Shown: positions 1 through 64,000 of the stretch, piece after piece
Position numbering within the stretch: position 1 is the stretch's first letter
Layout: every line of letters begins with the position of its first letter
Assembly (NCBI GenBank): GCA_963741955.1
Contig: CAVUKB010000006.1
Span: 480,002 to 544,001 of the forward strand
Source: an uncultured Acidobacteriota bacterium
GTDB taxonomy: Bacteria; Acidobacteriota; Thermoanaerobaculia; Gp7-AA8
Reading direction: 5' to 3'
Length of the DNA: 64,000 nucleotides
Made by a program: the position numbers and the translations under genes
Notes under the pieces: model-generated
Database searches by the model: none
Seen by the model: only the letters and a program-made list of their open reading frames with translations
Told to the model about the DNA's origin: nothing

Positions 1-290
1 TGACGGACCTGGTCCGGTCCGTTGGAAATCCCGTAGGTCCGGTATGGAAGATGTTCGTTCTCCCTCTCCTGCGGAGCTTTTCTCGGTTCCGGATGCGGGA
101 CGATGCTACGCAGCGGAGGAGAGATGTCAAACGATTCCGGCAGAACCCGGCGCGGAGTCTTGGGCGGCTGCGCTGCCAACAGAGGAAGAGCCGAGAAAGC
201 GAAAAGGAGTACCGCTCCGTTCGTCAGCAGCGTGCGGATCGCCGTTCCGTTGGTCACGAGGGCGAAGAGTCTTTTCGTGGTGCTCATCAT
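1..290 (-). CDS. Secreted protein, N-terminal part (runs off the window start)
   Basis: Manual translation from ATG at 290 (RBS GGAGGAG): MMSTTKRLFALVTNGTAIRTLLTNGAVLLFAFSALPLLAAQPPKTPRRVLPESFDISPPLRSI... It has a signal peptide, is open to the window edge, and starts 16 nt after the stop of the 307-3336 gene. Confidence 0.75.
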   Translation of the reverse strand, partial: MMSTTKRLFALVTNGTAIRTLLTNGAVLLFAFSALPLLAAQPPKTPRRVLPESFDISPPLRSIVPHPEPRKAPQERENEHLPYRTYGISNGPDQVR

Positions 291-306
291 GATCTCCTCC
301 TCGCTC

Positions 307-3300
307 TCAGTACCGGACCCAGATGGCGTAGTAGTAGGTCACACCGTTGGTGAGCCCGGTGTGGGTGTATGTGTCGACGGCGCCGAACACGACAGGACGG
401 TTCGTCACCAGCGTCGTCGCCGAAGGATCGGCCGGCGAGCTCGGATACTGGTCGGTGCGGTAGTTGATGGTCACGGTCGTTCCACTCGATCCGGCTGGCG
501 GGTCCCACCATTCGAGCAGGTTCTCCCCGCCGCTCGCCGTTCCGGTCGTCGTGACGGTGAATGCCTGGACGGCGAAGGGTGCCGACGTGCACCCCGCCCC
601 GGTCGTCGCGCTCTTCTGCACCGTATTCGTCTCTTCGACGTTGTTCGATTCGTCCATCGCGCGGACGATGTAGTAATACGTGGTGTTCGCGGCGAGTGCC
701 GAGGTATCGGAGTAGCTCGTCCCGCTCAGTCGGGTCGCGATCCGGTTCGTCGATGACGGAGTGAACCCACTCGTCGCCGAGCGGTAAACGCTGTAGCTCA
801 ACGGACCCGAACAGTTCGCGGTTCCCGCGCTCCACGAGAGGTCGATCGTGCAGGTCGACGAGACCGAACCCGTGGCGCTCGTGAGCCCCGGGAAAGTCGG
901 AGCGGTCATGCAGTCGCCGTACGCGATCCCGGACGCGCAGGACGAGAGCGATGACTCACAACTGCCTCCCGCGTCGACTGCCGAAATCTCGTACGAATAC
1001 GTGTTCCCGCCGACGACCGTGTTGTCGGTCCACGACGTCGCGGTAATTCCCGTCGCGACGGCGCTGTAGCTGCTTCCCGGGCACGCGCCATCCGCTCGGT
1101 ATACGGTGTACGTCGCCCCGGCCGGAGAGCCGGCGGTCCACGATACGGTCAGCGAGCTCGGAGCATTGGCGACGACCGTACCCACCGTCGGGACGCCCGG
1201 CGGCGTGCAGGCGGCGCACGCCACCGCGCTCGAGCACGCGGACGTCGTCGACATCGGCGTCAGGGCGGTCCCGGGACAATTGTTCTTCGCGATCACGTGG
1301 TAGTAGTAGGTGGTCCCTGCCGCGACGCTCGAATCGGTGTAACCGGTGGCGGTCAGAGCGGTCGCCACGACCACCTTACCCGTCGTGCAGGAGGCATCGG
1401 TGAACCTCTCGATGCTGTAGGTACCGTTGGTTGCGTTGGTTCCCCAGTTCGAAGGAGCGAGCCAGGAGATGTCGATCGAACCGGCGTTGCACGCGAGAAT
1501 CGGTGCGGCGATCGCTGCGGGAGCGGAACAGTTGGTGATGGTCAGTGTCGCCGCATCTTCGACCCGGGTGTCTCCACTGGTGGGGTAATAGTTGCGCGTA
1601 TCGGTCCAGATCGCGTGAGCCTGCCGGTTCGCAGCCGCGATCCCGGTGTAGTCGCCGTATTGATTTCCGTTGTAGTTCGCGTTGGTGCCCGAGTTCTCCT
1701 GCGAATAGCCGACCTTGTTCACGAAGTTCGTGCCGGCATCGACGACATTGATGTTCGGCTCGAAGGAGACGCCGCCGTCGATGGAGCGCGCGTAATACAT
1801 CTGCGAGCGCGTGTTCCCGCCGTCATTCCGCCCGTCGTACCAGCCGACGTTGAGCGTTCCGTCGCTCTGATCGACCTGACCCCACGGAAAGATCTGCGTG
1901 GCCGTACCGGTGTCGTCGTTGACCTTCACCTCGGAAGACCAGGTCGCGCCGCCGTCGGTCGAGTAATTCTCGTAGATGTTGATGTTGGAGCCCGATCCTG
2001 TTGTGGACGGGAAGTCGGGATAGACCACGTAGAGACGGTCGACGAAGATGCTGGAGGGATTGTTGTCGATGCTGATGGAGGCGAACGCGTTCACGCCACG
2101 CTGATCCTGCATCGGCGGCTTGTTGTTCGTTCCGAAGGACGCGAGATTGTGGTTCCGGCCGACCTGGACCGCGGCGCTCCACGTGGCACCGCCATTGGTC
2201 GACTTCGAAAAGACCGTCCGGTCGCCCGAGCCCACGCCGCCGGTCTGGCTGTACTTGTTCCAGATCGCGTACACGGTTCCATCGCGGCCGATCGTCATCT
2301 GACCGCCGATGTCGCCGCTCCCGGAGAGGACCACCGTGGTCCAGCTGGAGTACGGAGGGTCCGAGTACGCGACCCGTTCGGAGTTGTTTCGATCCCAGAT
2401 AACGAAGATGCGATCGGTGTGCGAGTGCGCCTGGCCCGACGTGGTGTCGATGGCCATCATGTTCTTGTCATCGAACGTCGTGCTGTTGCTCAGCGTGTTC
2501 GCAATGATCGACAGCGCCGACCAGGTCTGGCCGTTGTCCGTCGATCGTGAGACGACCAGCGAGGAGCCCGTCGATCCGAGCGCGGTCTGGTTGATCAGCA
2601 TGTAATTCGCGTACGCGTTTCCCTGACTGTCGAACGCCACGGTCGGATCGCTTCCGAACCAGTACTGCGCGCCACCGAGGCCGCCCGTATCTGCGGCCGG
2701 CCAGGGTGCGCATTGGTAGACCCACGTCGCGCCACCGTCGCTCGAACCGAAGAGAGCCTGTGTCCCGTACGTTTTCGACGCGCCGCCGGTCGGGGACTGG
2801 CACTGCGGAGCCGGATCGCGGTAGAACGAGTTCGATCCCGCGACCATGTGCATCGGATTGTTCGGGTCGACCGCGACCTGCACTTCTCCCTGGTAGGTCG
2901 GGACACCGGTGGGGGCGAGGTCGAGATCTCCTCCGAGAGATGCCGCCTTCAACCCTGTGGCCATCGAGCTCTTCGTCTCGATCTCCCCTTCTTCTTCACC
3001 CGCGCTCTTCCCGTGCAATTTCGCCCAGGCGATGTGCATGCAACGGACGGGAGGCGGCATCTCCATCTCGATGTGCTTCGCCACCCTCCATGCTTCGAAT
3101 TGCGCCTGAGGATCGACATCCTGGTGCTTGAGCTGATCCACCACCGCGGGCGTCACGATCTGCGCGCAACCATCATCGACGGCTGGAGGCCCCCCTGCAG
3201 CCATCGCCGCGGAGGTGCTCAGCAGGAGGAATGGGAGCGCGAGGAGAGTGCTCGACAGGAGAGAAGCAGCACGACCCGTCGAACGGATGCTCGCGCGGAT

Positions 3301-3336
3301 CCGGAAAAACCGCGAGGAAGGTGCGGTAGACGACAT
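307..3336 (-). CDS. Large secreted protein: BNR/Asp-box (sialidase-like) beta-propeller plus several fibronectin type III modules
   Basis: 1009-aa ORF with signal peptide (LLLSTSAAMA), repeated Asp-boxes (SSDGGATW, STDNGQTW, STNGGATW, STDGGATW, SIDGGVSF) and FN3-like segments (W..P...Y.I/VYR...YTD......TYYY.V.A). RBS GGAG lies upstream. Confidence 0.88.
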   Translation of the reverse strand: MSSTAPSSRFFRIRASIRSTGRAASLLSSTLLALPFLLLSTSAAMAAGGPPAVDDGCAQIVTPAVVDQLKHQDVDPQAQFEAWRVAKHIEMEMPPPVRCMHIAWAKLHGKSAGEEEGEIETKSSMATGLKAASLGGDLDLAPTGVPTYQGEVQVAVDPNNPMHMVAGSNSFYRDPAPQCQSPTGGASKTYGTQALFGSSDGGATWVYQCAPWPAADTGGLGGAQYWFGSDPTVAFDSQGNAYANYMLINQTALGSTGSSLVVSRSTDNGQTWSALSIIANTLSNSTTFDDKNMMAIDTTSGQAHSHTDRIFVIWDRNNSERVAYSDPPYSSWTTVVLSGSGDIGGQMTIGRDGTVYAIWNKYSQTGGVGSGDRTVFSKSTNGGATWSAAVQVGRNHNLASFGTNNKPPMQDQRGVNAFASISIDNNPSSIFVDRLYVVYPDFPSTTGSGSNINIYENYSTDGGATWSSEVKVNDDTGTATQIFPWGQVDQSDGTLNVGWYDGRNDGGNTRSQMYYARSIDGGVSFEPNINVVDAGTNFVNKVGYSQENSGTNANYNGNQYGDYTGIAAANRQAHAIWTDTRNYYPTSGDTRVEDAATLTITNCSAPAAIAAPILACNAGSIDISWLAPSNWGTNATNGTYSIERFTDASCTTGKVVVATALTATGYTDSSVAAGTTYYYHVIAKNNCPGTALTPMSTTSACSSAVACAACTPPGVPTVGTVVANAPSSLTVSWTAGSPAGATYTVYRADGACPGSSYSAVATGITATSWTDNTVVGGNTYSYEISAVDAGGSCESSLSSCASGIAYGDCMTAPTFPGLTSATGSVSSTCTIDLSWSAGTANCSGPLSYSVYRSATSGFTPSSTNRIATRLSGTSYSDTSALAANTTYYYIVRAMDESNNVEETNTVQKSATTGAGCTSAPFAVQAFTVTTTGTASGGENLLEWWDPPAGSSGTTVTINYRTDQYPSSPADPSATTLVTNRPVVFGAVDTYTHTGLTNGVTYYYAIWVRY

Positions 3337-3527
3337 GACATCTCCTTGGGGTCAGAAGACCGGGCGAACCTCAGAGACTCGGGCTGGACTGGCCGCGATG
3401 GTTGAGACGGAGGCAAATGATGACTGCGATGCTCCAGGATGTATTTTTCCATCGGCTCGCACGACTTCGCGACATGCGCATGTTGGCCTGTCTGACGGCG
3501 TGAACGAAGGTTCCGATGACTTCTCAT

Positions 3528-3611
3528 GACTCGTATGGCAGCCGGACTGTCCACGAGGGACTCTCGGCTTTGCGTCCCCGCCTCGCGGCGGGTTTGCTCT
3601 TTTTCTGAGTC
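3528..3611 (-). ncRNA. GEMM-I (c-di-GMP-I family) riboswitch, A20 variant
   Basis: Minus strand reads GACUC AGAAAAAG A GC AAA CC CGCC GCGA GGCGG GGACGC AAAGCC GAGAG UCC CUCGU GGA CAG UCCGG CUGCC AUAC GAGUC. It has the GCAAACC...GNRA...GGGACGCAAAGCC consensus, a P3 hairpin and a P1 pair GACUC/GAGUC, and lies in the 5' leader of the 307-3336 gene. Confidence 0.88.
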
Positions 3612-3628
3612 GGATTGACCGCTGGCCG

Positions 3629-3657
3629 ACTTTAAACAGTTGTTACGCGAGTGTCAA
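3629..3657 (-). promoter_or_regulatory. Sigma70-type promoter driving the riboswitch leader
   Basis: TTGACA (3657-3652), 17-nt spacer, TAAAGT (3634-3629). The predicted start is about 3622, roughly 10 nt before riboswitch P1. Confidence 0.8.
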
Positions 3658-3715
3658 CGAATGGTTACGGAGCCCGGAGACACCTCAGCCGGACTCGTTG
3701 TTGCTCGGATTTCGC

Positions 3716-4255
3716 TCAGGGTCGGATCTCGAAGCTCGCCGGCTCCGCACACTTCAGCGAGTCACCGTCGACGTAGGCCTCCGCGGACCACGTCCCGTAA
3801 AGCGAGTTGCTCATGATCAGCGTCCCCGCGACCGGGAGCCGCACGCTCGTTCCGAGCTCCTTCCCCTTCGCCCAGCTCACCGGCTGGAGCACGCGCACGT
3901 CCAGCGGCAGCGGGTAGCCGTCCAGCTTTCTCTGCGTCCCCTTCCCCTTCGCGTCGTACGTGAAGGGAATCGCGGTGGACTGGTAGAGAAAGCCGTGCGG
4001 AGTGAAGATCTTCAACTCGACCTGGTGATCGCCCGAGAAGCGGTTGGCCGAACCGGGGTTGAAAAGCACCCAGAGGTCGATGTCGAGAATCCGCGTCGCG
4101 GAGAAACTCTCCGCCGGCGCTCCGCCGTTCAACTGCGCCGACGTCGCGATCACCGAGACACATCCGCCGTTGCTCCCCCCGTTCTTCGCGAAGGCCGGAA
4201 GGGCCGCGAAGGCGAGGAGAATCACTGCGGCGAGAATCGTTCGTGTTCTTTTCAT
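3716..4255 (-). CDS. Hypothetical secreted protein (179 aa)
   Basis: Start re-assigned to MKRTRTILAAVILLAFAALPAFA (signal peptide, RBS GAGGAG) inside the 302-aa ORF. It directly follows the 4278 stop. Confidence 0.8.
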   Translation of the reverse strand: MKRTRTILAAVILLAFAALPAFAKNGGSNGGCVSVIATSAQLNGGAPAESFSATRILDIDLWVLFNPGSANRFSGDHQVELKIFTPHGFLYQSTAIPFTYDAKGKGTQRKLDGYPLPLDVRVLQPVSWAKGKELGTSVRLPVAGTLIMSNSLYGTWSAEAYVDGDSLKCAEPASFEIRP

Positions 4256-4277
4256 GGTCTGCTCCTCTCTCCTTCGG

Positions 4278-6857
4278 TCAGGGTGCGACCGCGAAGAACG
4301 CTCCTTCTTCCGTCCCGACACAGACGGCTCCCTGGCGGTAATCCATGATCGGCGCTCCCACGCTGCCGGTCGACAGCGTGATCCGGGACTGCGCGGGGCT
4401 CGCGGTATCGGAACCGGCGAACTTGACCAGCTCGCCGCTGGACGAACCGACCCATGCGTCCGTCGGAGTCGAGATGATGTTCGACGGATACGCCACCGAA
4501 CCGGCTCCGGAACCGGGTGTCGACCAGAGGAGCGACACTGCGCCGGCGCCATTGTCCACGAGGGCCCACACCCGGTTCGTGGTGCAGAAGTAGAGGCGGT
4601 TCGACGACCAGTCGGGGTACACATACGTCTTCACCGGGCCATCGAACGTATCGTAGGACCACAGCGGAAACGCGGTGCCGAAGGAACCGACCGGATACGC
4701 GTAGACCTGACCACTGTTGTTGCCGACGTAAACCACTCCGTTGCGGGTCATCGGCGTAGTCTCAGCATCACCGATCGCGGCCGACCAGGTCAGATGAGGA
4801 GTGGTCGCATCGAACGAGAGCGCCCAGACCGTGTTCGAGCTCCCTCCTGCCAGCGTCCGGCTGGTGAAGATCAGGGTGCGGGACTGGACGTCGATCGCCG
4901 GCATCGCGGTGATGATCCCGATCCCCTGGCCGTTCCCCCCCTGCGCAGCGCTGTTGGTGAAGCGCCACCGTTCGGTTCCGTTCTGCGCATCGAGTGCGAC
5001 CATCGCATTCGTACCCGACGAGTTCCGCGTTCCGACGAAGAGAAGATCGTTGGAGAGAGTGCTGAATCCGTACTGCCTCATCGCATAGGTCACCGGCGCC
5101 ACGATCGACGTTGCACCGGAAACCTGCGTCATCCACTGCTGTGCGCCACTGTCGGCATTGAAGCAGTAGACGCGGCCATCCTGCGTCGCAACGAAGACGA
5201 CGTTCGTCGCCGGGCCACTCGGGCCGGTGACGGGATGGAGGCTCATCGGCACGACCGGGACGCGCCCTTGGGACGGGGCATTCATCTGCGGAGGAATCCA
5301 GTTCGACCCGCGCGGCCAGTCTCCTCCGGTCGCGCCGACGTTCATTCCATGGAGGAACCGATCGTTCGAGACCGCGAAGACCGCGTTGAACACCGTCGGC
5401 GGAGTGAGCGCGGTCGCGCCGGTCTGATAGCGCCACTTCAGCTTCGTCGCCGAATCGGGAGGAATCGTCGTCACCGAGCGCTGGCTCGAGTACGACGTCC
5501 CGCTCGAGACGAACGCGCTGTACGAGTACTTCTGCGAGGTCGTCAGCCCGGGATCGCTGAAACTTCCGTACCCGGTGGCGTCCGTCGTCACCGTCGACCG
5601 ATAGGCAACCGGATCAGGTGTCGCCGGAGCGGTTGCTCCGGCCGACCGGTAGATCTTGATCGTGCTCCCCGGCGTTGCAGCCCACTCGAGCTTCACCGCG
5701 CCGTTCGCCCCGGCCGCAGCGGCCTTCGACGTGGCCGTCAGGAGCCGAAGCGGCGATGGCGACGTCGTGCATGCCGACGCGCTCGTTCCGTAGGTCAGCG
5801 AAAGATCGTCGAGGTTGTATCCATATCCTTTGTCCCCGGTCTGGTCGGTCTTGAAGCGCCAGATCAGCCAGAGATTCTGTCCCTGGATCCCGTCGAGGTT
5901 CACCGTCACGTCACTGTACGTGTAGTGCGCTCCGTTCCACGCCGGACGATTCGTCGAGACGCCGTTCTGCCAGAACGCGATGCTGGTGTTGTACGGCTCG
6001 TTCTCGATGTACGGAGCACCCGGGGTCGGAGTGTCCGGCATTCCCTGATACGTGCTGACGTCGGCGTAGTTGTTGAACGGGTTCGTCGTCGTGTAGTACA
6101 GCCGGACGCCGTCATAGACCGACTGGAAGTCGTAGGCGTGCCAGAAGCGAAGCCTGACGCTCTTCGCGCTCACCGGGACGGCGATCCCGCTCGACCCGCC
6201 GAGGATCAGCCGGTTGTCTTCCTTGGTATTGTATTTCCCGCAATTCGCGGGGCCGAAACGGAGCGCGGTCGTCCCGCTGTGGACCAGGCAGTTCGAGAGA
6301 ATCAGCTCGGTGTTGACGTTCGCATCCGAGCCGCCGGGCCAGACGCTCGCGTCCCACTGGGGGTTCGTCGCCTCGAAGTTGTCGCTCGCCGCCGTCGTTA
6401 GCGTCCCGGTCGGCGTTCCGTCCCTCCACGCCGTATTCGTCTCCTCGGCCCAGCTGACCGACGACATCGCCCGCACCATGTAGTAGTACGTCACGCCCTG
6501 CGCCAGATCAGCGGTGTCGGTGTAGCTCGTTCCCGTGACGTTGAATGCGATCCGGTTGCTGACGGAAGGAGCGAATGGGTTGGTCGTGCTCCGGTAGACG
6601 TTGTACGTGACCGTTCCGCCGCAGTTGTCCGTCCCCGGATTCCACGACGCCTGCAGCGTGCAGGTCGATCCGCCCGGATTCGTCACCAGATCGATCCCGC
6701 CGAACGTGGGCGCGGTCGTGCACTGCGCCTCGAGAGCCGCAGGAGTGATCGCCACCAGGGCGAGAAGCACCGCCGTCGCAACCCGAGCGCGCATCCCGTG
6801 CTTCCTGCCAGCGCCCGCCCTCCTGCTCACTCTTGTTCGCTCGTTGCCCTGAATCAT
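4278..6857 (-). CDS. Secreted FN3-domain protein with C-terminal PQQ-like/BamB-type beta-propeller
   Basis: Start probably MIQGNERT (RBS GAGGCGGAG), or 6794. It has a signal peptide, an FN3 module and a central beta-sandwich (LRFWHAYDFQSVYDG), then PQQ-like repeats (VFVATQDGRVYCFNADSGAQQW, MVALDAQNGTERWRF, VVYVGNNSGQVYAY). Confidence 0.85.
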   Translation of the reverse strand: MIQGNERTRVSRRAGAGRKHGMRARVATAVLLALVAITPAALEAQCTTAPTFGGIDLVTNPGGSTCTLQASWNPGTDNCGGTVTYNVYRSTTNPFAPSVSNRIAFNVTGTSYTDTADLAQGVTYYYMVRAMSSVSWAEETNTAWRDGTPTGTLTTAASDNFEATNPQWDASVWPGGSDANVNTELILSNCLVHSGTTALRFGPANCGKYNTKEDNRLILGGSSGIAVPVSAKSVRLRFWHAYDFQSVYDGVRLYYTTTNPFNNYADVSTYQGMPDTPTPGAPYIENEPYNTSIAFWQNGVSTNRPAWNGAHYTYSDVTVNLDGIQGQNLWLIWRFKTDQTGDKGYGYNLDDLSLTYGTSASACTTSPSPLRLLTATSKAAAAGANGAVKLEWAATPGSTIKIYRSAGATAPATPDPVAYRSTVTTDATGYGSFSDPGLTTSQKYSYSAFVSSGTSYSSQRSVTTIPPDSATKLKWRYQTGATALTPPTVFNAVFAVSNDRFLHGMNVGATGGDWPRGSNWIPPQMNAPSQGRVPVVPMSLHPVTGPSGPATNVVFVATQDGRVYCFNADSGAQQWMTQVSGATSIVAPVTYAMRQYGFSTLSNDLLFVGTRNSSGTNAMVALDAQNGTERWRFTNSAAQGGNGQGIGIITAMPAIDVQSRTLIFTSRTLAGGSSNTVWALSFDATTPHLTWSAAIGDAETTPMTRNGVVYVGNNSGQVYAYPVGSFGTAFPLWSYDTFDGPVKTYVYPDWSSNRLYFCTTNRVWALVDNGAGAVSLLWSTPGSGAGSVAYPSNIISTPTDAWVGSSSGELVKFAGSDTASPAQSRITLSTGSVGAPIMDYRQGAVCVGTEEGAFFAVAP

Positions 6858-7108
6858 CTCCGCCTCACTTTTTTTCTCGCCCCACTTCGAGACCTGTATT
6901 TTTCCGATCCCCTCCGCGACTGATGGACCAGAGGGAACGGATCGACGGTTCCGAAGGGATCGAGCGGGCCCCTCCTGTCCGTCGTGTATCTTCAAAGAGA
7001 CACGAATGGGGTGACGACTGCCTGACCCAACGCTCGCTCCGAGCCCGGGGTGCCGTCGTCACCTCGCCTTCCGCGGATCAATATAACAGCTGAGTCGCGG
7101 ACTTATTC

Positions 7109-7124
7109 ACTATCTTTCGTTAGG
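7109..7124. promoter_or_regulatory. Candidate palindromic operator ACTATCTTTCGTTAGG
   Basis: 15/16 identical to 11763-11778 (ACTATCTTTCGATAGG). Both lie upstream of minus-strand genes. A TGT-TATATT -10-like box lies about 25 nt downstream on the minus strand. Confidence 0.4.
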
Positions 7125-7163
7125 TTTAGCTATCCCCAAACCGCTAGGGGAGACGGAGCTAAC

Positions 7164-7263
7164 GAAAGGCATCGTGGATCTGAAAAGCATCGTGGATCGT
7201 GGATCGCGGATCGTGGATCTGAAAAGCATCGCGGATCGTGGATCGTGGATCTGAAAAGCATCG
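7164..7263 (+). repeat. Heptamer (GATCGTG/GATCGCG) block punctuated by TCTGAAAAGCATC
   Basis: Directly visible. Inverted counterparts lie at about 7568-7607 and 9541-9630, and the same family occurs at 54683-54757 and 55367-55443. Confidence 0.9.
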
Positions 7264-7282
7264 AAGGTCGCCGATCGAGAAC

Positions 7283-7688
7283 AGCCCCGTAGGGGCGTTT
7301 GACAATAGCCCAGGACGCAGTCCTGGGGTTGCTCGCCAACAGACCCCAGAGCCCCGTAGGGGCGTTTGACAATAGCCCAGGACGCAGTCCTGGGGCTGTT
7401 CGCCGGCAGATTCGTGATCGGAAAGGCTTCGCGGATCGGCGGTCCGGCTCCCGCATACAACAAAGCCGGGCGTGCGCCCGGCTCGAGATGGTTCGTACCC
7501 GATCGCCACCATCCGATCAACGATCACCCGTCAGCCTCCCATCGTCGATCAGCATTTCTCCTCGACGGATTTCAGATCCGCGATCCGCGATGCCTTTCGA
7601 TCCTCGGAAAATGGGACGATTCAATCGCCCCTACGGGGCTCTCGGAGCGCGCTCTTTCGGACAACAATCCCAGGACTCCGTCCTGGGC
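7283..7688. repeat. REP-like two-hairpin elements (family B: AGCCCCGTAGGGGCG...TAGCCCAGGACGCAGTCCTGGG)
   Basis: Direct copies at 7283-7328 and 7350-7395. Inverted or partial copies at 7626-7640, 7668-7688, 9492-9537 and 55315-55359. Confidence 0.85.
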
Positions 7689-7721
7689 CTGGAGTTTGGC
7701 GTTTCTCGAGCAAGGCGCGAG

Positions 7722-9134
7722 CTACGAAGTGGCGTACTGGACAGCCATTTCGGGGGTGACAGCGGATTTCGAGCGCTTCAGGTGTCGTGCGACGGGGGTC
7801 TGGAAGTCGGTGAAATTGGGGGGTTCGAAGTTGCGGATGTGGCGAATGCAGGCGGATCGCATCGCGCGAAGGTACTGGCCGGTGGGTATTCGCCACTGAT
7901 CGGGGATATCGTTGTCTCTCCACTTGGGCATCAGTTCGGGGGGCGCAGTGGAGCCGAGGCCGAAGCAATCGGCGGCAGCGAGGAGCATCATCGAGTAGAC
8001 GGCTACGGCGAAAGCGGGCAGCGAGTCGACCGATCGCCGGTTGCGCACCTGCGCCTGGCCGACACCGAAGATCTGCTTTTCGTCGCGGTGATTGACCTCG
8101 ATATCCCAGCGGCGGAAGTAGGCTTGGACGAGCTCGACGAGCGAGAGTTTCAGGTCGGTACAGATCAGGAACGCCGGTTTGCGATACAGCAGGCGTGATT
8201 TCTTGCGGAGCCGATAGCCCAGTGGCCGGATCACGACGAGCCGCAGAGGCAGTTCATAACCCGAAGTTTTCCAAAGCACGGGACCGATGGTCTTGATCGA
8301 ACAGGCGTGTTCACGACCCGAGGCCCAGACTTGGACCTGTTGCCAGTCGATGGATTGGTCCACGCGGAGTTGATCGGGTGTTGGGGCCTGATCGCCATAC
8401 CAGCGCTTGCGTCCGCGAAGCGGTTGAGAGTTTGGAGGAAAGAACAGCTTCGCGTCGCCTCGGATGCGACCGATCAGGATCGTTCGTTCCGGCAAGTTCC
8501 GCAGAACCGTACGGTTGGTGTAACCGCCGTCAACCACCGGCATCAGCACGCGCTCGCTCGCTCCGAGCTGGTCAAAGTCCTTGCGAGTTTGGATCAGCAG
8601 ACGCGTTGCACCGATGGAAAGATTCTGCTCTTTCTGCTGGCGACGATACTCGGCACGTTCCTGCTCGGTTGCTCCGGCCCCCGGGCGAACCGCCGGAGGC
8701 TGGTGATTGAACCGGATCGGGAAGCTGCGCGCCGGACCGGCAGACTGGCCAGTTAAAGGAACACTGATCGCAGCCTGAATGAACCGTTGGGCGCGGATCA
8801 AGTTCGTGTGGAAAGGCGGCGACATCGGATCGCGCTGATAACTCACGCCTGGGATCTTCATGCCCGTCTTGCGCAACTTCGTGTCATCCAGCGGCAGCAC
8901 CAGCGGTGCGTCGAGCGGCAAGTACGCGAGCAGGTGTCGTTCGATGACTCTGAACATCTCGCTCACATCGAACCGACCCTCCGAGAAAACGCGATAGTCT
9001 GCCGACCAGTCCTGCTGCGGATCGCGGCCTGCTTCAATCATTCCGCTTACCGTGTGTCGCCCGGTGCAGTTGAGCAGGCCGATGGCCAACCCACGAACCC
9101 GCTGAAGCACCCGAGCATCACAGGATCCATTCAA
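7722..9134 (-). CDS. DDE transposase
   Basis: Motifs LDDT.LRKTG, VDGGY and YFRRWDIEVNHRDEK (Y-2-R-3-E-6-K signature of the IS4 superfamily). The frame stays open upstream of the TTG as far as the A9 run at 9181-9189. Confidence 0.92.
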   Translation of the reverse strand: MNGSCDARVLQRVRGLAIGLLNCTGRHTVSGMIEAGRDPQQDWSADYRVFSEGRFDVSEMFRVIERHLLAYLPLDAPLVLPLDDTKLRKTGMKIPGVSYQRDPMSPPFHTNLIRAQRFIQAAISVPLTGQSAGPARSFPIRFNHQPPAVRPGAGATEQERAEYRRQQKEQNLSIGATRLLIQTRKDFDQLGASERVLMPVVDGGYTNRTVLRNLPERTILIGRIRGDAKLFFPPNSQPLRGRKRWYGDQAPTPDQLRVDQSIDWQQVQVWASGREHACSIKTIGPVLWKTSGYELPLRLVVIRPLGYRLRKKSRLLYRKPAFLICTDLKLSLVELVQAYFRRWDIEVNHRDEKQIFGVGQAQVRNRRSVDSLPAFAVAVYSMMLLAAADCFGLGSTAPPELMPKWRDNDIPDQWRIPTGQYLRAMRSACIRHIRNFEPPNFTDFQTPVARHLKRSKSAVTPEMAVQYATS

Positions 9135-9174
9135 TTCGTCGAAGATCGCGTTGAATGAGCGAAGAAGATTTCGA

Positions 9175-9384
9175 TCAGCGTTTTTTTTTGACCCGCTTCG
9201 CTTCGACGGTTCCGGTCGGATCCTTTGCCCGCTTGAGGATCAGCGTTCGCTTGTCCTCGATGACCCATTCGACGATCTCACCGCGAATGAATTCACAAGC
9301 TTGGGCCACGGCCGCGGGAAGGTTCACGTACCACTGCCTGCTCTTTGCACGAGCGATCAGCTGCACTTTGGTTGGAAATCCCAT
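9175..9384 (-). CDS. Small IS-encoded AbrB/MazE-like (swapped-hairpin) protein
   Basis: MGFPTKVQLIARAKSRQWYVNLPAAVAQACEFIRGEIVEWVIEDKRTLILKR..., with a strong RBS AAGGAGG. The V.LP......F..GE.VEW pattern is AbrB-like. Confidence 0.75.
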   Translation of the reverse strand: MGFPTKVQLIARAKSRQWYVNLPAAVAQACEFIRGEIVEWVIEDKRTLILKRAKDPTGTVEAKRVKKKR

Positions 9385-9540
9385 GGTGACCTCCTTCTGG
9401 TCTAGTGATATAACTAGATACCACGGGACGAAAAAAAAGTCCAGAATTCCTGGACTTCCGCCCAACGACTCCGAGTTCCGCCAAACTCCAGTCCCAGGAC
9501 TCCGTCCTGGGCTATTGTCAGACGCCCCTACGGGGCTGCT

Positions 9541-9630
9541 CGCGATCCTCGATCCTCGATGCTTTTCAGATCCTCGATCCTCGATCCTCGATGCTTTTCA
9601 GATCCGCGATCTCAGATCTCAGATGCTTTT
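9541..9630 (-). repeat. Heptamer (GATCCTC) block with ATGCTTTTCAGA, inverted relative to 7164-7263
   Basis: Directly visible. It overlaps the stop codon of the wecA-like gene. Confidence 0.88.
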
Positions 9631-11510
9631 GCCATCTGCACGACCTCGGCGATGTGCCCACCCTCGGGAAAGCCCTCACTCCCCAGGGTCTCGAAATCCA
9701 TCCGGAACGTCCGCACCGTGCCGCCGACCTCGCCGCAGATCCACCGCAGCCGCGCCATCCGCTGCTCCGACACCTTCTCCGTCGCCACAACGATCCCCGT
9801 CGCCGTCCCTTTCGCCAGGAGCTCCACCACGTCCTCGACCGATCCGAGCACCGGGTACCCGTTCACCAGCTTCCCTCGCTTCGACGGATCGTCGTCCACG
9901 AATCCCACCGGCTTGAGTCCCACCTCGGGGTTCGCCAGCATCTCCCGCACCGCCATCGTTCCGCCGATCCCCGCGCCGTACACCAGCACCGGCTCGCCAC
10001 TCGCCATCGCCCTCCGGCTGACGTACGACAGAAGCCGATACGAAGACCTGACCCCGTTCACCAGTGCCAGGAGAACCAGGGCGTAGATCAGGAAGAGCGT
10101 CCGCGAAGGCATGTGCCCTCCGGTCAGCCAGGCCGCCGCGAACCCCGCCGCCGACGCGACCACCACCGCCTTCGACGAGCGCACCAGATCGTCCGCGCTC
10201 GCCATTCTCCACGTCCCGCGGTAGAGGCGGAAGAGGTAGAACACCACCAGGGTCACCGGCGGAAGGATCGTCACCAGCCCCGCTGCGAGCGGCCGGTATT
10301 GGGTGAACGCGAGATTTTCGTACTTCAGCACCATCGCGACCGCCAGCGCTGCGACCACCATCGCGAGATCGGTGAAGACGGCGAAGAGGCCGCTCTTGAG
10401 CACCGGCGAGTCGTAGATCCGCAGCACCACGCCGCGTTTCACGATCGCGAACTCGTCGTAGCCGAGTCTCCGCAATCCGATCAGCGATGCCGTCAGCAGC
10501 GTCACCAGAAGGAGCGCCGCCCCACGGTTGCTCATGAACACGGACGCGAAGCCGCAGGCCGCGAGAAGAACGCCCACCGCGTACAGAGTCAGCACCGCGC
10601 GCTGCTGGTTGAGGCCGAGCTCGAGCAGCCGGTGGTGGAAGTGCCGCCGGTCGGCATCGAACATCCCCGTCCCGCCGTCGGTCTCGAAGCGTCGCATCGC
10701 ACGCCGCGCCATCGCGATGAGCGTGTCGGCGATCGGAATCCCGAGCACCACCACCGGGATCAGGATCGCCATCCCGTTCGTGAGGGTCGAACCGCCGCGC
10801 AGCGCGAGGCAGGCGAGGTAGAAGCCGATCACCGTCGCGCCGGTGTCGCCGAGGAACACTCGGGCCGGATAGAGATTGAAGGGAAGGAAGCCGACCAGCG
10901 CTCCCGCGAGCACCACCGCCGCCATCGCCGTCGCATAGCGGCCGACGATCACCGAGACCGCCGCGAGGCTCACCGCAGAGATGAGGGCCAGGCCTGCAGA
11001 AAGCCCGTCGAGGCCGTCGATGAGATTGAACGCGTTCGTCACCCCGACGATCCAGAGGATCGAGAGGGGAATCGCGACCCATCCGAGATGGAGGGTCGAA
11101 CCGAAGACGTGGATGTCGGCGCCGAGCTGAAATCCGAGGAAGACAGCGGCCGTCGCCCCGAGAGCCTGCATGCCGAATCTCGTCGCCACTCGGACTCCGC
11201 GGACGTCGTCGAAGAACGACACCACCGCGATCGGGGCCATTCCGAGAATGAAGCCGAAGAGCACTCCCGGCTCGAAATGGTTCGGCGGCGCGAAGGGGAG
11301 AAACGAGAGCGCGGCGAGGAGGAGGAACGAAGCGAAGAGCACGGCGAGACCGCCGAGGCGCGGGATGGGACGGGTGTGCACCTTCCGCTCGCCCGGCTCG
11401 TCCATCGCGCCGACGCGGCGAGCGAGAAGAACGGTTACCGGAGTCAGCACCCAGCTCAGCGTCGCCGCGAGAAGGCCCGGGATGACCAGAATCAGAAGCT
11501 CACGAGTCAT
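9612..11510 (-). CDS. wecA: Undecaprenyl-phosphate GlcNAc-1-P transferase (MraY/WecA family) fused to a CapD-like N-terminal membrane + CoA-binding/Rossmann domain
   Basis: Motifs D.P.ERKVH..PIPRLGGLA, FFDD, TNAFNLIDGLDGL, FLPFNLYPARVFLGDTG and DRRHFHHRL. The C-terminus has LYRGTWR, VLVYGAGIGG and PVGFVDDDPSK. Confidence 0.9.
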   Translation of the reverse strand: MTRELLILVIPGLLAATLSWVLTPVTVLLARRVGAMDEPGERKVHTRPIPRLGGLAVLFASFLLLAALSFLPFAPPNHFEPGVLFGFILGMAPIAVVSFFDDVRGVRVATRFGMQALGATAAVFLGFQLGADIHVFGSTLHLGWVAIPLSILWIVGVTNAFNLIDGLDGLSAGLALISAVSLAAVSVIVGRYATAMAAVVLAGALVGFLPFNLYPARVFLGDTGATVIGFYLACLALRGGSTLTNGMAILIPVVVLGIPIADTLIAMARRAMRRFETDGGTGMFDADRRHFHHRLLELGLNQQRAVLTLYAVGVLLAACGFASVFMSNRGAALLLVTLLTASLIGLRRLGYDEFAIVKRGVVLRIYDSPVLKSGLFAVFTDLAMVVAALAVAMVLKYENLAFTQYRPLAAGLVTILPPVTLVVFYLFRLYRGTWRMASADDLVRSSKAVVVASAAGFAAAWLTGGHMPSRTLFLIYALVLLALVNGVRSSYRLLSYVSRRAMASGEPVLVYGAGIGGTMAVREMLANPEVGLKPVGFVDDDPSKRGKLVNGYPVLGSVEDVVELLAKGTATGIVVATEKVSEQRMARLRWICGEVGGTVRTFRMDFETLGSEGFPEGGHIAEVVQMAKASEI

Positions 11511-11762
11511 AAGTCACTCAACGTCGTCATCGCGGGGCGGTGCGATTCACATTTGCGCGAATTGCGTGATTTGCGCGATTTGGATCTCGGCCGGTCGAGG
11601 GTCATCAGACGGAGAGGAACGACGCGAATTTCCGCGGCTCCGGTCCTCGGTTCGCTTCCGCGACCTCGACCTCCCCGCAACATACTCGTCTCTCCCGCCA
11701 CACGCGACCCCCGAATAGGGTACATGAGCGCTCAGTGTGCGCCCTTTTTCGATCAGGTATGT

Positions 11763-11778
11763 ACTATCTTTCGATAGG
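11763..11778. promoter_or_regulatory. Candidate palindromic operator CTATC-N4-GATAG upstream of wecA
   Basis: Perfect dyad. A near-identical copy lies at 7109-7124. Confidence 0.4.
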
Positions 11779-11849
11779 AAGGGTGGACCTGCGTTCGTTC
11801 AGCTCCGGCAGCATTCTGTCGTCAGGAAGGCACGCGCTTCACACGAGTT

Positions 11850-13909
11850 CAATTGCGCGATTTGCGCGATTTGCCATGAATCGGACCGGCGTTTTCGGCT
11901 CCGGACGATTCGCGCCGGCGCGCGACCTTCCCATGAACACGATTTCATTTGCGCGATTTGAAAAACGGGAGGTCTCTTTTCAAATCGCGCAATTGAAATC
12001 ATGGCCGAAGCCTTTTCTCTCTCGATCCGCGCCACTCATCCCTGCCAAGACACCCGATCAACTCAGAGCAAATCGCGCAATTGAAATCATGGCCGAAGCC
12101 CGCTCCCCTTCGATCCACCCCACCCGTCCCTGCCAACACACGCGCTCAATTCATAGCAAATCCCCTCACCGAAGCCACTACCCTCTCGATCGACTCCACT
12201 TTTCCCTGCCAACCCGATCTCATTTGCTATGGATGCGCGGGCGCTCAGCTTCGGCACGTTTCCACCGGCCGGACCGGACGCGCTCCAACGCGATTTCATT
12301 TGCGCGATTTGCCATGGATCGGACGGGTGCTTTCGGCGGCGGCGACTCTCGCGAGCGCACGAGCTTCCCATGAACACGATTTCATTTGCGCGATTTGAGA
12401 ACCGAGCGTTGGTTTTCAAATCGCGCAATTGAAATCACGACCGAAGCCCCCTCCCCCTCGATCCACGGCACCCATCCCTGCCAAGACACCCGATCAACTC
12501 AGAGCAAATCGCGCAAATGAAATCATGGCCGAAGCCCGCTCCCCTTCGATCCACCCCACCCGTCCCTGCCAACACACGCGCTCAATTCATAGCAAATCCC
12601 CTCACCGAAGCCACTACCCTCTCGATCGACTCCACTTTTCCCTGCCAACCCGATCTCATTTGCTATGGATGCGCGGGCGCTCAGCTTCGGCACGTTTCCA
12701 CCGGCCGGACCGGACGCGCTCCAACGCGATTTCATTTGCGCGATTTGCCATGGATCGGACCGGCGTTTTCGGCTCCGGACGATTCGCGCCGGCGCGCGAC
12801 TTTCCCATGAACACGATTTCATTTGCGCGATTTGAAAAACGGGAGGTCTCTTTTCAAATCGCGCAATTGAAATCACGACCGAAGCCCCCTCCCCCTCGAT
12901 CCACGGCACCCATCCCTGCCAAGACACCCGATCAACTCATAGCAAATCGCGCAAATGAAATCATGGCCGAAGCCCGCTCCCCCTCGATCGACTCCACTCT
13001 TCCCTGCCAAGACACCCGACCAACCCATAGCAAATCGCCTCTCCGAAGCCACTACCCTCTCGATCGACTCCACTTTTCCCTGCCAACCCGATCTCATTTG
13101 CTATGGATGCGCGGGCGCTCAGCTCCGGCACGTTTCCTCGCGGCCGGACCGGACACGCTCCAACGCGATTTCATTTGCGCGATTTGCCGTGGATCGGACC
13201 GGCGTTTTCGGCTCCGGACGATTCGCGCCGGCGCGCGACCTTCCCATGAACACGATTTCATTTGCGCGACATAAACCGACGCTCGGTTCTCAAATCGCGC
13301 AATTGAAATCATGGCCGAAGCCCCCTCCGCTTCGATCCACGCCACTCATCCCTGCCAAGACACCCGATCAACTCATAGCAAATCGCGCAATTGAAATCAC
13401 GACCGAAGCCACTACCCTCTCGATCGACTCCACTCTTCCCTGCCAAGACACCCGACCAACCCATAGCAAATCGCCTCTCCGAAGCCACTACCCTCTCGAT
13501 CGACTCCACTTTTCCCTGCCAACCCGATCTCATTTGCTATGGATGCGCGGGCGCTCAGCTTCGGCACGTTTCCACCGGCCGGACCGGACGCGCTCCAACG
13601 CGATTTCATTTGCGCGATTTGCCATGGATCGGACGGGTGCTTTCAGCGGCGGCGACTCTCGCGAGCGCACGAGCTTCCCATGAACACGATTTCATTTGCG
13701 CGATATAAACCGACGCTCGGTTCTCAAATCGCGCAATTGAAATCATGGCCGAAGCCCCCTCCGCTTCGATCCACGCCACTCATCCCTGCCAAGACACCCG
13801 ATCAACTCATAGCAAATCGCGCAAATGAAATCATGGCCGAAGCCCGCTCCCCTTCGATCCACCCTACCCGTCCCTGCCAACACACGCGCTCAATTCATAG
13901 CAAATCCCC
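11850..13909. repeat. Core-motif array A1 (higher-order unit about 436 bp)
   Basis: About 20 copies of GATTTCATTTGCGCGATTT or its reverse complement. Recurring ORF-track starts at 12081, 12517, 12955, 13391 and 13825 give the period. Confidence 0.95.
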
Positions 13910-15091
13910 TCACCCCCGTTTCCGCCTCAGCATCTTCACCCCTCCCTCGATGCCGCGACGGAAGTAGAGCCAGGGGACGAGGACGGCGTGCCTGGTGCGG
14001 AACTTGTCCATCATGTAACGCGGGGAGGGGAACGCGACGCCGCGGAGGAACGCGACGCGGTCGCCCGCCGGCTGGGTCCGCAGCTCGTGAAGAAGATCGC
14101 CGAAGCCTCGCCGTCCGATCCGGACGTAACGCGCGGTGACGTCCGTCGCGACCGACTCGAGCATCCCGAGCTCGTCGCCGCCGATCTTTGTTCCGAACAA
14201 CTTCGCCGTCTTCTCGACGCCGCTCTTCACCGCTGCGGAGACTTCCTTCGCCCTTGCCCGTGCGAAGCACTCCGCACGTTCTTCGCGGGACATCGCGCCG
14301 AGGAGGAGATGGATGTCGTAGAGCCAGATCAGGCGGTCCGACTCGTCGTGGTGTGCGGAGCGGTGGATCGCCGCGTGGATCAGCGCGTCGCTGCGCGAGA
14401 GAGCGCGTGCGGAAGCGCCGAGGCGCGGCACCGGAATGGATCGCCCCCAGAGCCCGCCGAAGACGAAGCGGTCGCGCAGGTCGGCACGGTTGGCGAGCGC
14501 CCAGTGGAGGTCGATGGTGTGGCGCATCCCCGCCGGCCCCTTCTTCAGGTACGGCCGCTCCCGCATCTGGACGTCGGGAACGCCATCCGTCGGCAGCGGC
14601 TCGTAACCGCTCGCGACGAGCACTTCGTGCAGCGCGTCGAGATCCTCCGGGCCGACCAGGAGATCCGTATCCCCGCGGGGGCGAAGGTGCGGCGACGGAT
14701 AGAGCGTGTGGGCGAGCGCCGCTCCCTTCAGCAGGAGGACGTCGATCCGCGCTTCGCCGATCGCGCCGAGGAGCTCCATCAGCTCGCTCTGCTGCAGCAC
14801 CTCGCGGACTGCAGCGTTGCGGGAGCGTTTGCGCAACTCAGTGCGGATCGGGTGATCCGTCTCCCGGGGAAATTCGAGGCGGGCGTGATTCGAAGCGAGC
14901 AGCTCCGTCACTCCGTGTTGCTCGACCAGCTTCACCCAAGGCTCGACATCTGCCGGGGTGAGATCGAAACGGACCTTCGCCTCACCGGCGATGGCCTTCG
15001 CGACTTTCGGGACGATTTCCGAAGAGCTCAAGACAGCTTCCTCCTCGGCGTGCCCCCTCCACGTCGAAAACAGTTTCTTAAGGCGGAACAT
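13910..15091 (-). CDS. Nucleotidyltransferase family protein (NTP_transf_5-like)
   Basis: Motifs LLLKGAALAHTLYP.P.LRPRGDTDLLV, IDLHW and RLIWLYDIHLL. Confidence 0.85.
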   Translation of the reverse strand: MFRLKKLFSTWRGHAEEEAVLSSSEIVPKVAKAIAGEAKVRFDLTPADVEPWVKLVEQHGVTELLASNHARLEFPRETDHPIRTELRKRSRNAAVREVLQQSELMELLGAIGEARIDVLLLKGAALAHTLYPSPHLRPRGDTDLLVGPEDLDALHEVLVASGYEPLPTDGVPDVQMRERPYLKKGPAGMRHTIDLHWALANRADLRDRFVFGGLWGRSIPVPRLGASARALSRSDALIHAAIHRSAHHDESDRLIWLYDIHLLLGAMSREERAECFARARAKEVSAAVKSGVEKTAKLFGTKIGGDELGMLESVATDVTARYVRIGRRGFGDLLHELRTQPAGDRVAFLRGVAFPSPRYMMDKFRTRHAVLVPWLYFRRGIEGGVKMLRRKRG

Positions 15092-15170
15092 GAGTTGTGA
15101 ATCTCGGGTGGTTGTCCGGCGGGCGGGTCGGGCAGAGGCGAGAGTCTACCATCTCCGCCGCCCGCCCGCC

Positions 15171-16408
15171 CATTTGCGCGATTTGCGCGAATGAGGCGAT
15201 TTGCTATGGGTCGGTCGAGTGTTCTGACAGGGATGAGTGGCGTGGGTTGAAGAAAACGGGCTTTGGTGATGATTTCATTTGCGCGATTTGCTATGGGTTG
15301 GTCGGGTGTCCTGGCAGGGATGGGTTCGGTAGCTCGAGCGGGCAGCGGCTCCGGTCATGATTTCATCTGCGCGATTTGAAAAACAACCCAGGTTTCTAAA
15401 TCGCGCAAATGAAATCGTGTTGGAGGCCGTCCCGTCCGACCACGAGGAACCTGCCGAAGCCGAGCGCGCCTGAATCCATGGCAAATGACCCGATTTGCTA
15501 TGGGTTGATCCGCTGTCCTGGCAGGCATGGGCCTGGCAACTCGAGCGGGCAGCGGCTCCGGTGGTGATTTCATTTGCGCGATTTGAAAAACAACCCAGGT
15601 TTCTAAATCGCGCAAATGAAATCGTGTTCGCGAGGTGACTGTGCGGTTGCCGCAATTCTCCGCCACCGAAAGCGCCCGTCCGCTCCATGGCAAATCGCGC
15701 AAATGAAATCGTGTTGGAGGCCGTCCCGTCCGACCACGAGGAACCTGCCGAAGCCGAGCGCGCCTGAATCCATGGCAAATGACGTGGGTTTGCTATGGGT
15801 TGATCCGCTGTCCTGGTAGGCATGGGCCTGGCAACTCGAGCGGGCAGCGGCTTCGGTCATGATTTCATTTGCGCGATTTGAAAAACAACCCAGGTTTCTA
15901 AATCGCGCAAATGAAATCGTGTTCGCGAGGTGACTGTGCGGTTGCCGCAATTCTCCGCCACCGAAAGCGCCCGTCCGCTCCATGGCAAATCGCGCAAATG
16001 AAATCGTGTTGGAGGCCGTCCCGTCCGACCACGAGGAACCTGCCGAAGCCGAGCGCGCCTGAATCCATGGCAAATGACGCGATTTGCTATGGGTTGATCC
16101 GCTGTCCTGGCAGGCATGGGCCTGGCAACTCGAGCGGGCAGCGGCTTCGGTCATGATTTCATTTGCGCGATTTGAAAAACAACCCAGGTTTCTAAATCGC
16201 GCAAATGAAATCGTGTTCGCGAGGTGACTGTGCGGTTGCCGCAACTCTCCGCCACCGAAAGCGCCCGTCCGCTCCATGGCAAATCGCGCAAATGAAATCG
16301 CGTTGGAGCCCGTCCGGTCCGACCACGAGGAACCTGCCGAAGCCGAGCGCGCCTGAATCCATGGCAAATGACGTGGGTTTGCTATGGGTTGATCCGCTGT
16401 CCTGGCAG
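15171..16408. repeat. Core-motif array A2 (unit about 295 bp)
   Basis: Equivalent positions at 15616, 15911 and 16205. Each unit contains a convergent core pair. Confidence 0.95.
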
Positions 16409-16507
16409 GTAGCCGTGCACGGCAAGCGCGGAGGCGCCGACCAAACAGAAGGAAACTCCGATCTCCTCGAGCACGGTCGCGACGTTCGCGGCGAGACTCG
16501 CCGTCAC
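16382..16507 (-). pseudogene. Truncated minimal nucleotidyltransferase (N-terminal 33 aa only)
   Basis: A GTG overlapping the previous stop gives MTASLAANVATVLEEIGVSFCLVGASALAVHGY. The sequence then switches abruptly at 16408 to array sequence, before the expected R.T.D.D catalytic motif. Confidence 0.7.
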
Positions 16508-16701
16508 CGGTTCCTCCGCCGATCGCGACTCGCCTCGATTCTCCGAAGCGCCTCGGTTCGATCGATGCGCTGCGCCGCCATGAGGATCTCGAGCTGCCGC
16601 TCACCGAGCTCCAGCGCTCTCGCGAACCGCTCGGCGGGCGAGAACCGCAGATCTTCCTCGACTCGCATCGTTCGGACCCGTCGGGCGATGTTCGATTGCA
16701 T
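16504..16701 (-). CDS. Small helical hypothetical protein, probable partner of the nucleotidyltransferase
   Basis: 65 aa, containing SPAERFARALEL. It is translationally coupled (GTGA) to the truncated NTase. Confidence 0.65.
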   Translation of the reverse strand: MQSNIARRVRTMRVEEDLRFSPAERFARALELGERQLEILMAAQRIDRTEALRRIEASRDRRRNR

Positions 16702-16936
16702 CAGACTATTATGCCCATTTCGGATTGCGGATTTCGGATTCGTCTCGCGCGGGAGCGTACGAGCATCAGAGAAGAAAGTGCGCGAAACCCGGCTCGCGAG
16801 AGAATAGTCTTCTGCATGTCACCCGGCGGACGCATAAAATTCACCAAATCAACCGCTCGCGAGAACATTCATGCGACCGGGACGGTCGCACCACCCCGCT
16901 CCGCGCTCCACCACACTCTCTGTCTTCCTCGCCCCT

Positions 16937-17224
16937 CGGCAGACCGTCCCCCGCTCCTCAAATCGCGCAAATGAAACCGTGTTCGTGATGTGCCGGTGCG
17001 TCCGCTCGAATCGCCGCCACCCAAAGCGCTCGTCCGATCCATATGCAAATCGCGCAAATGAAATCACGGCAGAATCCGCGCCCCTGAACAATCCACTTCG
17101 GTGCCATCCCAAAACGCCCGTGCACCCGGACGCAAATCCAATCCCCAGATCCACGATCCGCGCGTGGCGGACCGGACTCCACCGAGACCGTCCCCCGCTC
17201 CTCAAATCGCGCAAATCGCGCAAG
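16937..17224. repeat. Core-motif array A3, left part
   Basis: AGACCGTCCCCCGCTCCTCAAATCGCGCAAAT at about 16941 and 17185. The same modules occur in 17932-18618. Confidence 0.9.
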
Positions 17225-17277
17225 TCCGTGGAAGCCACCCCGCGCCGGTCCGGCCCATTCTGCTACTCTTGCCGCTC

Positions 17278-17562
17278 ATGGAATGTGGTCGGATCGTATT
17301 CAGCAGGCACGCGGTCCAGCGGATGTTCGAGCGCTCGTTTGCGATTCCGGACGTGCGCGGCGTGCTCGAACATGGCGAGCTCATTGAAGATTATCCCGAC
17401 GCGACGCCGTACCCGAGCCGGCTTCTCCTGGGCTGGACGCCGGATCGCCGCCCGCTTCACGTCGTGGTGGGGCGGAATCCCGAAGCGGTCTGTTTTGTCG
17501 TGACAGTGTACGAGCCTGACTCGGCCTTCTGGGCCGACGAGTTTCGGCGGAGGAAACGATGA
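17278..17562 (+). CDS. DUF4258-family protein (putative toxin-like RNase fold)
   Basis: FSRHAVQRMFER...GELIEDYPDATPYPSRLLLG...RPLHVVV...VVTVYEPD...W...FRRR. Confidence 0.88.
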   Translation: MECGRIVFSRHAVQRMFERSFAIPDVRGVLEHGELIEDYPDATPYPSRLLLGWTPDRRPLHVVVGRNPEAVCFVVTVYEPDSAFWADEFRRRKR

Positions 17563-17783
17563 TTTGCGCGATCTGTCGAAGTGAAGCGATCTCCGGGGGT
17601 ACGACCACGGTGACGCTGCAGCGCGGCGAGACGACGGTGGTGATTAAAGAAACTCCCGCCGAGATCTGCGGGGATTGCGGAGAGTACTACCTGGCCGAGG
17701 AAGTCGCCACTCGCGTGCTGGAGCAGGCCGAATCGGCCGCGCGGCGGCACGCCGAAGTCGAGATTATCCGGTACGCGGCGTAG
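17559..17783 (+). CDS. YgiT-type zinc-finger protein (MqsA N-domain-like antitoxin)
   Basis: MICAIC...GTTTVTLQRGETTVVIKETPAEICGDCGEYY, with an ATGA overlap with the DUF4258 gene. Confidence 0.88.
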   Translation: MICAICRSEAISGGTTTVTLQRGETTVVIKETPAEICGDCGEYYLAEEVATRVLEQAESAARRHAEVEIIRYAA

Positions 17784-17931
17784 TGACGGCCACCCGGTTT
17801 CCGAAGTCCGACTTGAAACGGAGCGCCCCGTGGCCCGACCGTCCCGGTCGGCACGGCGAGCCGCCCACTTCGAAACCCGCTCCGCGCTCATCCACAAGTC
17901 CGCTCTTCCTCGCGTATAACTCGATCTCCGC

Positions 17932-18618
17932 GGCAGACCGTCCCCCGCTCCTCAAATCGCGCAAATGAAATCACGGCAGAATCCGCGCCCCCGAACAATC
18001 CACTTCGGTGCCATCCCGAAACGCCCGTGCACCCGGACGCAAATCCCGCAAATCAGGCGCTCCGTCGTCCTCGCGTCCAACACGATTCACCGCGGCGGAT
18101 CCCGCAGCGCGGGATCCGCACCCCCCACCAGACCCTCCTCGGCCTCTCAAATCGCGCAAATGAAACCGTGTTCGTGATGGGCCGGCGCGTCCGCTCGAAT
18201 CGCCGCCACCCAAAGCGCTCGTCCGATCCATATGCAAATCGCGCAAATCAAATCACGGCAGAATCCGCGCCCCTGAACAATCCACTTCGGTGCCATCCCA
18301 ACACGCCCGTGCACCCGGACGCAAATCCCGCAAATCAGGCGCTCCGTCGTCCTCGCGTCCAACACGATTCACCGCGGCGGATCCCGCAGCGCGGGATCCG
18401 CACCCCCCACCAGACCCTCCTCGGCCTCTCAAATCGCGCAAATGAAACCGTGTTCGTGATGTGCCGGTGCGTCCGCTCGAATCGCCGCCACCCAAAGCGC
18501 TCGTCCGATCCATATGCAAATCGCGCAAATGAAATCACGGCAGAATTCGCGCCCCTGAACAATCCACTTCGGTGCCATCCCAACACGCCCGTGCACCCGG
18601 ACGCAAATCCCGCAAATC
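17932..18618. repeat. Core-motif array A3, right part (unit 282 bp)
   Basis: Near-identical ORF-track peptides at 17971-18246 and 18253-18528. It contains the GGCGGATCCCGCAGCGCGGGATCCGCACCC hairpin. Confidence 0.93.
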
Positions 18619-18631
18619 CTCCCCTCCGACA

Positions 18632-18675
18632 CCAGATAACCGATAATAGATAATAGATAACAGATCTCAGATAAC
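18632..18675. repeat. Heptamer run (CAGATAA/TAGATAA) at the fcl stop
   Basis: cagataa ccgataa tagataa tagataa cagatct cagataa. Confidence 0.85.
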
Positions 18676-19599
18676 AGCTGCCTCCCCCGCCCACGCATAC
18701 GTCTCCCGCAGCCCCTCCTCGAGTCCCACCCGCGGCGTCCATCCCAGCGCGCGGATGCGCGAGACGTCCAGCAGCTTCCGCGGCGTCCCGTCCGGCTTCG
18801 ACGGATCGTACTCGATCGCTCCCTCGAATCCGGTGACGCCCTTCATCAGCTCCGCGAGCTCCGCGATCGTCACGTCCTCTCCCGTACCGACGTTGATCGT
18901 CTGCGGCTGTTCGTAAACGTCCATCAACAAAATGCACGCCGCCGCAAGGTCGTCCACGTGGAGGAACTCGCGCCGCGGCGTCCCCGTCCCCCACACCGTC
19001 ACCGAGCTCGCTCCGGCGCGCTTCGCCTCGTGAAAGCGGCGCATCATCCCGGGGATGACGTGCGACGCGGTCGGGTGGAAGTTGTCGCCCGGCCCGTAGA
19101 GGTTCGTCGGCATTGCGGAGATGAATCGCTTCCCCTGCTGGGTGTTGTACTTCTCGCAGAGCTTCAGCCCCGCGATCTTCGCGATCGCGTACGCCTCGTT
19201 CGTCTCCTCGAGCGGCCCGGTGAGGAGCGACTCTTCGCGGATCGGCTGCGGCGCCATGCGCGGGTAGATGCAGGACGACCCGAGGAAGAGGAGCTTCTCG
19301 ACCCCGTTCTCCGCCGCCGCGTGGATCACGTTCGTCGCGAGAACCAGGTTCTGGTAGAGGAACTCCGCCTGCTGCGTCGCATTCGCCTGAATCCCCCCCA
19401 CCTTCGCCGCCGCCATCACCACATACCCCGGCCGCTCCTCGGCGAAGAACCGCTGCACCGCGCCCTGGTCCAGCAGATCCAGCTCGTCGCGCGTGCGGAG
19501 GAGGAGATTCGAATACCCCTCGGCCTGCAACCGGCGCACGATCGCCGATCCCACCAGGCCACCGTGGCCGGCGACGAAAATCTTGTCAGACGCTCTCAT
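18667..19599 (-). CDS. fcl: GDP-L-fucose synthase
   Basis: [79 protein letters not shown]. Confidence 0.97.
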
Positions 19600-19693
19600 T
19601 TACGCTCTCGTTCGGATGTTTGAAGTCGGAAGTCGGATGTCGAAAGTGACGCGCCAGGTTCAGACGCGAAGTGTTCGGCAGCAGCAGACAATC

Positions 19694-21620
19694 CCCCCAG
19701 CCCGAAGGGCGGCACTTCCGTTCAGCCCCCGCCGTCAGGCGGGCGAAAGCGCGCCCCGCACAAGATTGTGTGAGCCCGAAGGGCGGCACAGGTTCTTCCC
19801 GAACCACCCGATTCCGAGGTACGATCGCGATCGGGACTTGCGCATGGCCGCTGGAAATGTCGTATACATCATTGCTCATGCACGTGGTCTTCGCCACGAA
19901 GTCCCGTCACCGCTGGATCCACCCCGAGATTGAGTTTCGCCTCCACCGTTTCGTGCAGGGCATCGTACGCAACGTCGGCGCGACATGCATCGCGGTGGGA
20001 GGCTTTGACGACCATCTCCACATCATCGCCGACCTCCCCGGCAAACTCTCGGTCGCGGAATTCGCAGGAAAGGTGAAGGCAAATTCTTCGCGATTCGCGC
20101 ACGACTCCCTCGACGTTTCCCGGGAGCATGGATGGCAGAAAGGCTACTCCGCGTTCTCCGTCAGCCGCTCCAATCTCGACCGGGTCGTGCATTACGTCCG
20201 CAGTCAACGGGAGCACCATCAGCGGATCGACTTCGACGCCGAATTGCGAAAACTGCTCGACGCTCATGAGATCACCTACGACGGCGGGTAAGTGGTGTCG
20301 CCCCCTCACGGGGGCTCACACTTCATTTCCCGGCTCCCGCGAACCTCCGCCTGACGGCGGAGGCTAAACGAAAGTAGCGCCCTTCGGGCTGTCCGACGAG
20401 TCCGAAGGAACGGCGATCAGGTTCGGAGCGCTTCGTCGCCAACCGTTCGAATTTCTGATCCATGCGCGATCAGCCGATCCCCCCAGCCCGAAGGGCGGCA
20501 CTGCCGTTTAGCCCCCGCCGTCAGGCGGGGGGAAAGCGCGCCCCTGCAGAAATTGTGTGAGCCCGAAGGGCGGCACTCCTTCGAATTTCGAATCTGCTCC
20601 GTCGTGCCGCCCCCTCTCGGGGGCTCACACTTCATTTCCCGGCTCTCGGAACCTCCGCCTGACGGCGGAGGCTAAACGAACGTGGCGCCCTTCGGGCTGT
20701 CCGAGGAGTCCGAAGGAACGGCGATCAGGTTCGGAGCTTCGTGGCCAACCGTTCGAATTTCTGATCCATGCGCGATCGGCCGATCCCCCCAGCCCGAAGG
20801 GCGTCACTTTCGTTTAGCCCCCGCCGTCAGGCGGGGGAAAGCGCGCCCCGCACAAAATTGTGTGAGCCCGAAGGGCGGCACTCCTTCGAATTTCGAATCT
20901 GTTCCGTCGTGGTGTCGCCCCCTCGCGGGGGCTCACACTTCATTTCCCGGCTCTCCGAACCTCCGCCTGACGGCGGAGGCTAAACGAAAGTAGCGCCCTT
21001 CGGGCTGTCCGAGGAGTCCGAAGGAACGGCGATCAGGTTCGGAGCTTCGTGGCCAACCGTTCGAATTGCTGATCCACCCGCGATCGGCCGATCCCCCCAG
21101 CCCGCAGGGCGTCACTTTCGTTTAGCCCCCGCCGTCAGGCGGGGGGAAAGCGCGCCCCGCACAAAATTGTGTGAGCCCGAAGGGCGGCACTTCTTCGAAT
21201 TTTGAATCTGCTCGGACGTCTCGCCCCCTCACGGGGGCTCACACTGTTACTGCACCGTCCGCGAACCTCCGCCTGACGGCGGAGGCTAAACGAACGTGGC
21301 GCCCTTCGGGCTGTCCGAGGAGTCCGAAGGAACGGCGATCAGGTTCGGAGCTTCGTGGCCAACCGTTCGAATTTCTGATCCATGCGCGATCAGCCGATCC
21401 CCCCAGCCCGAAGGGCGTCACTTTCGTTTAGCCCCCGCCGTCAGGCGGGGGAAAGCGCGCCCCGCACAAAATTGTATGAGCCCGAAGGGCGGCACTCCTT
21501 CGAATTTCGAATCTGTTCCGTCGTGTGCCGCCCCCTCGCGGGGGCTCACACTTCAGTTCCCGGCTCTCGGAACCTCCGCCTGACGGCGGAGGCTAAACGA
21601 ACGTGGCGCCCTTCGGGCTG
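19694..21620. repeat. REP/BIME-like array (family A: GCCCGAAGGGC + GCCCCCGCCGTCAGGCGGGGG hairpins), unit about 308 bp
   Basis: Inverted copies flank the Y1 transposase. Alternating orientations then repeat about 4.5 times (ACCTCCGCCTGACGGCGGAGGCTAAACGAA at about 20343, 20651, 20959, 21265 and 21572). Confidence 0.92.
19857..20291 (+). CDS. IS200/IS605-type Y1 (HUH) transposase, RAYT-like (REP-associated)
   Basis: MSYTSLLMHVVFATKSR, DHLH (HUH), KANSS, WQKGYSAFSVS, HYVRSQREHH. There is no tnpB, and it is flanked by inverted REPs. Confidence 0.92.
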   Translation: MSYTSLLMHVVFATKSRHRWIHPEIEFRLHRFVQGIVRNVGATCIAVGGFDDHLHIIADLPGKLSVAEFAGKVKANSSRFAHDSLDVSREHGWQKGYSAFSVSRSNLDRVVHYVRSQREHHQRIDFDAELRKLLDAHEITYDGG

Positions 21621-21678
21621 TCCGAGGAGCTCCCGCAAGCACCCGCGCGCGCAAATGCAAAGCCGCTCACCGTGAGAG

Positions 21679-23328
21679 TCAGGGCAAATCCTCCGCGCGC
21701 AACACCCGCGCCGGCGCCTTCGCTCGCACCGTCGCCTCCACCAACTCAACGAATCTCGCCACACTCTTCTCGCGCGTGAACCGCGCCTCGAACAGCGCGC
21801 GCGCGTTCCGTCCTTCCTCCGCGCAGCGCTCAGGCGAGCCCGCGTACTCGAGAATCGCGCTCATGGTTCCTTCCACGTCTCCGTTCGCCACCCTCGTTCC
21901 GCACCGTCCCGCGGCGAGGATGTCGTGCACTTCGCCCACGGCGGGGCCGACGTACAGCGTCGGCCGTCCGGCCGACAGGATGCCGTAGATCTTCGACGGC
22001 ACCAGGAGTCCGGGGATCCGCTCGCGCAGCGTCACCAGATGAAGGTCGGCCGACCGGAGGCTCGCGCCCAGCTCCTCCCGCGCGACGTACCCGCGGATCT
22101 CCACGTTCGCCAACCCCATCTCCTCGACCCGCTTTCGTACCTCGGGCATCCGCGGCCCACCGCCCGCAAACACGAACCGAACCGATCTCGAGACTCCGGC
22201 GCCGTGGGGTGCGGATCCTCCGATCCGCCGGGAGGTCTCTGTTCGAAGCGCATCGAGACGACCCCCGTCATTCGAAGATGGTTCTCCTGACGTCGTTTCG
22301 CAGCTGGAGGATCGTGGATCCGCCAGTCGCTGCGCAGCAGCGAGGATCGTCTCGAACTCGTGCGCCATCCCGAGGTTCCCTGAATACATCACGGTGAAGC
22401 ATTTCGGATTTCGGATTTCGGATTTCGGATTTGCAGACCCGGCCCCATTCGCGACCTCGGCTCCGTTCTCCGTCCCCTCACCAGACTCACCCTGATTGAC
22501 GCGAGCGGTTCCATCGCCCGAATCCGAATTCCGAAATCCGAAATCCGAAACCCCCCCCAGGTCCGGACTCCAGTTGTGCACCACTTCCACTCTCGTGGCT
22601 CCTGCATCATGAAGCCGCGCGGCCATCGTCTCGCCGAGGGCGATCACGAGATCGGCGGAGCGGTGGAGGAGGCGCGCGGTCTTCCTCAGCGCCCATCCGA
22701 GAGGGGATCGCGGGGAGACGGCGCCGAGCTCGAACGCGACGTCGGGGTAGACGTCCATCGACCAGAAGACGACGGGGAAGCGGCGGATGCGGCCGGCCAG
22801 GACGGCGGCGAGCGCGATGAAGGGAGGCGTCGTCAGGGCGACGACGACGTCGGGGCGGCGGTCAGACCCGGATGCTGGACGGAATTTCGTCGCGAGGAGC
22901 GCGAGACGGGTCCGGATGCCAGGAAGACGGCGATCTCGCGACGAGGCGTAGGCGGCCTTACGTTGAGGAGCGAGATCGTCGTCTGACGCCGCAGACGGGC
23001 CCGTATCGCGCTCCGCAGCAGAAATCCCGTCCAGCATCCGGGTCAAGACGAGGCGTGCGAGCGCGCCGAAGTAGAACGAGACGTAGTCGACGGCGCGTCC
23101 GGCTTTGGAGGTGCGGCCGAATGCAGTGGTGCCGGCGCGGAGGATGTGGACGCCACGGAGCGTCTCGCGGCGCGGATAGCGGCGGGAGGGATCGGCATAC
23201 GAGCGGTCGCCGCAGATCGCGGTGACGTCGTGTCCTGCTGCGACGAGCCCTTCCCCCAGATCGCTCAGGACCTGCGCCGTCGCCGCTTCATCCGGCGCGT
23301 AATACTGATTGAGGAGCGTGACGCGCAT
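21679..23328 (-). CDS. Glycosyltransferase family 4 (WcaI/WbuB-like) with three in-frame insertions
   Basis: LLNQYYAPD.AAT, PDVVVALTTPPF, WSMDVYPD, VMYSGNLGMAH, VPSKIYGILSAGRP. At 549 aa it is much longer than the roughly 400 aa typical of the family. Confidence 0.9.
   Translation of the reverse strand: MRVTLLNQYYAPDEAATAQVLSDLGEGLVAAGHDVTAICGDRSYADPSRRYPRRETLRGVHILRAGTTAFGRTSKAGRAVDYVSFYFGALARLVLTRMLDGISAAERDTGPSAASDDDLAPQRKAAYASSRDRRLPGIRTRLALLATKFRPASGSDRRPDVVVALTTPPFIALAAVLAGRIRRFPVVFWSMDVYPDVAFELGAVSPRSPLGWALRKTARLLHRSADLVIALGETMAARLHDAGATRVEVVHNWSPDLGGVSDFGFRNSDSGDGTARVNQGESGEGTENGAEVANGAGSANPKSEIRNPKCFTVMYSGNLGMAHEFETILAAAQRLADPRSSSCETTSGEPSSNDGGRLDALRTETSRRIGGSAPHGAGVSRSVRFVFAGGGPRMPEVRKRVEEMGLANVEIRGYVAREELGASLRSADLHLVTLRERIPGLLVPSKIYGILSAGRPTLYVGPAVGEVHDILAAGRCGTRVANGDVEGTMSAILEYAGSPERCAEEGRNARALFEARFTREKSVARFVELVEATVRAKAPARVLRAEDLP
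22865..23044. mobile_element. MITE-like 180-bp element with 24-bp terminal inverted repeats, in frame within the GT4 gene
   Basis: GACCCGGATGCTGGACGGAATTTC (22865-22888) and GAAATCCCGTCCAGCATCCGGGTC (23021-23044) differ by 1 mismatch. The length is a multiple of 3. Confidence 0.7.
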
Positions 23329-23337
23329 GCATTCAGG

Positions 23338-24006
23338 TCAGGAGGCTTTCCCGATCTCTCGCGAGCTCTTCTTGCGCGCGACAATGACCATCGACTTCCA
23401 GAGGTAGGGAAGGCGCCCTACACCCGCAAACCGGACGACCTCAAATCCCTGTTCTTCCAGGATCTTCGTCAATGTCGACTTCGACCAGAACTTGATATGA
23501 CCCCCATCCCACAACGCGGTGAAGTGACGGTCCAGGGCTCCCGAGATAGCCATCACGAGGTTCTTGGCGTAGCCGTGATACGGCGTCGAGAGAACCAGAA
23601 CCCCGTCATCGTCCAGGGCTTCGTATGTTCGAGCGAGGAACATACGCGGGTCATAGAGATGTTCGAGGACTTCCAGCGACACGACGGCGTCGAAGGACGG
23701 CTTTCCGAAAGCCTGGCGCAGATCGTCGTAGATCGATCCGGAACGAAATTCGATCGCCTCTTCAGACGTCCGCGCGAGATCGATTCCGGTTTCGGAAGCG
23801 TCGATGGCTGCGACGACGAACCCGGCCCGCGCGAGTTCCCTTGCGAACCAGCCGTTTCCGCAGCCTGCGTCCAGAATGAGAGACCCGGGTTCCGTATGCG
23901 CTCTGATGAGGGCCAGCACTCGATCCTGCAGATAGGCGGATGTGTGGCTCGCAGCAGACGAACTGTAGCGGTACTCGACGTGCCCCTCAACAGAGTTGTT
24001 ACTCAC
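23338..24006 (-). CDS. Class I SAM-dependent methyltransferase
   Basis: ILDAGCGNG, FDAVVSLEVLEHLYDP, STPYHGYAKNL, WDGGHIKFWS. Confidence 0.92.
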   Translation of the reverse strand: MSNNSVEGHVEYRYSSSAASHTSAYLQDRVLALIRAHTEPGSLILDAGCGNGWFARELARAGFVVAAIDASETGIDLARTSEEAIEFRSGSIYDDLRQAFGKPSFDAVVSLEVLEHLYDPRMFLARTYEALDDDGVLVLSTPYHGYAKNLVMAISGALDRHFTALWDGGHIKFWSKSTLTKILEEQGFEVVRFAGVGRLPYLWKSMVIVARKKSSREIGKAS

Positions 24007-24030
24007 GCGTTTCTCAGATCCGTGACTTTC

Positions 24031-24470
24031 CTACGGCTCGATGCGCTCCACCACCCAGTCGCCCATCACCAGCCGGTGCATCCGCGTTCGGAGGAAGCAG
24101 TTCAGTGCTTCCGCCGGCGTGTTCACGATCGGCTCGTTCTCGTTGAACGACGTGTTGAGCACGACCGGAACGCCGGTCTGCTCTTCGAACGACTTGATCA
24201 GCTGCCAGTAGCGCGGATTGTGCTTCTTCGAGACCGTCTGCAGACGCCCCGTTCCGTCGACGTGCGTCACTGCGGGGATCTCGCTCCTCTTCTCAGGACG
24301 CACCGGGTAGACCTTGATCATGAACGGATCGGGGTAGGAGATCGTGAAGTAGTCGCCGGTCCGCTCCTCCAGGATCGAAGGAGCGAAAGGGCGGAACGGC
24401 TCCCGCCTCTTGATGCGCGAGTTGAGGACGTCCTTCATTTCAGCTCGGCGCGGATCGACCACGATCTGCC
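24031..24470 (-). pseudogene. C-terminal fragment of a NodU/CmcH-family carbamoyltransferase
   Basis: IVVDPRRAEMKDVLNSRIKRREPFRPFAPS, PAVTHVDGTGRLQTV, GVPVVLNTSFNENEPIV. The long N-terminal domain and the GPRALG motif are absent. Confidence 0.85.
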
Positions 24471-24542
24471 AACCCGAATCCATTGCACGAACCTGTCTCC
24501 GCCTGCCGGTGAACCGGTGACGCGCCAGGAACTTTAGCGTGC

Positions 24543-25406
24543 TCAGCGTACGACGTCTCCGCCGCACGCCGGTTGTACGTCGTCGTCCGCTACCAAGATC
24601 TCACACGACCGTCGTAGCTCCCGCACCTTCATATCGATCATCGCTTCGTAAATCGACATGAGCCGCGAGTATTCATATCCGGCGCGACCATCGAGAAAAC
24701 CTCTCCTCAATACATACATGTACGCGAAGCGAAGGAACGGCCGGAACGGCAAATGAAATCCGAGCGCCTTCAGCGCGCGCCGGCGCAGTGGCGCGTCGCG
24801 CGCTACCAGCTGCGACAGTCGCGGCCAACCAACGACGGTCGCGTGCCGCGCCTCGTCGGTCGAATATCGGTTGTGCCGTTCGAACCAGTCGCTGAGTCCT
24901 TTCGAGAAAAAGTAGTGAAGATAGTTGTTGCGAAGCGTCGCTAGCCGCTGACCCTCGCCTTCCCGCTGCCCATGACCGACCTGCTCGAAGCGGAAGCCGT
25001 CCCTTCGCGTCAGCCGCACCTGGTGGACCGGAAACATCCCCGAGTGCTTCAGCCACTTCTCGCCCATCATCATCCGGCCGGCGATCCGATAGCCGTCGAT
25101 CGCCGGATCGTTCCCGAGCGCGGCGATTTCGTCGCGCAGCTGCGGCATGACGACCTCGTCGGCATCGAGGTGCAGCACCCAGTCGTGACGCAGGCCGCAC
25201 TCCCGCAATCCGAAGTTTCGTTGGTTGGCAAAGTCGATGAACTCTCGCTGCACCACGCGCGCGCCGAGACGCGTCGCGATTTCAACTGTCCGGTCGCTGC
25301 TGAACGAATCGACGACGACGACGTCGTCGGACCACGAGAGCGCGTCGAGGCAACGCCCGATGTTTTGCTCCTCGTTGAGCGTGAGGATCAGCACGGAAAC
25401 CTTCAT
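24543..25406 (-). CDS. Glycosyltransferase family 2 (KdtX/beta-1,4-glucosyltransferase-like)
   Basis: MKVSVLILTLNEE.NI, VVDSFSSDRT, QRNFGL, WVLHLDADE, GFLDG.AG. Confidence 0.92.
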   Translation of the reverse strand: MKVSVLILTLNEEQNIGRCLDALSWSDDVVVVDSFSSDRTVEIATRLGARVVQREFIDFANQRNFGLRECGLRHDWVLHLDADEVVMPQLRDEIAALGNDPAIDGYRIAGRMMMGEKWLKHSGMFPVHQVRLTRRDGFRFEQVGHGQREGEGQRLATLRNNYLHYFFSKGLSDWFERHNRYSTDEARHATVVGWPRLSQLVARDAPLRRRALKALGFHLPFRPFLRFAYMYVLRRGFLDGRAGYEYSRLMSIYEAMIDMKVRELRRSCEILVADDDVQPACGGDVVR

Positions 25407-25957
25407 CGAAGACGCGGCCGCTCCTTCTGCTTTTCCGCCGGATTGCCGGCGTAGATCGTCCATGGGTCGAGATCGCGAAACGCGACTGCGCACGCCGCGA
25501 GGATCGTCCCCTCTCCGACCGTCACGCCGGGACCTACGAACGCACGCGCGCAGATCCAGGCGTCATCGCCGATCGCGATCGGCGGCGTCACGAGCGGCAT
25601 CGCCGCCGTCCGGTAGTCATGTGTTCCCGCGCAGAGGTAAGCCTCCTGACTCACGGTCACGCGGTCGCCGATGGTGATCGCGCCGAGGTTGTAGACGGTT
25701 GCTCCGTCGCCGAGAGAGGAGACGCTGCCGAGGGTGAGCTTCCACGGGTAGTAGACGGTGGAGGTTCTCCGGATCGTACAGTGATGACCGACGGTCGCGC
25801 CGAAGCGGCGGAGGAGGAACGCCCGCCAGCGGTTCGCGGTGTGCAGCGAACAGCGGAAGAGCGTCGACTGGACGAGCGCCCAGACCGCACGCTTCAACTT
25901 TTCGCTCATCGGAACCGGTGACACGATGCGCCGGACGGCATCGTCGTGAGTGGTCAT
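25403..25957 (-). CDS. wcaF: Colanic-acid-type acetyltransferase (hexapeptide repeat)
   Basis: WRAFLLRRFGATVG, YYPWKLTLG, SQEAYLCAGTHDY, FVGPGVTVGEG, GNPA. Confidence 0.9.
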   Translation of the reverse strand: MTTHDDAVRRIVSPVPMSEKLKRAVWALVQSTLFRCSLHTANRWRAFLLRRFGATVGHHCTIRRTSTVYYPWKLTLGSVSSLGDGATVYNLGAITIGDRVTVSQEAYLCAGTHDYRTAAMPLVTPPIAIGDDAWICARAFVGPGVTVGEGTILAACAVAFRDLDPWTIYAGNPAEKQKERPRLR

Positions 25958-27051
25958 GCGGCGCCTCCTTCGATCAGCGAACGGTAGAGGGTCTCGAACT
26001 TTTCGGCGACCGACTCCCACGAGTAGCGCTCCGAGACGAGCGCGCGACCGCGCGCGCCCATCGCGCGAAGCTCCGAGACATCCGTACGGATCGCGGTACG
26101 CAGCGCCTCGGTGATCGCTTCCACGTTCGCGTCGACCCACCAGCCGCAGCGCTGCTCTTCGATCTCGCGCCACGGCGTCCCCTTCGTCGTGATCACCGGA
26201 ACTCCCGTTGCGAGCGCCTCGGCGATCGCCATCCCGAAGTTCTCGCTATAGCTCGGCAGGACGAACAGATGCGCACTCTGCAGCAGGCGCCACTTCTCTT
26301 CGTCGTCCACTTCGCCGCGCAGGTCGACGATGTCACCGGTGCCGGCGCGGGCGATCGACGACTCGAGCTCACGCCGTGACCCGGCGTCCGGACCGGCGAT
26401 CACGAACCGCCAGCCGGAGGTGCGAAGCTCAGCAGCCAGCACCTCGATCGCCGCAATCAATAGAGAGAGCCCTTTGATGGGATGGAGCCGCGCGATCACC
26501 ACGCCGCGGCGCTCGCCACCGAACGATGCTGCGGCGGCGGGAATGAGCGTGCCGTTCGGAATGGTCATGACGTTGTCGAATCCGCGTGCGCGCAGGTTCG
26601 TCTCTTCAGCGGCCGACGTTGCATGAATCATCGATGCGTGCAGCAGGTCGCCGCGCTGATACAGCCGCCACGCCAGAACTTTCTTCCACTTCCGGTGAGC
26701 GAATGCCGCCGGTTCGAGCATTCCTCGTGTCGAGACTACGACGGGAGTAGCGGTCGAATGGACGAAATTCTGCAGACGGTGAAGTGATGGACTCCAGATG
26801 CCGTGAAAATGAATGACATCGCGGGCGCGCAGGGAGAGGCGCGCGCCGCGTGATCTCCGGGAGTAGCTGACAACTTCGACACCACGCCGAATCGCTTCCG
26901 CTACCTGCTCCGATAAGGGTGCGGAGTCGGAAGAGTGCAGAATGAGATTCTCGAGACCGCGTCGCGACAGCGCGCTCGCAAGTCGAGGAACCGAACGGCT
27001 CGGACCTCCGTGGTCGGAACGAAGACTCCCGATGACGTGAACGATCTTCAC
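25954..27051 (-). CDS. Glycosyltransferase family 4
   Basis: GGPSRSV, STRGMLEP, RLHPIKG, LFVLPSYSENFGMAIAEALA.GVPVITT. Confidence 0.93.
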   Translation of the reverse strand: MKIVHVIGSLRSDHGGPSRSVPRLASALSRRGLENLILHSSDSAPLSEQVAEAIRRGVEVVSYSRRSRGARLSLRARDVIHFHGIWSPSLHRLQNFVHSTATPVVVSTRGMLEPAAFAHRKWKKVLAWRLYQRGDLLHASMIHATSAAEETNLRARGFDNVMTIPNGTLIPAAAASFGGERRGVVIARLHPIKGLSLLIAAIEVLAAELRTSGWRFVIAGPDAGSRRELESSIARAGTGDIVDLRGEVDDEEKWRLLQSAHLFVLPSYSENFGMAIAEALATGVPVITTKGTPWREIEEQRCGWWVDANVEAITEALRTAIRTDVSELRAMGARGRALVSERYSWESVAEKFETLYRSLIEGGAA

Positions 27052-28880
27052 GGTCGCGTTGCTGCCCGAGTTCCGTCAAGATGCCGCGCGACCGTGAGCA
27101 GGCGGAAGAAATCATTCGGCTGTGGCGCCCACTCTCGGCAGTCTCGATCCCACGGGTTTGCTCCCCAGGCCGCCGAAACGAGCGATCGGGTTTCATGGCT
27201 CGTCGTCTCCCACTGTTCTCGAAGGGATGAACTGTGGTCGAGGTACCAGGCGAGATTCGGCCAGGACCCGTCCGTCGACAGGCCGTCGGTGGGCGTCCGT
27301 CGTCTGCCCGGAATCCGCCTGCCGATCCACCCTGCCGCGAATCGCGCGAGTTTCGCGGTACGTCCCGCACCGACGCGCCAGCCGAAGTTCGCATCCTCGA
27401 TCTCACCTCCGCGTTTCGCGAGGCTGCGAACGACCCGGCCCCAGACTTCCGAATTGATCTTCCACTCCGCCCGCATTCGTGAGTAGCAGTCCGAAACCCG
27501 AATGTCCGCGAGAAAGGTGTCGTACGGAAAGGCTCGGTACATCACCTGCCCCGAGACCGAAACCGTGTAACAGGCTGGGCGGATGCGGCGATCTTCGACC
27601 AGCAGCCAGTCGCGATCCTCGGTCAAGTGAACGGGCGTGCCCGCAAACCACTCCTCACGACGGGCCGTGACCTCGTGTGCGTACGCCGCCGGAACCGGCC
27701 GCGGCACGTTGGGAAGAAATCCGTCCACCCGCTGCGACGTGAGAGTCTTGAGTGGAAGGTTGCGACCGAAAAGCCTCAGGTAGCGCTGCTCGAGCCCGTA
27801 TCCCTTGAAGAGCCAGTCGGTCGTGCACGCCGTGATCACGGTGCGGGCGCCGAGCCCGCGAACGAGCTCGCGCATGCCGATGAAATGATTGTCCTCCGCC
27901 GACCACATGCCGCCGGAGACTCGAACGCCCTCGGGCAGCCACCTCGGATAGTAGTCGTCGTCGCGCGCGAAGCCGACGTAGCGGCAGCCTGCCGCGTCGC
28001 AGAGCCGCTTCGCGATCGCCGCTTCGCGGTTTTCGACGTCATACAGATTGAGCCCGACGACGTTCGCTGGACGAGCGGCAGAGAAGAGAACCGCTCGCGA
28101 GTCCATTCCGCCGCTCGTAAACGAGACGACGGGCGCCAGGCGGTCGAGCGTCCGGATACGAACTGCAGCGGACACGGCGGCCGCCAGCTCCTCTGCGGCT
28201 TCTTCGATGTTGCGATAGTGCTCCGTCTCATACGGGCGCCAGTACTCGCTCCGTTCGAAACTTCCCGTTCGCAGATTCCACGTGCCGCGCGTTGCTGCTC
28301 CGATGTGTTTGATCTCTCTGTAGTAGGTATTCGGCGGCGTGACACGCCACGCGCTCAGAAACTCCGCAACGGAAACTTCGTCGCGTGACACGCTTGCAGC
28401 CGGATCGCCGGCGATCGCGTCGGGAAACGACGCGACGATGCACCGCTCGACGTCGTCGGCACGATAAGTAAACACCGGGTGGTAGCCGAAGCGATCGGAG
28501 ATCACGTACACTTCGCCGCTTTTGGGATCGATCACGATCAAGACCGCCGGTCCGTTCGGTGTCCCGACGCCGCCAACGCGGCCGTTCCTGTACCTCTCGA
28601 GAACCAAGCGATTGCTCAGTCCTCCCTCAAAGGGAAGCGATTCTGCACGCAGCCACTCCGATTCGTCGCACGAAACCCGGCCTGAACTTACGACCGTGAC
28701 GCCGGTGGCCGGATCGACCGCCGGACCAAAGAGGAAGGGGTCATCGTGACCGACCCACGCAACCGAGACCGACGATCTTTCGACGAACTGCACCGCCTCG
28801 TCGAAAAACCGAAGGCGTTCAGCGGCGGCTGTGAGTCGCGCGTGGTCCCGTCCGAAAAAGAGGTAGAAGCCCGCCATCAA
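27048..28880 (-). CDS. Asparagine synthase-related amidotransferase-like protein (divergent)
   Basis: ISDRFGYHPVF, YWRP and SGGMDSRAV (PP-loop). It lacks the N-terminal catalytic Cys. Confidence 0.8.
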   Translation of the reverse strand: MMAGFYLFFGRDHARLTAAAERLRFFDEAVQFVERSSVSVAWVGHDDPFLFGPAVDPATGVTVVSSGRVSCDESEWLRAESLPFEGGLSNRLVLERYRNGRVGGVGTPNGPAVLIVIDPKSGEVYVISDRFGYHPVFTYRADDVERCIVASFPDAIAGDPAASVSRDEVSVAEFLSAWRVTPPNTYYREIKHIGAATRGTWNLRTGSFERSEYWRPYETEHYRNIEEAAEELAAAVSAAVRIRTLDRLAPVVSFTSGGMDSRAVLFSAARPANVVGLNLYDVENREAAIAKRLCDAAGCRYVGFARDDDYYPRWLPEGVRVSGGMWSAEDNHFIGMRELVRGLGARTVITACTTDWLFKGYGLEQRYLRLFGRNLPLKTLTSQRVDGFLPNVPRPVPAAYAHEVTARREEWFAGTPVHLTEDRDWLLVEDRRIRPACYTVSVSGQVMYRAFPYDTFLADIRVSDCYSRMRAEWKINSEVWGRVVRSLAKRGGEIEDANFGWRVGAGRTAKLARFAAGWIGRRIPGRRRTPTDGLSTDGSWPNLAWYLDHSSSLREQWETTSHETRSLVSAAWGANPWDRDCREWAPQPNDFFRLLTVARHLDGTRAATRP

Positions 28881-30019
28881 TTTCTTGCCCGCGCGGTCTT
28901 GGAGTGGAGTCCCGCCCGACCGGTCCTAACGGCATTCCGTAAAGCCGTGATGATTCGGCCGTCGAATTCCTGTCGTCCGTGCCGTTCCATCGCCGCGGCG
29001 CGCACCCTGACGCGCTCTTCGGCGTCGAGAGGAACCGCGAGCATCTTCAAAACACACTCCGCAATTTCGTGCTGACTCGACGGATCCACCGTTGCTCCCG
29101 CGAGCTCGTGCCCGATCGCGTCGCGCGATCCGTCGACGTTCCCTGCAACAACTCGCGTTCCGCAGGCCATCGCCTCGAGGAAGACGATGCCGAAACCCTC
29201 GCCGCGGCTCGGCATGACGAAGACGTCGGCGAGACGGTAGTGATCGGCGAGCTCGTCGTCGGGAACGAAGCCGCAGAACGTCACGAGATCGCGAACGCCG
29301 AGCGACGTCGCGAGCGCTTCGACGCGCGCCCGGTCGTCGCCGTCGCCCGCGACGAGGTAGCGGACCGCCGGCACCTCCGCATGGATCGAGGGGAGCGCGC
29401 GCATCACGGCGTCGTACCCCTTGTAACCTTCCGACGCGCGCAGCCGCGCGACCGTCAGGAGGACGCGGTCGCCCGCCGAGAGGCCGTACCGTTCGCGGAG
29501 CGACTCGGGCGCCGCTCCGACGGTGAAACGCGCGTCGTCCACGGTGTTGCCGACGACGTCGATCTTCGACTCGCTCACTCCGACGGCGGTGACGCGCGCT
29601 TTCGTCCACTCCGAGACCGCGAGGACGCGGACCGCGTCGCGGAGCGCGCGCCGGCGCGAGCGCGAGAGTCGGGGATGGACTTCAATGCCGTGCGCGACGA
29701 CCGCATAGCGCGTCGCCGCGAGCCGCGACGCGAGGCGCGCCAGCGGCGCGAAGTGGAGATGCGTCGTAACGATGAGGTCGGGCCGCCCTCGCACCGCGCC
29801 GGCGAGAACGCGCAGAGCGAATGCGAAGCGGCGGAGCGGCGCGGGAACCGCGCCCGTGCCTTCGACTGTCCGCGCGTCCCACCCGCCGCTCGGGTCGTGA
29901 AGCGCGAAGAGACGAACCTCGGCGCCGGAGGCCTCGAGAGCGCGTGCGAGCTCGCGGCTGAACGCCGTGATGCCGCCTCCGAAGCCGATCACCGACGGCG
30001 CCCAGAGATCGACGCGCAT
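28877..30019 (-). CDS. Glycosyltransferase family 4
   Basis: AHGIEV, LLTVARL...EGYKG, ADVFVMPSRGEGFGIVFLEAMACG. Confidence 0.94.
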   Translation of the reverse strand: MRVDLWAPSVIGFGGGITAFSRELARALEASGAEVRLFALHDPSGGWDARTVEGTGAVPAPLRRFAFALRVLAGAVRGRPDLIVTTHLHFAPLARLASRLAATRYAVVAHGIEVHPRLSRSRRRALRDAVRVLAVSEWTKARVTAVGVSESKIDVVGNTVDDARFTVGAAPESLRERYGLSAGDRVLLTVARLRASEGYKGYDAVMRALPSIHAEVPAVRYLVAGDGDDRARVEALATSLGVRDLVTFCGFVPDDELADHYRLADVFVMPSRGEGFGIVFLEAMACGTRVVAGNVDGSRDAIGHELAGATVDPSSQHEIAECVLKMLAVPLDAEERVRVRAAAMERHGRQEFDGRIITALRNAVRTGRAGLHSKTARARN

Positions 30020-31278
30020 CAGACGCTCCCTCCCTGAACGACAGCGCCGAGCGCGGCGAGGAGTCCGGCCGTCGCGGCATCGTAGGAGTAGAGTGCGACC
30101 CGGCGCCGCGCCGCCTCACCCATGCGAACGAGGCGCTCGCGGTCGGAGAGCGCATCGGCGAGGGTGCGCGCGAGGGCGTCGACGTCGCCCGCCTCGAAGA
30201 CCCACCCCGTCTCCCCTTCGATGACGAGATCGGGTGCGCATCCGACGTGGGACGAAACGACCGCCGGGCGGGCGAGGTTCATCGCCTCGTTCACGGCGAG
30301 ACCCCACGTCTCGGAAGCGGAAGGAAGGACGAAGACGTCGGACGCGGCGTAGACGAGCGGCATGCGGCTCTGATTCTGAAACGGCGCGAAGAAGACGCTC
30401 CGCGCTGCTTCGTCGCCTGCGATATTGCGGAGGCTCGTCTCAAGCGCTCCCGATCCGACGAAGAGAAGCGCCGGACGACTTCGCTCGTCCGACCCGGCGA
30501 AGGCGCGGACGAACGCCTGAAGAAGATCGACCGGCCGCTTCTTCGCCTCGAGCTTCCCGGCGAAGAGGACGACCGGGCGCATCGCACCGATGCCGAGGTC
30601 CTCCTTCCACGCGCGCGCTTCGTCGTGCGCGGATGCCGCCGCCGCGCGAAAACGTTCGTTGTCGACGGCATGCGGCGCGAAGAAGACGCGCTCGGGAGCG
30701 ACGCCGCTGTTCGCGAAGTACGAGCGGTTCGCCTCGCCGACGGCGAGACAGGCGGCAAGGCGACGGAAAGCCACACGCCGCAGCGCGCCCGATACGAGCG
30801 CGCGCACTCCCGGATCGCGCGCGATGTCGTGCGAATCGCCGCGGAAGAGGATCGGGATCGGGCGAAGACGCCGCGAGAAGAGAACGCGCAGGTGGCTCCT
30901 GTAGCCGTACCCGAAGAGGAGAATTGCATCGGGCGACCACGCCGCGAGGCGGTCGACGAGCGCCGGGTTGTCGAGACCCGCGAAGTGGTGCGTTCCGGGA
31001 TCTCCGCTCCTGTTCGGCACCAGCTCCGATTCGTAGCCGTCGAGGAGAGGGACGTCCCACCGCAGCTCGACGCCGAAGTCGCGGTCGACGCGCGCGGTGA
31101 CGCCGAAGTCCCAGAGATGAAACACGCGGAGATCGAGGAGGCCGGTCGAAGCGATGTGGGCGAACCAGGGAGCGAAGTACTGGATCGGATGCGACACGAC
31201 GACGGCGAGCCTGCGCCTCCTCTCCGGCTGCATCACCGGAGTGTCCGTGACGAACGGTTGAGCGAGCGTTGCCATCAC
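30019..31278 (-). CDS. Glycosyltransferase family 4
   Basis: SHPIQYFAPWF, DFGVELRWDVPLLDGY, LFAGKL..KKRP.DLL, SDVFVLPSASETWGLAVNEAM. Confidence 0.94.
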   Translation of the reverse strand: MMATLAQPFVTDTPVMQPERRRRLAVVVSHPIQYFAPWFAHIASTGLLDLRVFHLWDFGVTARVDRDFGVELRWDVPLLDGYESELVPNRSGDPGTHHFAGLDNPALVDRLAAWSPDAILLFGYGYRSHLRVLFSRRLRPIPILFRGDSHDIARDPGVRALVSGALRRVAFRRLAACLAVGEANRSYFANSGVAPERVFFAPHAVDNERFRAAAASAHDEARAWKEDLGIGAMRPVVLFAGKLEAKKRPVDLLQAFVRAFAGSDERSRPALLFVGSGALETSLRNIAGDEAARSVFFAPFQNQSRMPLVYAASDVFVLPSASETWGLAVNEAMNLARPAVVSSHVGCAPDLVIEGETGWVFEAGDVDALARTLADALSDRERLVRMGEAARRRVALYSYDAATAGLLAALGAVVQGGSV

Positions 31279-32780
31279 TCTTCGAGGGCGAAGGGATGCT
31301 CGATCGGTTGCGGCGACGGAGCGGCCGCGGGAGCCGCTGCGACGCGTCGCCGGACGGCGACGGGCGCGAGGTGGCGCCAGATGCGGTCACCGAAGAAATG
31401 GAGGACGACGGCGAGGACGATGAGCGACGACATCGCTCCGCCGAAAAGCTTGATGTTCGACGACTCGAAGTAGATGGCGTGACCGAGGATGAGGTTCGTC
31501 GAGACGGCGATGCCGAGGAGCGGATGGCGCGTGCGCGCGGCGAGCCAGCGGTAGGCGCACCCCCAGAAACAGCCGAGGAGGAAGATCGGGACGAACATGA
31601 AAAGAGGGCCGAAGTCGATGTAGCTCTCGGCCGCGTAGCCAAGACTGATCGACGCTCCCTCATCCGCCGTAGCGACGTGGACGCCACTGAATTCGTTCGT
31701 ACGGTCCGAGTCGTTAATCACCGGCTTGTTCGGGAAGAACACCCGAGGCGTGACCACGTGCACGAGGGCTTCGCGCCACAGGCGCCCACCCTGATACGGG
31801 ACCCTTCCCGGAACATTGCGTATCGATTGAGCGAAGTACTCGATATACCCAACGCGCTCGAGTCCGGAGTCGGCTCCGGCGGCCAAGTCGTCGAACGTAA
31901 TGTTGCTGATGCGATCGCCCAGGTATGCGAAGCGGTCGAGGACCGGAACGACGGCGATCTGCGCGCGGCGGCCGCCGTTTAGAAACTCTCGGTAGTCGTT
32001 CTTGACTGCCTGCCAGAATGCCGAGAGTGCGATCACAGCCAAGATCGCGGCCACCAGCGACGGTCGCAAGATGCGGCGGATCGTCACGGCAGAAGCCGTG
32101 ATCAACACGACCACGACGAAGAGAATCGTCTTGAAACTACTGAAATACCCGGTGAAGCCGGTGAGTATCTCGACGAACAGGACCATTGCGGCAATCGTCC
32201 GGAAGCGCCGGTCGCGGAGAGCGGCCCACCCGATCAGGAAGACGATCACCCAACGCAACGTCGCGAGAGCGATCAGTTGCTGCCGCATTCCCGGTAGTAC
32301 CGAGAGACGTCCGTTCACTGAGGCGAAGACAAACATAACCACATACGCCCTGCCGAGTCGGACTGGAGAGAGCGCGGCCGCCGCTCGCTCAACGACCGCC
32401 GGCTCGACGATCGACTTACGCCCGGCGCCCAGACGCATCCCTATTGACAGGATCACGACAGTGACAAGACCGAGCCATGCCGCCGTTCGCATGTCCGGCA
32501 CGTACTGATCGATCGCCTCGCCCCATCGGTTCGCGTTGAGGATCGGAGCGAACACCTGAAGCCACTGAAACGTCGCGGCGAACAGAAGAACAGAAGGCTC
32601 GCCGGGCCGCCATAGCAGACTGAACAGGCATGCCGGAACAAGGACAGCGACGGCGGTGATGACCGGATTCGCGGTGAAGAGGCACGGAACCGCTGCGGCT
32701 ACTGATCCGATGGCGAGCCGGAGGACCCATCGCCTCCGATCGATGGCTCCCAGTACTCGAGAAGTTGACTTGCTAGTCAT
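31275..32780 (-). CDS. wzy: Multi-pass membrane protein, probable Wzy-like polysaccharide polymerase
   Basis: About 10-11 hydrophobic segments, a periplasmic loop with PRVFFPNKP and SLGYAAESYIDFG, and a position among GT genes. Confidence 0.7.
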   Translation of the reverse strand: MTSKSTSRVLGAIDRRRWVLRLAIGSVAAAVPCLFTANPVITAVAVLVPACLFSLLWRPGEPSVLLFAATFQWLQVFAPILNANRWGEAIDQYVPDMRTAAWLGLVTVVILSIGMRLGAGRKSIVEPAVVERAAAALSPVRLGRAYVVMFVFASVNGRLSVLPGMRQQLIALATLRWVIVFLIGWAALRDRRFRTIAAMVLFVEILTGFTGYFSSFKTILFVVVVLITASAVTIRRILRPSLVAAILAVIALSAFWQAVKNDYREFLNGGRRAQIAVVPVLDRFAYLGDRISNITFDDLAAGADSGLERVGYIEYFAQSIRNVPGRVPYQGGRLWREALVHVVTPRVFFPNKPVINDSDRTNEFSGVHVATADEGASISLGYAAESYIDFGPLFMFVPIFLLGCFWGCAYRWLAARTRHPLLGIAVSTNLILGHAIYFESSNIKLFGGAMSSLIVLAVVLHFFGDRIWRHLAPVAVRRRVAAAPAAAPSPQPIEHPFALEE

Positions 32781-33973
32781 GAGTCAGCAACCGTCGGTGC
32801 ACCGTAAACCTGCGCCCACTCAGCATCGAACCGCGCACGGCCGAACCGGCGCTCATAGTCTTCACGCGCGGCGTACTGCATCCGCGCACGCTCGTCATCG
32901 TTCAGAAGTACGAATCGAAGGGCGTCGCCTAACGAACGAGCCGTCTTCTCGGGACACACGATCCCATCGACGCGATGCCTTACGAACTCCGCGAGACTCC
33001 CGGAAGGAAACACCACCGAAGGCGTACCGGCCATCTTCGCTTCGAGTACGACATTCGCCGCCGACTCCTCGCACAACGAAGGCACTGCGTGAACAACCGC
33101 GTCTCGAAAGTCTGAAGAGGGATCATCAACGTGGCCGCGGAACACGACCTTACTCGCGATTCCGAGGGACTCGACTCTGGAAATGAGTGTGGTTCGGAAG
33201 GAGGAGTCCCACCGCGATTCACCGACGATGTCGAGCTGAATGTCGGGGATCTCGTCGGCGATCGAAGCGAACGCGTCCACGAGGGGTACGAGGCCCTTGT
33301 GCTCCGATACGGAGCCTACGTAAAGGATGAAGCGTCGCTGCGGGACAGAATGCCGTAGCGATACTCTCGACCTTTCGGGAGCGCAACCGTAAATCGTCGC
33401 CAGCTTTTCCGCGTGCACGCCACCGGCGATCGCTGCGTCGCGAACGAAGTGCGAATTCGCGACGACCCGGTCGGCGCGACCCGTCGCTCGTCTCCAGATC
33501 GCCATCTGGAAGCGTGACGCGACCGGCGGTGCGTCGCCGAGGCGGTAGATCATTCGAACACCGCTCTTCTTGATCGCCGTTGCGAGGTACGAGTAGACCA
33601 AAGGAGATCCGATGTGGATGTGTGTCGGCCGAAAGCCGTCGATCAGCGCGCGGAATTCGCGCGAACATGAGCCAAGGGCACGAAGGTTCGTCAACGCGTA
33701 CGCCGGTTTGCCGAGGATGATGCTCGGTGACCACAACCCTCCAAAGGGAACCGGCCCCGTCGGTATGGCGGCAGCCTCGAGCTCCTCGTTGACTTGGCCT
33801 CCGCCCTCGAGAGCATTGACCGCCACCATGACGTTCGCGCCGCATCGGCGCAGCCCTTTGAGAACCTCGATGTTTCCGCGTTCATGCCCGAACAGCTCCA
33901 GGCCGTTGAGCGCCGCGAGCACGCGGACACCATCGAGAGCCGTGGCGGTAATCGAGGTCTCAGGAAGATTCAT
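32777..33973 (-). CDS. Glycosyltransferase family 4
   Basis: LFGHERGNIEV, ILYVGSVSEHKG, PSLCEESAANVVLEAK.AGTP. The start is set at the ATGA overlap. Confidence 0.9.
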   Translation of the reverse strand: MNLPETSITATALDGVRVLAALNGLELFGHERGNIEVLKGLRRCGANVMVAVNALEGGGQVNEELEAAAIPTGPVPFGGLWSPSIILGKPAYALTNLRALGSCSREFRALIDGFRPTHIHIGSPLVYSYLATAIKKSGVRMIYRLGDAPPVASRFQMAIWRRATGRADRVVANSHFVRDAAIAGGVHAEKLATIYGCAPERSRVSLRHSVPQRRFILYVGSVSEHKGLVPLVDAFASIADEIPDIQLDIVGESRWDSSFRTTLISRVESLGIASKVVFRGHVDDPSSDFRDAVVHAVPSLCEESAANVVLEAKMAGTPSVVFPSGSLAEFVRHRVDGIVCPEKTARSLGDALRFVLLNDDERARMQYAAREDYERRFGRARFDAEWAQVYGAPTVADS

Positions 33974-35247
33974 TTCGACAGACATGCGTCGAAAAAACGC
34001 GCGAGCTCGCTCGCCGATTGCTTCTCGGAATACCTCTCGATCGCCGTGTTGTCGAAGGTACCAGGCGCTGCATATCGGTGCTCGCGAATCCACTCGTTCG
34101 CCACTCGTTCCGCGGTCTCGTCGTCGCTTTCGCCTTCGTCGAAGAAAACGGACGTGGCGCCTCCGACGCGGTCGAGGAGGGCAGCCAGTTCGCTTCCGCG
34201 ACGGCACACGACGAGCGTCGGCTTCTTCGCGAGCAGATAAGGAAAGATCTTTGACGCGGTGTAAGCAGGATCCTCCGAAGCAGGGACGAACAGCGCATCC
34301 GATTCCTTCAGCAAACGCAGCGCGTCGGAGTAGGAGACGCGATCGGTATTCTCGGAGACGATGTCCGCAACTCCTTCTTCAGCTGCGATGGGAACGAATG
34401 TCGGCTGGCCTTTTCCTCGATCCGCGTAGGATGTCCCGACAAACGAAATCCGCAGGCACGATTTCAGTTCGTCCGAGGCCGCGATGCGGACCGCACGGAA
34501 CAGCGCCCTCGCCGCGCGACGCATGTCGGGTCCCCCGCGACCGACGTACCTCCACCGTATCAACCCTCCGTCACGCGCATCAACGCGCGTTACCACTCGT
34601 CTGAGGTCGTGGAGCGGAGCTGGAAACGGCTGAATTAGTGTCGGGCAACGCGAAAAGAATGGGTACCGTTCCGCGAGTTCCTCCGGATACCGCCGCGACA
34701 CGCTGGTAATGCCCGAGACGCTTCGTAGTACGCGTGGTTCCATCCACCGGTGAAGACGATCCGAGAGAGCGAATTTCACTCTTCCTCCAGGCCGCCTGAC
34801 GTCCGGGTTCTCCCGGTAGTAGTCGTTCACCCACGGGTCCTGATAGTCGATGACGAATGGAACGCCGAACGTCCGTCTCCAATGAACGCCGAGGAGCTGC
34901 ACTTCGAAAACCGTCGTGGAGAAGTACACGAGATCGAAACGTCTGCGCTGCAGGACAGCGTCGCCGCCTTTCCGAAGAGCGGGCAGTGCGCGTAAGCCGA
35001 GGGTGCCGAGACCAGGAAGAGCAGACCATCGGCGACTGATAGCTCGGACGCGGTTGACCTGAACGTCCGCAGGAAGTCCTTCCGCAAGCCACGCATCGGT
35101 AGGAGAGGCAACGTCGTCAGGGTGTACGGCGAGGACTTCCGCCCACCATCCCGCGTCAAAGAAGTACGGCAGAAGAAGGCGGACGCGATGGGAATCGGCG
35201 GCGTTCGTCGGAGGAAAGTGTGGCGATACGATCAGAACTGATTTCAT
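33970..35247 (-). CDS. Glycosyltransferase family 4-like protein
   Basis: MKSVLIVSPHFPP, GVPFVIDYQDPW, YTASKIFPYLLAKKP. Confidence 0.88.
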   Translation of the reverse strand: MKSVLIVSPHFPPTNAADSHRVRLLLPYFFDAGWWAEVLAVHPDDVASPTDAWLAEGLPADVQVNRVRAISRRWSALPGLGTLGLRALPALRKGGDAVLQRRRFDLVYFSTTVFEVQLLGVHWRRTFGVPFVIDYQDPWVNDYYRENPDVRRPGGRVKFALSDRLHRWMEPRVLRSVSGITSVSRRYPEELAERYPFFSRCPTLIQPFPAPLHDLRRVVTRVDARDGGLIRWRYVGRGGPDMRRAARALFRAVRIAASDELKSCLRISFVGTSYADRGKGQPTFVPIAAEEGVADIVSENTDRVSYSDALRLLKESDALFVPASEDPAYTASKIFPYLLAKKPTLVVCRRGSELAALLDRVGGATSVFFDEGESDDETAERVANEWIREHRYAAPGTFDNTAIERYSEKQSASELARFFDACLSK

Positions 35248-36296
35248 GCAGCGTTCACGCCGTGTCCGCGCATCATTGCGCGGTACAGCTCTTCGTATTT
35301 CCGGGCGATGACGTCCGACGCGAACTGCTGTTCCGCTCGCAGCCGGCATTCCACGCGACTGATTTGATCGATATTCTCCACTGCCGCCACCGCATCGTCG
35401 ATGCTGTTTACCAAGTATCCGTGGACGCCGTGATCGACGATCTCCGGCAGCGCCCCGCGGGGCGCCGACACTACCGGCGTTCCACACGCGAGCGCCTCGG
35501 CGAAGACGATACCAAACGGCTCGTTCCACTCGATTGGAACGACAAGGGCAGCAGCATGCCGCAAGAGCTCGTTCTTCTGCCGATCGTCGACTGGTCCCAC
35601 ATACTCGATTCGATTTCTTCCGAGCTCCGGTTCGATGCGCTGGCGCCAGTAATCACCTTCTCTCCCCGAGTCGGCGTGGTTTCCGGCAATCAGAAGACGC
35701 CTACCCGAGCGCTTTGCGATCGTGATCGCGTTGTGGCAACCCTTGATCGACTCGATTCTGCTTAGGAAGATGAGTGGCGCATCGCCGGCTACGGACGACG
35801 TCGCGCTATACGCCGATACGTCAACCGGGTTGTGGACGACGCTCCACGTTCCGCCCGCCCGAATTCGACCGTTGTTTGCGATATATGCCGAACACGCCGA
35901 GAATGTCAGCCGCGGAGCATGGATTAGACGTGCGATCCGGGCGGTGCGCCCGGTTGGCTCACGTTGATACGACATCATCTTCGGACTCTCGCACCGCGCG
36001 AGGGGTGTGAGTAACGCGAGACGCGAGAAACTGTGGATAACGTCTGGTTCGAACTCCCTCACCGCTGCCAGGAGGTCGCCGACATTGCCGGCGTTCGCTT
36101 TGAGTCCCCCGCTGCGATCATTACTCCACGGCACGAAGTGGTGGCATGCGACGGACGACTCTCGGTGCGCGACCAACGCGATTCTGTGACCGTTTTCCAC
36201 GAGGTGACGAACGAGCAGATCGATCACGCGCTCGATTCCACCGTAAAGCCTTGGCGGTACCGGTAGTTCGGGATCTGCAGTAATGAGTATCTTCAA
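35244..36296 (-). CDS. Glycosyltransferase family 4
   Basis: PVPPRLYGGIERVI, FLSRIESIKG, PIEWNEPFGIVFAEALACGTPV. Confidence 0.94.
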   Translation of the reverse strand: MKILITADPELPVPPRLYGGIERVIDLLVRHLVENGHRIALVAHRESSVACHHFVPWSNDRSGGLKANAGNVGDLLAAVREFEPDVIHSFSRLALLTPLARCESPKMMSYQREPTGRTARIARLIHAPRLTFSACSAYIANNGRIRAGGTWSVVHNPVDVSAYSATSSVAGDAPLIFLSRIESIKGCHNAITIAKRSGRRLLIAGNHADSGREGDYWRQRIEPELGRNRIEYVGPVDDRQKNELLRHAAALVVPIEWNEPFGIVFAEALACGTPVVSAPRGALPEIVDHGVHGYLVNSIDDAVAAVENIDQISRVECRLRAEQQFASDVIARKYEELYRAMMRGHGVNAA

Positions 36297-36299
36297 CGC

Positions 36300-37055
36300 T
36301 CAGCTCCAGCGTCGCGATGCGACCAGCTGCGACGCGTCCCGCACGTATATCGCGTCACACTGCCATAACGCTTCGTCGAGCGGTCGGTAATACTGCGGGA
36401 TAATGTCGTACAGTTGATACCGGAGCGACTCCAGGTAGTGATCAACCTCGCGAAAGAGCGGGCCATCTCCGATCGGAATCAGCGAAACCTCGAGGATGAT
36501 GACCTCGAAAGTTCCGTATAGCGAGGAGCTTCCCGCAAGAGCCTCCATCTCGTACCCCTGAAGGTCGAGTTTGAGCAGGTTCGGCGCGAACGACGCCTGT
36601 GGGACGACCTCATCGAGAGTCGTCATATCGATTTCGATGCTCGGAGCACCGTCGACCGGCCGACCACCGGTGATAACAGCGCTGTTCGTTTGTTCCAACC
36701 GGAATAGCGTCGTGCCGCTCCGGCGCCCGAGTGCGGCCGGTACGACAGAGGACCCGGCGACGCGACGCGCCAGAAGCGAAAGCTTGGCCAACTTGTCCGG
36801 AAGTGGCTCCACGAGAAGAGCGGGAGCTTCGGCGAACGTTCGCCAGAACATTCTCGTCCACTCACCGTCGTGCGCACCTCCATCGACGAATCCGGTGCAG
36901 GCGAACCCCGCGCGCTTGAGGTTTGCGATGCGCGAGTGCATATCGCGGACGACGAACAGTCGACGCTTCAGGCTCTGTCGAAGTTCATACGGGAAGATGT
37001 TCTTCAGCGCTCCAAGCAATTCCGTCGACCATGCTGCCTGTTTGTGAGTCGTCAT
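36300..37055 (-). CDS. FkbM-family methyltransferase
   Basis: VDGGAHDGEW, LVEPL, TTLD, LLKLDLQGYEMEAL.G, QCDAIY. Confidence 0.9.
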   Translation of the reverse strand: MTTHKQAAWSTELLGALKNIFPYELRQSLKRRLFVVRDMHSRIANLKRAGFACTGFVDGGAHDGEWTRMFWRTFAEAPALLVEPLPDKLAKLSLLARRVAGSSVVPAALGRRSGTTLFRLEQTNSAVITGGRPVDGAPSIEIDMTTLDEVVPQASFAPNLLKLDLQGYEMEALAGSSSLYGTFEVIILEVSLIPIGDGPLFREVDHYLESLRYQLYDIIPQYYRPLDEALWQCDAIYVRDASQLVASRRWS

Positions 37056-38602
37056 CGAAGCGCAAACGCCTTTTTGAGGAGTTGCGGTCGGGGAAAGAGA
37101 CTGAGTAAAGCCGCGAACGGCTCTTTGAAGAGTAGTCGCAATCCGATGAGGTAAACGCTGCCGAACACAGCCAACGCGACGGGCACCATTACGGAGGAAT
37201 TCGCACTCCATGGACCCGACGCAGCGACGAAGCCGGTCACAACGAGAGACGCAAGCCCCGCGATCGCTACAGGAGGGAGCACCGCGGTTGCTATTCCTCG
37301 AACATCGGCGGCGCCAAACCGGAGCAGCCAGTAGGTCACGACAACGAACTCCGTACCGAGCAACAGTGCAGTCACAGCCAGGTATGCTTCGGCGCCGCGT
37401 CCCGGCATTGTCGCGAGCGCGACTGCTGTAACGCCGAGCGTCATGATGTCGACCGCGAGGCAGCGGCCTGCCTGCTGTCGTGCGAGAAGCAGGCTGTTGC
37501 CGGTCGCGATCAGCGCGGCGAGAACGGTCACGGGCATCGCCCAGGGAAGAATCGGAACGACGCCTTCCCATCCCTTGCCGTAGAGAAAGCGCACGAACGG
37601 GCCAGCGAAGATGGCCAGGACGCTTCCTGTCGGAATCGCGCTCCACGCTATCACTCGCAGCACGAGGTTCCCGGTTCGCACCGGGCTGCCTCCCTGCTGC
37701 TCGACGCGCGTCAGGATCGGATACACGGCGTAGACGAACTGCGATGCGAACTTCGAGCAGAAGATGACCGAGAGTCCGATCGCACGGTTATAAATCCCAA
37801 GACCCGTGAACCCGAACATTACGGATAGAACGGAGGCCTCCAGCAGCGTTTTGCCCGTGACCGCTACACCGCTTCCGAGTCGTGTCATCCCGAACCGGAA
37901 GGGCTCTTGATAGTCCTTCCAGTGCCACCGCCACGTCGGACGCCAGCGCTCGCGGACGAAGAGATCGAAAATGAAAGGGAGGGTGACGAGCAGGCCGGGA
38001 AGAAGGAGAGCCCACGTCCCGAAACCACTCCACGCCATCACGACGGCGACGAGAGCACTCGCCGCAATTCCAGTCGCGTGAAGCAGCCGCAGTCTCTTCC
38101 AGTCGAGCGCACGCTCCAGCATCTTTCTTCGCAACTCGCAGGGCCACTCGAGTAGAAACGTGACGGACATCGCGTGAACGTACGGCGCGACCGCCGCGTA
38201 CTTCGGCACGAACCACAACACCGCGGCGCATCCGTTCAAAAGAACGAAAAGCGAGACATTGAGCACGCCGCCCGCTGTGAAATGCTCCTGGTAGCGCGTC
38301 TCGCTTTCGTGCTGCACCTGAAGCGCGTGCGAAACGAACAGACCGAAACCGAAGATGCTGAAGAACCCGACGATGCTCGTCGTCAGACCGAACTCGCCGT
38401 AGCTCGCCGGTTTTAGAAGCCGGACGAGCATGAGCATCGTCGCGAATTGCGTCAGGTCGCGAAACAGATTGAAGCCGGTGTTCCAGACAACGGCGGAACG
38501 TGCACGTGCCCGTAGCGAAGCGCGCGTGTCATTCCCGTGAGAGGGATCCTCTCCGATCGGCGGATCCGACACCGTCTCGGCGATCAGATCTTCGGCAGTC
38601 AC
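37052..38602 (-). CDS. wzx: Oligosaccharide flippase
   Basis: LVRLLKPASYGEFG, MAWSGFGTWALL, LGIYNRA, LYGKGW, with many TM segments. The GTG start overlaps the asnB stop. Confidence 0.9.
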   Translation of the reverse strand: MTAEDLIAETVSDPPIGEDPSHGNDTRASLRARARSAVVWNTGFNLFRDLTQFATMLMLVRLLKPASYGEFGLTTSIVGFFSIFGFGLFVSHALQVQHESETRYQEHFTAGGVLNVSLFVLLNGCAAVLWFVPKYAAVAPYVHAMSVTFLLEWPCELRRKMLERALDWKRLRLLHATGIAASALVAVVMAWSGFGTWALLLPGLLVTLPFIFDLFVRERWRPTWRWHWKDYQEPFRFGMTRLGSGVAVTGKTLLEASVLSVMFGFTGLGIYNRAIGLSVIFCSKFASQFVYAVYPILTRVEQQGGSPVRTGNLVLRVIAWSAIPTGSVLAIFAGPFVRFLYGKGWEGVVPILPWAMPVTVLAALIATGNSLLLARQQAGRCLAVDIMTLGVTAVALATMPGRGAEAYLAVTALLLGTEFVVVTYWLLRFGAADVRGIATAVLPPVAIAGLASLVVTGFVAASGPWSANSSVMVPVALAVFGSVYLIGLRLLFKEPFAALLSLFPRPQLLKKAFALR

Positions 38603-40476
38603 GCGAAAACCTCTTCGATCGTCCTCGTGAGCGAGACGTCGCCGCTGCGAAAGCCGTGGGTCGAGAGCCACGACTCGAGAACGGCGAGTGCGACGGCGCG
38701 CGAGGCTCCGGCGCCCGGCGCGGCGCCCGCGCGTTCCCCCATCCACGTCTCGAACGGCAGGACGAAGCCCGACTTCGCGCGGTGCGTGACCGCGCGCGGG
38801 AGCGGGCCGGCCGCGGCGGCGAGGAGCGGCTTGTTGACATTTCGCATCTCGGATTTCGGATTTCGGATTTTCAGAGAAGCCGCGAAGGGGAGAACCTTCT
38901 CGACGACGAGGTGATCGAGAAGCGGGACGCGAACCTCGAGTCCGTGCGCCATCGACATCTGGTCGCTGTCCCGCAGCAGCGTGTTGCGGAGATAGTTGGT
39001 CAGCTCGAGCTGCGAGTAGAGGGCGACAGGGCATTTCGAACTTCGAGAGTCGAATTTCGGATTCGAGGGTGTGGCGCCGGTGCTGCTTCCGCCCCACCCG
39101 CGATCTCCGACTCGTGAGCTTCGCGATTCGAACTCCTTCATCAAAGTTTCGACCTGACCGCCTGTGAACATGCAGCGGAGACCCGCATACACGCGCAACG
39201 GATCGCCCTCCGCTCGGAGCACCTCCCCCACCTTCTTCGTCCGCATCGATGTCCCGTTCATCGAAGCTCCGCCGAAGAACGGGGCGACGAGGTTCCCGAA
39301 CGGTCGCGCGAGACGCGACAGCGCCACGAGCCTTCCGAACTTCAGGAAGTTCGGATAGCCGGCGAAGATCTCGTCGCCGCCCAGGCCCGACAACGCGACG
39401 GACAAACCGGCCTCCTTCGCCGCTTTGGCCACGAACCAGGTGTTGATGCCGTCAGCCGACGGCTGGTCGTAGCTCGCCATCGCGGCGTCGAGCTCCCCCA
39501 GCGCCTTTTCCTTCGTGAGGTGAACCTCCGTGTGGATGCACCCGAACTTCTCGGCGACCTCGCGGGCGTACTGCGCTTCGTTGTACTTCGCTTCGTCGAA
39601 CGTGAGCGTGAACGTGTGGATCGGCCGGTCGGACACTTCCGACGCGATGGCCACGATCGCGGAGCTGTCGATCCCTCCCGAGAGGAAGACGCCTAGCGGG
39701 ACGTCGGAGACGAGCTCCTTCGCAATCGACTCCCGGAGGATCGGACGGATCTCCTCGACCGCCTCCTCGAACGAGATGTCGCGTGTGCCGCCTTCGGGAA
39801 AATCCCAGTAGCGCTCGACCTCGAGTTTCCCGTTCTTCCAGAAGCCGCGGTGCGCCGGAACGAGTGAATGGACGCCGTCGATCAGTGTCCAGGGATCGGC
39901 CACCGATCCCCAGGTGAAGTACGTCTCGAGCCCCTCGCGCGAGAGCGTCCGGTCGGCGAGTCCCGTCTTTAGGAGCGCCCGCACCTCGGACGAGAACGCG
40001 AACCCGTCTTGCGCATCGCGGTAGTAAAACGGCTTAATTCCGAACCGGTCGCGAGCGATGAAGAGCGCTCCTTCCGTCTCGTCCCAGATCGCGAACACGA
40101 ACATCCCGCGGAAATGCTCCACGCAGCGCTTTCCCCACTCGACGTACGACTTCAGCACCACTTCCGAGTCGCTGTGGGAACGGAAGGAATGACCAAGCGA
40201 TTCGAGCTCACGCCTGATCTCGCGGAAGTTGTAGACCTCGCCGTTGTAGGTCAGCGTGTACCGCCCGTCTTCGGTCGTCATCGGCTGCTTCGCGAGAGGC
40301 GAGAGATCGATGATCGCGAGACGGGTGTGCGCCATCGCGACGGCGACGTCGCCCTTGCGCGCGCGAAACTTCCCGTCGCCATCCGGACCGCGGTGACGCA
40401 ACGCCTCGATCGCCACGTCGAGATCGATCGCGTCCGCGCGATCAGGGTTGCCTACGTATCCGAAGATGCCACACAT
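38599..40476 (-). CDS. asnB: Asparagine synthase (glutamine-hydrolysing)-type amidotransferase
   Basis: MCGIFG, HRGPD, HTRLAIIDLS, YNGEVYNF, ARDRFGIKP, LSGGIDSS, LSGLGGDEIFAGY, DQMSMAHGLEVRVPLLD. Confidence 0.96.
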   Translation of the reverse strand: MCGIFGYVGNPDRADAIDLDVAIEALRHRGPDGDGKFRARKGDVAVAMAHTRLAIIDLSPLAKQPMTTEDGRYTLTYNGEVYNFREIRRELESLGHSFRSHSDSEVVLKSYVEWGKRCVEHFRGMFVFAIWDETEGALFIARDRFGIKPFYYRDAQDGFAFSSEVRALLKTGLADRTLSREGLETYFTWGSVADPWTLIDGVHSLVPAHRGFWKNGKLEVERYWDFPEGGTRDISFEEAVEEIRPILRESIAKELVSDVPLGVFLSGGIDSSAIVAIASEVSDRPIHTFTLTFDEAKYNEAQYAREVAEKFGCIHTEVHLTKEKALGELDAAMASYDQPSADGINTWFVAKAAKEAGLSVALSGLGGDEIFAGYPNFLKFGRLVALSRLARPFGNLVAPFFGGASMNGTSMRTKKVGEVLRAEGDPLRVYAGLRCMFTGGQVETLMKEFESRSSRVGDRGWGGSSTGATPSNPKFDSRSSKCPVALYSQLELTNYLRNTLLRDSDQMSMAHGLEVRVPLLDHLVVEKVLPFAASLKIRNPKSEMRNVNKPLLAAAAGPLPRAVTHRAKSGFVLPFETWMGERAGAAPGAGASRAVALAVLESWLSTHGFRSGDVSLTRTIEEVFA

Positions 40477-40595
40477 AAAGAATTTGCGCGATTTGCGGGT
40501 GGTTGCTTCTGTGTCGATTTAGAGAGCGAGAATGGTGACGGGTGTGCTCGTCGCGTTGAAGAACGATTTCATTTGCGCGATTGGCGCAAATCCCC

Positions 40596-41657
40596 TCACG
40601 CAGTCACCCCATTCGCCCTCGCCTCTCTCTTCGCCATCTCCATGTCGCTGTCGACCATCATGTCGACGAGCTGGGGGAAGCTCACCCGGCAGCTCCAGCC
40701 GAGCTTTTCCTTCGCCTTCGTCGCATCGCCGAGGAGGAGGTCGACCTCCGTGGGACGGAGGTAGCGGGGGTCGATCTCGACGCGTACCGCGCCCGTCTTC
40801 GCGTCGACGCCCGTCTCGTGCAGCCCCTTCCCCTTCCACTCGATCGGGATTCCCGCCCGCGCGAACGCGAGCTCGCAGAACTCACGCACGGTGTGCGTCT
40901 CGCCGCTCGCGATCACGTAGTCGTCCGGCTCCTCCTGCTGCAGCATCCGCCACATCGCTTCGACGTAATCCTTCGCGTATCCCCAGTCGCGCTTCGCCTC
41001 GAGGTTGCCGAGGTACAACCGCTCCTGCGTGCCGAGCGCGATCCGCCCCACCGCCCGGGTGATCTTTCGCGAGACGAACGTCTCGCCCCGCCGCGGCGAC
41101 TCGTGGTTGAAGAGGATCCCGTTGCACGCGTAGAGCCCGTACGCTTCGCGGTAGTTCACCGTCAGCCAGAACGCGTAGACCTTCGCACAGCCGTACGGGC
41201 TGCGGGGATAGAACGGCGTCGCTTCGTTCTGCGGCGAGCTCGCGACTTTCCCGAACATCTCCGACGACGAGGCCTGGTAGATCCGCGGCCGCATCTCCAG
41301 CTCCCGGATCGCTTCGAGGAGACGCGTCGAGCCGAGCCCGGTGACCTCTCCCGTGTACTCCGGGGTGTCGAAGGAGACCTTCACGTGGCTCTGCGCGCCG
41401 AGGTTGTAGATCTCGTCGGGTTGGGCCACGCGGAGGATCCGGTTCAACGACGACGCGTCGTTCAGATCTCCGTAGTGGAGGATCAGCCGCCGCTCCTCCT
41501 CGTGCGGGTCCTGGTAGAGGTGCTCGATCCGGTCGGTGTTGAACGACGACGAGCGCCGCACGATACCGTGGACCTCGTAGTCGTGCGCCAGGAGCAGCTC
41601 CGCTAGGTAGGATCCATCCTGGCCGGTGATGCCGGTGATTAGCGCCTTTTTTTTCAT
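40596..41657 (-). CDS. gmd: GDP-mannose 4,6-dehydratase
   Basis: [61 protein letters not shown]. Confidence 0.98.
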
Positions 41658-41659
41658 TT

Positions 41660-43221
41660 GGTCATTCTCGGGCGAGTGTCTTCTTCGGGACGGACGGATT
41701 TGCTCATTGACGGGCGATTGTCTTCTTCGGGACGTGCGGCGCGATCAGGACGATGAGTGGCTTCGGGGCGATTTCATTTGCGCGATTTGCTCTGGCCCGA
41801 GCGGGCGCTCATCTCATGAGTGGGCGGCGCGGACGGTCCGAGCAGCGGCTTCGACGATGATTTCATTTGCGCGATTTGAAAAGCACCACGAGACGGATTT
41901 GCTATGTGTTGAGTGAGTGTCTTCTTCGGGACGGACGGCGCGTTCAGGGCGAAGAGTGGCTTCGGGGCGATTTCATTTGCGCGATTTGCTATGGGCCGAG
42001 CGGGCGCTCATCTCATGGGCGGGCGGCGCGGGCGGTTCGGGCAGCGGCTTCGATGATGATTTCATTTGCGCGATTTGAAAGGCCGCACGAGACGGATTTG
42101 CTCATTGACGGGCGATTGTCTTCTTCGAGACGTGCGGCGCGATCAGGACGATGAGTGGCTTCGGGCGCGATTTCATTTGCGCGATTTGCTCTGAAGGGAA
42201 TGGGCGCTCATCTCATGGGCGGGCGGCGCGGGCGGTTCGAGCAGCGGCTTCGATGATGATTTCATTTGCGCGATTTGAAAGGCACGAGGGGGATTTGCTC
42301 ATTGACGGGCGATTGTCTTCTTCGAGACGTGCGGCGTGTTCAGGTCGATGAGTGGCTTCGGGCGCGATTTCATTTGCGCGATTTGCTCTGGGCCGAGCGG
42401 GCGCTCATCTCATGGGCGGGCGGCGCGGGCGGTTCGGGCAGCGGCTTCGATGATGATTTCATTTGCGCGATTTGAAAAGCACGAGGGGCATTTGCTCATT
42501 GTCGGGCGGGTGTCTTCTTCGGGACGGACGGCGCGTTCAGGACGATGAGTGGCTCCGGGGCGATTTCATTTGCGCGATTTGCTATGGGGCGAGCGGGCGT
42601 TCATCTCATGGTCGGGCGGCGCGGGCGGTTCGGGCACGGGCTTCGACGATGATTTCATTTGCGCGATTTGAAAAGCACCACGAGACGGATTTGCTCATTG
42701 ACCGGAGAGTGTCTTCTTCGGGACGTGCGGCGCGATCAGGACGATGAGTGGCTTCGGGGCGATTTCATTTGCGCGATTTGCTCTGGCCCGAGCGGGCGCT
42801 CATCTCATGGGCGGGCGGCGCGGGCGGTTCGGGCACGGGCTTCGACGATGATTTCATTTGCGCGATTTGAAAAGCACCACGAGACGGATTTGCTCATTGA
42901 CCGGAGAGTGTCTTCTTCGGGACGAGACGGATTTGCTCATTGACGGGCGACTGTCTTCTTCGAGACGTGCGGCGCGATCAGGACGATGAGTGGCTTCGTG
43001 GCGATTTCATTTGCGCGATTTAGGGCACGGGGGGTCTAAATCGCGCGATTCGCGCAAATGAAATCGCGTCGATGCAGAGAGCGCGGCTCCATCCGCGAGC
43101 GTCTCGACGGGAAGTGCTCGTCCGTTCGTAGCAAATGGAATCGGCGTCGAAGCCGGCGCCGGCGCGGTCGCGCGGGTCGAACCGGGAATGAGCGAGCGAT
43201 CAGACCATAGCAAATCTCTTC
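41660..43221. repeat. Core-motif array A5 (unit about 196 bp)
   Basis: Cores alternate at about 89 and 108 nt spacing (41770, 41859, 41969, 42058...). The orientation flips at about 43003-43064. Confidence 0.95.
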
Positions 43222-44562
43222 TCATGCTTTCACGACCCGCGCCGCAACGCCCGCCCCGACCGCGTTCCTGGTGTCGACGACGAGGCGCGCGTTTGCGTAG
43301 AGCGCCGCTTCGCGGAACTGGCTGTGCGCGGTCGAGAGGACGAGCGCGTCGAAGGTGCCCAGCGATTCGGGAGTGCAGGGAACCGACTCGAGGCCGACGT
43401 CGTGCTTTCTTCCCGGCCGCGCGACAGGGATGTGCGGGTCGCAGTAGCTGACTTCCGCGCCCCTCTTCTCGAAGAGCTCGATCAGCTCGAACGACGGGCT
43501 CTCCCGGTCGTCGTCGATGTCCGCCTTGTACGAGAGACCGAGCACGCAGACCTTCGCGCCCCGGATCGACTTCCCCTCCTCGTTCAGCGCTTCCACCGTC
43601 TTCTCCACCACGTAGCGCGGCATGGAGGTGTTCACCTCCCCCGCCAGCTCGATGAACTTCGCCCACACTCCGTGCTCCGCCGCTTTCCACGAGAGATAGA
43701 ACGGATCGAGCGGGATGCAGTGACCGCCAAGGCCCGGCCCGGGGTAGAACGGCATGAAGCCGAACGGCTTCGTCTTCGCCGCTTCGATCACTTCCCACAC
43801 GTCGATCCCCATCCGGTCGAGCACCACCTTCATCTCGTTGACCAGCGCGATGTTCACCGCGCGGAAGATGTTCTCCAGGAGCTTGGCCGACTCCGCGACT
43901 TCCGGTGACGACACCGCCACGACCTCGTCCACCGCCGAGCCGTACAGCGCGACGGCGAGCGTCTGCGACGCTTCGTCCATCCCTCCGACGACCTTCGGGA
44001 TGCTCTTGGTGTCGAAGTGCGGGTTGCCCGGGTCCTCGCGCTCGGGCGAGAACGCGAGGAAGAAGTCCTCACCACACTTCAGCCCCTTCGCCTCGAACCG
44101 CGGGAGGAGCTCCTCGCGCGTGGTACCGGGGTACGTGGTCGACTCGAGAACCACCAGCTGTCCCGGACGGAGGAACTTCGCGATCTCGTCCGCGGTCATC
44201 CGGATGTACGAGAGGTCGGGGTCACGGTGCACGCCGAGGGGCGTGGGGACGCAGACGATGATCGCGTCGCAGCCGGCGAGTTGCGCGAAGTCGGTCGTCG
44301 CGTCCATCTTCTCCACTCCGTCCTCGGCCATGAACGCCTTCGCCACCCGCTCCGGGCCGATGTGCCTGATGTACGACCGCCCCCCCCGCAACGCCTCGAC
44401 CTTCTCCGGGTCGACGTCGAAACCGGTGACCGGGAATCCGCTCTCACGAAACAGGAGCGCGAGCGGCAGCCCGACGTAGCCGAGGCCGATGACACCGACC
44501 GTGGCGGTCCGGGAGGAGATTTTCCGGGCGAGGGTGGTGGCGGGGAGGAGGGTTGTGGTCAT
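43222..44562 (-). CDS. Nucleotide-sugar dehydrogenase (UDP-GlcNAc 6-dehydrogenase, WbpA/WecC-like)
   Basis: VGVIGLGYVGLPLA, VCVPTP, LESTTYPGTT, FSPEREDPGN, AKLLENIFRAVNIALVNE, GPGLGGHCIPLDP. Confidence 0.96.
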   Translation of the reverse strand: MTTTLLPATTLARKISSRTATVGVIGLGYVGLPLALLFRESGFPVTGFDVDPEKVEALRGGRSYIRHIGPERVAKAFMAEDGVEKMDATTDFAQLAGCDAIIVCVPTPLGVHRDPDLSYIRMTADEIAKFLRPGQLVVLESTTYPGTTREELLPRFEAKGLKCGEDFFLAFSPEREDPGNPHFDTKSIPKVVGGMDEASQTLAVALYGSAVDEVVAVSSPEVAESAKLLENIFRAVNIALVNEMKVVLDRMGIDVWEVIEAAKTKPFGFMPFYPGPGLGGHCIPLDPFYLSWKAAEHGVWAKFIELAGEVNTSMPRYVVEKTVEALNEEGKSIRGAKVCVLGLSYKADIDDDRESPSFELIELFEKRGAEVSYCDPHIPVARPGRKHDVGLESVPCTPESLGTFDALVLSTAHSQFREAALYANARLVVDTRNAVGAGVAARVVKA

Positions 44563-45795
44563 TGCGTGATTTGCTCGATCTCTAGAGATTTGCTCCAACT
44601 TGGGCGAATGTGTTCTTCGGGACGGACGGACGGATTTGCTATGTGTTGAGTGAGTGTCTTCTTCGGGACGGACGGCGCGTTCAGGGCGAGTCGTGCCTTC
44701 GGGGTGATTTCATTTGCGCGATTTGCTCTGGGCCGAGCGGGCGCTCATCTCATGGGCGGGCGGCGCGGGCGGTTCGGGCTGCGGCTTCGAGGACGATCTC
44801 ATTTGCGCGATTTGAAAAGCACGGGAGCATTTGCTCATTGACCGGAGAGTGTCTTCTTCGGGAGGTGCGGCGTGTTCAGGCGATGAGTGGCTTCGAGGCG
44901 ATTTCATTTGCGCGATTTGCTCTGGGCCGAGCGGGCGCTCATCTCATGGGCGGGCGGCGCGGGCGGTTCGGGGAGCGGCTTCGGTGAGGATTTCATTTGC
45001 GCGATTTGAAAGGCACGGGGGGGATTTGCTCATTGTCGGGCGGGTGTCTTCTTCGGGACGGACGGCGCGTTCAGGACGATGAGTGGCTTCGGGCGCGATT
45101 TCATTTGCGCGATTTGCTCTGGGCCGAGCGGGCGTTCATCTCATGGTCGGGCGGCGCGGGCGGTGCGAGCAGCGGCTTCGATGATGATTTCATTTGCGCG
45201 ATTTGAAAAGCACGGGGGGATTTGCTCATTGTCGGGAGGGTGTCTTCTTCGGGACGGACGGCGCGTTCAGGACGACGAGTGGCTCCGGGGTGATTTCATT
45301 TGCGCGATTTGCTCTGGCCCGAGCGGGCGCTCCTCTCATGGTCGGGCGGCGCGGGCGGTTCGAGCAGCGGCTTCGATGATGATTTCATTTGCGCGATTTG
45401 AAAAGCACGGGGGGATTTGCTCATTGTCGGGAGGGTGTCTTCTTCGGGACGGACGGCGCGTTCAGGACGATGAGTGGCTTCGGGGCGATTTCATTTGCGC
45501 GATTTGCTCTGGGCCGAGCGGGCGCTCATCTCATGGTCGGGCGGCGCAGGCGGTTCGAGCAGCGGCTTCGATGATGATTTCATTTGCGCGATTTGAAAAG
45601 CACGGGGGTCTAAATCGCGCAATTCGCGCAAATGAGATCGCGTCGATGCAGAGAGCGCGGCTCCATCCGCAAGCGTCTCGACAGGAAGTGCTCGTCCGTT
45701 CGTAGCAAATGAAATCGCCATCGGAGCCGCCACCGGCACGGTCGCCCGGGTCGAATTGGGAATGAGCGAGCGACCCGATCGGAGCAAATCGCTTC
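44563..45795. repeat. Core-motif array A6 (unit about 195 bp, same subfamily as A5)
   Basis: ORF-track period 44997/45194/45389. Its terminal segment parallels 43030-43215. Confidence 0.95.
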
Positions 45796-46182
45796 TCACG
45801 GTGCGCTCGTTCCCTTCCGCCCGTACCGGTCTTCGAGACGCACCACGTCGTCGAGCTGGGTGGTGGAGACTTCCGCGATGTCGGCGTCGACGACGGCTTC
45901 GATGCGGTGGATGAGTCCCGGGGGGATGTGGTACGCCTCGCCGGGCTTCATCTCCTTCACTTCCTCGCGGCCGTCCCTCCCGAGGGTCAGGCGAACCAGG
46001 CCGGTGACGAGGTAGAGCGTCTCTTCCTTCTGCACGTGGTACTGGAGCGAGAGACTCTCCCCGGCGTTCACGTGGATGATCTTTCCGACGTACGCGTCGG
46101 TCCGCGCGAAGAGGAGCTCGTAGCCCCACGGCTTGTCGACGCGCGTGACCGGACGGGGTGTGAAGAGGTCGGGCATGGGCAT
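45796..46182 (-). CDS. Cupin protein (mannose-6-phosphate isomerase type II C-terminal-like)
   Basis: RVDKPWGYE, GESLSLQYHVQKEET, HIPPGLIHRIEA, EVST.QLDDVVRLEDRYGR. Confidence 0.93.
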   Translation of the reverse strand: MPMPDLFTPRPVTRVDKPWGYELLFARTDAYVGKIIHVNAGESLSLQYHVQKEETLYLVTGLVRLTLGRDGREEVKEMKPGEAYHIPPGLIHRIEAVVDADIAEVSTTQLDDVVRLEDRYGRKGTSAP

Positions 46183-46310
46183 TTGCTCATTGTTGGGCGA
46201 GTGTCTTCTTCGGGAAGGACGGCGCGCTCAGGACGATGCGTGGCTTCGGGACGATTTCATTTGCGCGATTTGAAAGGCACGGGGGTCTAAATCGCGCAAT
46301 TCGCGCAAAT
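46183..46310. repeat. Single core-motif module with terminal hairpin
   Basis: GATTTCATTTGCGCGATTTGAAAGGCACGGGGGTCTAAATCGCGCAATTCGCGCAAATG. Confidence 0.88.
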
Positions 46311-46808
46311 GCTCTTCTGCTTCGCCCCTCCACTCCGGAGTGACTGGCGCAGCGCCAGCCCGGATCATCGGAAACGGGCCGGGCGGGCTCCGCCCCCTTC
46401 GGTGTACATCGCTGTCACCGCCGAGAGGGCGAAGTGGACTTCTGGTGCTTCAAAATCGATCTGGACCGGGGTGCTGCGTTGCTGCGTCCCGGCGACCGCC
46501 GGGAAGAACTGAATTTCGATTTTGCTGCGCTTCTAACTCACTGCTTCGTCTCGATCCGTTTCAAACTCGATCTTCGCGGCGGATCGGAGGATCCGCACCC
46601 CTCGGGGGACGGCTGCGCTTCTATGTTATGGCTTGCTCTCGATGCGTTTTGGCCTCGATTTGCGCGGCGGAGTGCAGCTCCGCGCTCCTCTTCGCGCCTT
46701 GCGGCGCTCGTGTTCGCGTCTCCGGGTCAAACTCGAAATTCGAGATTCCAAATTCGAGGTATCTTAATAGCAGAGTTCACTCGAGAGCGCGTCCACCAAA
46801 TGGGGTAT

Positions 46809-47390
46809 CTAGCGTCCTCCCATGGCGTAAGTTTTCGGCGCAGGCCTCGCGGGCGCGAGGATGTCGCGCTCGAATTCGACCGCGATGGATTTCTGCAGCA
46901 TGGTCACGGAGACGACGAGACGCGTCTGCCCTTTCTCGCGGATGACGAGACCGCGGTAGCCCTGGAAGGCTCCGTCGGTGATCTTCACTTCGTCGCCCGG
47001 ACCGATCCAGGGATGGGGAACGAGCGTCGCCCCCTGCTGCTCGAGGGCGTGGAGCTGCGCGAGCTCGCCGCCGAGGAGCTGCTGGTCGACCACGTCGATG
47101 GTGTTGACCAGGAGCCTGGTCTGCCAGACGGTCAGGCGCTGCTCCTGACGGGGACGGAGGAAGAGGTATCCGGAGAAGAGCGGGTGGTAGGAAAAGTAGG
47201 TTCTCCCCTGGCGGCGCATCCGCTTCTCCACCTGCGGGAGGTAGAACGGGACGCCGGATCGCTCGAGGTGCCGGGCGAGCGATTTCTCCTGGCGGCTGCG
47301 GACGTAGACGATCCACCAGGGGTGCTCGTCGAGGGGGAGCTCGAACAGCTCCGCCGGGTGAAGATCCGCTTCGCGCTTGAGGAGGGGCAT
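46809..47390 (-). CDS. UpxY/RfaH-type NusG-family transcription antiterminator
   Basis: WWIVYVRSRQEK.LA, FYLP, PLFSGYLF (NGN domain); GDEVKITDGAFQGYRG...RLVVSV (KOW). Confidence 0.92.
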   Translation of the reverse strand: MPLLKREADLHPAELFELPLDEHPWWIVYVRSRQEKSLARHLERSGVPFYLPQVEKRMRRQGRTYFSYHPLFSGYLFLRPRQEQRLTVWQTRLLVNTIDVVDQQLLGGELAQLHALEQQGATLVPHPWIGPGDEVKITDGAFQGYRGLVIREKGQTRLVVSVTMLQKSIAVEFERDILAPARPAPKTYAMGGR

Positions 47391-47414
47391 CGGGAGCTAA
47401 AACTCTTTTGCCGC

Positions 47415-47442
47415 AGTATCTTATTCGAGTCGACCGGGTCAA
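47415..47442 (-). promoter_or_regulatory. Possible sigma70 promoter for the antiterminator gene
   Basis: TTGACC-16 nt-GATACT in an AT-richer patch just upstream of the start codon. Confidence 0.35.
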
Positions 47443-47479
47443 TTACGGTACGTGTGGGGGTAATAATAACTGAGGCGCT

Positions 47480-49125
47480 GCGGATTTGCTAGAGGAGGGG
47501 GGGAGGGGGGACGGATTTGCTATGGACGCGCGGGTGTCTCCTCGGCCGCGATTTGGGGCGGACGGACGGACTGCGCGCGAACACGATTTCATTTGCGCGA
47601 TTTGCCATGGACGGAGCGGGCGCTCACCTCAGGAACGGGCGGCGCGGACGGTTCGAGCAGCGGCTTCGGGAGTGATTTCATTTGCGCGATTTAGAAGCAC
47701 CGGGGGACGGGGGACGGATTTGCTATGGACGCGCGGACGCGGGACCGATTTGCTATGGACGGATGGGCGCGGGGCCGATTTGCTATGGACGCGCGGGTGT
47801 CTCCTCGGCGGACCATTCGTGGTGGACCGACGGGCTGCGCTCGAACGCGATTTCATTTGCGCGATTTGCCATGGACGGACCGCCGTCTCCTCGGCCGCGA
47901 TCTCGGATGGACGGACGGGCGGCGGGGTAACACGATTTCATTTGCGCGATTTAAAAGCACCGGGGGAGGGGGGACGGATTTGCTATGGACGCGCGGGTGT
48001 CTCCTCGGCCGCGATTTGGGGCGGACGGACGGACTGCGCGCGAACACGATTTCATTTGCGCGATTTGCCATGGACGGAGCGGGCGCTCACCTCAGGAACG
48101 GGCGGCGCGGACGGTTCGAGCAGCGGCTTCGGGAGTGATTTCATTTGCGCGATTTAGAAGCACCGGGGGATTTGCTCATTGTCGGGAGAGTGTCTTCTTC
48201 GGGACGTGCGGCGCGACCAGGACGATGAGTGGCTCCGGGGTGATTTCATTTGCGCGATTTGCTCTGGCCCGAGCGGGCGCTCATCTCATGGTCGGGCGGC
48301 GCGGACGGTTCGAGCAGCGGCTTCGGGAGCGATTTCATTTGCGCGATTTAGAAGCACCGGGGGACGGGGGACCGATTTGCTATGGACGGGCGGACGCGGG
48401 ACGGATTTGCTATCGACGGACGGGCGTCTTCTCGGCGGACCATTCGTGGTGAACCGACGGGCGGCGCTCGAACGCGATTTCATTTGCGCGATTTGCCATG
48501 GACGGAGCGGGCGCTCACCTCAGGAACGGGCGGCGCGGACGGTTCGAGCAGCGGCTTCGGGAGTGATTTCATTTGCGCGATTTAGAAGCACCGGGGGACG
48601 GGGGACCGATTTGCTATGGACGGGTGGGCGCGGGACCGATTTGCTATCGACGGACGGGCGTCTTCTCGGCGGACCATTCGTGGTGAACCGACGGGCGGCG
48701 CTCGAACGCGATTTCATTTGCGCGATTTGCCATCGATGGATCGTGCGCTCATCTCAGGAACGGGCGGCGCGGACGGTTCGAGCAGCGGCTTCGGGAGCGA
48801 TTTCATTTGCGCGATTTAGAAACGGCGGCGGGTTTTCAAATCGCGCAATTGAAATCATCTTCGGAGCCGCAGAGCTCTCGGTCCTCGGCGCCGGTTCAGG
48901 GAGGAGACGTCCGATCGAGCTATAGCAAATCGCGCAAATGAAATCGTCTTCGGAGTCGCGGATGGTGCGAGTTGCCACGCTCGTCCCGAGAGAAGACACC
49001 GGTTCAACCTATAGCAAATGGGAACGTCCTCGGAGCCGCGGATGGTGCGGCCATGAGTAAGGTGTCCGGGAGAAGACACCGGTTCAACCCATAGCAAATC
49101 AAAACGTCATCGGAGCCAGGGCTTT
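47480..49125. repeat. Core-motif array A8 (mixed modules; periods about 234 and 463 bp)
   Basis: About 16 cores. It contains one A5/A6-type module (48170-48340), and the orientation flips at 48799-48856. Confidence 0.93.
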
Positions 49126-49170
49126 CTCCGGTTGCGCCGCTCACCTTGAGAAAATGGGTAAGGTCGCAGT

Positions 49171-50808
49171 CTATTCGATGATCGCGGCCGAAGGGTGAAC
49201 GGGGCCGCCGGCGATCGGTTCGAGCTGCAGGATGTGGCGGCCGGATAGATGGCCGAGCGGGATGTGGATCCGCGCGGAGGAGTGGATCAGCGCCGTTCCG
49301 AGCTCGCCTCCGTCCCAGCCGTAGCGCACCAGGGCGGGGGCGGAGGCGTCGAGCTCGACCGACAGCGAGCGGCCGGCGACCCGCGCCGGATCGACGCAGA
49401 GCGAGAGCATCCCGTTGGACCATGATCCTTCTCCGTAGTAATCGGAGGTCGACTGCTGGAGGAGGAAGTCGATGTCGCTGCGATCGCCGCCCGCGCCGGG
49501 GAGCGCGGCGAGCCGGCGGCGGAGAAGGAGGACGTTGCACTCGTCCCGCGCCGCGGCGGAGATCGAGTCGAGCGCGCTGCGCGCCTTCTCCGGCTCGTGG
49601 CTCTGCAACGCGCTCTGCGCGGCATCGATGAAGACGGGAGTCCACTCGAAGACGTGCGCTCCCTCCCCCATCCGCACCAGGCGCGCGAGCTCCCACTGAT
49701 CGCCGGTGAGCGCCGCGGCACGCGCGCGCATGTCGTCCGGCACACCGTGGAGATTCGCGGTCACCCGACCGAGCACCGCGGGGTCGATCGACCCGGTCCG
49801 CCCATCGAGGAAGTAGCGGATCGCGTCACCCCGAGGATCGCGGTTCCACGCGCCGCCGACTGCGGCGGGCCAGAGCTCGAGGACACGCACCACCTGCGCG
49901 CGTCCGGCAGGGTCGTCGAAGTCTTCCGGCGGATGGCTCCGGATCCACGCCGCACACCGCCCGGCGAGCGTCGACCAGTCGTGAAGCTTCGTCAGTTTCT
50001 CGAGCTCGGCGAGGTCCCGGACGCGCGCGGACCATTCGGCCTTGCGCCAGCGGGCGTAGAGGGTCGCAGTGGTGTCGACGTCGGGAGTGGTGGCCATCGC
50101 GGCGAGCGCGGCGCGCAGCGAGGACGAATCGTCGGGAAGGAGCTCGGCGGCCTCCGCCGGCCCGAGCGCTCCGGCGGCTGCGATCCAGTCGTTGCGGACG
50201 AACCCGGGATCCAGGAAGGCTCTCCGGATCGCTGCCTTCGCGTCTTCCGGCCGCACTGTGGAGACCTGACCCCAGGTATCGAGATACGCGCCGGCGAGAA
50301 ACCCCGCGAGGGCGTCATCGCCCGGAGCAGCGGCGGTGGCGGTGCGGAGAGGCTCCACCCAGAGCTCCGCATGCTCGGTGAGCGCAGGGCTGGAGTGGCG
50401 GCGCTCGCCGAGGTACGTGAGCTTGGCGAGCATCGCCTGGTGGTATGCCCATCCGGGGCGCACCGCAACCGCGCGGAACATCAGGTCGCGCGCGTCGCGG
50501 AGCTCGTCGTCGAAGTGCGTCACTGCGTCGAGCCAGAGCTCGCGCGTCGCGCTCTCGCCGTCGTCGAAACGGACCGTGCCGACAACGTCGCTGACCGCGG
50601 CATCGGCAACGTCGTACGCAGCGACGTCGGGGGCGCGCGCGACGTCGGCGGTACGGGCGTCGAGCGGACGGCGCTCGCGCATGGTGTAGCGACGCATGAA
50701 CGCGTCGACCGGCGCGCGCTCGCGGCGATCGGCAACCCAGTTCCACGCGGCGAGAGCGGCAAGTGCGAACGAGAGAGCCGCGAGTGCGAGTGCGAGAGGA
50801 CGGGACAT
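49171..50808 (-). CDS. Hypothetical membrane-anchored helical (TPR-like) protein
   Basis: Start re-assigned to MSRPLALALAALSFALAALAAWNW (TM anchor). It has an Ala/Arg-rich helical body with GC3-biased codons. Confidence 0.75.
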   Translation of the reverse strand: MSRPLALALAALSFALAALAAWNWVADRRERAPVDAFMRRYTMRERRPLDARTADVARAPDVAAYDVADAAVSDVVGTVRFDDGESATRELWLDAVTHFDDELRDARDLMFRAVAVRPGWAYHQAMLAKLTYLGERRHSSPALTEHAELWVEPLRTATAAAPGDDALAGFLAGAYLDTWGQVSTVRPEDAKAAIRRAFLDPGFVRNDWIAAAGALGPAEAAELLPDDSSSLRAALAAMATTPDVDTTATLYARWRKAEWSARVRDLAELEKLTKLHDWSTLAGRCAAWIRSHPPEDFDDPAGRAQVVRVLELWPAAVGGAWNRDPRGDAIRYFLDGRTGSIDPAVLGRVTANLHGVPDDMRARAAALTGDQWELARLVRMGEGAHVFEWTPVFIDAAQSALQSHEPEKARSALDSISAAARDECNVLLLRRRLAALPGAGGDRSDIDFLLQQSTSDYYGEGSWSNGMLSLCVDPARVAGRSLSVELDASAPALVRYGWDGGELGTALIHSSARIHIPLGHLSGRHILQLEPIAGGPVHPSAAIIE

Positions 50809-50829
50809 GGTGGTGGAGAGATTATATTT

Positions 50830-52370
50830 GATTTCGGGAGAGAGGCGGGGAGGGGACGGATTTGCTATGGAGGCACTGGCGTCTTGTCGGCAGCGATTTG
50901 GGGCGGACGGATGGGTCGCGCTTGAACACGATTTCATTTGCGCGATTTGCTATGGATCGAGCGGGCGCTTATCTCAGGAACGGGCGGCGCGGACGGTTCG
51001 AGCAGCGGCTTCGGGAGTGATTTCATTTGCGCGATTTAGAGGCAGGGACGGATTTGCTATGAACGGACGGGTGTCTCTTCGGCCGGCGATCTCGGATGGA
51101 CGGACGGGGGAGGGACGGATTTGCTATGGACGCGCGGGTGTCTCCTCGGCGGACCATTCGTGGTGGACCGACGGACTGCGCGCGAACACGATTTCATTTG
51201 CGCGATTTGCCATGGAACGGACCGCCGTCTCCTCGGCCGCGATCTCGGATGGACGGACAGGCGGCGGGGTAACACGATTTCATTTGCGCGATTTAAAAGC
51301 ACCGGGGGACGCGGGACGGATTTGCTATGGAGGCACTGGCGTCTTGTCGGCAGCGATTTGGGGCGGACGGATGGGTCGCGCTTGAACACGATTTCATTTG
51401 CGCGATTTGCTATGGATCGAGCGGGCGCTCATCTCAGGAACGGGCGGCGCGGACGGTTCGAACATCGGCTTCGGGAGTGATTTCATTTGCGCGATTTAGA
51501 GGCAGGGACGGATTTGCTATGAACGGACGGGTGTCTCTTCGGCCGGCGATCTCGGATGGACGGACGGGGGAGGGGCCGATTTGCTATGGACGCGCGGGTG
51601 TCTCCTCGGCGGACCATTCGTGGTGGACCGACGGGCTGCGCTCGAACGCGATTTCATTTGCGCGATTTGCCATGGAACGGACCGCCGTCTCCTCGGCCGC
51701 GATCTCGGATGGACGGACGGGCGGCGGGGTAACACGATTTCATTTGCGCGATTTAAAAGCACCGGGGGACGGGGGACGGATTTGCTATGGACGGCACTGG
51801 CGTCTTGTCGGCAGCGATTTGGGGCGGACGGATGGGTCGCGCTTGAACACGATTTCATTTGCGCGATTTGCCATGGACGGAGCGGGCGCTCATCTCAGGA
51901 ACGGGCGGCGCGGACGGTTCGAACATCGGCTTCGGGAGTGATTTCATTTGCGCGATTTAGAGGCAGGGACGGATTTGCTATGAACGGACGGGTGTCTCTT
52001 CGGCCGGCGATCTCGGATGGACGGACGGGCAGCGGGGTAACGCGATTTCATTTGCGCGATTTGCCATGGACGCGCGGACGTCTTCTCGGCGGCGATTTGA
52101 GCCGGACGGACGGGCCGCGCTTGAATGCGATTTCGTTTGCGCGATTTAGAAACGGCGGCGGGTTTTCAAATCGCGCAATTGAAATCGTCGTCGGAGTCGC
52201 CGATCGCTCGGGCCACGGCGCCGGTTCAGGGAGAAGACGCCCGATCGAGCCATGGCAAATCGCGCAAATGAAATCGTCCTCGGAGCCGCGGATGGTGCGG
52301 GTTGCCACGCTCGCCCCCGAGTAAAGACACCGGCTCAATCCATAGCAAATAGGATCGTCCTCGGAGTCGC
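50830..52370. repeat. Core-motif array A9 (unit 460 bp)
   Basis: ORF-track duplicates at 51057/51517 and 51121/51581. The orientation flips at 52129-52186. Confidence 0.94.
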
Positions 52371-52464
52371 GGCTCGCTCCGTCCATGCCGTTCGTTCCGG
52401 GGAGGGAGTGCCGTCCGGACGGAGCGGAGTTGACTTTTCCGTGGCGCCGAGGGAGGCTCGAGGC

Positions 52465-52851
52465 GTGAATAAGGCGGAACTCGAACGGCGAACGAAGTGT
52501 TTCGCCATCGCGATCATTCGAGCTCTCCCTCGGATTGAACCTCGCGAAGTGCGGTATGCACTCGGAAAGCAGCTTCTCCGTTCGGCCGGATCGATCGGAG
52601 CGAACTACCGCGAGGCGAACCGCGCCGAGTCTCTCGCGGACTTCGTGCACAAGCTTTCAATCGTCGAGAAGGAAGCCTCGGAAACGACTTACTGGCTCGA
52701 GGTCATCGACGAATCGGGCAGTCTCGACCCTCGTCACGCCGAACCTCTGCGAGAGGAAAGCGATCAACTGCTCCGGATCTTCAGCCGCGCCTGTATCACC
52801 GCTCGGAGACGATTGCAGAGCGAGAAGAGCTCTCGCGGCGTGGCCGGGTAG
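52465..52851 (+). CDS. Four-helix-bundle protein (23S rRNA IVP/TIGR02436, Avd-like fold)
   Basis: LERRTKCFAI, KQLLRSAGSIGANYREA.RAES.ADF.HKL.IVEKEASET.YWLE. The GTG start follows a GGAGG RBS. Confidence 0.93.
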   Translation: MNKAELERRTKCFAIAIIRALPRIEPREVRYALGKQLLRSAGSIGANYREANRAESLADFVHKLSIVEKEASETTYWLEVIDESGSLDPRHAEPLREESDQLLRIFSRACITARRRLQSEKSSRGVAG

Positions 52852-52854
52852 GCA

Positions 52855-53990
52855 GGTATTTGCTGGGGGCGCGGGACCGATTTGCCATGGACGCGCGGAC
52901 GTCTTCTCGGCAGCGATTTTGGATGGACGGGCTGGTCGCGCTTGAACACGATTTCATTTGCGCGATTTGCTATGGATCGAGCGGGCGCTCATCTCAGGAA
53001 CGGGCGGCGCCGAAGGTTCGAGCATCGGCTTCGGGAGTGATTTCATTTGCGCGATTTAGAAGCGGCGACGGGGTTTTGAATCGCGCAAATGAAATCGCTG
53101 TCGGAGTCGGTGCTCCTCCGGATGACGGTACTGGATCAGGGAAGAGACGCTCGATCGACCTATGGCAAATCGCGCAATTGAAATCGTCCTCGGAGGCGTG
53201 GATGCAGCGAGTTGCCACGCTCGCCCCAGAAGAGACACCCGTTCAAGCCATAGCAAATCAAGAAGCTGTCGAAGCCACGAATCACCCCGCGCACGAAACC
53301 GGTTCGGAAGAGCGACGCCCGTTCATCAGCGGGCTTTAAATCGCGCAATTGAAATCGCTGTCGGAGTCGGTGCTCCTCCGGATGACGGTACTGGATCAGG
53401 GAAGAGACGCTCGATCGACCTATGGCAAATCGCGCAAATGAAATCGTCCTCGGAGCCGGCGATCGCTCGGGTTGCGACGCTCGCTCCCGAGAAGAGATGC
53501 TCCTTCAATCCATAGCAAATAGGAACGTCCTCGGAGTCGTGGATCGCTCGAGTTGCCACGCTCGCCCCCGAGAAAGACACCGGTTCAATCCATAGCAAAT
53601 CAAGAAGCTGTCGAAGCCACGAATCACCCCGCGCACGAAACCGGTTCGGAAGAGCGACGCCCGTTCATCAGCGGGCTTTAAATCGCGCAATTGAAATCGC
53701 TGTCGGAGTCGGTGCTCCTCCGGATGACGGTACTGGATCAGGGAAGAGACGCTCGATCGATCTATGGCAAATCGCGCAAATGAAATCGTCCTCGGAGCCG
53801 GCGATCGCTCGGGTTGCGACGCTCGCTCCCGAGAAGAGACGCTCCTTCAATCCATAGCAAATAGGAACGTCCTCGGAGTCGTGGATCGCTCGAGTTGCCA
53901 CGCTCGCCCCCGAGAAAGACACCGGTTCAATCCATAGCAAATCGAAACGAGAGACGCCCGCTCACTCCATAGCAAATCGGACGATTTCGC
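52855..53990. repeat. Core-motif array A10 (unit 342 bp)
   Basis: Near-identical ORF-track peptides at 53326-53598 and 53668-53940. Confidence 0.94.
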
Positions 53991-54682
53991 GCGGATTCCG
54001 GATGCACAGCCGCTCGGCGACGTCGTCGCCCCACTGGTGGGCGATGTGGTCGTGTGCGGCGCGGAGGCGCGGGGGGCGCTTGCGGAGGTTGTGTGCGTCG
54101 GAGGCGACGAGGTGCACCAGGCCGCGGTCGACGAACGACTTCCGCGGCTTCGAGGGCGCGCGGGCCGAACTCGCCCAGAAAGCTCCCGGCGGTGATCTGC
54201 ACGAGAGCGCCGAGCTCGATCAGCCGCTCGAGTTTCTCCGGCTCCTGCACGAAGACGAGGTTCCGCTCGGGATGCGCGATGACGGGATGCACGCCCTGCA
54301 CGACGAATTCGTGGAAGACCGTTTCCGCGGTCGACGGGACGAGCACCGAGGGGAACTCGACGAGGAGATAGCCATTGCGGTTGAGTCCCGTGAGAGGACT
54401 GCGGTCCTTCTTCTCCCACAGCTCGAGAGCGTCGGAGGAGTAGAAGAATTCGCAACCCGGAAGGATGGCGGGCTTCCCGCCGAGAAGCGTGTTGAGCTTC
54501 ATCACCATCTCGTCGCGTGCGAGCGGATCGTCGTTGATCCACGGGTCGCGCAGCACGTGCGGGGTGGCCACGATCGCCTCGGTGCCTTCCTCCCCCGCCC
54601 GCTGGCAGAGCTCCACCGCCTCGTCCCATTCGTCAGGGCCGTCGTCGATGAAGGGAAGACAGTGGAAATGAACATCTATCAT
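53962..54682 (-). CDS. cpsB: CpsB/CapC PHP-family tyrosine-protein phosphatase (one frameshift near 54141)
   Basis: MIDVHFHCLPFIDDG, IVATPH, YLLVEFP, IAHPERN, QITAGS. The conserved VHLVASDAHN continues in the +1 frame to the TGA at 53962. Confidence 0.88.
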
Positions 54683-54757
54683 CTGAAAGGCATCGCGGAT
54701 CGCGGATCGTGGATCGTGGATCTGAAAGGCATCGAGAATCGTGGATCTGAAAGGCAC
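54683..54757 (+). repeat. Heptamer (GATCGTG/GATCGCG) block with TCTGAAAGGCATC
   Basis: Same family as 7164-7263. The inverted partner is at 55367-55443. Confidence 0.88.
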
Positions 54758-54849
54758 CGAGAATCAAAATTCGAGGATTGACAGAGATCCGCGATTGCCG
54801 AGGGCAGCGTCTGGTAGGCCATTATGTCGGGTCCTGATAGCTGTCTGGT

Positions 54850-55269
54850 TCACCAGAGATCATCGTTCGTGGAATCTGAGGGTGGAGCGGATTCACGGAT
54901 CTCGAGCTGGGTCTTCCTCCGGTTCTCTTTTGCGGTTCGTCCGCTTGCCGTCAGGATCCGTAGCAGTTCCTCTGCCTCTTTCGAGAGAGTCTCGTATTTC
55001 CCGGGCGATATCGTACCGGAGCCCAGGAGGAGCTCGAGCCAGTAGATCGTCTCCGAAAGCTCTTTGGTCGCGATGGCGATCTTGTGAATGAAATCATTCC
55101 GGGATTCGGCGCGTCCCGCTTCGCGGTAATTGGCACCAACTGATGTTCCGGATCGCACCAGCTGCCGGGCGATCACCTCCGCTGCCATTGTGCGAGGGAG
55201 TCCGTTCGAGAGCTCGATCACGTTCAATGCGAAGCTTCTGGTTCGCTCCTCCAGCTCTCGTCGATCCAC
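54850..55269 (-). CDS. Second four-helix-bundle protein (TIGR02436-like)
   Basis: LEERTRSFAL, RQLVRSGTSVGANYREAGRAESRNDFIHKIAIATKELSETIYWLELL. Confidence 0.93.
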   Translation of the reverse strand: MDRRELEERTRSFALNVIELSNGLPRTMAAEVIARQLVRSGTSVGANYREAGRAESRNDFIHKIAIATKELSETIYWLELLLGSGTISPGKYETLSKEAEELLRILTASGRTAKENRRKTQLEIRESAPPSDSTNDDLW

Positions 55270-55314
55270 GTCAGTCCATTTCCTCTCGCAAGCGGTCAGG
55301 TTACCGACAAGCCA

Positions 55315-55443
55315 CCCCAGGACTGCGTCCTGGGCTATGGTCAATCGCCCCTACGGGCTGTCCCCCCGATGCCTTTCAGATCCTCGATCCTCGATGCCTT
55401 TCAGATCCTCGATCCTCGATGGGTTTCAGATACCAGATGCTTT
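55315..55443 (-). repeat. REP family B copy followed by an inverted heptamer block overlapping the wzc stop
   Basis: CCCCAGGACTGCGTCCTGGGCTATGGTCAATCGCCCCTACGGGCT, then GATGCCTTTCAGATCCTCGATCCTC repeats. Confidence 0.88.
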
Positions 55444-57686
55444 CCTGTCGTAGCCGTACGAATAGCCGTAGTAGTAGTACTGGCCATAGCCGCCGGCGTC
55501 TTCGCGGAGGTTGTTGAGGAGGACGCCGAGGATTCGGACGTTGCCGCGCTGGAGCATGTCGCGGACGCGGAGGATCTGCTCGCGCGGGGTCTTGCCGCCG
55601 TGGATGGTGAGCACAAGTCCGTCGGTCGCGGCGCCGAGGACCATCGCGTCGGCGACGAGGGAGAGCGGAGGGGTGTCGAGGAGGACGTAGTCGAAGTTCT
55701 CGAACGCGAACTCGAGGAATCGCTTCATCGCGTCGGAGGCGAGGAGGCCGGAAGGGTTGGGTGAGTTGGGTCCGGCGGGAACGACCCAGACTGCCGGGAT
55801 CTGCGTCTGCTGGATGATCTCTGCCGGCTTTCGCGTTCATCGCCAGGATGGACGTCAGTCCCTGCCGGTTGGACATCTTGAGGATCTCGTGTATGACGCG
55901 GCTTGTGGAGGTCCGCGTCGATGAGAAGGACTTTCTTCCCGAGCTGTCCGAGCACCGCGGCAAGGTTGACCGCGGTGGCGGACTTTCCTTCGCCGGGAAG
56001 AGTCGAGGAGATGACCATCGACTTCAGCCCGCCGGCGCGCGAGAGAAGGAGGGAGGCGCGGAACGCGCGATACGCCTCGGCGACGACCGCGCGAGGGTGC
56101 GTGTGCGGAAGAAGCTCGACGACTCCGGCGTCCTCGCCCGGCGGCCTTCGGACCCTGCTTCGCTCTTCCGCTTTCCGAAGTACTTCCCGTAGCCGTAGCC
56201 ATAACCTTTGCCGTTCGACTTCGCCGACGGCAGGGATGATCCCGAGTGGCGGAAGACGGAGGATCGACTCGATCTGTTCCGGGGTGCGGATGCTGCGGTC
56301 GAGATACTCGAGGAGAAACGCGAGTCCGAGTCCGGCGAGCGCGCCGAGGAAGAGCGCGAGCATGCCGTTGCGGCGATAGCTCGGACGGAAGCGGACGGTC
56401 GGAGGGAGTGCCCGATCGACGACTCTGATGTTCGAGACGCGCTCGCCGCGGAGACGCGAGTTGATCTCCGTCTCGGCCTGACGCTTGAGGAGGAGATCGA
56501 GAAGCGCGCGTTTCGTCTCCACCTCGGTTTTGAGGTTGTTGTACTCGACGGCGTTGCTGTTGAGCGCCATCGCCTCGGTCTTCTGCCCCTGCAGGACGGC
56601 CTTCAGATTCTCTTCCCGCCGGCGAGCGGTGAGATAGTCGTTCCGCGCGACGTCGCGCGCCTTCGCGATGGTCTCCTGCATCACCTCTTCGAGGTTCTGC
56701 CGCCCCTTGTCGATCTGCGCCTTGAGCTGCTGCATCGCCGGCCACTCGGGCTTGAAGAGGTTCAGCTTCTCGGCGTAGTCGCGCTCGAGCTTCGCCTGAT
56801 CGTTCCGGAGCTGTGCGACCAGACCGCTGGAGAGGGAGTCGGCGATGGATTCGGGCTTCGCGTTCTGGAGCTGGTAGAAATGGGCTTCCTTGTCGACGCG
56901 ATCCGCAACGGCGGCGGCGTAGTCCTTGTTGAGCGACTCGAGCTTCTGGAGCGTGATGTTGGTGGTGGGATCGACGGAGACGATGTCCGTCCGCTGCGAA
57001 TATGCCTGGAGCTTCTTCTCCTTGTCGTCGAGCTCGGCCTTGAGCTGCTCGATCTGTCCGGAGAGGAACCGCGAGGCCTGTCCGAGCGCGCCGTACTTCG
57101 TTTCGAGACTCCATTCGATGTACGACTCGGCAACTGCGTTCGCCACTTCTGCGGCGAGCTTCGGAGAGGTGGAGGTGAAGGAGAGCTCGACCAGATCGGT
57201 GCCACGAACCGGCGTGGTCTCGATCCCGTTCTGGACGCGGATGGCGGCGACGATCCGGTCGCTGGTGGCGGAGTCGGGATCGCTCTCGCCCGCACTCTGG
57301 AACGCGCCGCTCTTCTTCTCGAAGAACTCCGGGTTTTCGGTGAGCTTGAGCCGGTCGACCACGCGCTCGGCGATCTGGCGGCTCCGGATCAGCCGGGTCT
57401 GAGTCGCGAGGAACTCCGGGTTGTAGCGTTCGAAGACGGGCTGCGTCATGGCGATGTCGAACGGCGTCGCGGATTCGGGACTCACACTGAGCGTCGCATT
57501 CGCCTTGTAGAGGGGAGTGGTCATCAGGGAGACGACCGCAGCGACGACCACCGCGACCAGAACCGCGAGGGTGATCAGGCGGCGGCGCTTGACGATGACG
57601 TTCCAATATTCGGAGAGATGGACCTCTCCGTGCGAGGGTTCATCGGCCAGGATCTCGTCGTCGAAAAATTCGGGCTGTTTGCTCAT
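55426..57686 (-). CDS. wzc: Polysaccharide co-polymerase/tyrosine autokinase (frameshifted in this sequence)
   Basis: Wzz-like N-terminus and coiled coil, AEAYRAFRASL, Walker A STLPGEGKS, LIDADL. It continues across shifts (IHEILKMSNRQGLT; VVPAGPNSPNPSGLL) into FDYVLLDTPP and the C-terminal Tyr cluster YGQYYYYGYSYGY. Confidence 0.92.
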
Positions 57687-58546
57687 CAGAAGAACGATGC
57701 CTTTACGATCACCACGTCGTCGGGTTTGATCTCGGGATCCTTGTCCCGGCCGGAAACGATCCGGTTGTAGTCTGCCTTCAGCTCCTGGTCTTTTCCATCC
57801 GGGCCTCGCCGCTTGATCCGGATGTGCTTCGAGGCGCGGTCGGAAAGCCCGCCCGCCTTCGCGATGACCGAGAGAAGAGTGAGGCGGTCGTCACTGGAGA
57901 ACTCGAGGGCTCCGGGGGTGCGGACCTCGCCGAGCACGAAGACGTTCACCTTCGTCCGGGGAGGGATGTTCACGACATCCGATGGATAGATCGGAATGTT
58001 CCAGGTGGAGGAGCCGGTGAAGAGATCGGCGACGTTGATCTCGAGCGTCTGGGAGAGTCCTTTCGCCCCCTGACGGATGACGAAGATCTTCTTGCCTGCA
58101 TTCTGAGCGAGGCCGCCGGCGGCGGAGATGGCCTGGAGGAGAGTCCAGCGACCGGAGATGGTGAGCGAGCCGGGATGCTCGACGGCACCGAGGATCGACA
58201 CGGGCTTGTTCGCGTACTCCTTGATGATCACGGAGACGTTCGCACGGTTGACGTACTTCGCGCGCAACGTCCCCTCGAGCTTGTCGCGCACCTCGTTCGC
58301 GGTGAGTCCGGCGACGGGGAACTGGCCGAGGAGCGGAAGGTCGATGTTGCCATCGTCACCGACGCGGCGGTCCATGTTCAGCTCCGGGATCTCGAGGACC
58401 TTGATCTCGATCAGATCCTTCGGACCGAGTCGGTATTCGCCCGGATCCTGCGCGCGAAGGGAGGAGGGGACGAGGATGGTCAGTGCGGCGAGCGTGAGCA
58501 GAGCCGTGCGGAAGAAGGAATGACGGGGGTGGATCACCAGGGCCAT
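57686..58546 (-). CDS. wza: Polysaccharide export protein with SLBB domains
   Basis: EYRLGPKDLIEIKV, DGNIDLPLLG, VSILGAVEHPG, VFVLGEVRTPG, KAGGL. Confidence 0.93.
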   Translation of the reverse strand: MALVIHPRHSFFRTALLTLAALTILVPSSLRAQDPGEYRLGPKDLIEIKVLEIPELNMDRRVGDDGNIDLPLLGQFPVAGLTANEVRDKLEGTLRAKYVNRANVSVIIKEYANKPVSILGAVEHPGSLTISGRWTLLQAISAAGGLAQNAGKKIFVIRQGAKGLSQTLEINVADLFTGSSTWNIPIYPSDVVNIPPRTKVNVFVLGEVRTPGALEFSSDDRLTLLSVIAKAGGLSDRASKHIRIKRRGPDGKDQELKADYNRIVSGRDKDPEIKPDDVVIVKASFF

Positions 58547-58552
58547 GAAGGA

Positions 58553-59833
58553 TCAGTCTCCTCGGAAAGAGAGACCGCTCGTCACCCGAAAGATGGAGCG
58601 GTCGAAACCGGAAATGTTGGACGTGTACTTCGATTCGGATGCGTCGATGACGAGGTGGACGGTCCGGAAGAGACGGAAGGAGAATCCTCCTCCGTATGTC
58701 TTCACGTCGTCCGCGCGCTTCGTCACGTTCTCTCCTCCGACCACGACTTCGACCGGATAGTCGTTGGTGCCGATCTCACCGTACAGGCGGAGCGTGGTCC
58801 GTGAGCCGACGGCTGACGCAATGCCGGCGCCGTTGCGGAGCTCGACGAAGTAGGGGTTCGCGACGAAGAGCCCCGGGACGATCGAACGGCTCCCGAAGGC
58901 CTGCAGCTCCAGCCGTCTGTGCAGGAAGTACGACGCGAAATACGACCCGGTGGTTCCGCTGTAGCTCGGAAACTGAGAACCGTTCAGCGCTTCGCCCTTC
59001 CGCTGGCCGGCCCAGAGCTCCAGAAACGAACGCGGACGGTCGTAGTGGATTCCGATCACCGTGGCGGTCGACTGGTTGTCGCGGAGCTCCGGCTGGTTGT
59101 CGAATTCGGCCCGGGTCTTTTCGGCGCCGACGGCAATGTCGAACCAGGGGCGGAAATGGTAGCGGATTCCGCCACGGGCGACGGTGTCGCGGCGGTCGAG
59201 GAGCGAGACGTTGATCGAGTCGCCGGCGTCGGCCGGCTGATCGTAATTGAGATCGTGCCCTTCCCAGTTGCCGAAGAGGGAGAGCCTCCGGAGGATGTCG
59301 ATCTCGCTCTTTGCGTAGACACGGCTTGTGCTGGAGACGACCGGGCGCTGGATCTCGGAGCTGACGTTCGCCAGTTCCTCGTCGCTGCCGGCTCCGGCTT
59401 CGACGGACATCCGGTTGAAGAGAGCGAGGATCGCCCCGTCGTAGTGTCCGCCGAGGTTGCGGCGGTCCCTGAGGTCGGCGAACCACGTGTACTCCGGGAG
59501 GAGCGTGCCGCGAAGATACATCTTAGGGCCGATCGGAAGGAGCCCGTTCACGCCCGCGGATACTGTGGCGGTCCAGTCGGAGACGGGGTTCTCGGGAGTG
59601 CCGAAGACGTTGCTGTCGTACCCGAAGTTTTTCAGGTTCAGCTCCGGCTCGAGGCGGAGGGGGCCGAGATGGAGCCGGCTCAGAGACATCTCGTCGTCGA
59701 TCTGCTGGCGAAGCGGAATGGTGCGCTGCCGCGGGACCTGATCGGAGGTGACCTGTGCGGATGCAATCAGGGGGGCGAGGGCCACGACGAGAGCCGCGAG
59801 CGCGATCCGTAAGTGATTCGAAATGCGTTGCAC
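58553..59833 (-). CDS. EPS-associated outer-membrane beta-barrel protein
   Basis: Signal peptide, GYDSNVF motif, alternating amphipathic strands and a terminal aromatic residue (GLSF). It lies immediately upstream of wza. Confidence 0.82.
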   Translation of the reverse strand: MQRISNHLRIALAALVVALAPLIASAQVTSDQVPRQRTIPLRQQIDDEMSLSRLHLGPLRLEPELNLKNFGYDSNVFGTPENPVSDWTATVSAGVNGLLPIGPKMYLRGTLLPEYTWFADLRDRRNLGGHYDGAILALFNRMSVEAGAGSDEELANVSSEIQRPVVSSTSRVYAKSEIDILRRLSLFGNWEGHDLNYDQPADAGDSINVSLLDRRDTVARGGIRYHFRPWFDIAVGAEKTRAEFDNQPELRDNQSTATVIGIHYDRPRSFLELWAGQRKGEALNGSQFPSYSGTTGSYFASYFLHRRLELQAFGSRSIVPGLFVANPYFVELRNGAGIASAVGSRTTLRLYGEIGTNDYPVEVVVGGENVTKRADDVKTYGGGFSFRLFRTVHLVIDASESKYTSNISGFDRSIFRVTSGLSFRGD

Positions 59834-60014
59834 CGATACCTACCGACGAACTTATTTGACTGAGCAGTGTAAACCAACGCGTCAGACGCTGTCGATCCTC
59901 GATATGGGGTATATCGCGCGGGTGAGGCAAGGATTTCGCCCTCTTTCGGCTCGAAAAACGATTCTTGCCGCGGGGACCCGTTCGGCGTCGTTCTCCCAAG
60001 AGGGGGTGCGTTCT

Positions 60015-63000
60015 CTATTGGGGGGTGCGGATCCTCTGATCCGCCGCGAAGATCGTGGCTTCCGCGACGATGACCGTGCCTGGGGTCATTCGCGGAGCGG
60101 CTTCTCGCGAGTGCGGCTTCGCTTCTGCCACGAGCGTCGTCTCGATCCGCTCCGAACATGATCCGCGCGGCGGATCGGAGGGTCCGCACCCCTCGGCGCA
60201 AACGTGATTCGCGCGGTGGAAGAGAGGTTCCGCCGCCCTCGGCGTTCGTGGCGGGTTTTCAAATCGCGCAATTGAAATCGCTGTCGAAGGCACGAACTGC
60301 ACCGGCCACGGAACCAGTTCGGAAGATGGACGCCCGTTCGGTCCATGGCAAATCGCGCAAATGGAATCGTGATCGGAGCCGTGGATCTCTCGGGTTACTC
60401 GAGCGCTCTCCGGGAAGAGACGCCCGTTCGGGCTATAGCAAATGCTTCTGCCACAGGCATCGTCTCGATACGCTTCGAACGAGATTCGCGCGGCGGATCG
60501 GAGGATCCGCACCCCTCGGCGCGAACGTGATTCGCGCGGTGGAAGAGAGGTTCCGCCGCCCTCGGCGTTCGTGGCGGGTTTTCAAATCGCGCAATTGAAA
60601 TCGCTGTCGAAGGCACGAACTGCACCGGCCACGGAACCAGTTCGGAAGATGGACGCCCGTTCGGTCCATGGCAAATCGCGCAAATGGAATCGTGATCGGA
60701 GCCGTGGATCTCTCGGGTTACTCGAGCGCTCTCCGGGAAGAGACGCCCGTTCGGGCTATAGCAAATGCTTCTGCCACAGGCGTCGTCTCGATCCGCTCCG
60801 AACATGATCCGCGCGGCGGATCGGAGGGTCCGCACCCCTCGGCGCAAACGTGATTCGCGCGGTGGAAGAGAGGTTCCGCCGCCCTCGGCGTTCGTGGCGG
60901 GTTTTCAAATCGCGCAATTGAAATCGCTGTCGAAGGCACGAACTGCACCGGCCACGGAACCAGTTCGGAAGATGGACGCCCGTTCGGTCCATGGCAAATC
61001 GCGCAAATGGAATCGTGATCGGAGCCGTGGATCTCTCGGGTTACTCGAGCGCTCTCCGGGAAGAGACGCCCGTTCGGGCTATAGCAAATGCTTCTGCCAC
61101 AGGCGTCGTCTCGATACGCTACGAACGGGATTCGCGCGGCGGATCCCGCAACGCGGGATCCGCACCCCTCGGCGCAAACGTGATTCGCGCGGTGGAAGAG
61201 AGGTTCCGCCGCCCTCGGCGTTCGTGGCGGGTTTTCAAATCGCGCAATTGAAATCGCTGTCGAAGGCACGAACTGCACCGACCACGGAACCGGTTCGGAA
61301 GATGGACGCCCGTTCGGTCGATGGCAAATCGCGCAAATGAAATCGTGATCGGAGCCGTGGATCTCTCGGGTTACTCGAGCGCTCTCCGGGAAGAGACGCC
61401 CGTTCGGGCTATAGCAAATGCTTCTGCCACAGGCATCGTCTCGATCCGCTCCGAACATGATCCGCGCGGCGGATCGGAGGATCCGCACCCCTCGGCGCGA
61501 ACGTGATTCGCGCGGTGGAAGAGAGGTTCCGCAGCCCTCGGCGTTCGTGGCGGGTTTTCAAATCGCGCAATTGAAATCGCTGTCGAAGGCACGAACTGCA
61601 CCGACCACGGAACCAGTTCGGAAGATGGACGCCCGTTCGGTCCATGGCAAATCGCGCAAATGGAATCGTGATCGGAGCCGTGGATCTCTCGGGTTACTCG
61701 AGCGCTCTCCGGGAAGAGACGCCCGTTCGGGCTATAGCAAATGCTTCTGCCACAGGCGTCCTCTCGAACCGCTTCGAACATGATCCGCGCGGCGGATCGG
61801 AGGATCCGCACCCCTCGGCGCGAACGTGATTCGCGCGGTGGAAGAGAGGTTCCGCCGCCCTCGGCGTTCGTGGCGGGTTTTCAAATCGCGCAATTGAAAT
61901 CGCTGTTGAAGGCACGAACTGCACCGACCACGGAACCGGTTCGGAAGATGGACGCCCGTTCGGTCGATGGCAAATCGCGCAAATGAAATCGTGATCGGAG
62001 CCGTGGATCTCTCGGGTTACTCGAGCGCTCTCCGGGAAGAGACGCCCGTTCGGGCTATAGCAAATGCTTCTGCCACAGGCATCGTCTCGATCCGCTCCGA
62101 ACGGGATCCGCGCGGCGGATCGGAGGATCCGCACCCCTCGGCGCAAACGTGATTCGCGCGGTGGAAGAGAGGTTCCGCCGCCCTCGGCGTTCGTGGCGGG
62201 TTTTCAAATCGCGCAATTGAAATCGCTGTCGAAGGCACGAACTGCACCGACCACGGAACCGGTTCGGAAGATGGACGCCCGTTCGGTCCATGGCAAATCG
62301 CGCAAATGGAATCGTGATCGGAGCCGTGGATCTCTCGGGTTACTCGAGCGCTCTCCGGGAAGAGACGCCCGTTCGGGCTATAGCAAATGCTTCTGCCACA
62401 GGCGTCGTCTCGATACGCTACGAACGGGATTCGCGCGGCGGATCGGAGGATCCGCACCCCTCGGCGCGAACGTGATTCGCGCGGTGGAAGAGAGGTTCCG
62501 CCGCCCTCGGCGTTCGTGGCGGGTTTTCAAATCGCGCAATTGAAATCGCTGTCGAAGGCACGAACTGCACCGACCACGGAACCGGTTCGGAAGATGGACG
62601 CCCGTTCGGTCCATGGCAAATCGCGCAAATGAAATCGTGATCGGAGCCGTGGATCTCTCGGGTTACTCGAGCGCTCTCCGGGAAGAGACGCCCGTTCGGG
62701 CTATAGCAAATGCTTCTGCCACAGGCGTCCTCTCGAACCGCTTCGAACATGATCCGCGCGGCGGATCGGAGGATCCGCACCCCTCGGCGCGAACGTGATT
62801 CGCGCGGTGGAAGAGAGGTTCCGCCGCCCTCGGCGTTCGTGGCGGGTTTTCAAATCGCGCAATTGAAATCGCTGTTGAAGGCACGAACTGCACCGACCAC
62901 GGAACCGGTTCGGAAGATGGACGCCCGTTCGGTCCATGGCAAATCGCGCAAATGAAATCGTGATCGGAGCCGTGGATCTCTCGGGTTACTCGAGCGCTCT

Positions 63001-63040
63001 CCGGGAAGAGACGCCCGTTCGGGCTATAGCAAATGCTTCT
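60015..63040. repeat. Core-motif array A11: about 9 tandem copies of a 323-bp unit
   Basis: ORF-track starts at 60345, 60668, 60991, 61321, 61644, 61967, 62290, 62613 and 62936. Each unit has two cores plus a GGCGGATCGGAGGATCCGCACCC hairpin. Confidence 0.97.
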
Positions 63041-63122
63041 AGAGTGGGGTGCCCGAAAGCAGTTTCGCCGCGGATCGGAGGACCCGCGGCGAAGAGGGAG
63101 GTGGTCGAACTGAGTGAAGGGG

Positions 63123-63773
63123 CTACGGACGTGAGGGGGAGATCACCGGAGGGTTCCCTTTGTGATCTTCGTGGAGGATCTGCCCGAGGCCCACACCGGC
63201 GCCGATCAGTGCAACGGGCTGCCAGATCGGAACCGCTGCGACTTTGCAAACCACCGGGTGCATCTCGCCGGAGGGCGTGAGCGCGGCGACGATGTCCTTG
63301 CACGAGAAGCCGCACGGCACCTGGTGCTGATCGCCGTCGGTCCAACCGACAACGAGGTTCTGCGCGACGCGAGCCTGCTCGTCGGTGAGAGCCGGCGCGG
63401 TGCAGGCGCGCGTGACCGCGGCGTTCATCACGTCGGTGGAGGTCTGGGCGCCCGACTGGTCCGTCGCGGTCACCCGATATTGAACAGAGGGCGTACCTGC
63501 CAGCGAAATGGGAAGGACAGCCCACCATCCATCACCGTCGCCATGGCGCATCTGGACATACGACCACTTGCAGTCAGACGCGTCCGACGCATGGAAGACC
63601 ACGCGTGCGGAGATGATCGGTGAGGTTCCGGTGATGTGAGCCGTCACGAGCTGATGATCTCCCGCCCGGATGCAGGTCAACGGATTCACTGCGACCTGCG
63701 GCTCGGCAGCAAGGAGGGATCCGGCTGCGACGAGGCATGCAGCGGCCCACAGCGCGATGTGGCTCTTCTTCAT
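63123..63773 (-). CDS. Hypothetical secreted/membrane protein
   Basis: Start MKKSHIALWAAACLVAAGSLLA (signal peptide, RBS GGAG), a Cys-containing beta-rich domain (ARVVFHA...YVQM) and a C-terminal hydrophobic segment. Confidence 0.8.
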   Translation of the reverse strand: MKKSHIALWAAACLVAAGSLLAAEPQVAVNPLTCIRAGDHQLVTAHITGTSPIISARVVFHASDASDCKWSYVQMRHGDGDGWWAVLPISLAGTPSVQYRVTATDQSGAQTSTDVMNAAVTRACTAPALTDEQARVAQNLVVGWTDGDQHQVPCGFSCKDIVAALTPSGEMHPVVCKVAAVPIWQPVALIGAGVGLGQILHEDHKGNPPVISPSRP

Positions 63774-64000
63774 CAGTATTTCTCCAGCCTCACGTCCCGG
63801 GCGGATCCGGATGAGGCAGTCCGGGGTTCTCGGAATGTAACCTTCGGACACCAGTTCCGTCAAGGGGAGTGGTTAGCCCGCATTTCTCACACCACCTCTG
63901 CTGCGGAGGCGGATAGCGGCCTGTCTGCTGCGTTGAGCCCCGCTTCGCGGGATCCGCACCTCCTCGGGAGAATGAATCCGAACCGGTGCTCCGAGGGGTG

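What the first reader, a model, noticed from the sequence alone, without database searches (positions are those of the whole stretch)
11850..63040. Top candidate: satellite-like higher-order repeat system threaded through an EPS operon
Seen: about ten intergenic arrays (11850-13909, 15171-16408, 16937-18618, 41660-43221, 44563-45795, 46183-46310, 47480-49125, 50830-52370, 52855-53990, 60015-63040) totalling about 14-15 kb. All share the near-invariant core GATTTCATTTGCGCGATTT(G), at roughly 120-130 copies by manual estimate. Each array has its own homogenised higher-order unit (about 436, 295, 282, 196, 460, 342 and 323 bp) built from diverged monomers, an organisation like eukaryotic higher-order satellites. 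The core stays fixed while spacers diverge between arrays, which implies selection or a sequence-specific mechanism. It does not match CRISPR, attC or the local RAYT REPs. Inference, alternatives: (a) multivalent binding platform for a DNA-binding protein; (b) substrate for a trans-acting nuclease or recombinase that amplifies units and captures small genes; (c) transcribed array processed into small RNAs with constant ends.
Basis: partly seen in the sequence, partly recalled or inferred. Interest (0 to 1): 0.9.

Follow-up and report, generated by a model that had tools for sequence, protein, structure and literature searches.

The report
Lineage-specific intergenic repeat arrays
The gene cluster for a soil bacterium's sugar coat is padded with kilobase arrays of a non-coding repeat of about 88 bases that keeps an unchanging AT-rich core; the arrays are real and unusually large, but they are one of several such repeat families in this genome and look like REP/BIME-type extragenic elements, not a device specific to the sugar-coat genes.

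Summary
The core GATTTCATTTGCGCGATTT occurs 120 times in the window (0 in shuffles), and 119 of these lie in the ten arrays named. TRF recovers the stated higher-order units (436, 294, 282, 199/195, 460, 342 and 323 bp).

The unit is a monomer of 85-90 bp: a conserved GATTTGCYATGG tail, a diverged G-rich spacer of about 57 bp, and the core. The core is 2.5 copies of the 9-mer ATTTGCGCG. It is about three times poorer in recent differences than the spacer.

Monomers are non-coding, have no conserved fold on either strand and carry no sigma-70-like promoter. Cores that meet head to head form hairpins with stems of about 24 bp. Tails often abut stop codons.

The family is not specific to the EPS cluster. 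112 of 236 monomers lie beside housekeeping genes elsewhere. The genome also holds 184 kb of tandem arrays, from at least three other abundant families and some smaller ones, several of them palindromic and REP-like.

Nothing like it was found in 123 genomes of the same family, in 185,579 species genomes or in metagenomes.

Best reading: a lineage-specific REP/BIME-like extragenic repeat that expanded by unequal recombination, with its core kept by a sequence-specific protein not yet identified. The protein partner, the function and the exact copy numbers remain unproven.

The parts
11850..13909 (.). Array A1: 19 monomers in the pattern +--++--++--++--++--, with a 436-bp higher-order unit x4.7 and five head-to-head core hairpins. 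It lies between the priming glycosyltransferase gene (9612-11510, -) and the NTP_transf_5 gene (13910-15091, -). The repeat starts 3 bp after that gene's stop codon.
15171..16408 (.). Array A2: 12 monomers (++-+--+--+--), with a 294-bp unit x3.4 at 97% and four head-to-head hairpins.
16937..18618 (-). Array A3: 7 monomers, all on -, with a 282-bp unit x2.4. It is split by a non-repeat insert of about 0.9 kb (17066-17953) that carries a DUF4258 / MqsA-like toxin-antitoxin pair on +. It lies downstream of the epimerase gene 18667-19599 (-).
40489..40582 (+). Solitary monomer between the gmd and asnB-like genes. Its tail TGAGGGGATTTGC supplies the gmd stop codon, and a short ATTTGCGC/GCGCAAAT hairpin follows it.
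41660..43221 (.). Array A4: 15 monomers (13 on +, 2 on -), with a 199-bp unit x6.2 and one head-to-head hairpin at 43003/43047. It fills the spacer between UDP-glucose dehydrogenase (43222-44598, -) and Gmd (40596-41657, -). The Gmd start codon sits on the terminal CAAATG.
44563..45795 (.). Array A5: 12 monomers (10 on +, 2 on -), with a 195-bp unit x5.0. It is 84% identical to A4 over 1190 bp. It lies between the cupin gene (45796-46182, -) and the UDP-glucose dehydrogenase gene.
46183..46310 (+). Mini-array A6: one monomer plus a run of two 9-mers, directly upstream of the cupin gene start.
47480..49125 (.). Array A7: 15 monomers (12 on +, 3 on -), with units of 260 and 234 bp and a hairpin at 48799/48838. 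It begins 90 bp upstream of the UpxY/RfaH-like NusG paralog gene (46809-47390, -).
50830..52370 (.). Array A8: 14 monomers (12 on +, 2 on -), with a 460-bp unit x2.6 at 98% and a hairpin at 52129/52168. It lies upstream of a membrane protein gene whose likely true start is near 50808.
52855..53990 (.). Array A9: 10 monomers (2 on +, 8 on -), with a 342-bp unit x2.2 and a hairpin at 53039/53078. It lies between the four-helix-bundle gene (52252-52851, +) and the CpsB-like phosphatase gene (53927-54757, -).
60015..63040 (-). Array A10: 18 monomers, all on -, with a 323-bp unit x9.0 at 96%. Each unit is a mosaic of two core-family monomers and two copies of a different, palindromic repeat (GCGGATCCTCCGATCCGC family). 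It lies about 1 kb from the contig end.
11551..11582 (+). Run of 3.6 tandem copies of the 9-mer ATTTGCGCG, about 40 bp upstream of the priming glycosyltransferase start. This is the elementary module of the family.
46809..47390 (-). Context only, not a repeat: the UpxY/RfaH-like NusG paralog. It has the only sigma-70-like site found in 40400-54000 (TTGACC-16-GATACT, 47442-47415, -).

Best explanation
This is a lineage-specific, non-coding extragenic repeat family of the REP/BIME kind.

Shown:
- The elementary module is the 9-mer ATTTGCGCG.
- Solitary elements are short runs of 2-5 such 9-mers, some paired with an inverted run. The F (forward) run often starts 3-5 bp after a stop codon.
- The common form is a monomer of 85-90 bp: tail GATTTGCYATGG, a G-rich spacer, and the core GATTTCAWTTGCGCGATTTG.
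- Monomers stand head to tail. Where + and - blocks meet, two cores form a hairpin with a stem of about 24 bp. Tails face the flanking genes.
- The core is held almost invariant while the spacers drift.

Inferred:
- Arrays grew by unequal recombination or replication slippage into locally homogenised higher-order units. They sometimes took in flanking bases, other repeat families, or small mobile genes such as the TA pair.
- The core is the recognition site of a trans-acting, sequence-specific protein, either the enzyme that seeds new copies or a DNA-binding host protein.
- The pile-up in the EPS cluster reflects tolerance, not purpose. This operon carries its own UpxY/RfaH-like antiterminator, so kilobases of untranslated spacer between co-directional genes would not cause the polarity they would cause elsewhere.
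- As RNA, the head-to-head hairpins may act like REP/BIME stem-loops, as barriers that protect 3' ends or as processing sites.
For: Anatomy:
- Of 96 core-to-core units, all are 85-90 bp long and 82 are unique.
- The genome holds 236 HMM monomers covering 22 kb, 124 of them in the window.
- The 9-mer occurs 296 times against about 40 expected, and there are 28 runs of two or more copies.
- Some solitary sites pair a run with an inverted run; others are a single run.

Constraint on the core:
- Differences between nearest-neighbour monomers number 45 of 3649 in the core, 5 of 1338 in the 5' block and 492 of 12177 in the spacer. The odds ratio is 0.24.

Not RNA, coding or promoter:
- RNAalifold gives an empty consensus on both strands for 25 representatives, and mean MFE z-scores are +0.34 and +0.51.
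- Unit lengths are not multiples of three, and the core's ATG is lost in 22 CAATTG variants.
- No sigma-70-like site falls inside any array.

Hairpins:
- The window has 14 head-to-head pairs. The five folded pairs give -30 to -42 kcal/mol, with z from -5 to -9.

Gene boundaries:
- 11 of 31 tail-to-stop boundaries lie within 5 bp of the stop codon. For tail-to-start boundaries the figure is 1 of 21 (examples).

Generic, not EPS-specific:
- Arrays elsewhere flank housekeeping genes.
- The genome has 244 tandem-repeat regions totalling 183.7 kb, 134 of them with a period of 100 bp or more. They come from other families, including palindromic ones. One of these has 356 copies.
- Three strong Y1 transposase genes are each flanked by arrays of a repeat family other than the core family; the sequences were read for two of them.
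- A10 is a mosaic of two families.

Young and lineage-specific:
- The core was found in 0 of 40 relatives.
- BLAST with a 676-bp unit gave only marginal hits of 25-59 bp in 6 of 123 genomes of the family.
- The double 9-mer occurs 37 times here, and once each in 3 of 123 relatives.
- 27 single, unrelated hits were found in the collection of 185,579 species genomes.
- Two metagenome scans found nothing.

Expansion of formerly short spacers:
- UGDH-Gmd is about 61 bp in one relative (L065) and 1564 bp here.
- 16 relatives' loci around the NusG paralog hold 0-659 bp of long-period repeats, against 5214 bp here.

Precedent:
- Tandemly repeated REP/REPIN clusters of up to 12 units occur in Pseudomonas fluorescens SBW25 (PMC3116915, sections 11-12 read).
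Against: - No enzyme is linked to the family. None of the 11 Y1 transposase hits is flanked by it, other than the window's RAYT, which has its own different REPs.
- No + / - pair of elements encloses a gene.
- The monomer and the core are not palindromic, unlike REPs.
- No empty-site or target-duplication evidence could be obtained, because no congeneric genome exists in the collections.
- The tight length conservation (85-90 bp across subfamilies that differ by about 40% in the spacer) and the depletion of recent changes in the core would fit a host function equally well.
- More than half of all monomers sit in one 51-kb locus. The tolerance argument explains this only by inference.
- The closeness to stop codons rests on my own crude gene calls (GC3-filtered ORFs).
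Confidence: 0.5

Rival explanations
1. Host-beneficial multivalent binding platform. The 9-mer boxes and cores would be operator-like sites for a DNA-binding protein, for example a ribbon-helix-helix type that reads tandem short boxes, or a nucleoid or boundary protein. The arrays would insulate, silence or organise the flanking genes, above all the EPS cluster.
For: - The core and the 5' block are depleted in recent changes.
- Monomer length is held at 85-90 bp.
- There is no RNA structure, and array orientation is symmetric about genes, which points to action at the DNA level.
- The core is AT-rich in a genome of about 63% GC.
- Tandem 9-mers sit at fixed distances from stop codons.
Against: - No candidate protein was found.
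- The family is missing from all 123 genomes of the same family that were searched, which is unusual for a host regulatory site.
- The flanking genes share no function.
- Several unrelated families show the same array behaviour in this genome.
Confidence: 0.2
2. Recombination substrate for EPS variation. Same-orientation, near-identical arrays flanking single genes (UGDH, the cupin gene, the 588-aa membrane protein gene) would drive frequent RecA-dependent deletion or amplification of those genes, giving heritable variation in the polysaccharide.
For: - A4 and A5 flank the UGDH gene in the same orientation and share 84% identity over 1190 bp.
- A7 and A8 flank the 588-aa gene and share 69-87% identity over 0.6-1.2 kb.
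- Small accessory genes lie embedded in the arrays.
Against: - This would be a consequence of any direct repeats, and no variant junctions could be shown. Logan joints through the cores have short sides (20-34 letters for all the long-range joints) and are ambiguous.
- Arrays elsewhere do not bracket variable genes.
Confidence: 0.1
3. Cis element of the UpxY/RfaH-like antiterminator. The cores would recruit the NusG paralog in the manner of ops sites, or the C-rich untranslated spacers would be Rho entry sites that make the operon depend on the paralog.
For: - A UpxY/RfaH-like gene lies inside the cluster, with an array 90 bp upstream.
- The central arrays are C-rich and unstructured on the transcribed strand.
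- In 4 of 16 relatives an unrelated tandem repeat of over 200 bp lies within about 1.2 kb of the orthologue.
Against: - 112 of 236 monomers lie in loci without any NusG paralog, which is single-copy in the genome.
- Array orientation relative to transcription is not constant. A1-A3 and A10 put the G-rich or neutral strand in the RNA.
- The enrichment of repeats near the orthologues is weak, and long leaders are where repeats can sit anyway.
Confidence: 0.07
4. Transcribed array processed into small RNAs with constant ends.
For: Constant cores at regular spacing and stable hairpins at the 14 head-to-head junctions.
Against: - There is no consensus structure or covariation in the monomers on either strand.
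- No promoter-like sites lie in the arrays.
- Both orientations occur relative to the flanking genes.
- No Rfam family matches the arrays.
Confidence: 0.03
5. Assembly artefact: the arrays or their copy numbers come from mis-assembly of a metagenome-derived genome.
For: - The window lies at a contig end, and several arrays lie near contig ends.
- The only public run holding the locus is kept as short contigs that break at every array.
Against: - Array copies differ from each other by 2-10% in ordered higher-order patterns.
- All 30 bins of the laid stretch have cover at 95% identity or more from the run's contigs, and 147 of the 348 laid contigs fit two places. The run may be the source sample, so this is not independent support.
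- Unique-to-repeat junctions at genes are recovered in those contigs (table 8).
- The same families recur on six contigs.
Confidence: 0.04

Closest known systems
Tandemly repeated REP/REPIN clusters (Pseudomonas fluorescens SBW25; Bertels and Rainey 2011, PMC3116915; passages and sections 11-12 read)
   Same: Both are short conserved extragenic motifs at fixed spacing in ordered tandem arrays that include flanking sequence. Both have inverted doublets that form hairpins, several families per genome, and are lineage-specific.
   Different: The core here is AT-rich and not palindromic. Only 28 of 120 cores sit in hairpin doublets. No RAYT is flanked by this family. Arrays reach 18-25 monomers and 3 kb, against up to 12 REPs in a tandem array and about 700 bp for the largest REPIN cluster reported there.
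BIMEs of enterobacteria (mosaics of REPs and linker motifs; named in the introduction of PMC3116915, details recalled)
   Same: Both are extragenic mosaics built from a few conserved modules in regular order, placed between genes of operons and after stop codons. Array A10 alternates two different families.
   Different: BIMEs alternate REP orientation at every unit and are tens to hundreds of bp long. Here, long same-orientation blocks meet at a single turn.
MIRUs of mycobacteria (minisatellites; abstract of PMC3635867 seen in a search listing, structural details recalled)
   Same: Both have tandem units of tens of bp up to about 100 bp in intergenic spacers of operons, and the repeats touch the stop and start codons of flanking genes.
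   Different: As I recall, MIRUs carry small ORFs in frame with the flanking genes' stops and starts. Here unit lengths are not multiples of three and the ATG is not conserved.
Eukaryotic higher-order satellites such as alpha satellite (recalled)
   Same: Both have diverged monomers nested in locally homogenised higher-order units, and a short conserved box within a variable monomer.
   Different: The scale here is kilobases, not megabases. The arrays are dispersed in gene spacers, and there is no evidence of a role in chromosome segregation.
Integron attC / CALIN cassette arrays (recalled)
   Same: In both, genes, including a TA pair, are bracketed by inverted copies of a repeat end (GCAAAT...ATTTGC).
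   Different: The monomers have no single-strand fold. The spacers hold up to 15 monomers, where an integron has a single attC site. Most bracketed genes are core EPS enzymes that are syntenic in relatives.

Membership tests
REP/REPIN-RAYT system | Each unit is a short imperfect palindrome | tested here: not met
   25 representative monomers give no consensus structure on either strand, with mean MFE z of +0.34 and +0.51.
REP/REPIN-RAYT system | Units occur mainly as inverted doublets that fold into a hairpin (REPIN) | tested here: inconclusive
   14 head-to-head pairs (28 of 120 cores) exist; the five folded give -30 to -42 kcal/mol. The other 92 cores stand head to tail.
REP/REPIN-RAYT system | A Y1 (RAYT) transposase gene is flanked by the family's own repeats | tested here: not met
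   There are 11 Y1_Tnp hits in the genome. Only the window's gene lies within 2.5 kb of core copies, and its immediate flanks are a different REP family. Two other Y1 genes are likewise flanked by arrays of other families.
REP/REPIN-RAYT system | Extragenic location, often just after stop codons | tested here: met
   All arrays lie between called genes. 11 of 31 tail-to-stop boundaries lie within 5 bp of the stop codon. The gene calls are my own crude ones.
BIME-like mosaic | Regular combination of different conserved modules in one array | tested here: met
   The 323-bp unit of A10 holds two core monomers plus two copies of the GCGGATCCTCCGATCCGC family. 28 of 244 repeat regions carry markers of more than one family.
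BIME-like mosaic | REP orientation alternates from unit to unit | tested here: not met
   Most arrays are blocks of + followed by blocks of -. Only A1 and A2 alternate, and they do so in pairs.
MIRU-type minisatellite | Tandem units of tens of bp up to about 100 bp in intergenic spacers of operons | tested here: met
   Units are 85-90 bp and lie between co-directional EPS genes.
MIRU-type minisatellite | Small ORFs in the units overlapping the stop and start codons of flanking genes (feature recalled) | tested here: not met
   Unit lengths of 85-90 bp are not multiples of three. The core ATG is replaced in 22 of 120 copies. Stops occur early in several subfamilies.
CRISPR array | Identical repeats separated by unique spacers | tested here: not met
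   The spacers align with each other along their whole length and share conserved islands.
Integron attC sites | Imperfect palindrome that folds as single-stranded DNA | tested here: not met
   The monomers have no fold. An integrase gene was not searched for.
MITE | Terminal inverted repeats around a short non-coding body | tested here: inconclusive
   Some solitary elements are inverted runs of 9-mers 50-130 bp apart. Others are one-sided runs.
MITE | Target-site duplications and an autonomous partner encoding a transposase | not testable with these tools
   No empty sites are available, as no congeneric genome is held. No + / - element pair encloses a gene.
Structured small RNA / Rfam family | Conserved secondary structure or a match to a curated model | tested here: not met
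   Rfam at gathering thresholds gives 4 hits in the window, none in the arrays. RNAalifold gives an empty consensus.

The most novel reading that the evidence does not exclude
The invariant 9-mer-based core is the landing site of a lineage-specific DNA-binding protein that marks gene ends. Runs start 3-5 bp after stop codons, and the protein acts as a roadblock or insulator. In the EPS operon, stacks of these sites between every gene would form a graded barrier that only RNA polymerase modified by the cluster's own UpxY/RfaH-like antiterminator can cross. The arrays would then set how far transcription reaches into the operon, and so the composition of the polysaccharide.
Probability: 0.06. 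Interest if true: 0.85.

Novelty: new variant of a known kind. Interest (0 to 1): 0.48.

Why it matters
If the reading is right, this genome is an extreme case of extragenic repeat proliferation in a bacterium. About 3.4% of it is tandem arrays from several lineage-specific families. One of those families is built on a non-palindromic 9-mer, unlike the usual REP hairpin, and is packed into an operon that carries its own antiterminator.

This gives a natural test of two open questions:
- What keeps a short core fixed while arrays turn over: a selfish enzyme or a host protein?
- Does processive antitermination make operons permissive for kilobases of untranslated spacer?

It also shows how higher-order, satellite-like organisation can arise in a prokaryote.

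On the practical side, the arrays break assemblies and create false ORFs and false start codons, for example at 50937.

Tried and rejected
Ideas tested and dropped:
- Small ORFs starting at the core's ATG (MKS...). One subfamily gives a 30-codon frame ending in ATGA, but other subfamilies stop early, unit lengths vary from 85 to 90 bp, and 22 copies lack the ATG.
- tRNA-derived units. ARAGORN finds no tRNA in the window. The resemblance to a T-loop box was by eye only.
- Promoter arrays. No sigma-70-like site lies inside any array. Sigma-54, ECF and Bacteroidetes-type consensus sequences, compared by eye from memory, did not fit.
- Replication origin at the GC-skew switch near 41 kb. The skew is local and comes from the arrays, and contig-wide skew is weak.
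- Rho-entry (C-rich RNA) as a general property. It holds only for the central arrays.
- A link to NusG paralogs elsewhere. The paralog is single-copy.
- A link to Y1 transposases.
- Repeats near NusG-paralog orthologues in relatives. Some 21-bp and 86-bp arrays lie nearby, but the enrichment is weak.

Searches that found nothing useful:
- Homology in plasmids and phages: no match.
- Metagenome scans: no match for two cores 60-90 bp apart, or for the 26-mer core plus tail.
- Literature. Searches for bacterial higher-order repeats, for Acidobacteria with NusG paralog and EPS, and for Acido-Lenti-1 found nothing describing this family. The paper I recall on REPs close to stop codons (Liang, Rudd and Deutscher 2015) was not found in the library and is cited from memory only.

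Sequencing runs:
- No RNA holder is listed for the locus.
- The one DNA holder (X1, a soil metagenome kept as Logan contigs) covers the genes but breaks at the arrays. Its joints through cores have short sides (20-34 letters for all the long-range joints), so neither copy number nor deletion variants could be judged.

Limits on the tallies:
- The tallies (family) include the unpublished genomes G061 and G022. Those (relatives) include G022. The counts '0 of 40', 'x of 123' and '58 of 123' rest partly on them. No sequence from them was fetched.

Full report
**Observation.** The 19-base core GATTTCATTTGCGCGATTT, with up to two mismatches, occurs 120 times in the window and never in 100 dinucleotide-preserving shuffles. 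Of these, 80 are exact, 36 have one mismatch and 4 have two. Tandem Repeats Finder recovers the stated higher-order units: 436 bp x4.7, 294 x3.4, 282 x2.4, 199 x6.2, 195 x5.0, 234 x2.5, 460 x2.6, 342 x2.2 and 323 x9.0, with 90-98% matches within arrays. For six of the nine multi-copy arrays the longest self-match reaches 87-98% identity; A7 gives 80%, and A8 and A9 give 64% and 68% over long alignments. Identity between arrays is mostly 67-84%. Neighbouring arrays are the most alike, for example A4/A5 at 84% over 1190 bp. Only the exact copy numbers remain unchecked.

**Anatomy.** I oriented every copy by its core and cut the 96 core-to-core units that are 80-95 bp long. This gives a monomer of 85-90 bp: 43 are 89 bp, 19 are 86, 13 are 87, 12 are 88, 6 are 85 and 3 are 90. 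82 are unique. A monomer has a tail GATTTGCYATGG, a G-rich spacer of about 57 bp with a few half-conserved islands (CGGGCG, GGCTTCG), and the core. The forward strand of all monomers has a GC skew of +0.15 and an AT skew of -0.23. An HMM built from these monomers finds 236 copies covering 22 kb in the genome, 124 of them in the window. The core is itself 2.5 copies of the 9-mer ATTTGCGCG. That 9-mer occurs 296 times in the genome, against about 40 expected from composition and 4-81 for seven rearranged control words. There are 28 runs of 2-5 tandem 9-mers. About 20 of them lie outside monomer arrays, and some are paired with an inverted run 50-130 bp away.

**Orientation.** Monomers stand head to tail in blocks. 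In nearly every array a + block is followed by a - block, so two cores meet head to head. The window has 14 such junctions. The five I folded form hairpins with stems of about 24 bp, at -30 to -42 kcal/mol and z from -5 to -9. Beyond the cores, the two sides of a junction belong to different subfamilies and do not pair. Tails face outward, towards the genes.

**Constraint on the core.** Among 60 representative monomers (under 85% identical to one another), the majority-base fraction is 0.94 over the 20 core columns, 0.87 over the 8-column 5' block and 0.60 over the 68 spacer columns. Recent changes also avoid the core. In 184 nearest-neighbour pairs (at least 88% identical), differences number 45 of 3649 in the core, 5 of 1338 in the 5' block and 492 of 12177 in the spacer. 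The odds ratio is 0.24. The pairs are not independent, so the Fisher P of 4e-30 overstates the case. The changes that do occur in the core pile up at three positions, and TTGCGCG hardly varies.

**What it is not.**
- It is not coding. Unit lengths are not multiples of three. The ORFs that run through arrays fall below the GC3 level of real genes. The ATG inside the core is replaced in 22 copies. The apparent start of the 588-aa gene at 50937 is such an artefact; the likely start is near 50808, ahead of a hydrophobic segment.
- It is not a structured RNA. RNAalifold returns an empty consensus on both strands for 25 representatives, and single-sequence MFE z-scores average +0.34 and +0.51. Rfam has no match in the arrays.
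- It is not a promoter stack. The only sigma-70-like site between 40400 and 54000 lies in front of the NusG paralog, outside the arrays.
- It is not CRISPR, because the spacers are paralogous to one another.
- It is not attC-like, because the monomers have no fold.
- It is not the REP family of the neighbouring Y1 transposase (19671-20291). That gene is flanked by GC-rich hairpin repeats of another family, which form the 308-bp array at 20294-21629.

**Gene context in the window.** The cluster is a polysaccharide locus on the minus strand. It encodes:
- a priming glycosyltransferase, an NTP_transf_5 protein, an epimerase, several glycosyltransferases and an asparagine synthase-like protein
- Gmd, UDP-glucose dehydrogenase and a cupin
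- a UpxY/RfaH-like NusG paralog and a membrane protein of unknown family
- a CpsB-like phosphatase, Wzc and Wza

Eight of the ten arrays fill spacers between co-directional genes. Read in gene orientation, a stop codon is followed within a few bases by forward monomers (TGAGGGGATTTGC..., TGAGAAGAGATTTGC...). A hairpin turn comes next, followed by many reverse monomers that end at or near the next start; the Gmd and cupin starts lie on the terminal CAAATG. A DUF4258/MqsA-like TA pair, a small ORF pair and a four-helix-bundle gene lie embedded in or between arrays.

**Beyond the window.** The core occurs 208 times in the genome, 120 of them in the window. The other 88 lie in arrays or as single copies on contigs C1, C4, C5, C7 and C13, plus one copy on C6 outside the window. 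The flanking genes there have nothing in common. They encode an rRNA methyltransferase and a type II secretion ATPase, a Ser/Thr kinase and DUF5996, LeuRS-LptE and ribosomal protein S20, Nuo subunits, UvrA and a short-chain dehydrogenase, GuaA and SelA, YchF and others. The NusG paralog is single-copy. The proposed tie to polysaccharide loci and to four-helix-bundle/TA genes therefore does not hold outside this window.

**A positional rule.** Across 39 element clusters, 11 of 31 boundaries where a tail faces a stop codon lie within 5 bp of that codon. Only 1 of 21 boundaries facing a start lies that close (sequences). The gene calls are my own GC3-filtered ORFs, so this count needs repeating with a proper gene caller. 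The bases between stop codon and repeat differ from site to site, so the stop codon is not simply part of the element.

**The genome-wide picture changes the reading.**
- TRF on the whole genome finds 244 tandem-repeat regions of at least 120 bp, 183.7 kb in all (3.4% of 5.44 Mb). 134 of them (154 kb) have periods of 100 bp or more.
- By marker motifs, the core family accounts for 30 regions. At least three other abundant families account for 29-45 regions each: GTGGGTTGG..., GCGGATCCTCCGATCCGC and GCCGGCATCC.... Smaller families also exist, and 28 regions mix families.
- The GCGGATCC family has 356 copies here and none in 40 relatives. Two of its copies sit in every 323-bp unit of array A10.
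- The three strongest of the 11 Y1 transposase hits are each flanked by arrays of a family other than the core family. One of these families is the Rfam 'Acido-Lenti-1 RNA' motif, with five copies on one side of the gene and three inverted copies on the other.

Higher-order arrays around a short conserved motif are thus a habit of this genome, mostly involving REP-like palindromes. The finding is the one abundant family whose motif is not a palindrome.

**Distribution.**
- The core was found in 0 of 40 relatives, mostly one genome per genus.
- BLAST with a 676-bp unit gave only marginal hits of 25-59 bp (E 3e-4 to 8e-4) in 6 of 123 genomes of the same family.
- The double 9-mer occurs 37 times here, and once each in 3 of 123 relatives.
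- A scan of 185,579 species genomes gave 27 single hits with no flanking similarity, largely inside what look like coding regions.
- Two metagenome scans gave none.
- Plasmid and phage collections gave none.
- No other genome of the same genus is held.

These tallies include the unpublished genomes G061 and G022.

In relatives, the orthologous genes are syntenic with short spacers. UGDH-Gmd is about 61 bp between HSP ends in L065, against 1564 bp here, and NusG paralog-Gmd-Fcl recurs. Sixteen relatives' loci around the paralog hold 0-659 bp of long-period repeats, against 5214 bp in the matching 20 kb here. The arrays are therefore recent expansions of spacers that were once compact.

**Mechanism.**
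- Shown: the modular anatomy, the constrained core, the lack of coding, fold and promoter signals, the hairpins at the turns, the closeness to stop codons, the generic genomic distribution, the lineage specificity, and the coexistence with REP/RAYT-type families that form the same kind of arrays.
- Inferred: arrays grow by unequal recombination or slippage. This fits the array-specific homogenisation, the mosaic A10, the 127-bp direct repeat at 96% identity on both sides of the TA insert, and internal monomers that carry the same GCAAATGC(C/T)C as the cupin gene start.
- Inferred: the core is kept because a sequence-specific protein needs it. No enzyme could be tied to the family, so whether that protein is a mobilising enzyme or a host DNA-binding protein stays open.
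- Inferred: tolerance best explains the concentration in the EPS cluster. The operon has its own UpxY/RfaH-like antiterminator, whose orthologues head the Gmd-Fcl operon in relatives. Outside the cluster, four of the six largest arrays lie between convergent genes. This is inference only.

**Comparison with known systems.** The closest described case is the ordered tandem REP/REPIN clusters of Pseudomonas fluorescens SBW25. Their authors took those clusters as a sign of a second mechanism of cluster formation (PMC3116915, sections 11-12 and discussion passages read). BIMEs and MIRUs share the intergenic, modular, tandem nature. The present family fails the defining tests of REPs (palindromic unit, own RAYT) and of MIRUs (in-frame small ORFs). 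I therefore file it as a new variant of the extragenic-repeat kind, not as a member of any named family.

**Limits.** The genome appears to derive from a soil metagenome, to judge from the only public run that holds the locus. That run is kept as contigs that break at the arrays, so copy numbers and structural variants could not be checked, and no RNA run was listed.

Noticed in passing
whole genome G000 (e.g. C5:1098763-1104338, C1:82847-86434, C5:1165254-1168627): The genome carries 244 tandem-repeat regions of at least 120 bp, 183.7 kb or 3.4% in all. 134 have periods of 100 bp or more. They are built from several lineage-specific families, most with GC-rich hairpin motifs. The family in the finding is only one of them.
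   Followed up: partly
window 7283-7327, 7350-7394 (-) and 9493-9537 (+); L074 (G000:C7:939500-944000) 1657-1991 (-) and 2562-2778 (+): Copies of the Rfam 'Acido-Lenti-1 RNA' motif flank a DDE_5 transposase gene in the window in inverted orientation. On contig C7 they flank a Y1 (IS200-like/RAYT-like) transposase gene, five copies on one side and three inverted on the other. The motif behaves like the REP of a RAYT, not like a free-standing small RNA.
   Followed up: partly
window 19671-20291 (+) and 20294-21629: A Y1 transposase (IS200/RAYT-like) is flanked by GC-rich hairpin repeats. These form their own 308-bp higher-order array (x4.3), unrelated to the core family.
   Followed up: partly
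window 46809-47390 (-), promoter-like site 47442-47415: A UpxY/RfaH-like NusG paralog lies inside the EPS cluster. It is single-copy in the genome. Orthologues (about 50% identity) occur in 58 of 123 genomes of the same family, often heading a Gmd-Fcl operon with a spacer of about 565 bp.
   Followed up: partly
L058 11281-11797, L066 10761-11083, L063 10259-10482, L068 7375-7610, L072 10314-10583: In several relatives, unrelated tandem repeats lie within about 0.1-2.6 kb of the NusG-paralog orthologue. Most have 21-bp periods, one has 86 bp, and one is an inverted pair of blocks of 6 and 16 units. The statistical support for an association is weak.
   Followed up: partly
window 17101-17562 (+) and 17559-17783 (+): A DUF4258 / MqsA-like toxin-antitoxin pair is inserted in array A3, with a 127-bp direct repeat of array sequence (96% identical) on either side.
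   Followed up: no
window 54706-55431: This element is bounded by inverted GATC-rich 7-mer/25-mer repeats (ATCGAGG..ATCTGAAAGGC), like those at the ends of the DDE_5 insertion at 7171-9630. Logan contigs of run X1 show very high summed depth here (190.9) and joints that skip 606-647 bp. It may be a multi-copy, possibly polymorphic insertion between the cpsB-like and wzc genes.
   Followed up: no
window 3534-3608 (-): A c-di-GMP-I riboswitch (57 bits) lies upstream of the 1009-aa ORF at 307-3336 (-).
   Followed up: no
window 52252-52851 (+): A four-helix-bundle protein (TIGR02436 / 23S_rRNA_IVP family) sits tail to tail between arrays A8 and A9, on the strand opposite to the operon. The annotated ORF start lies inside a repeat monomer and is probably too far upstream.
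   Followed up: no
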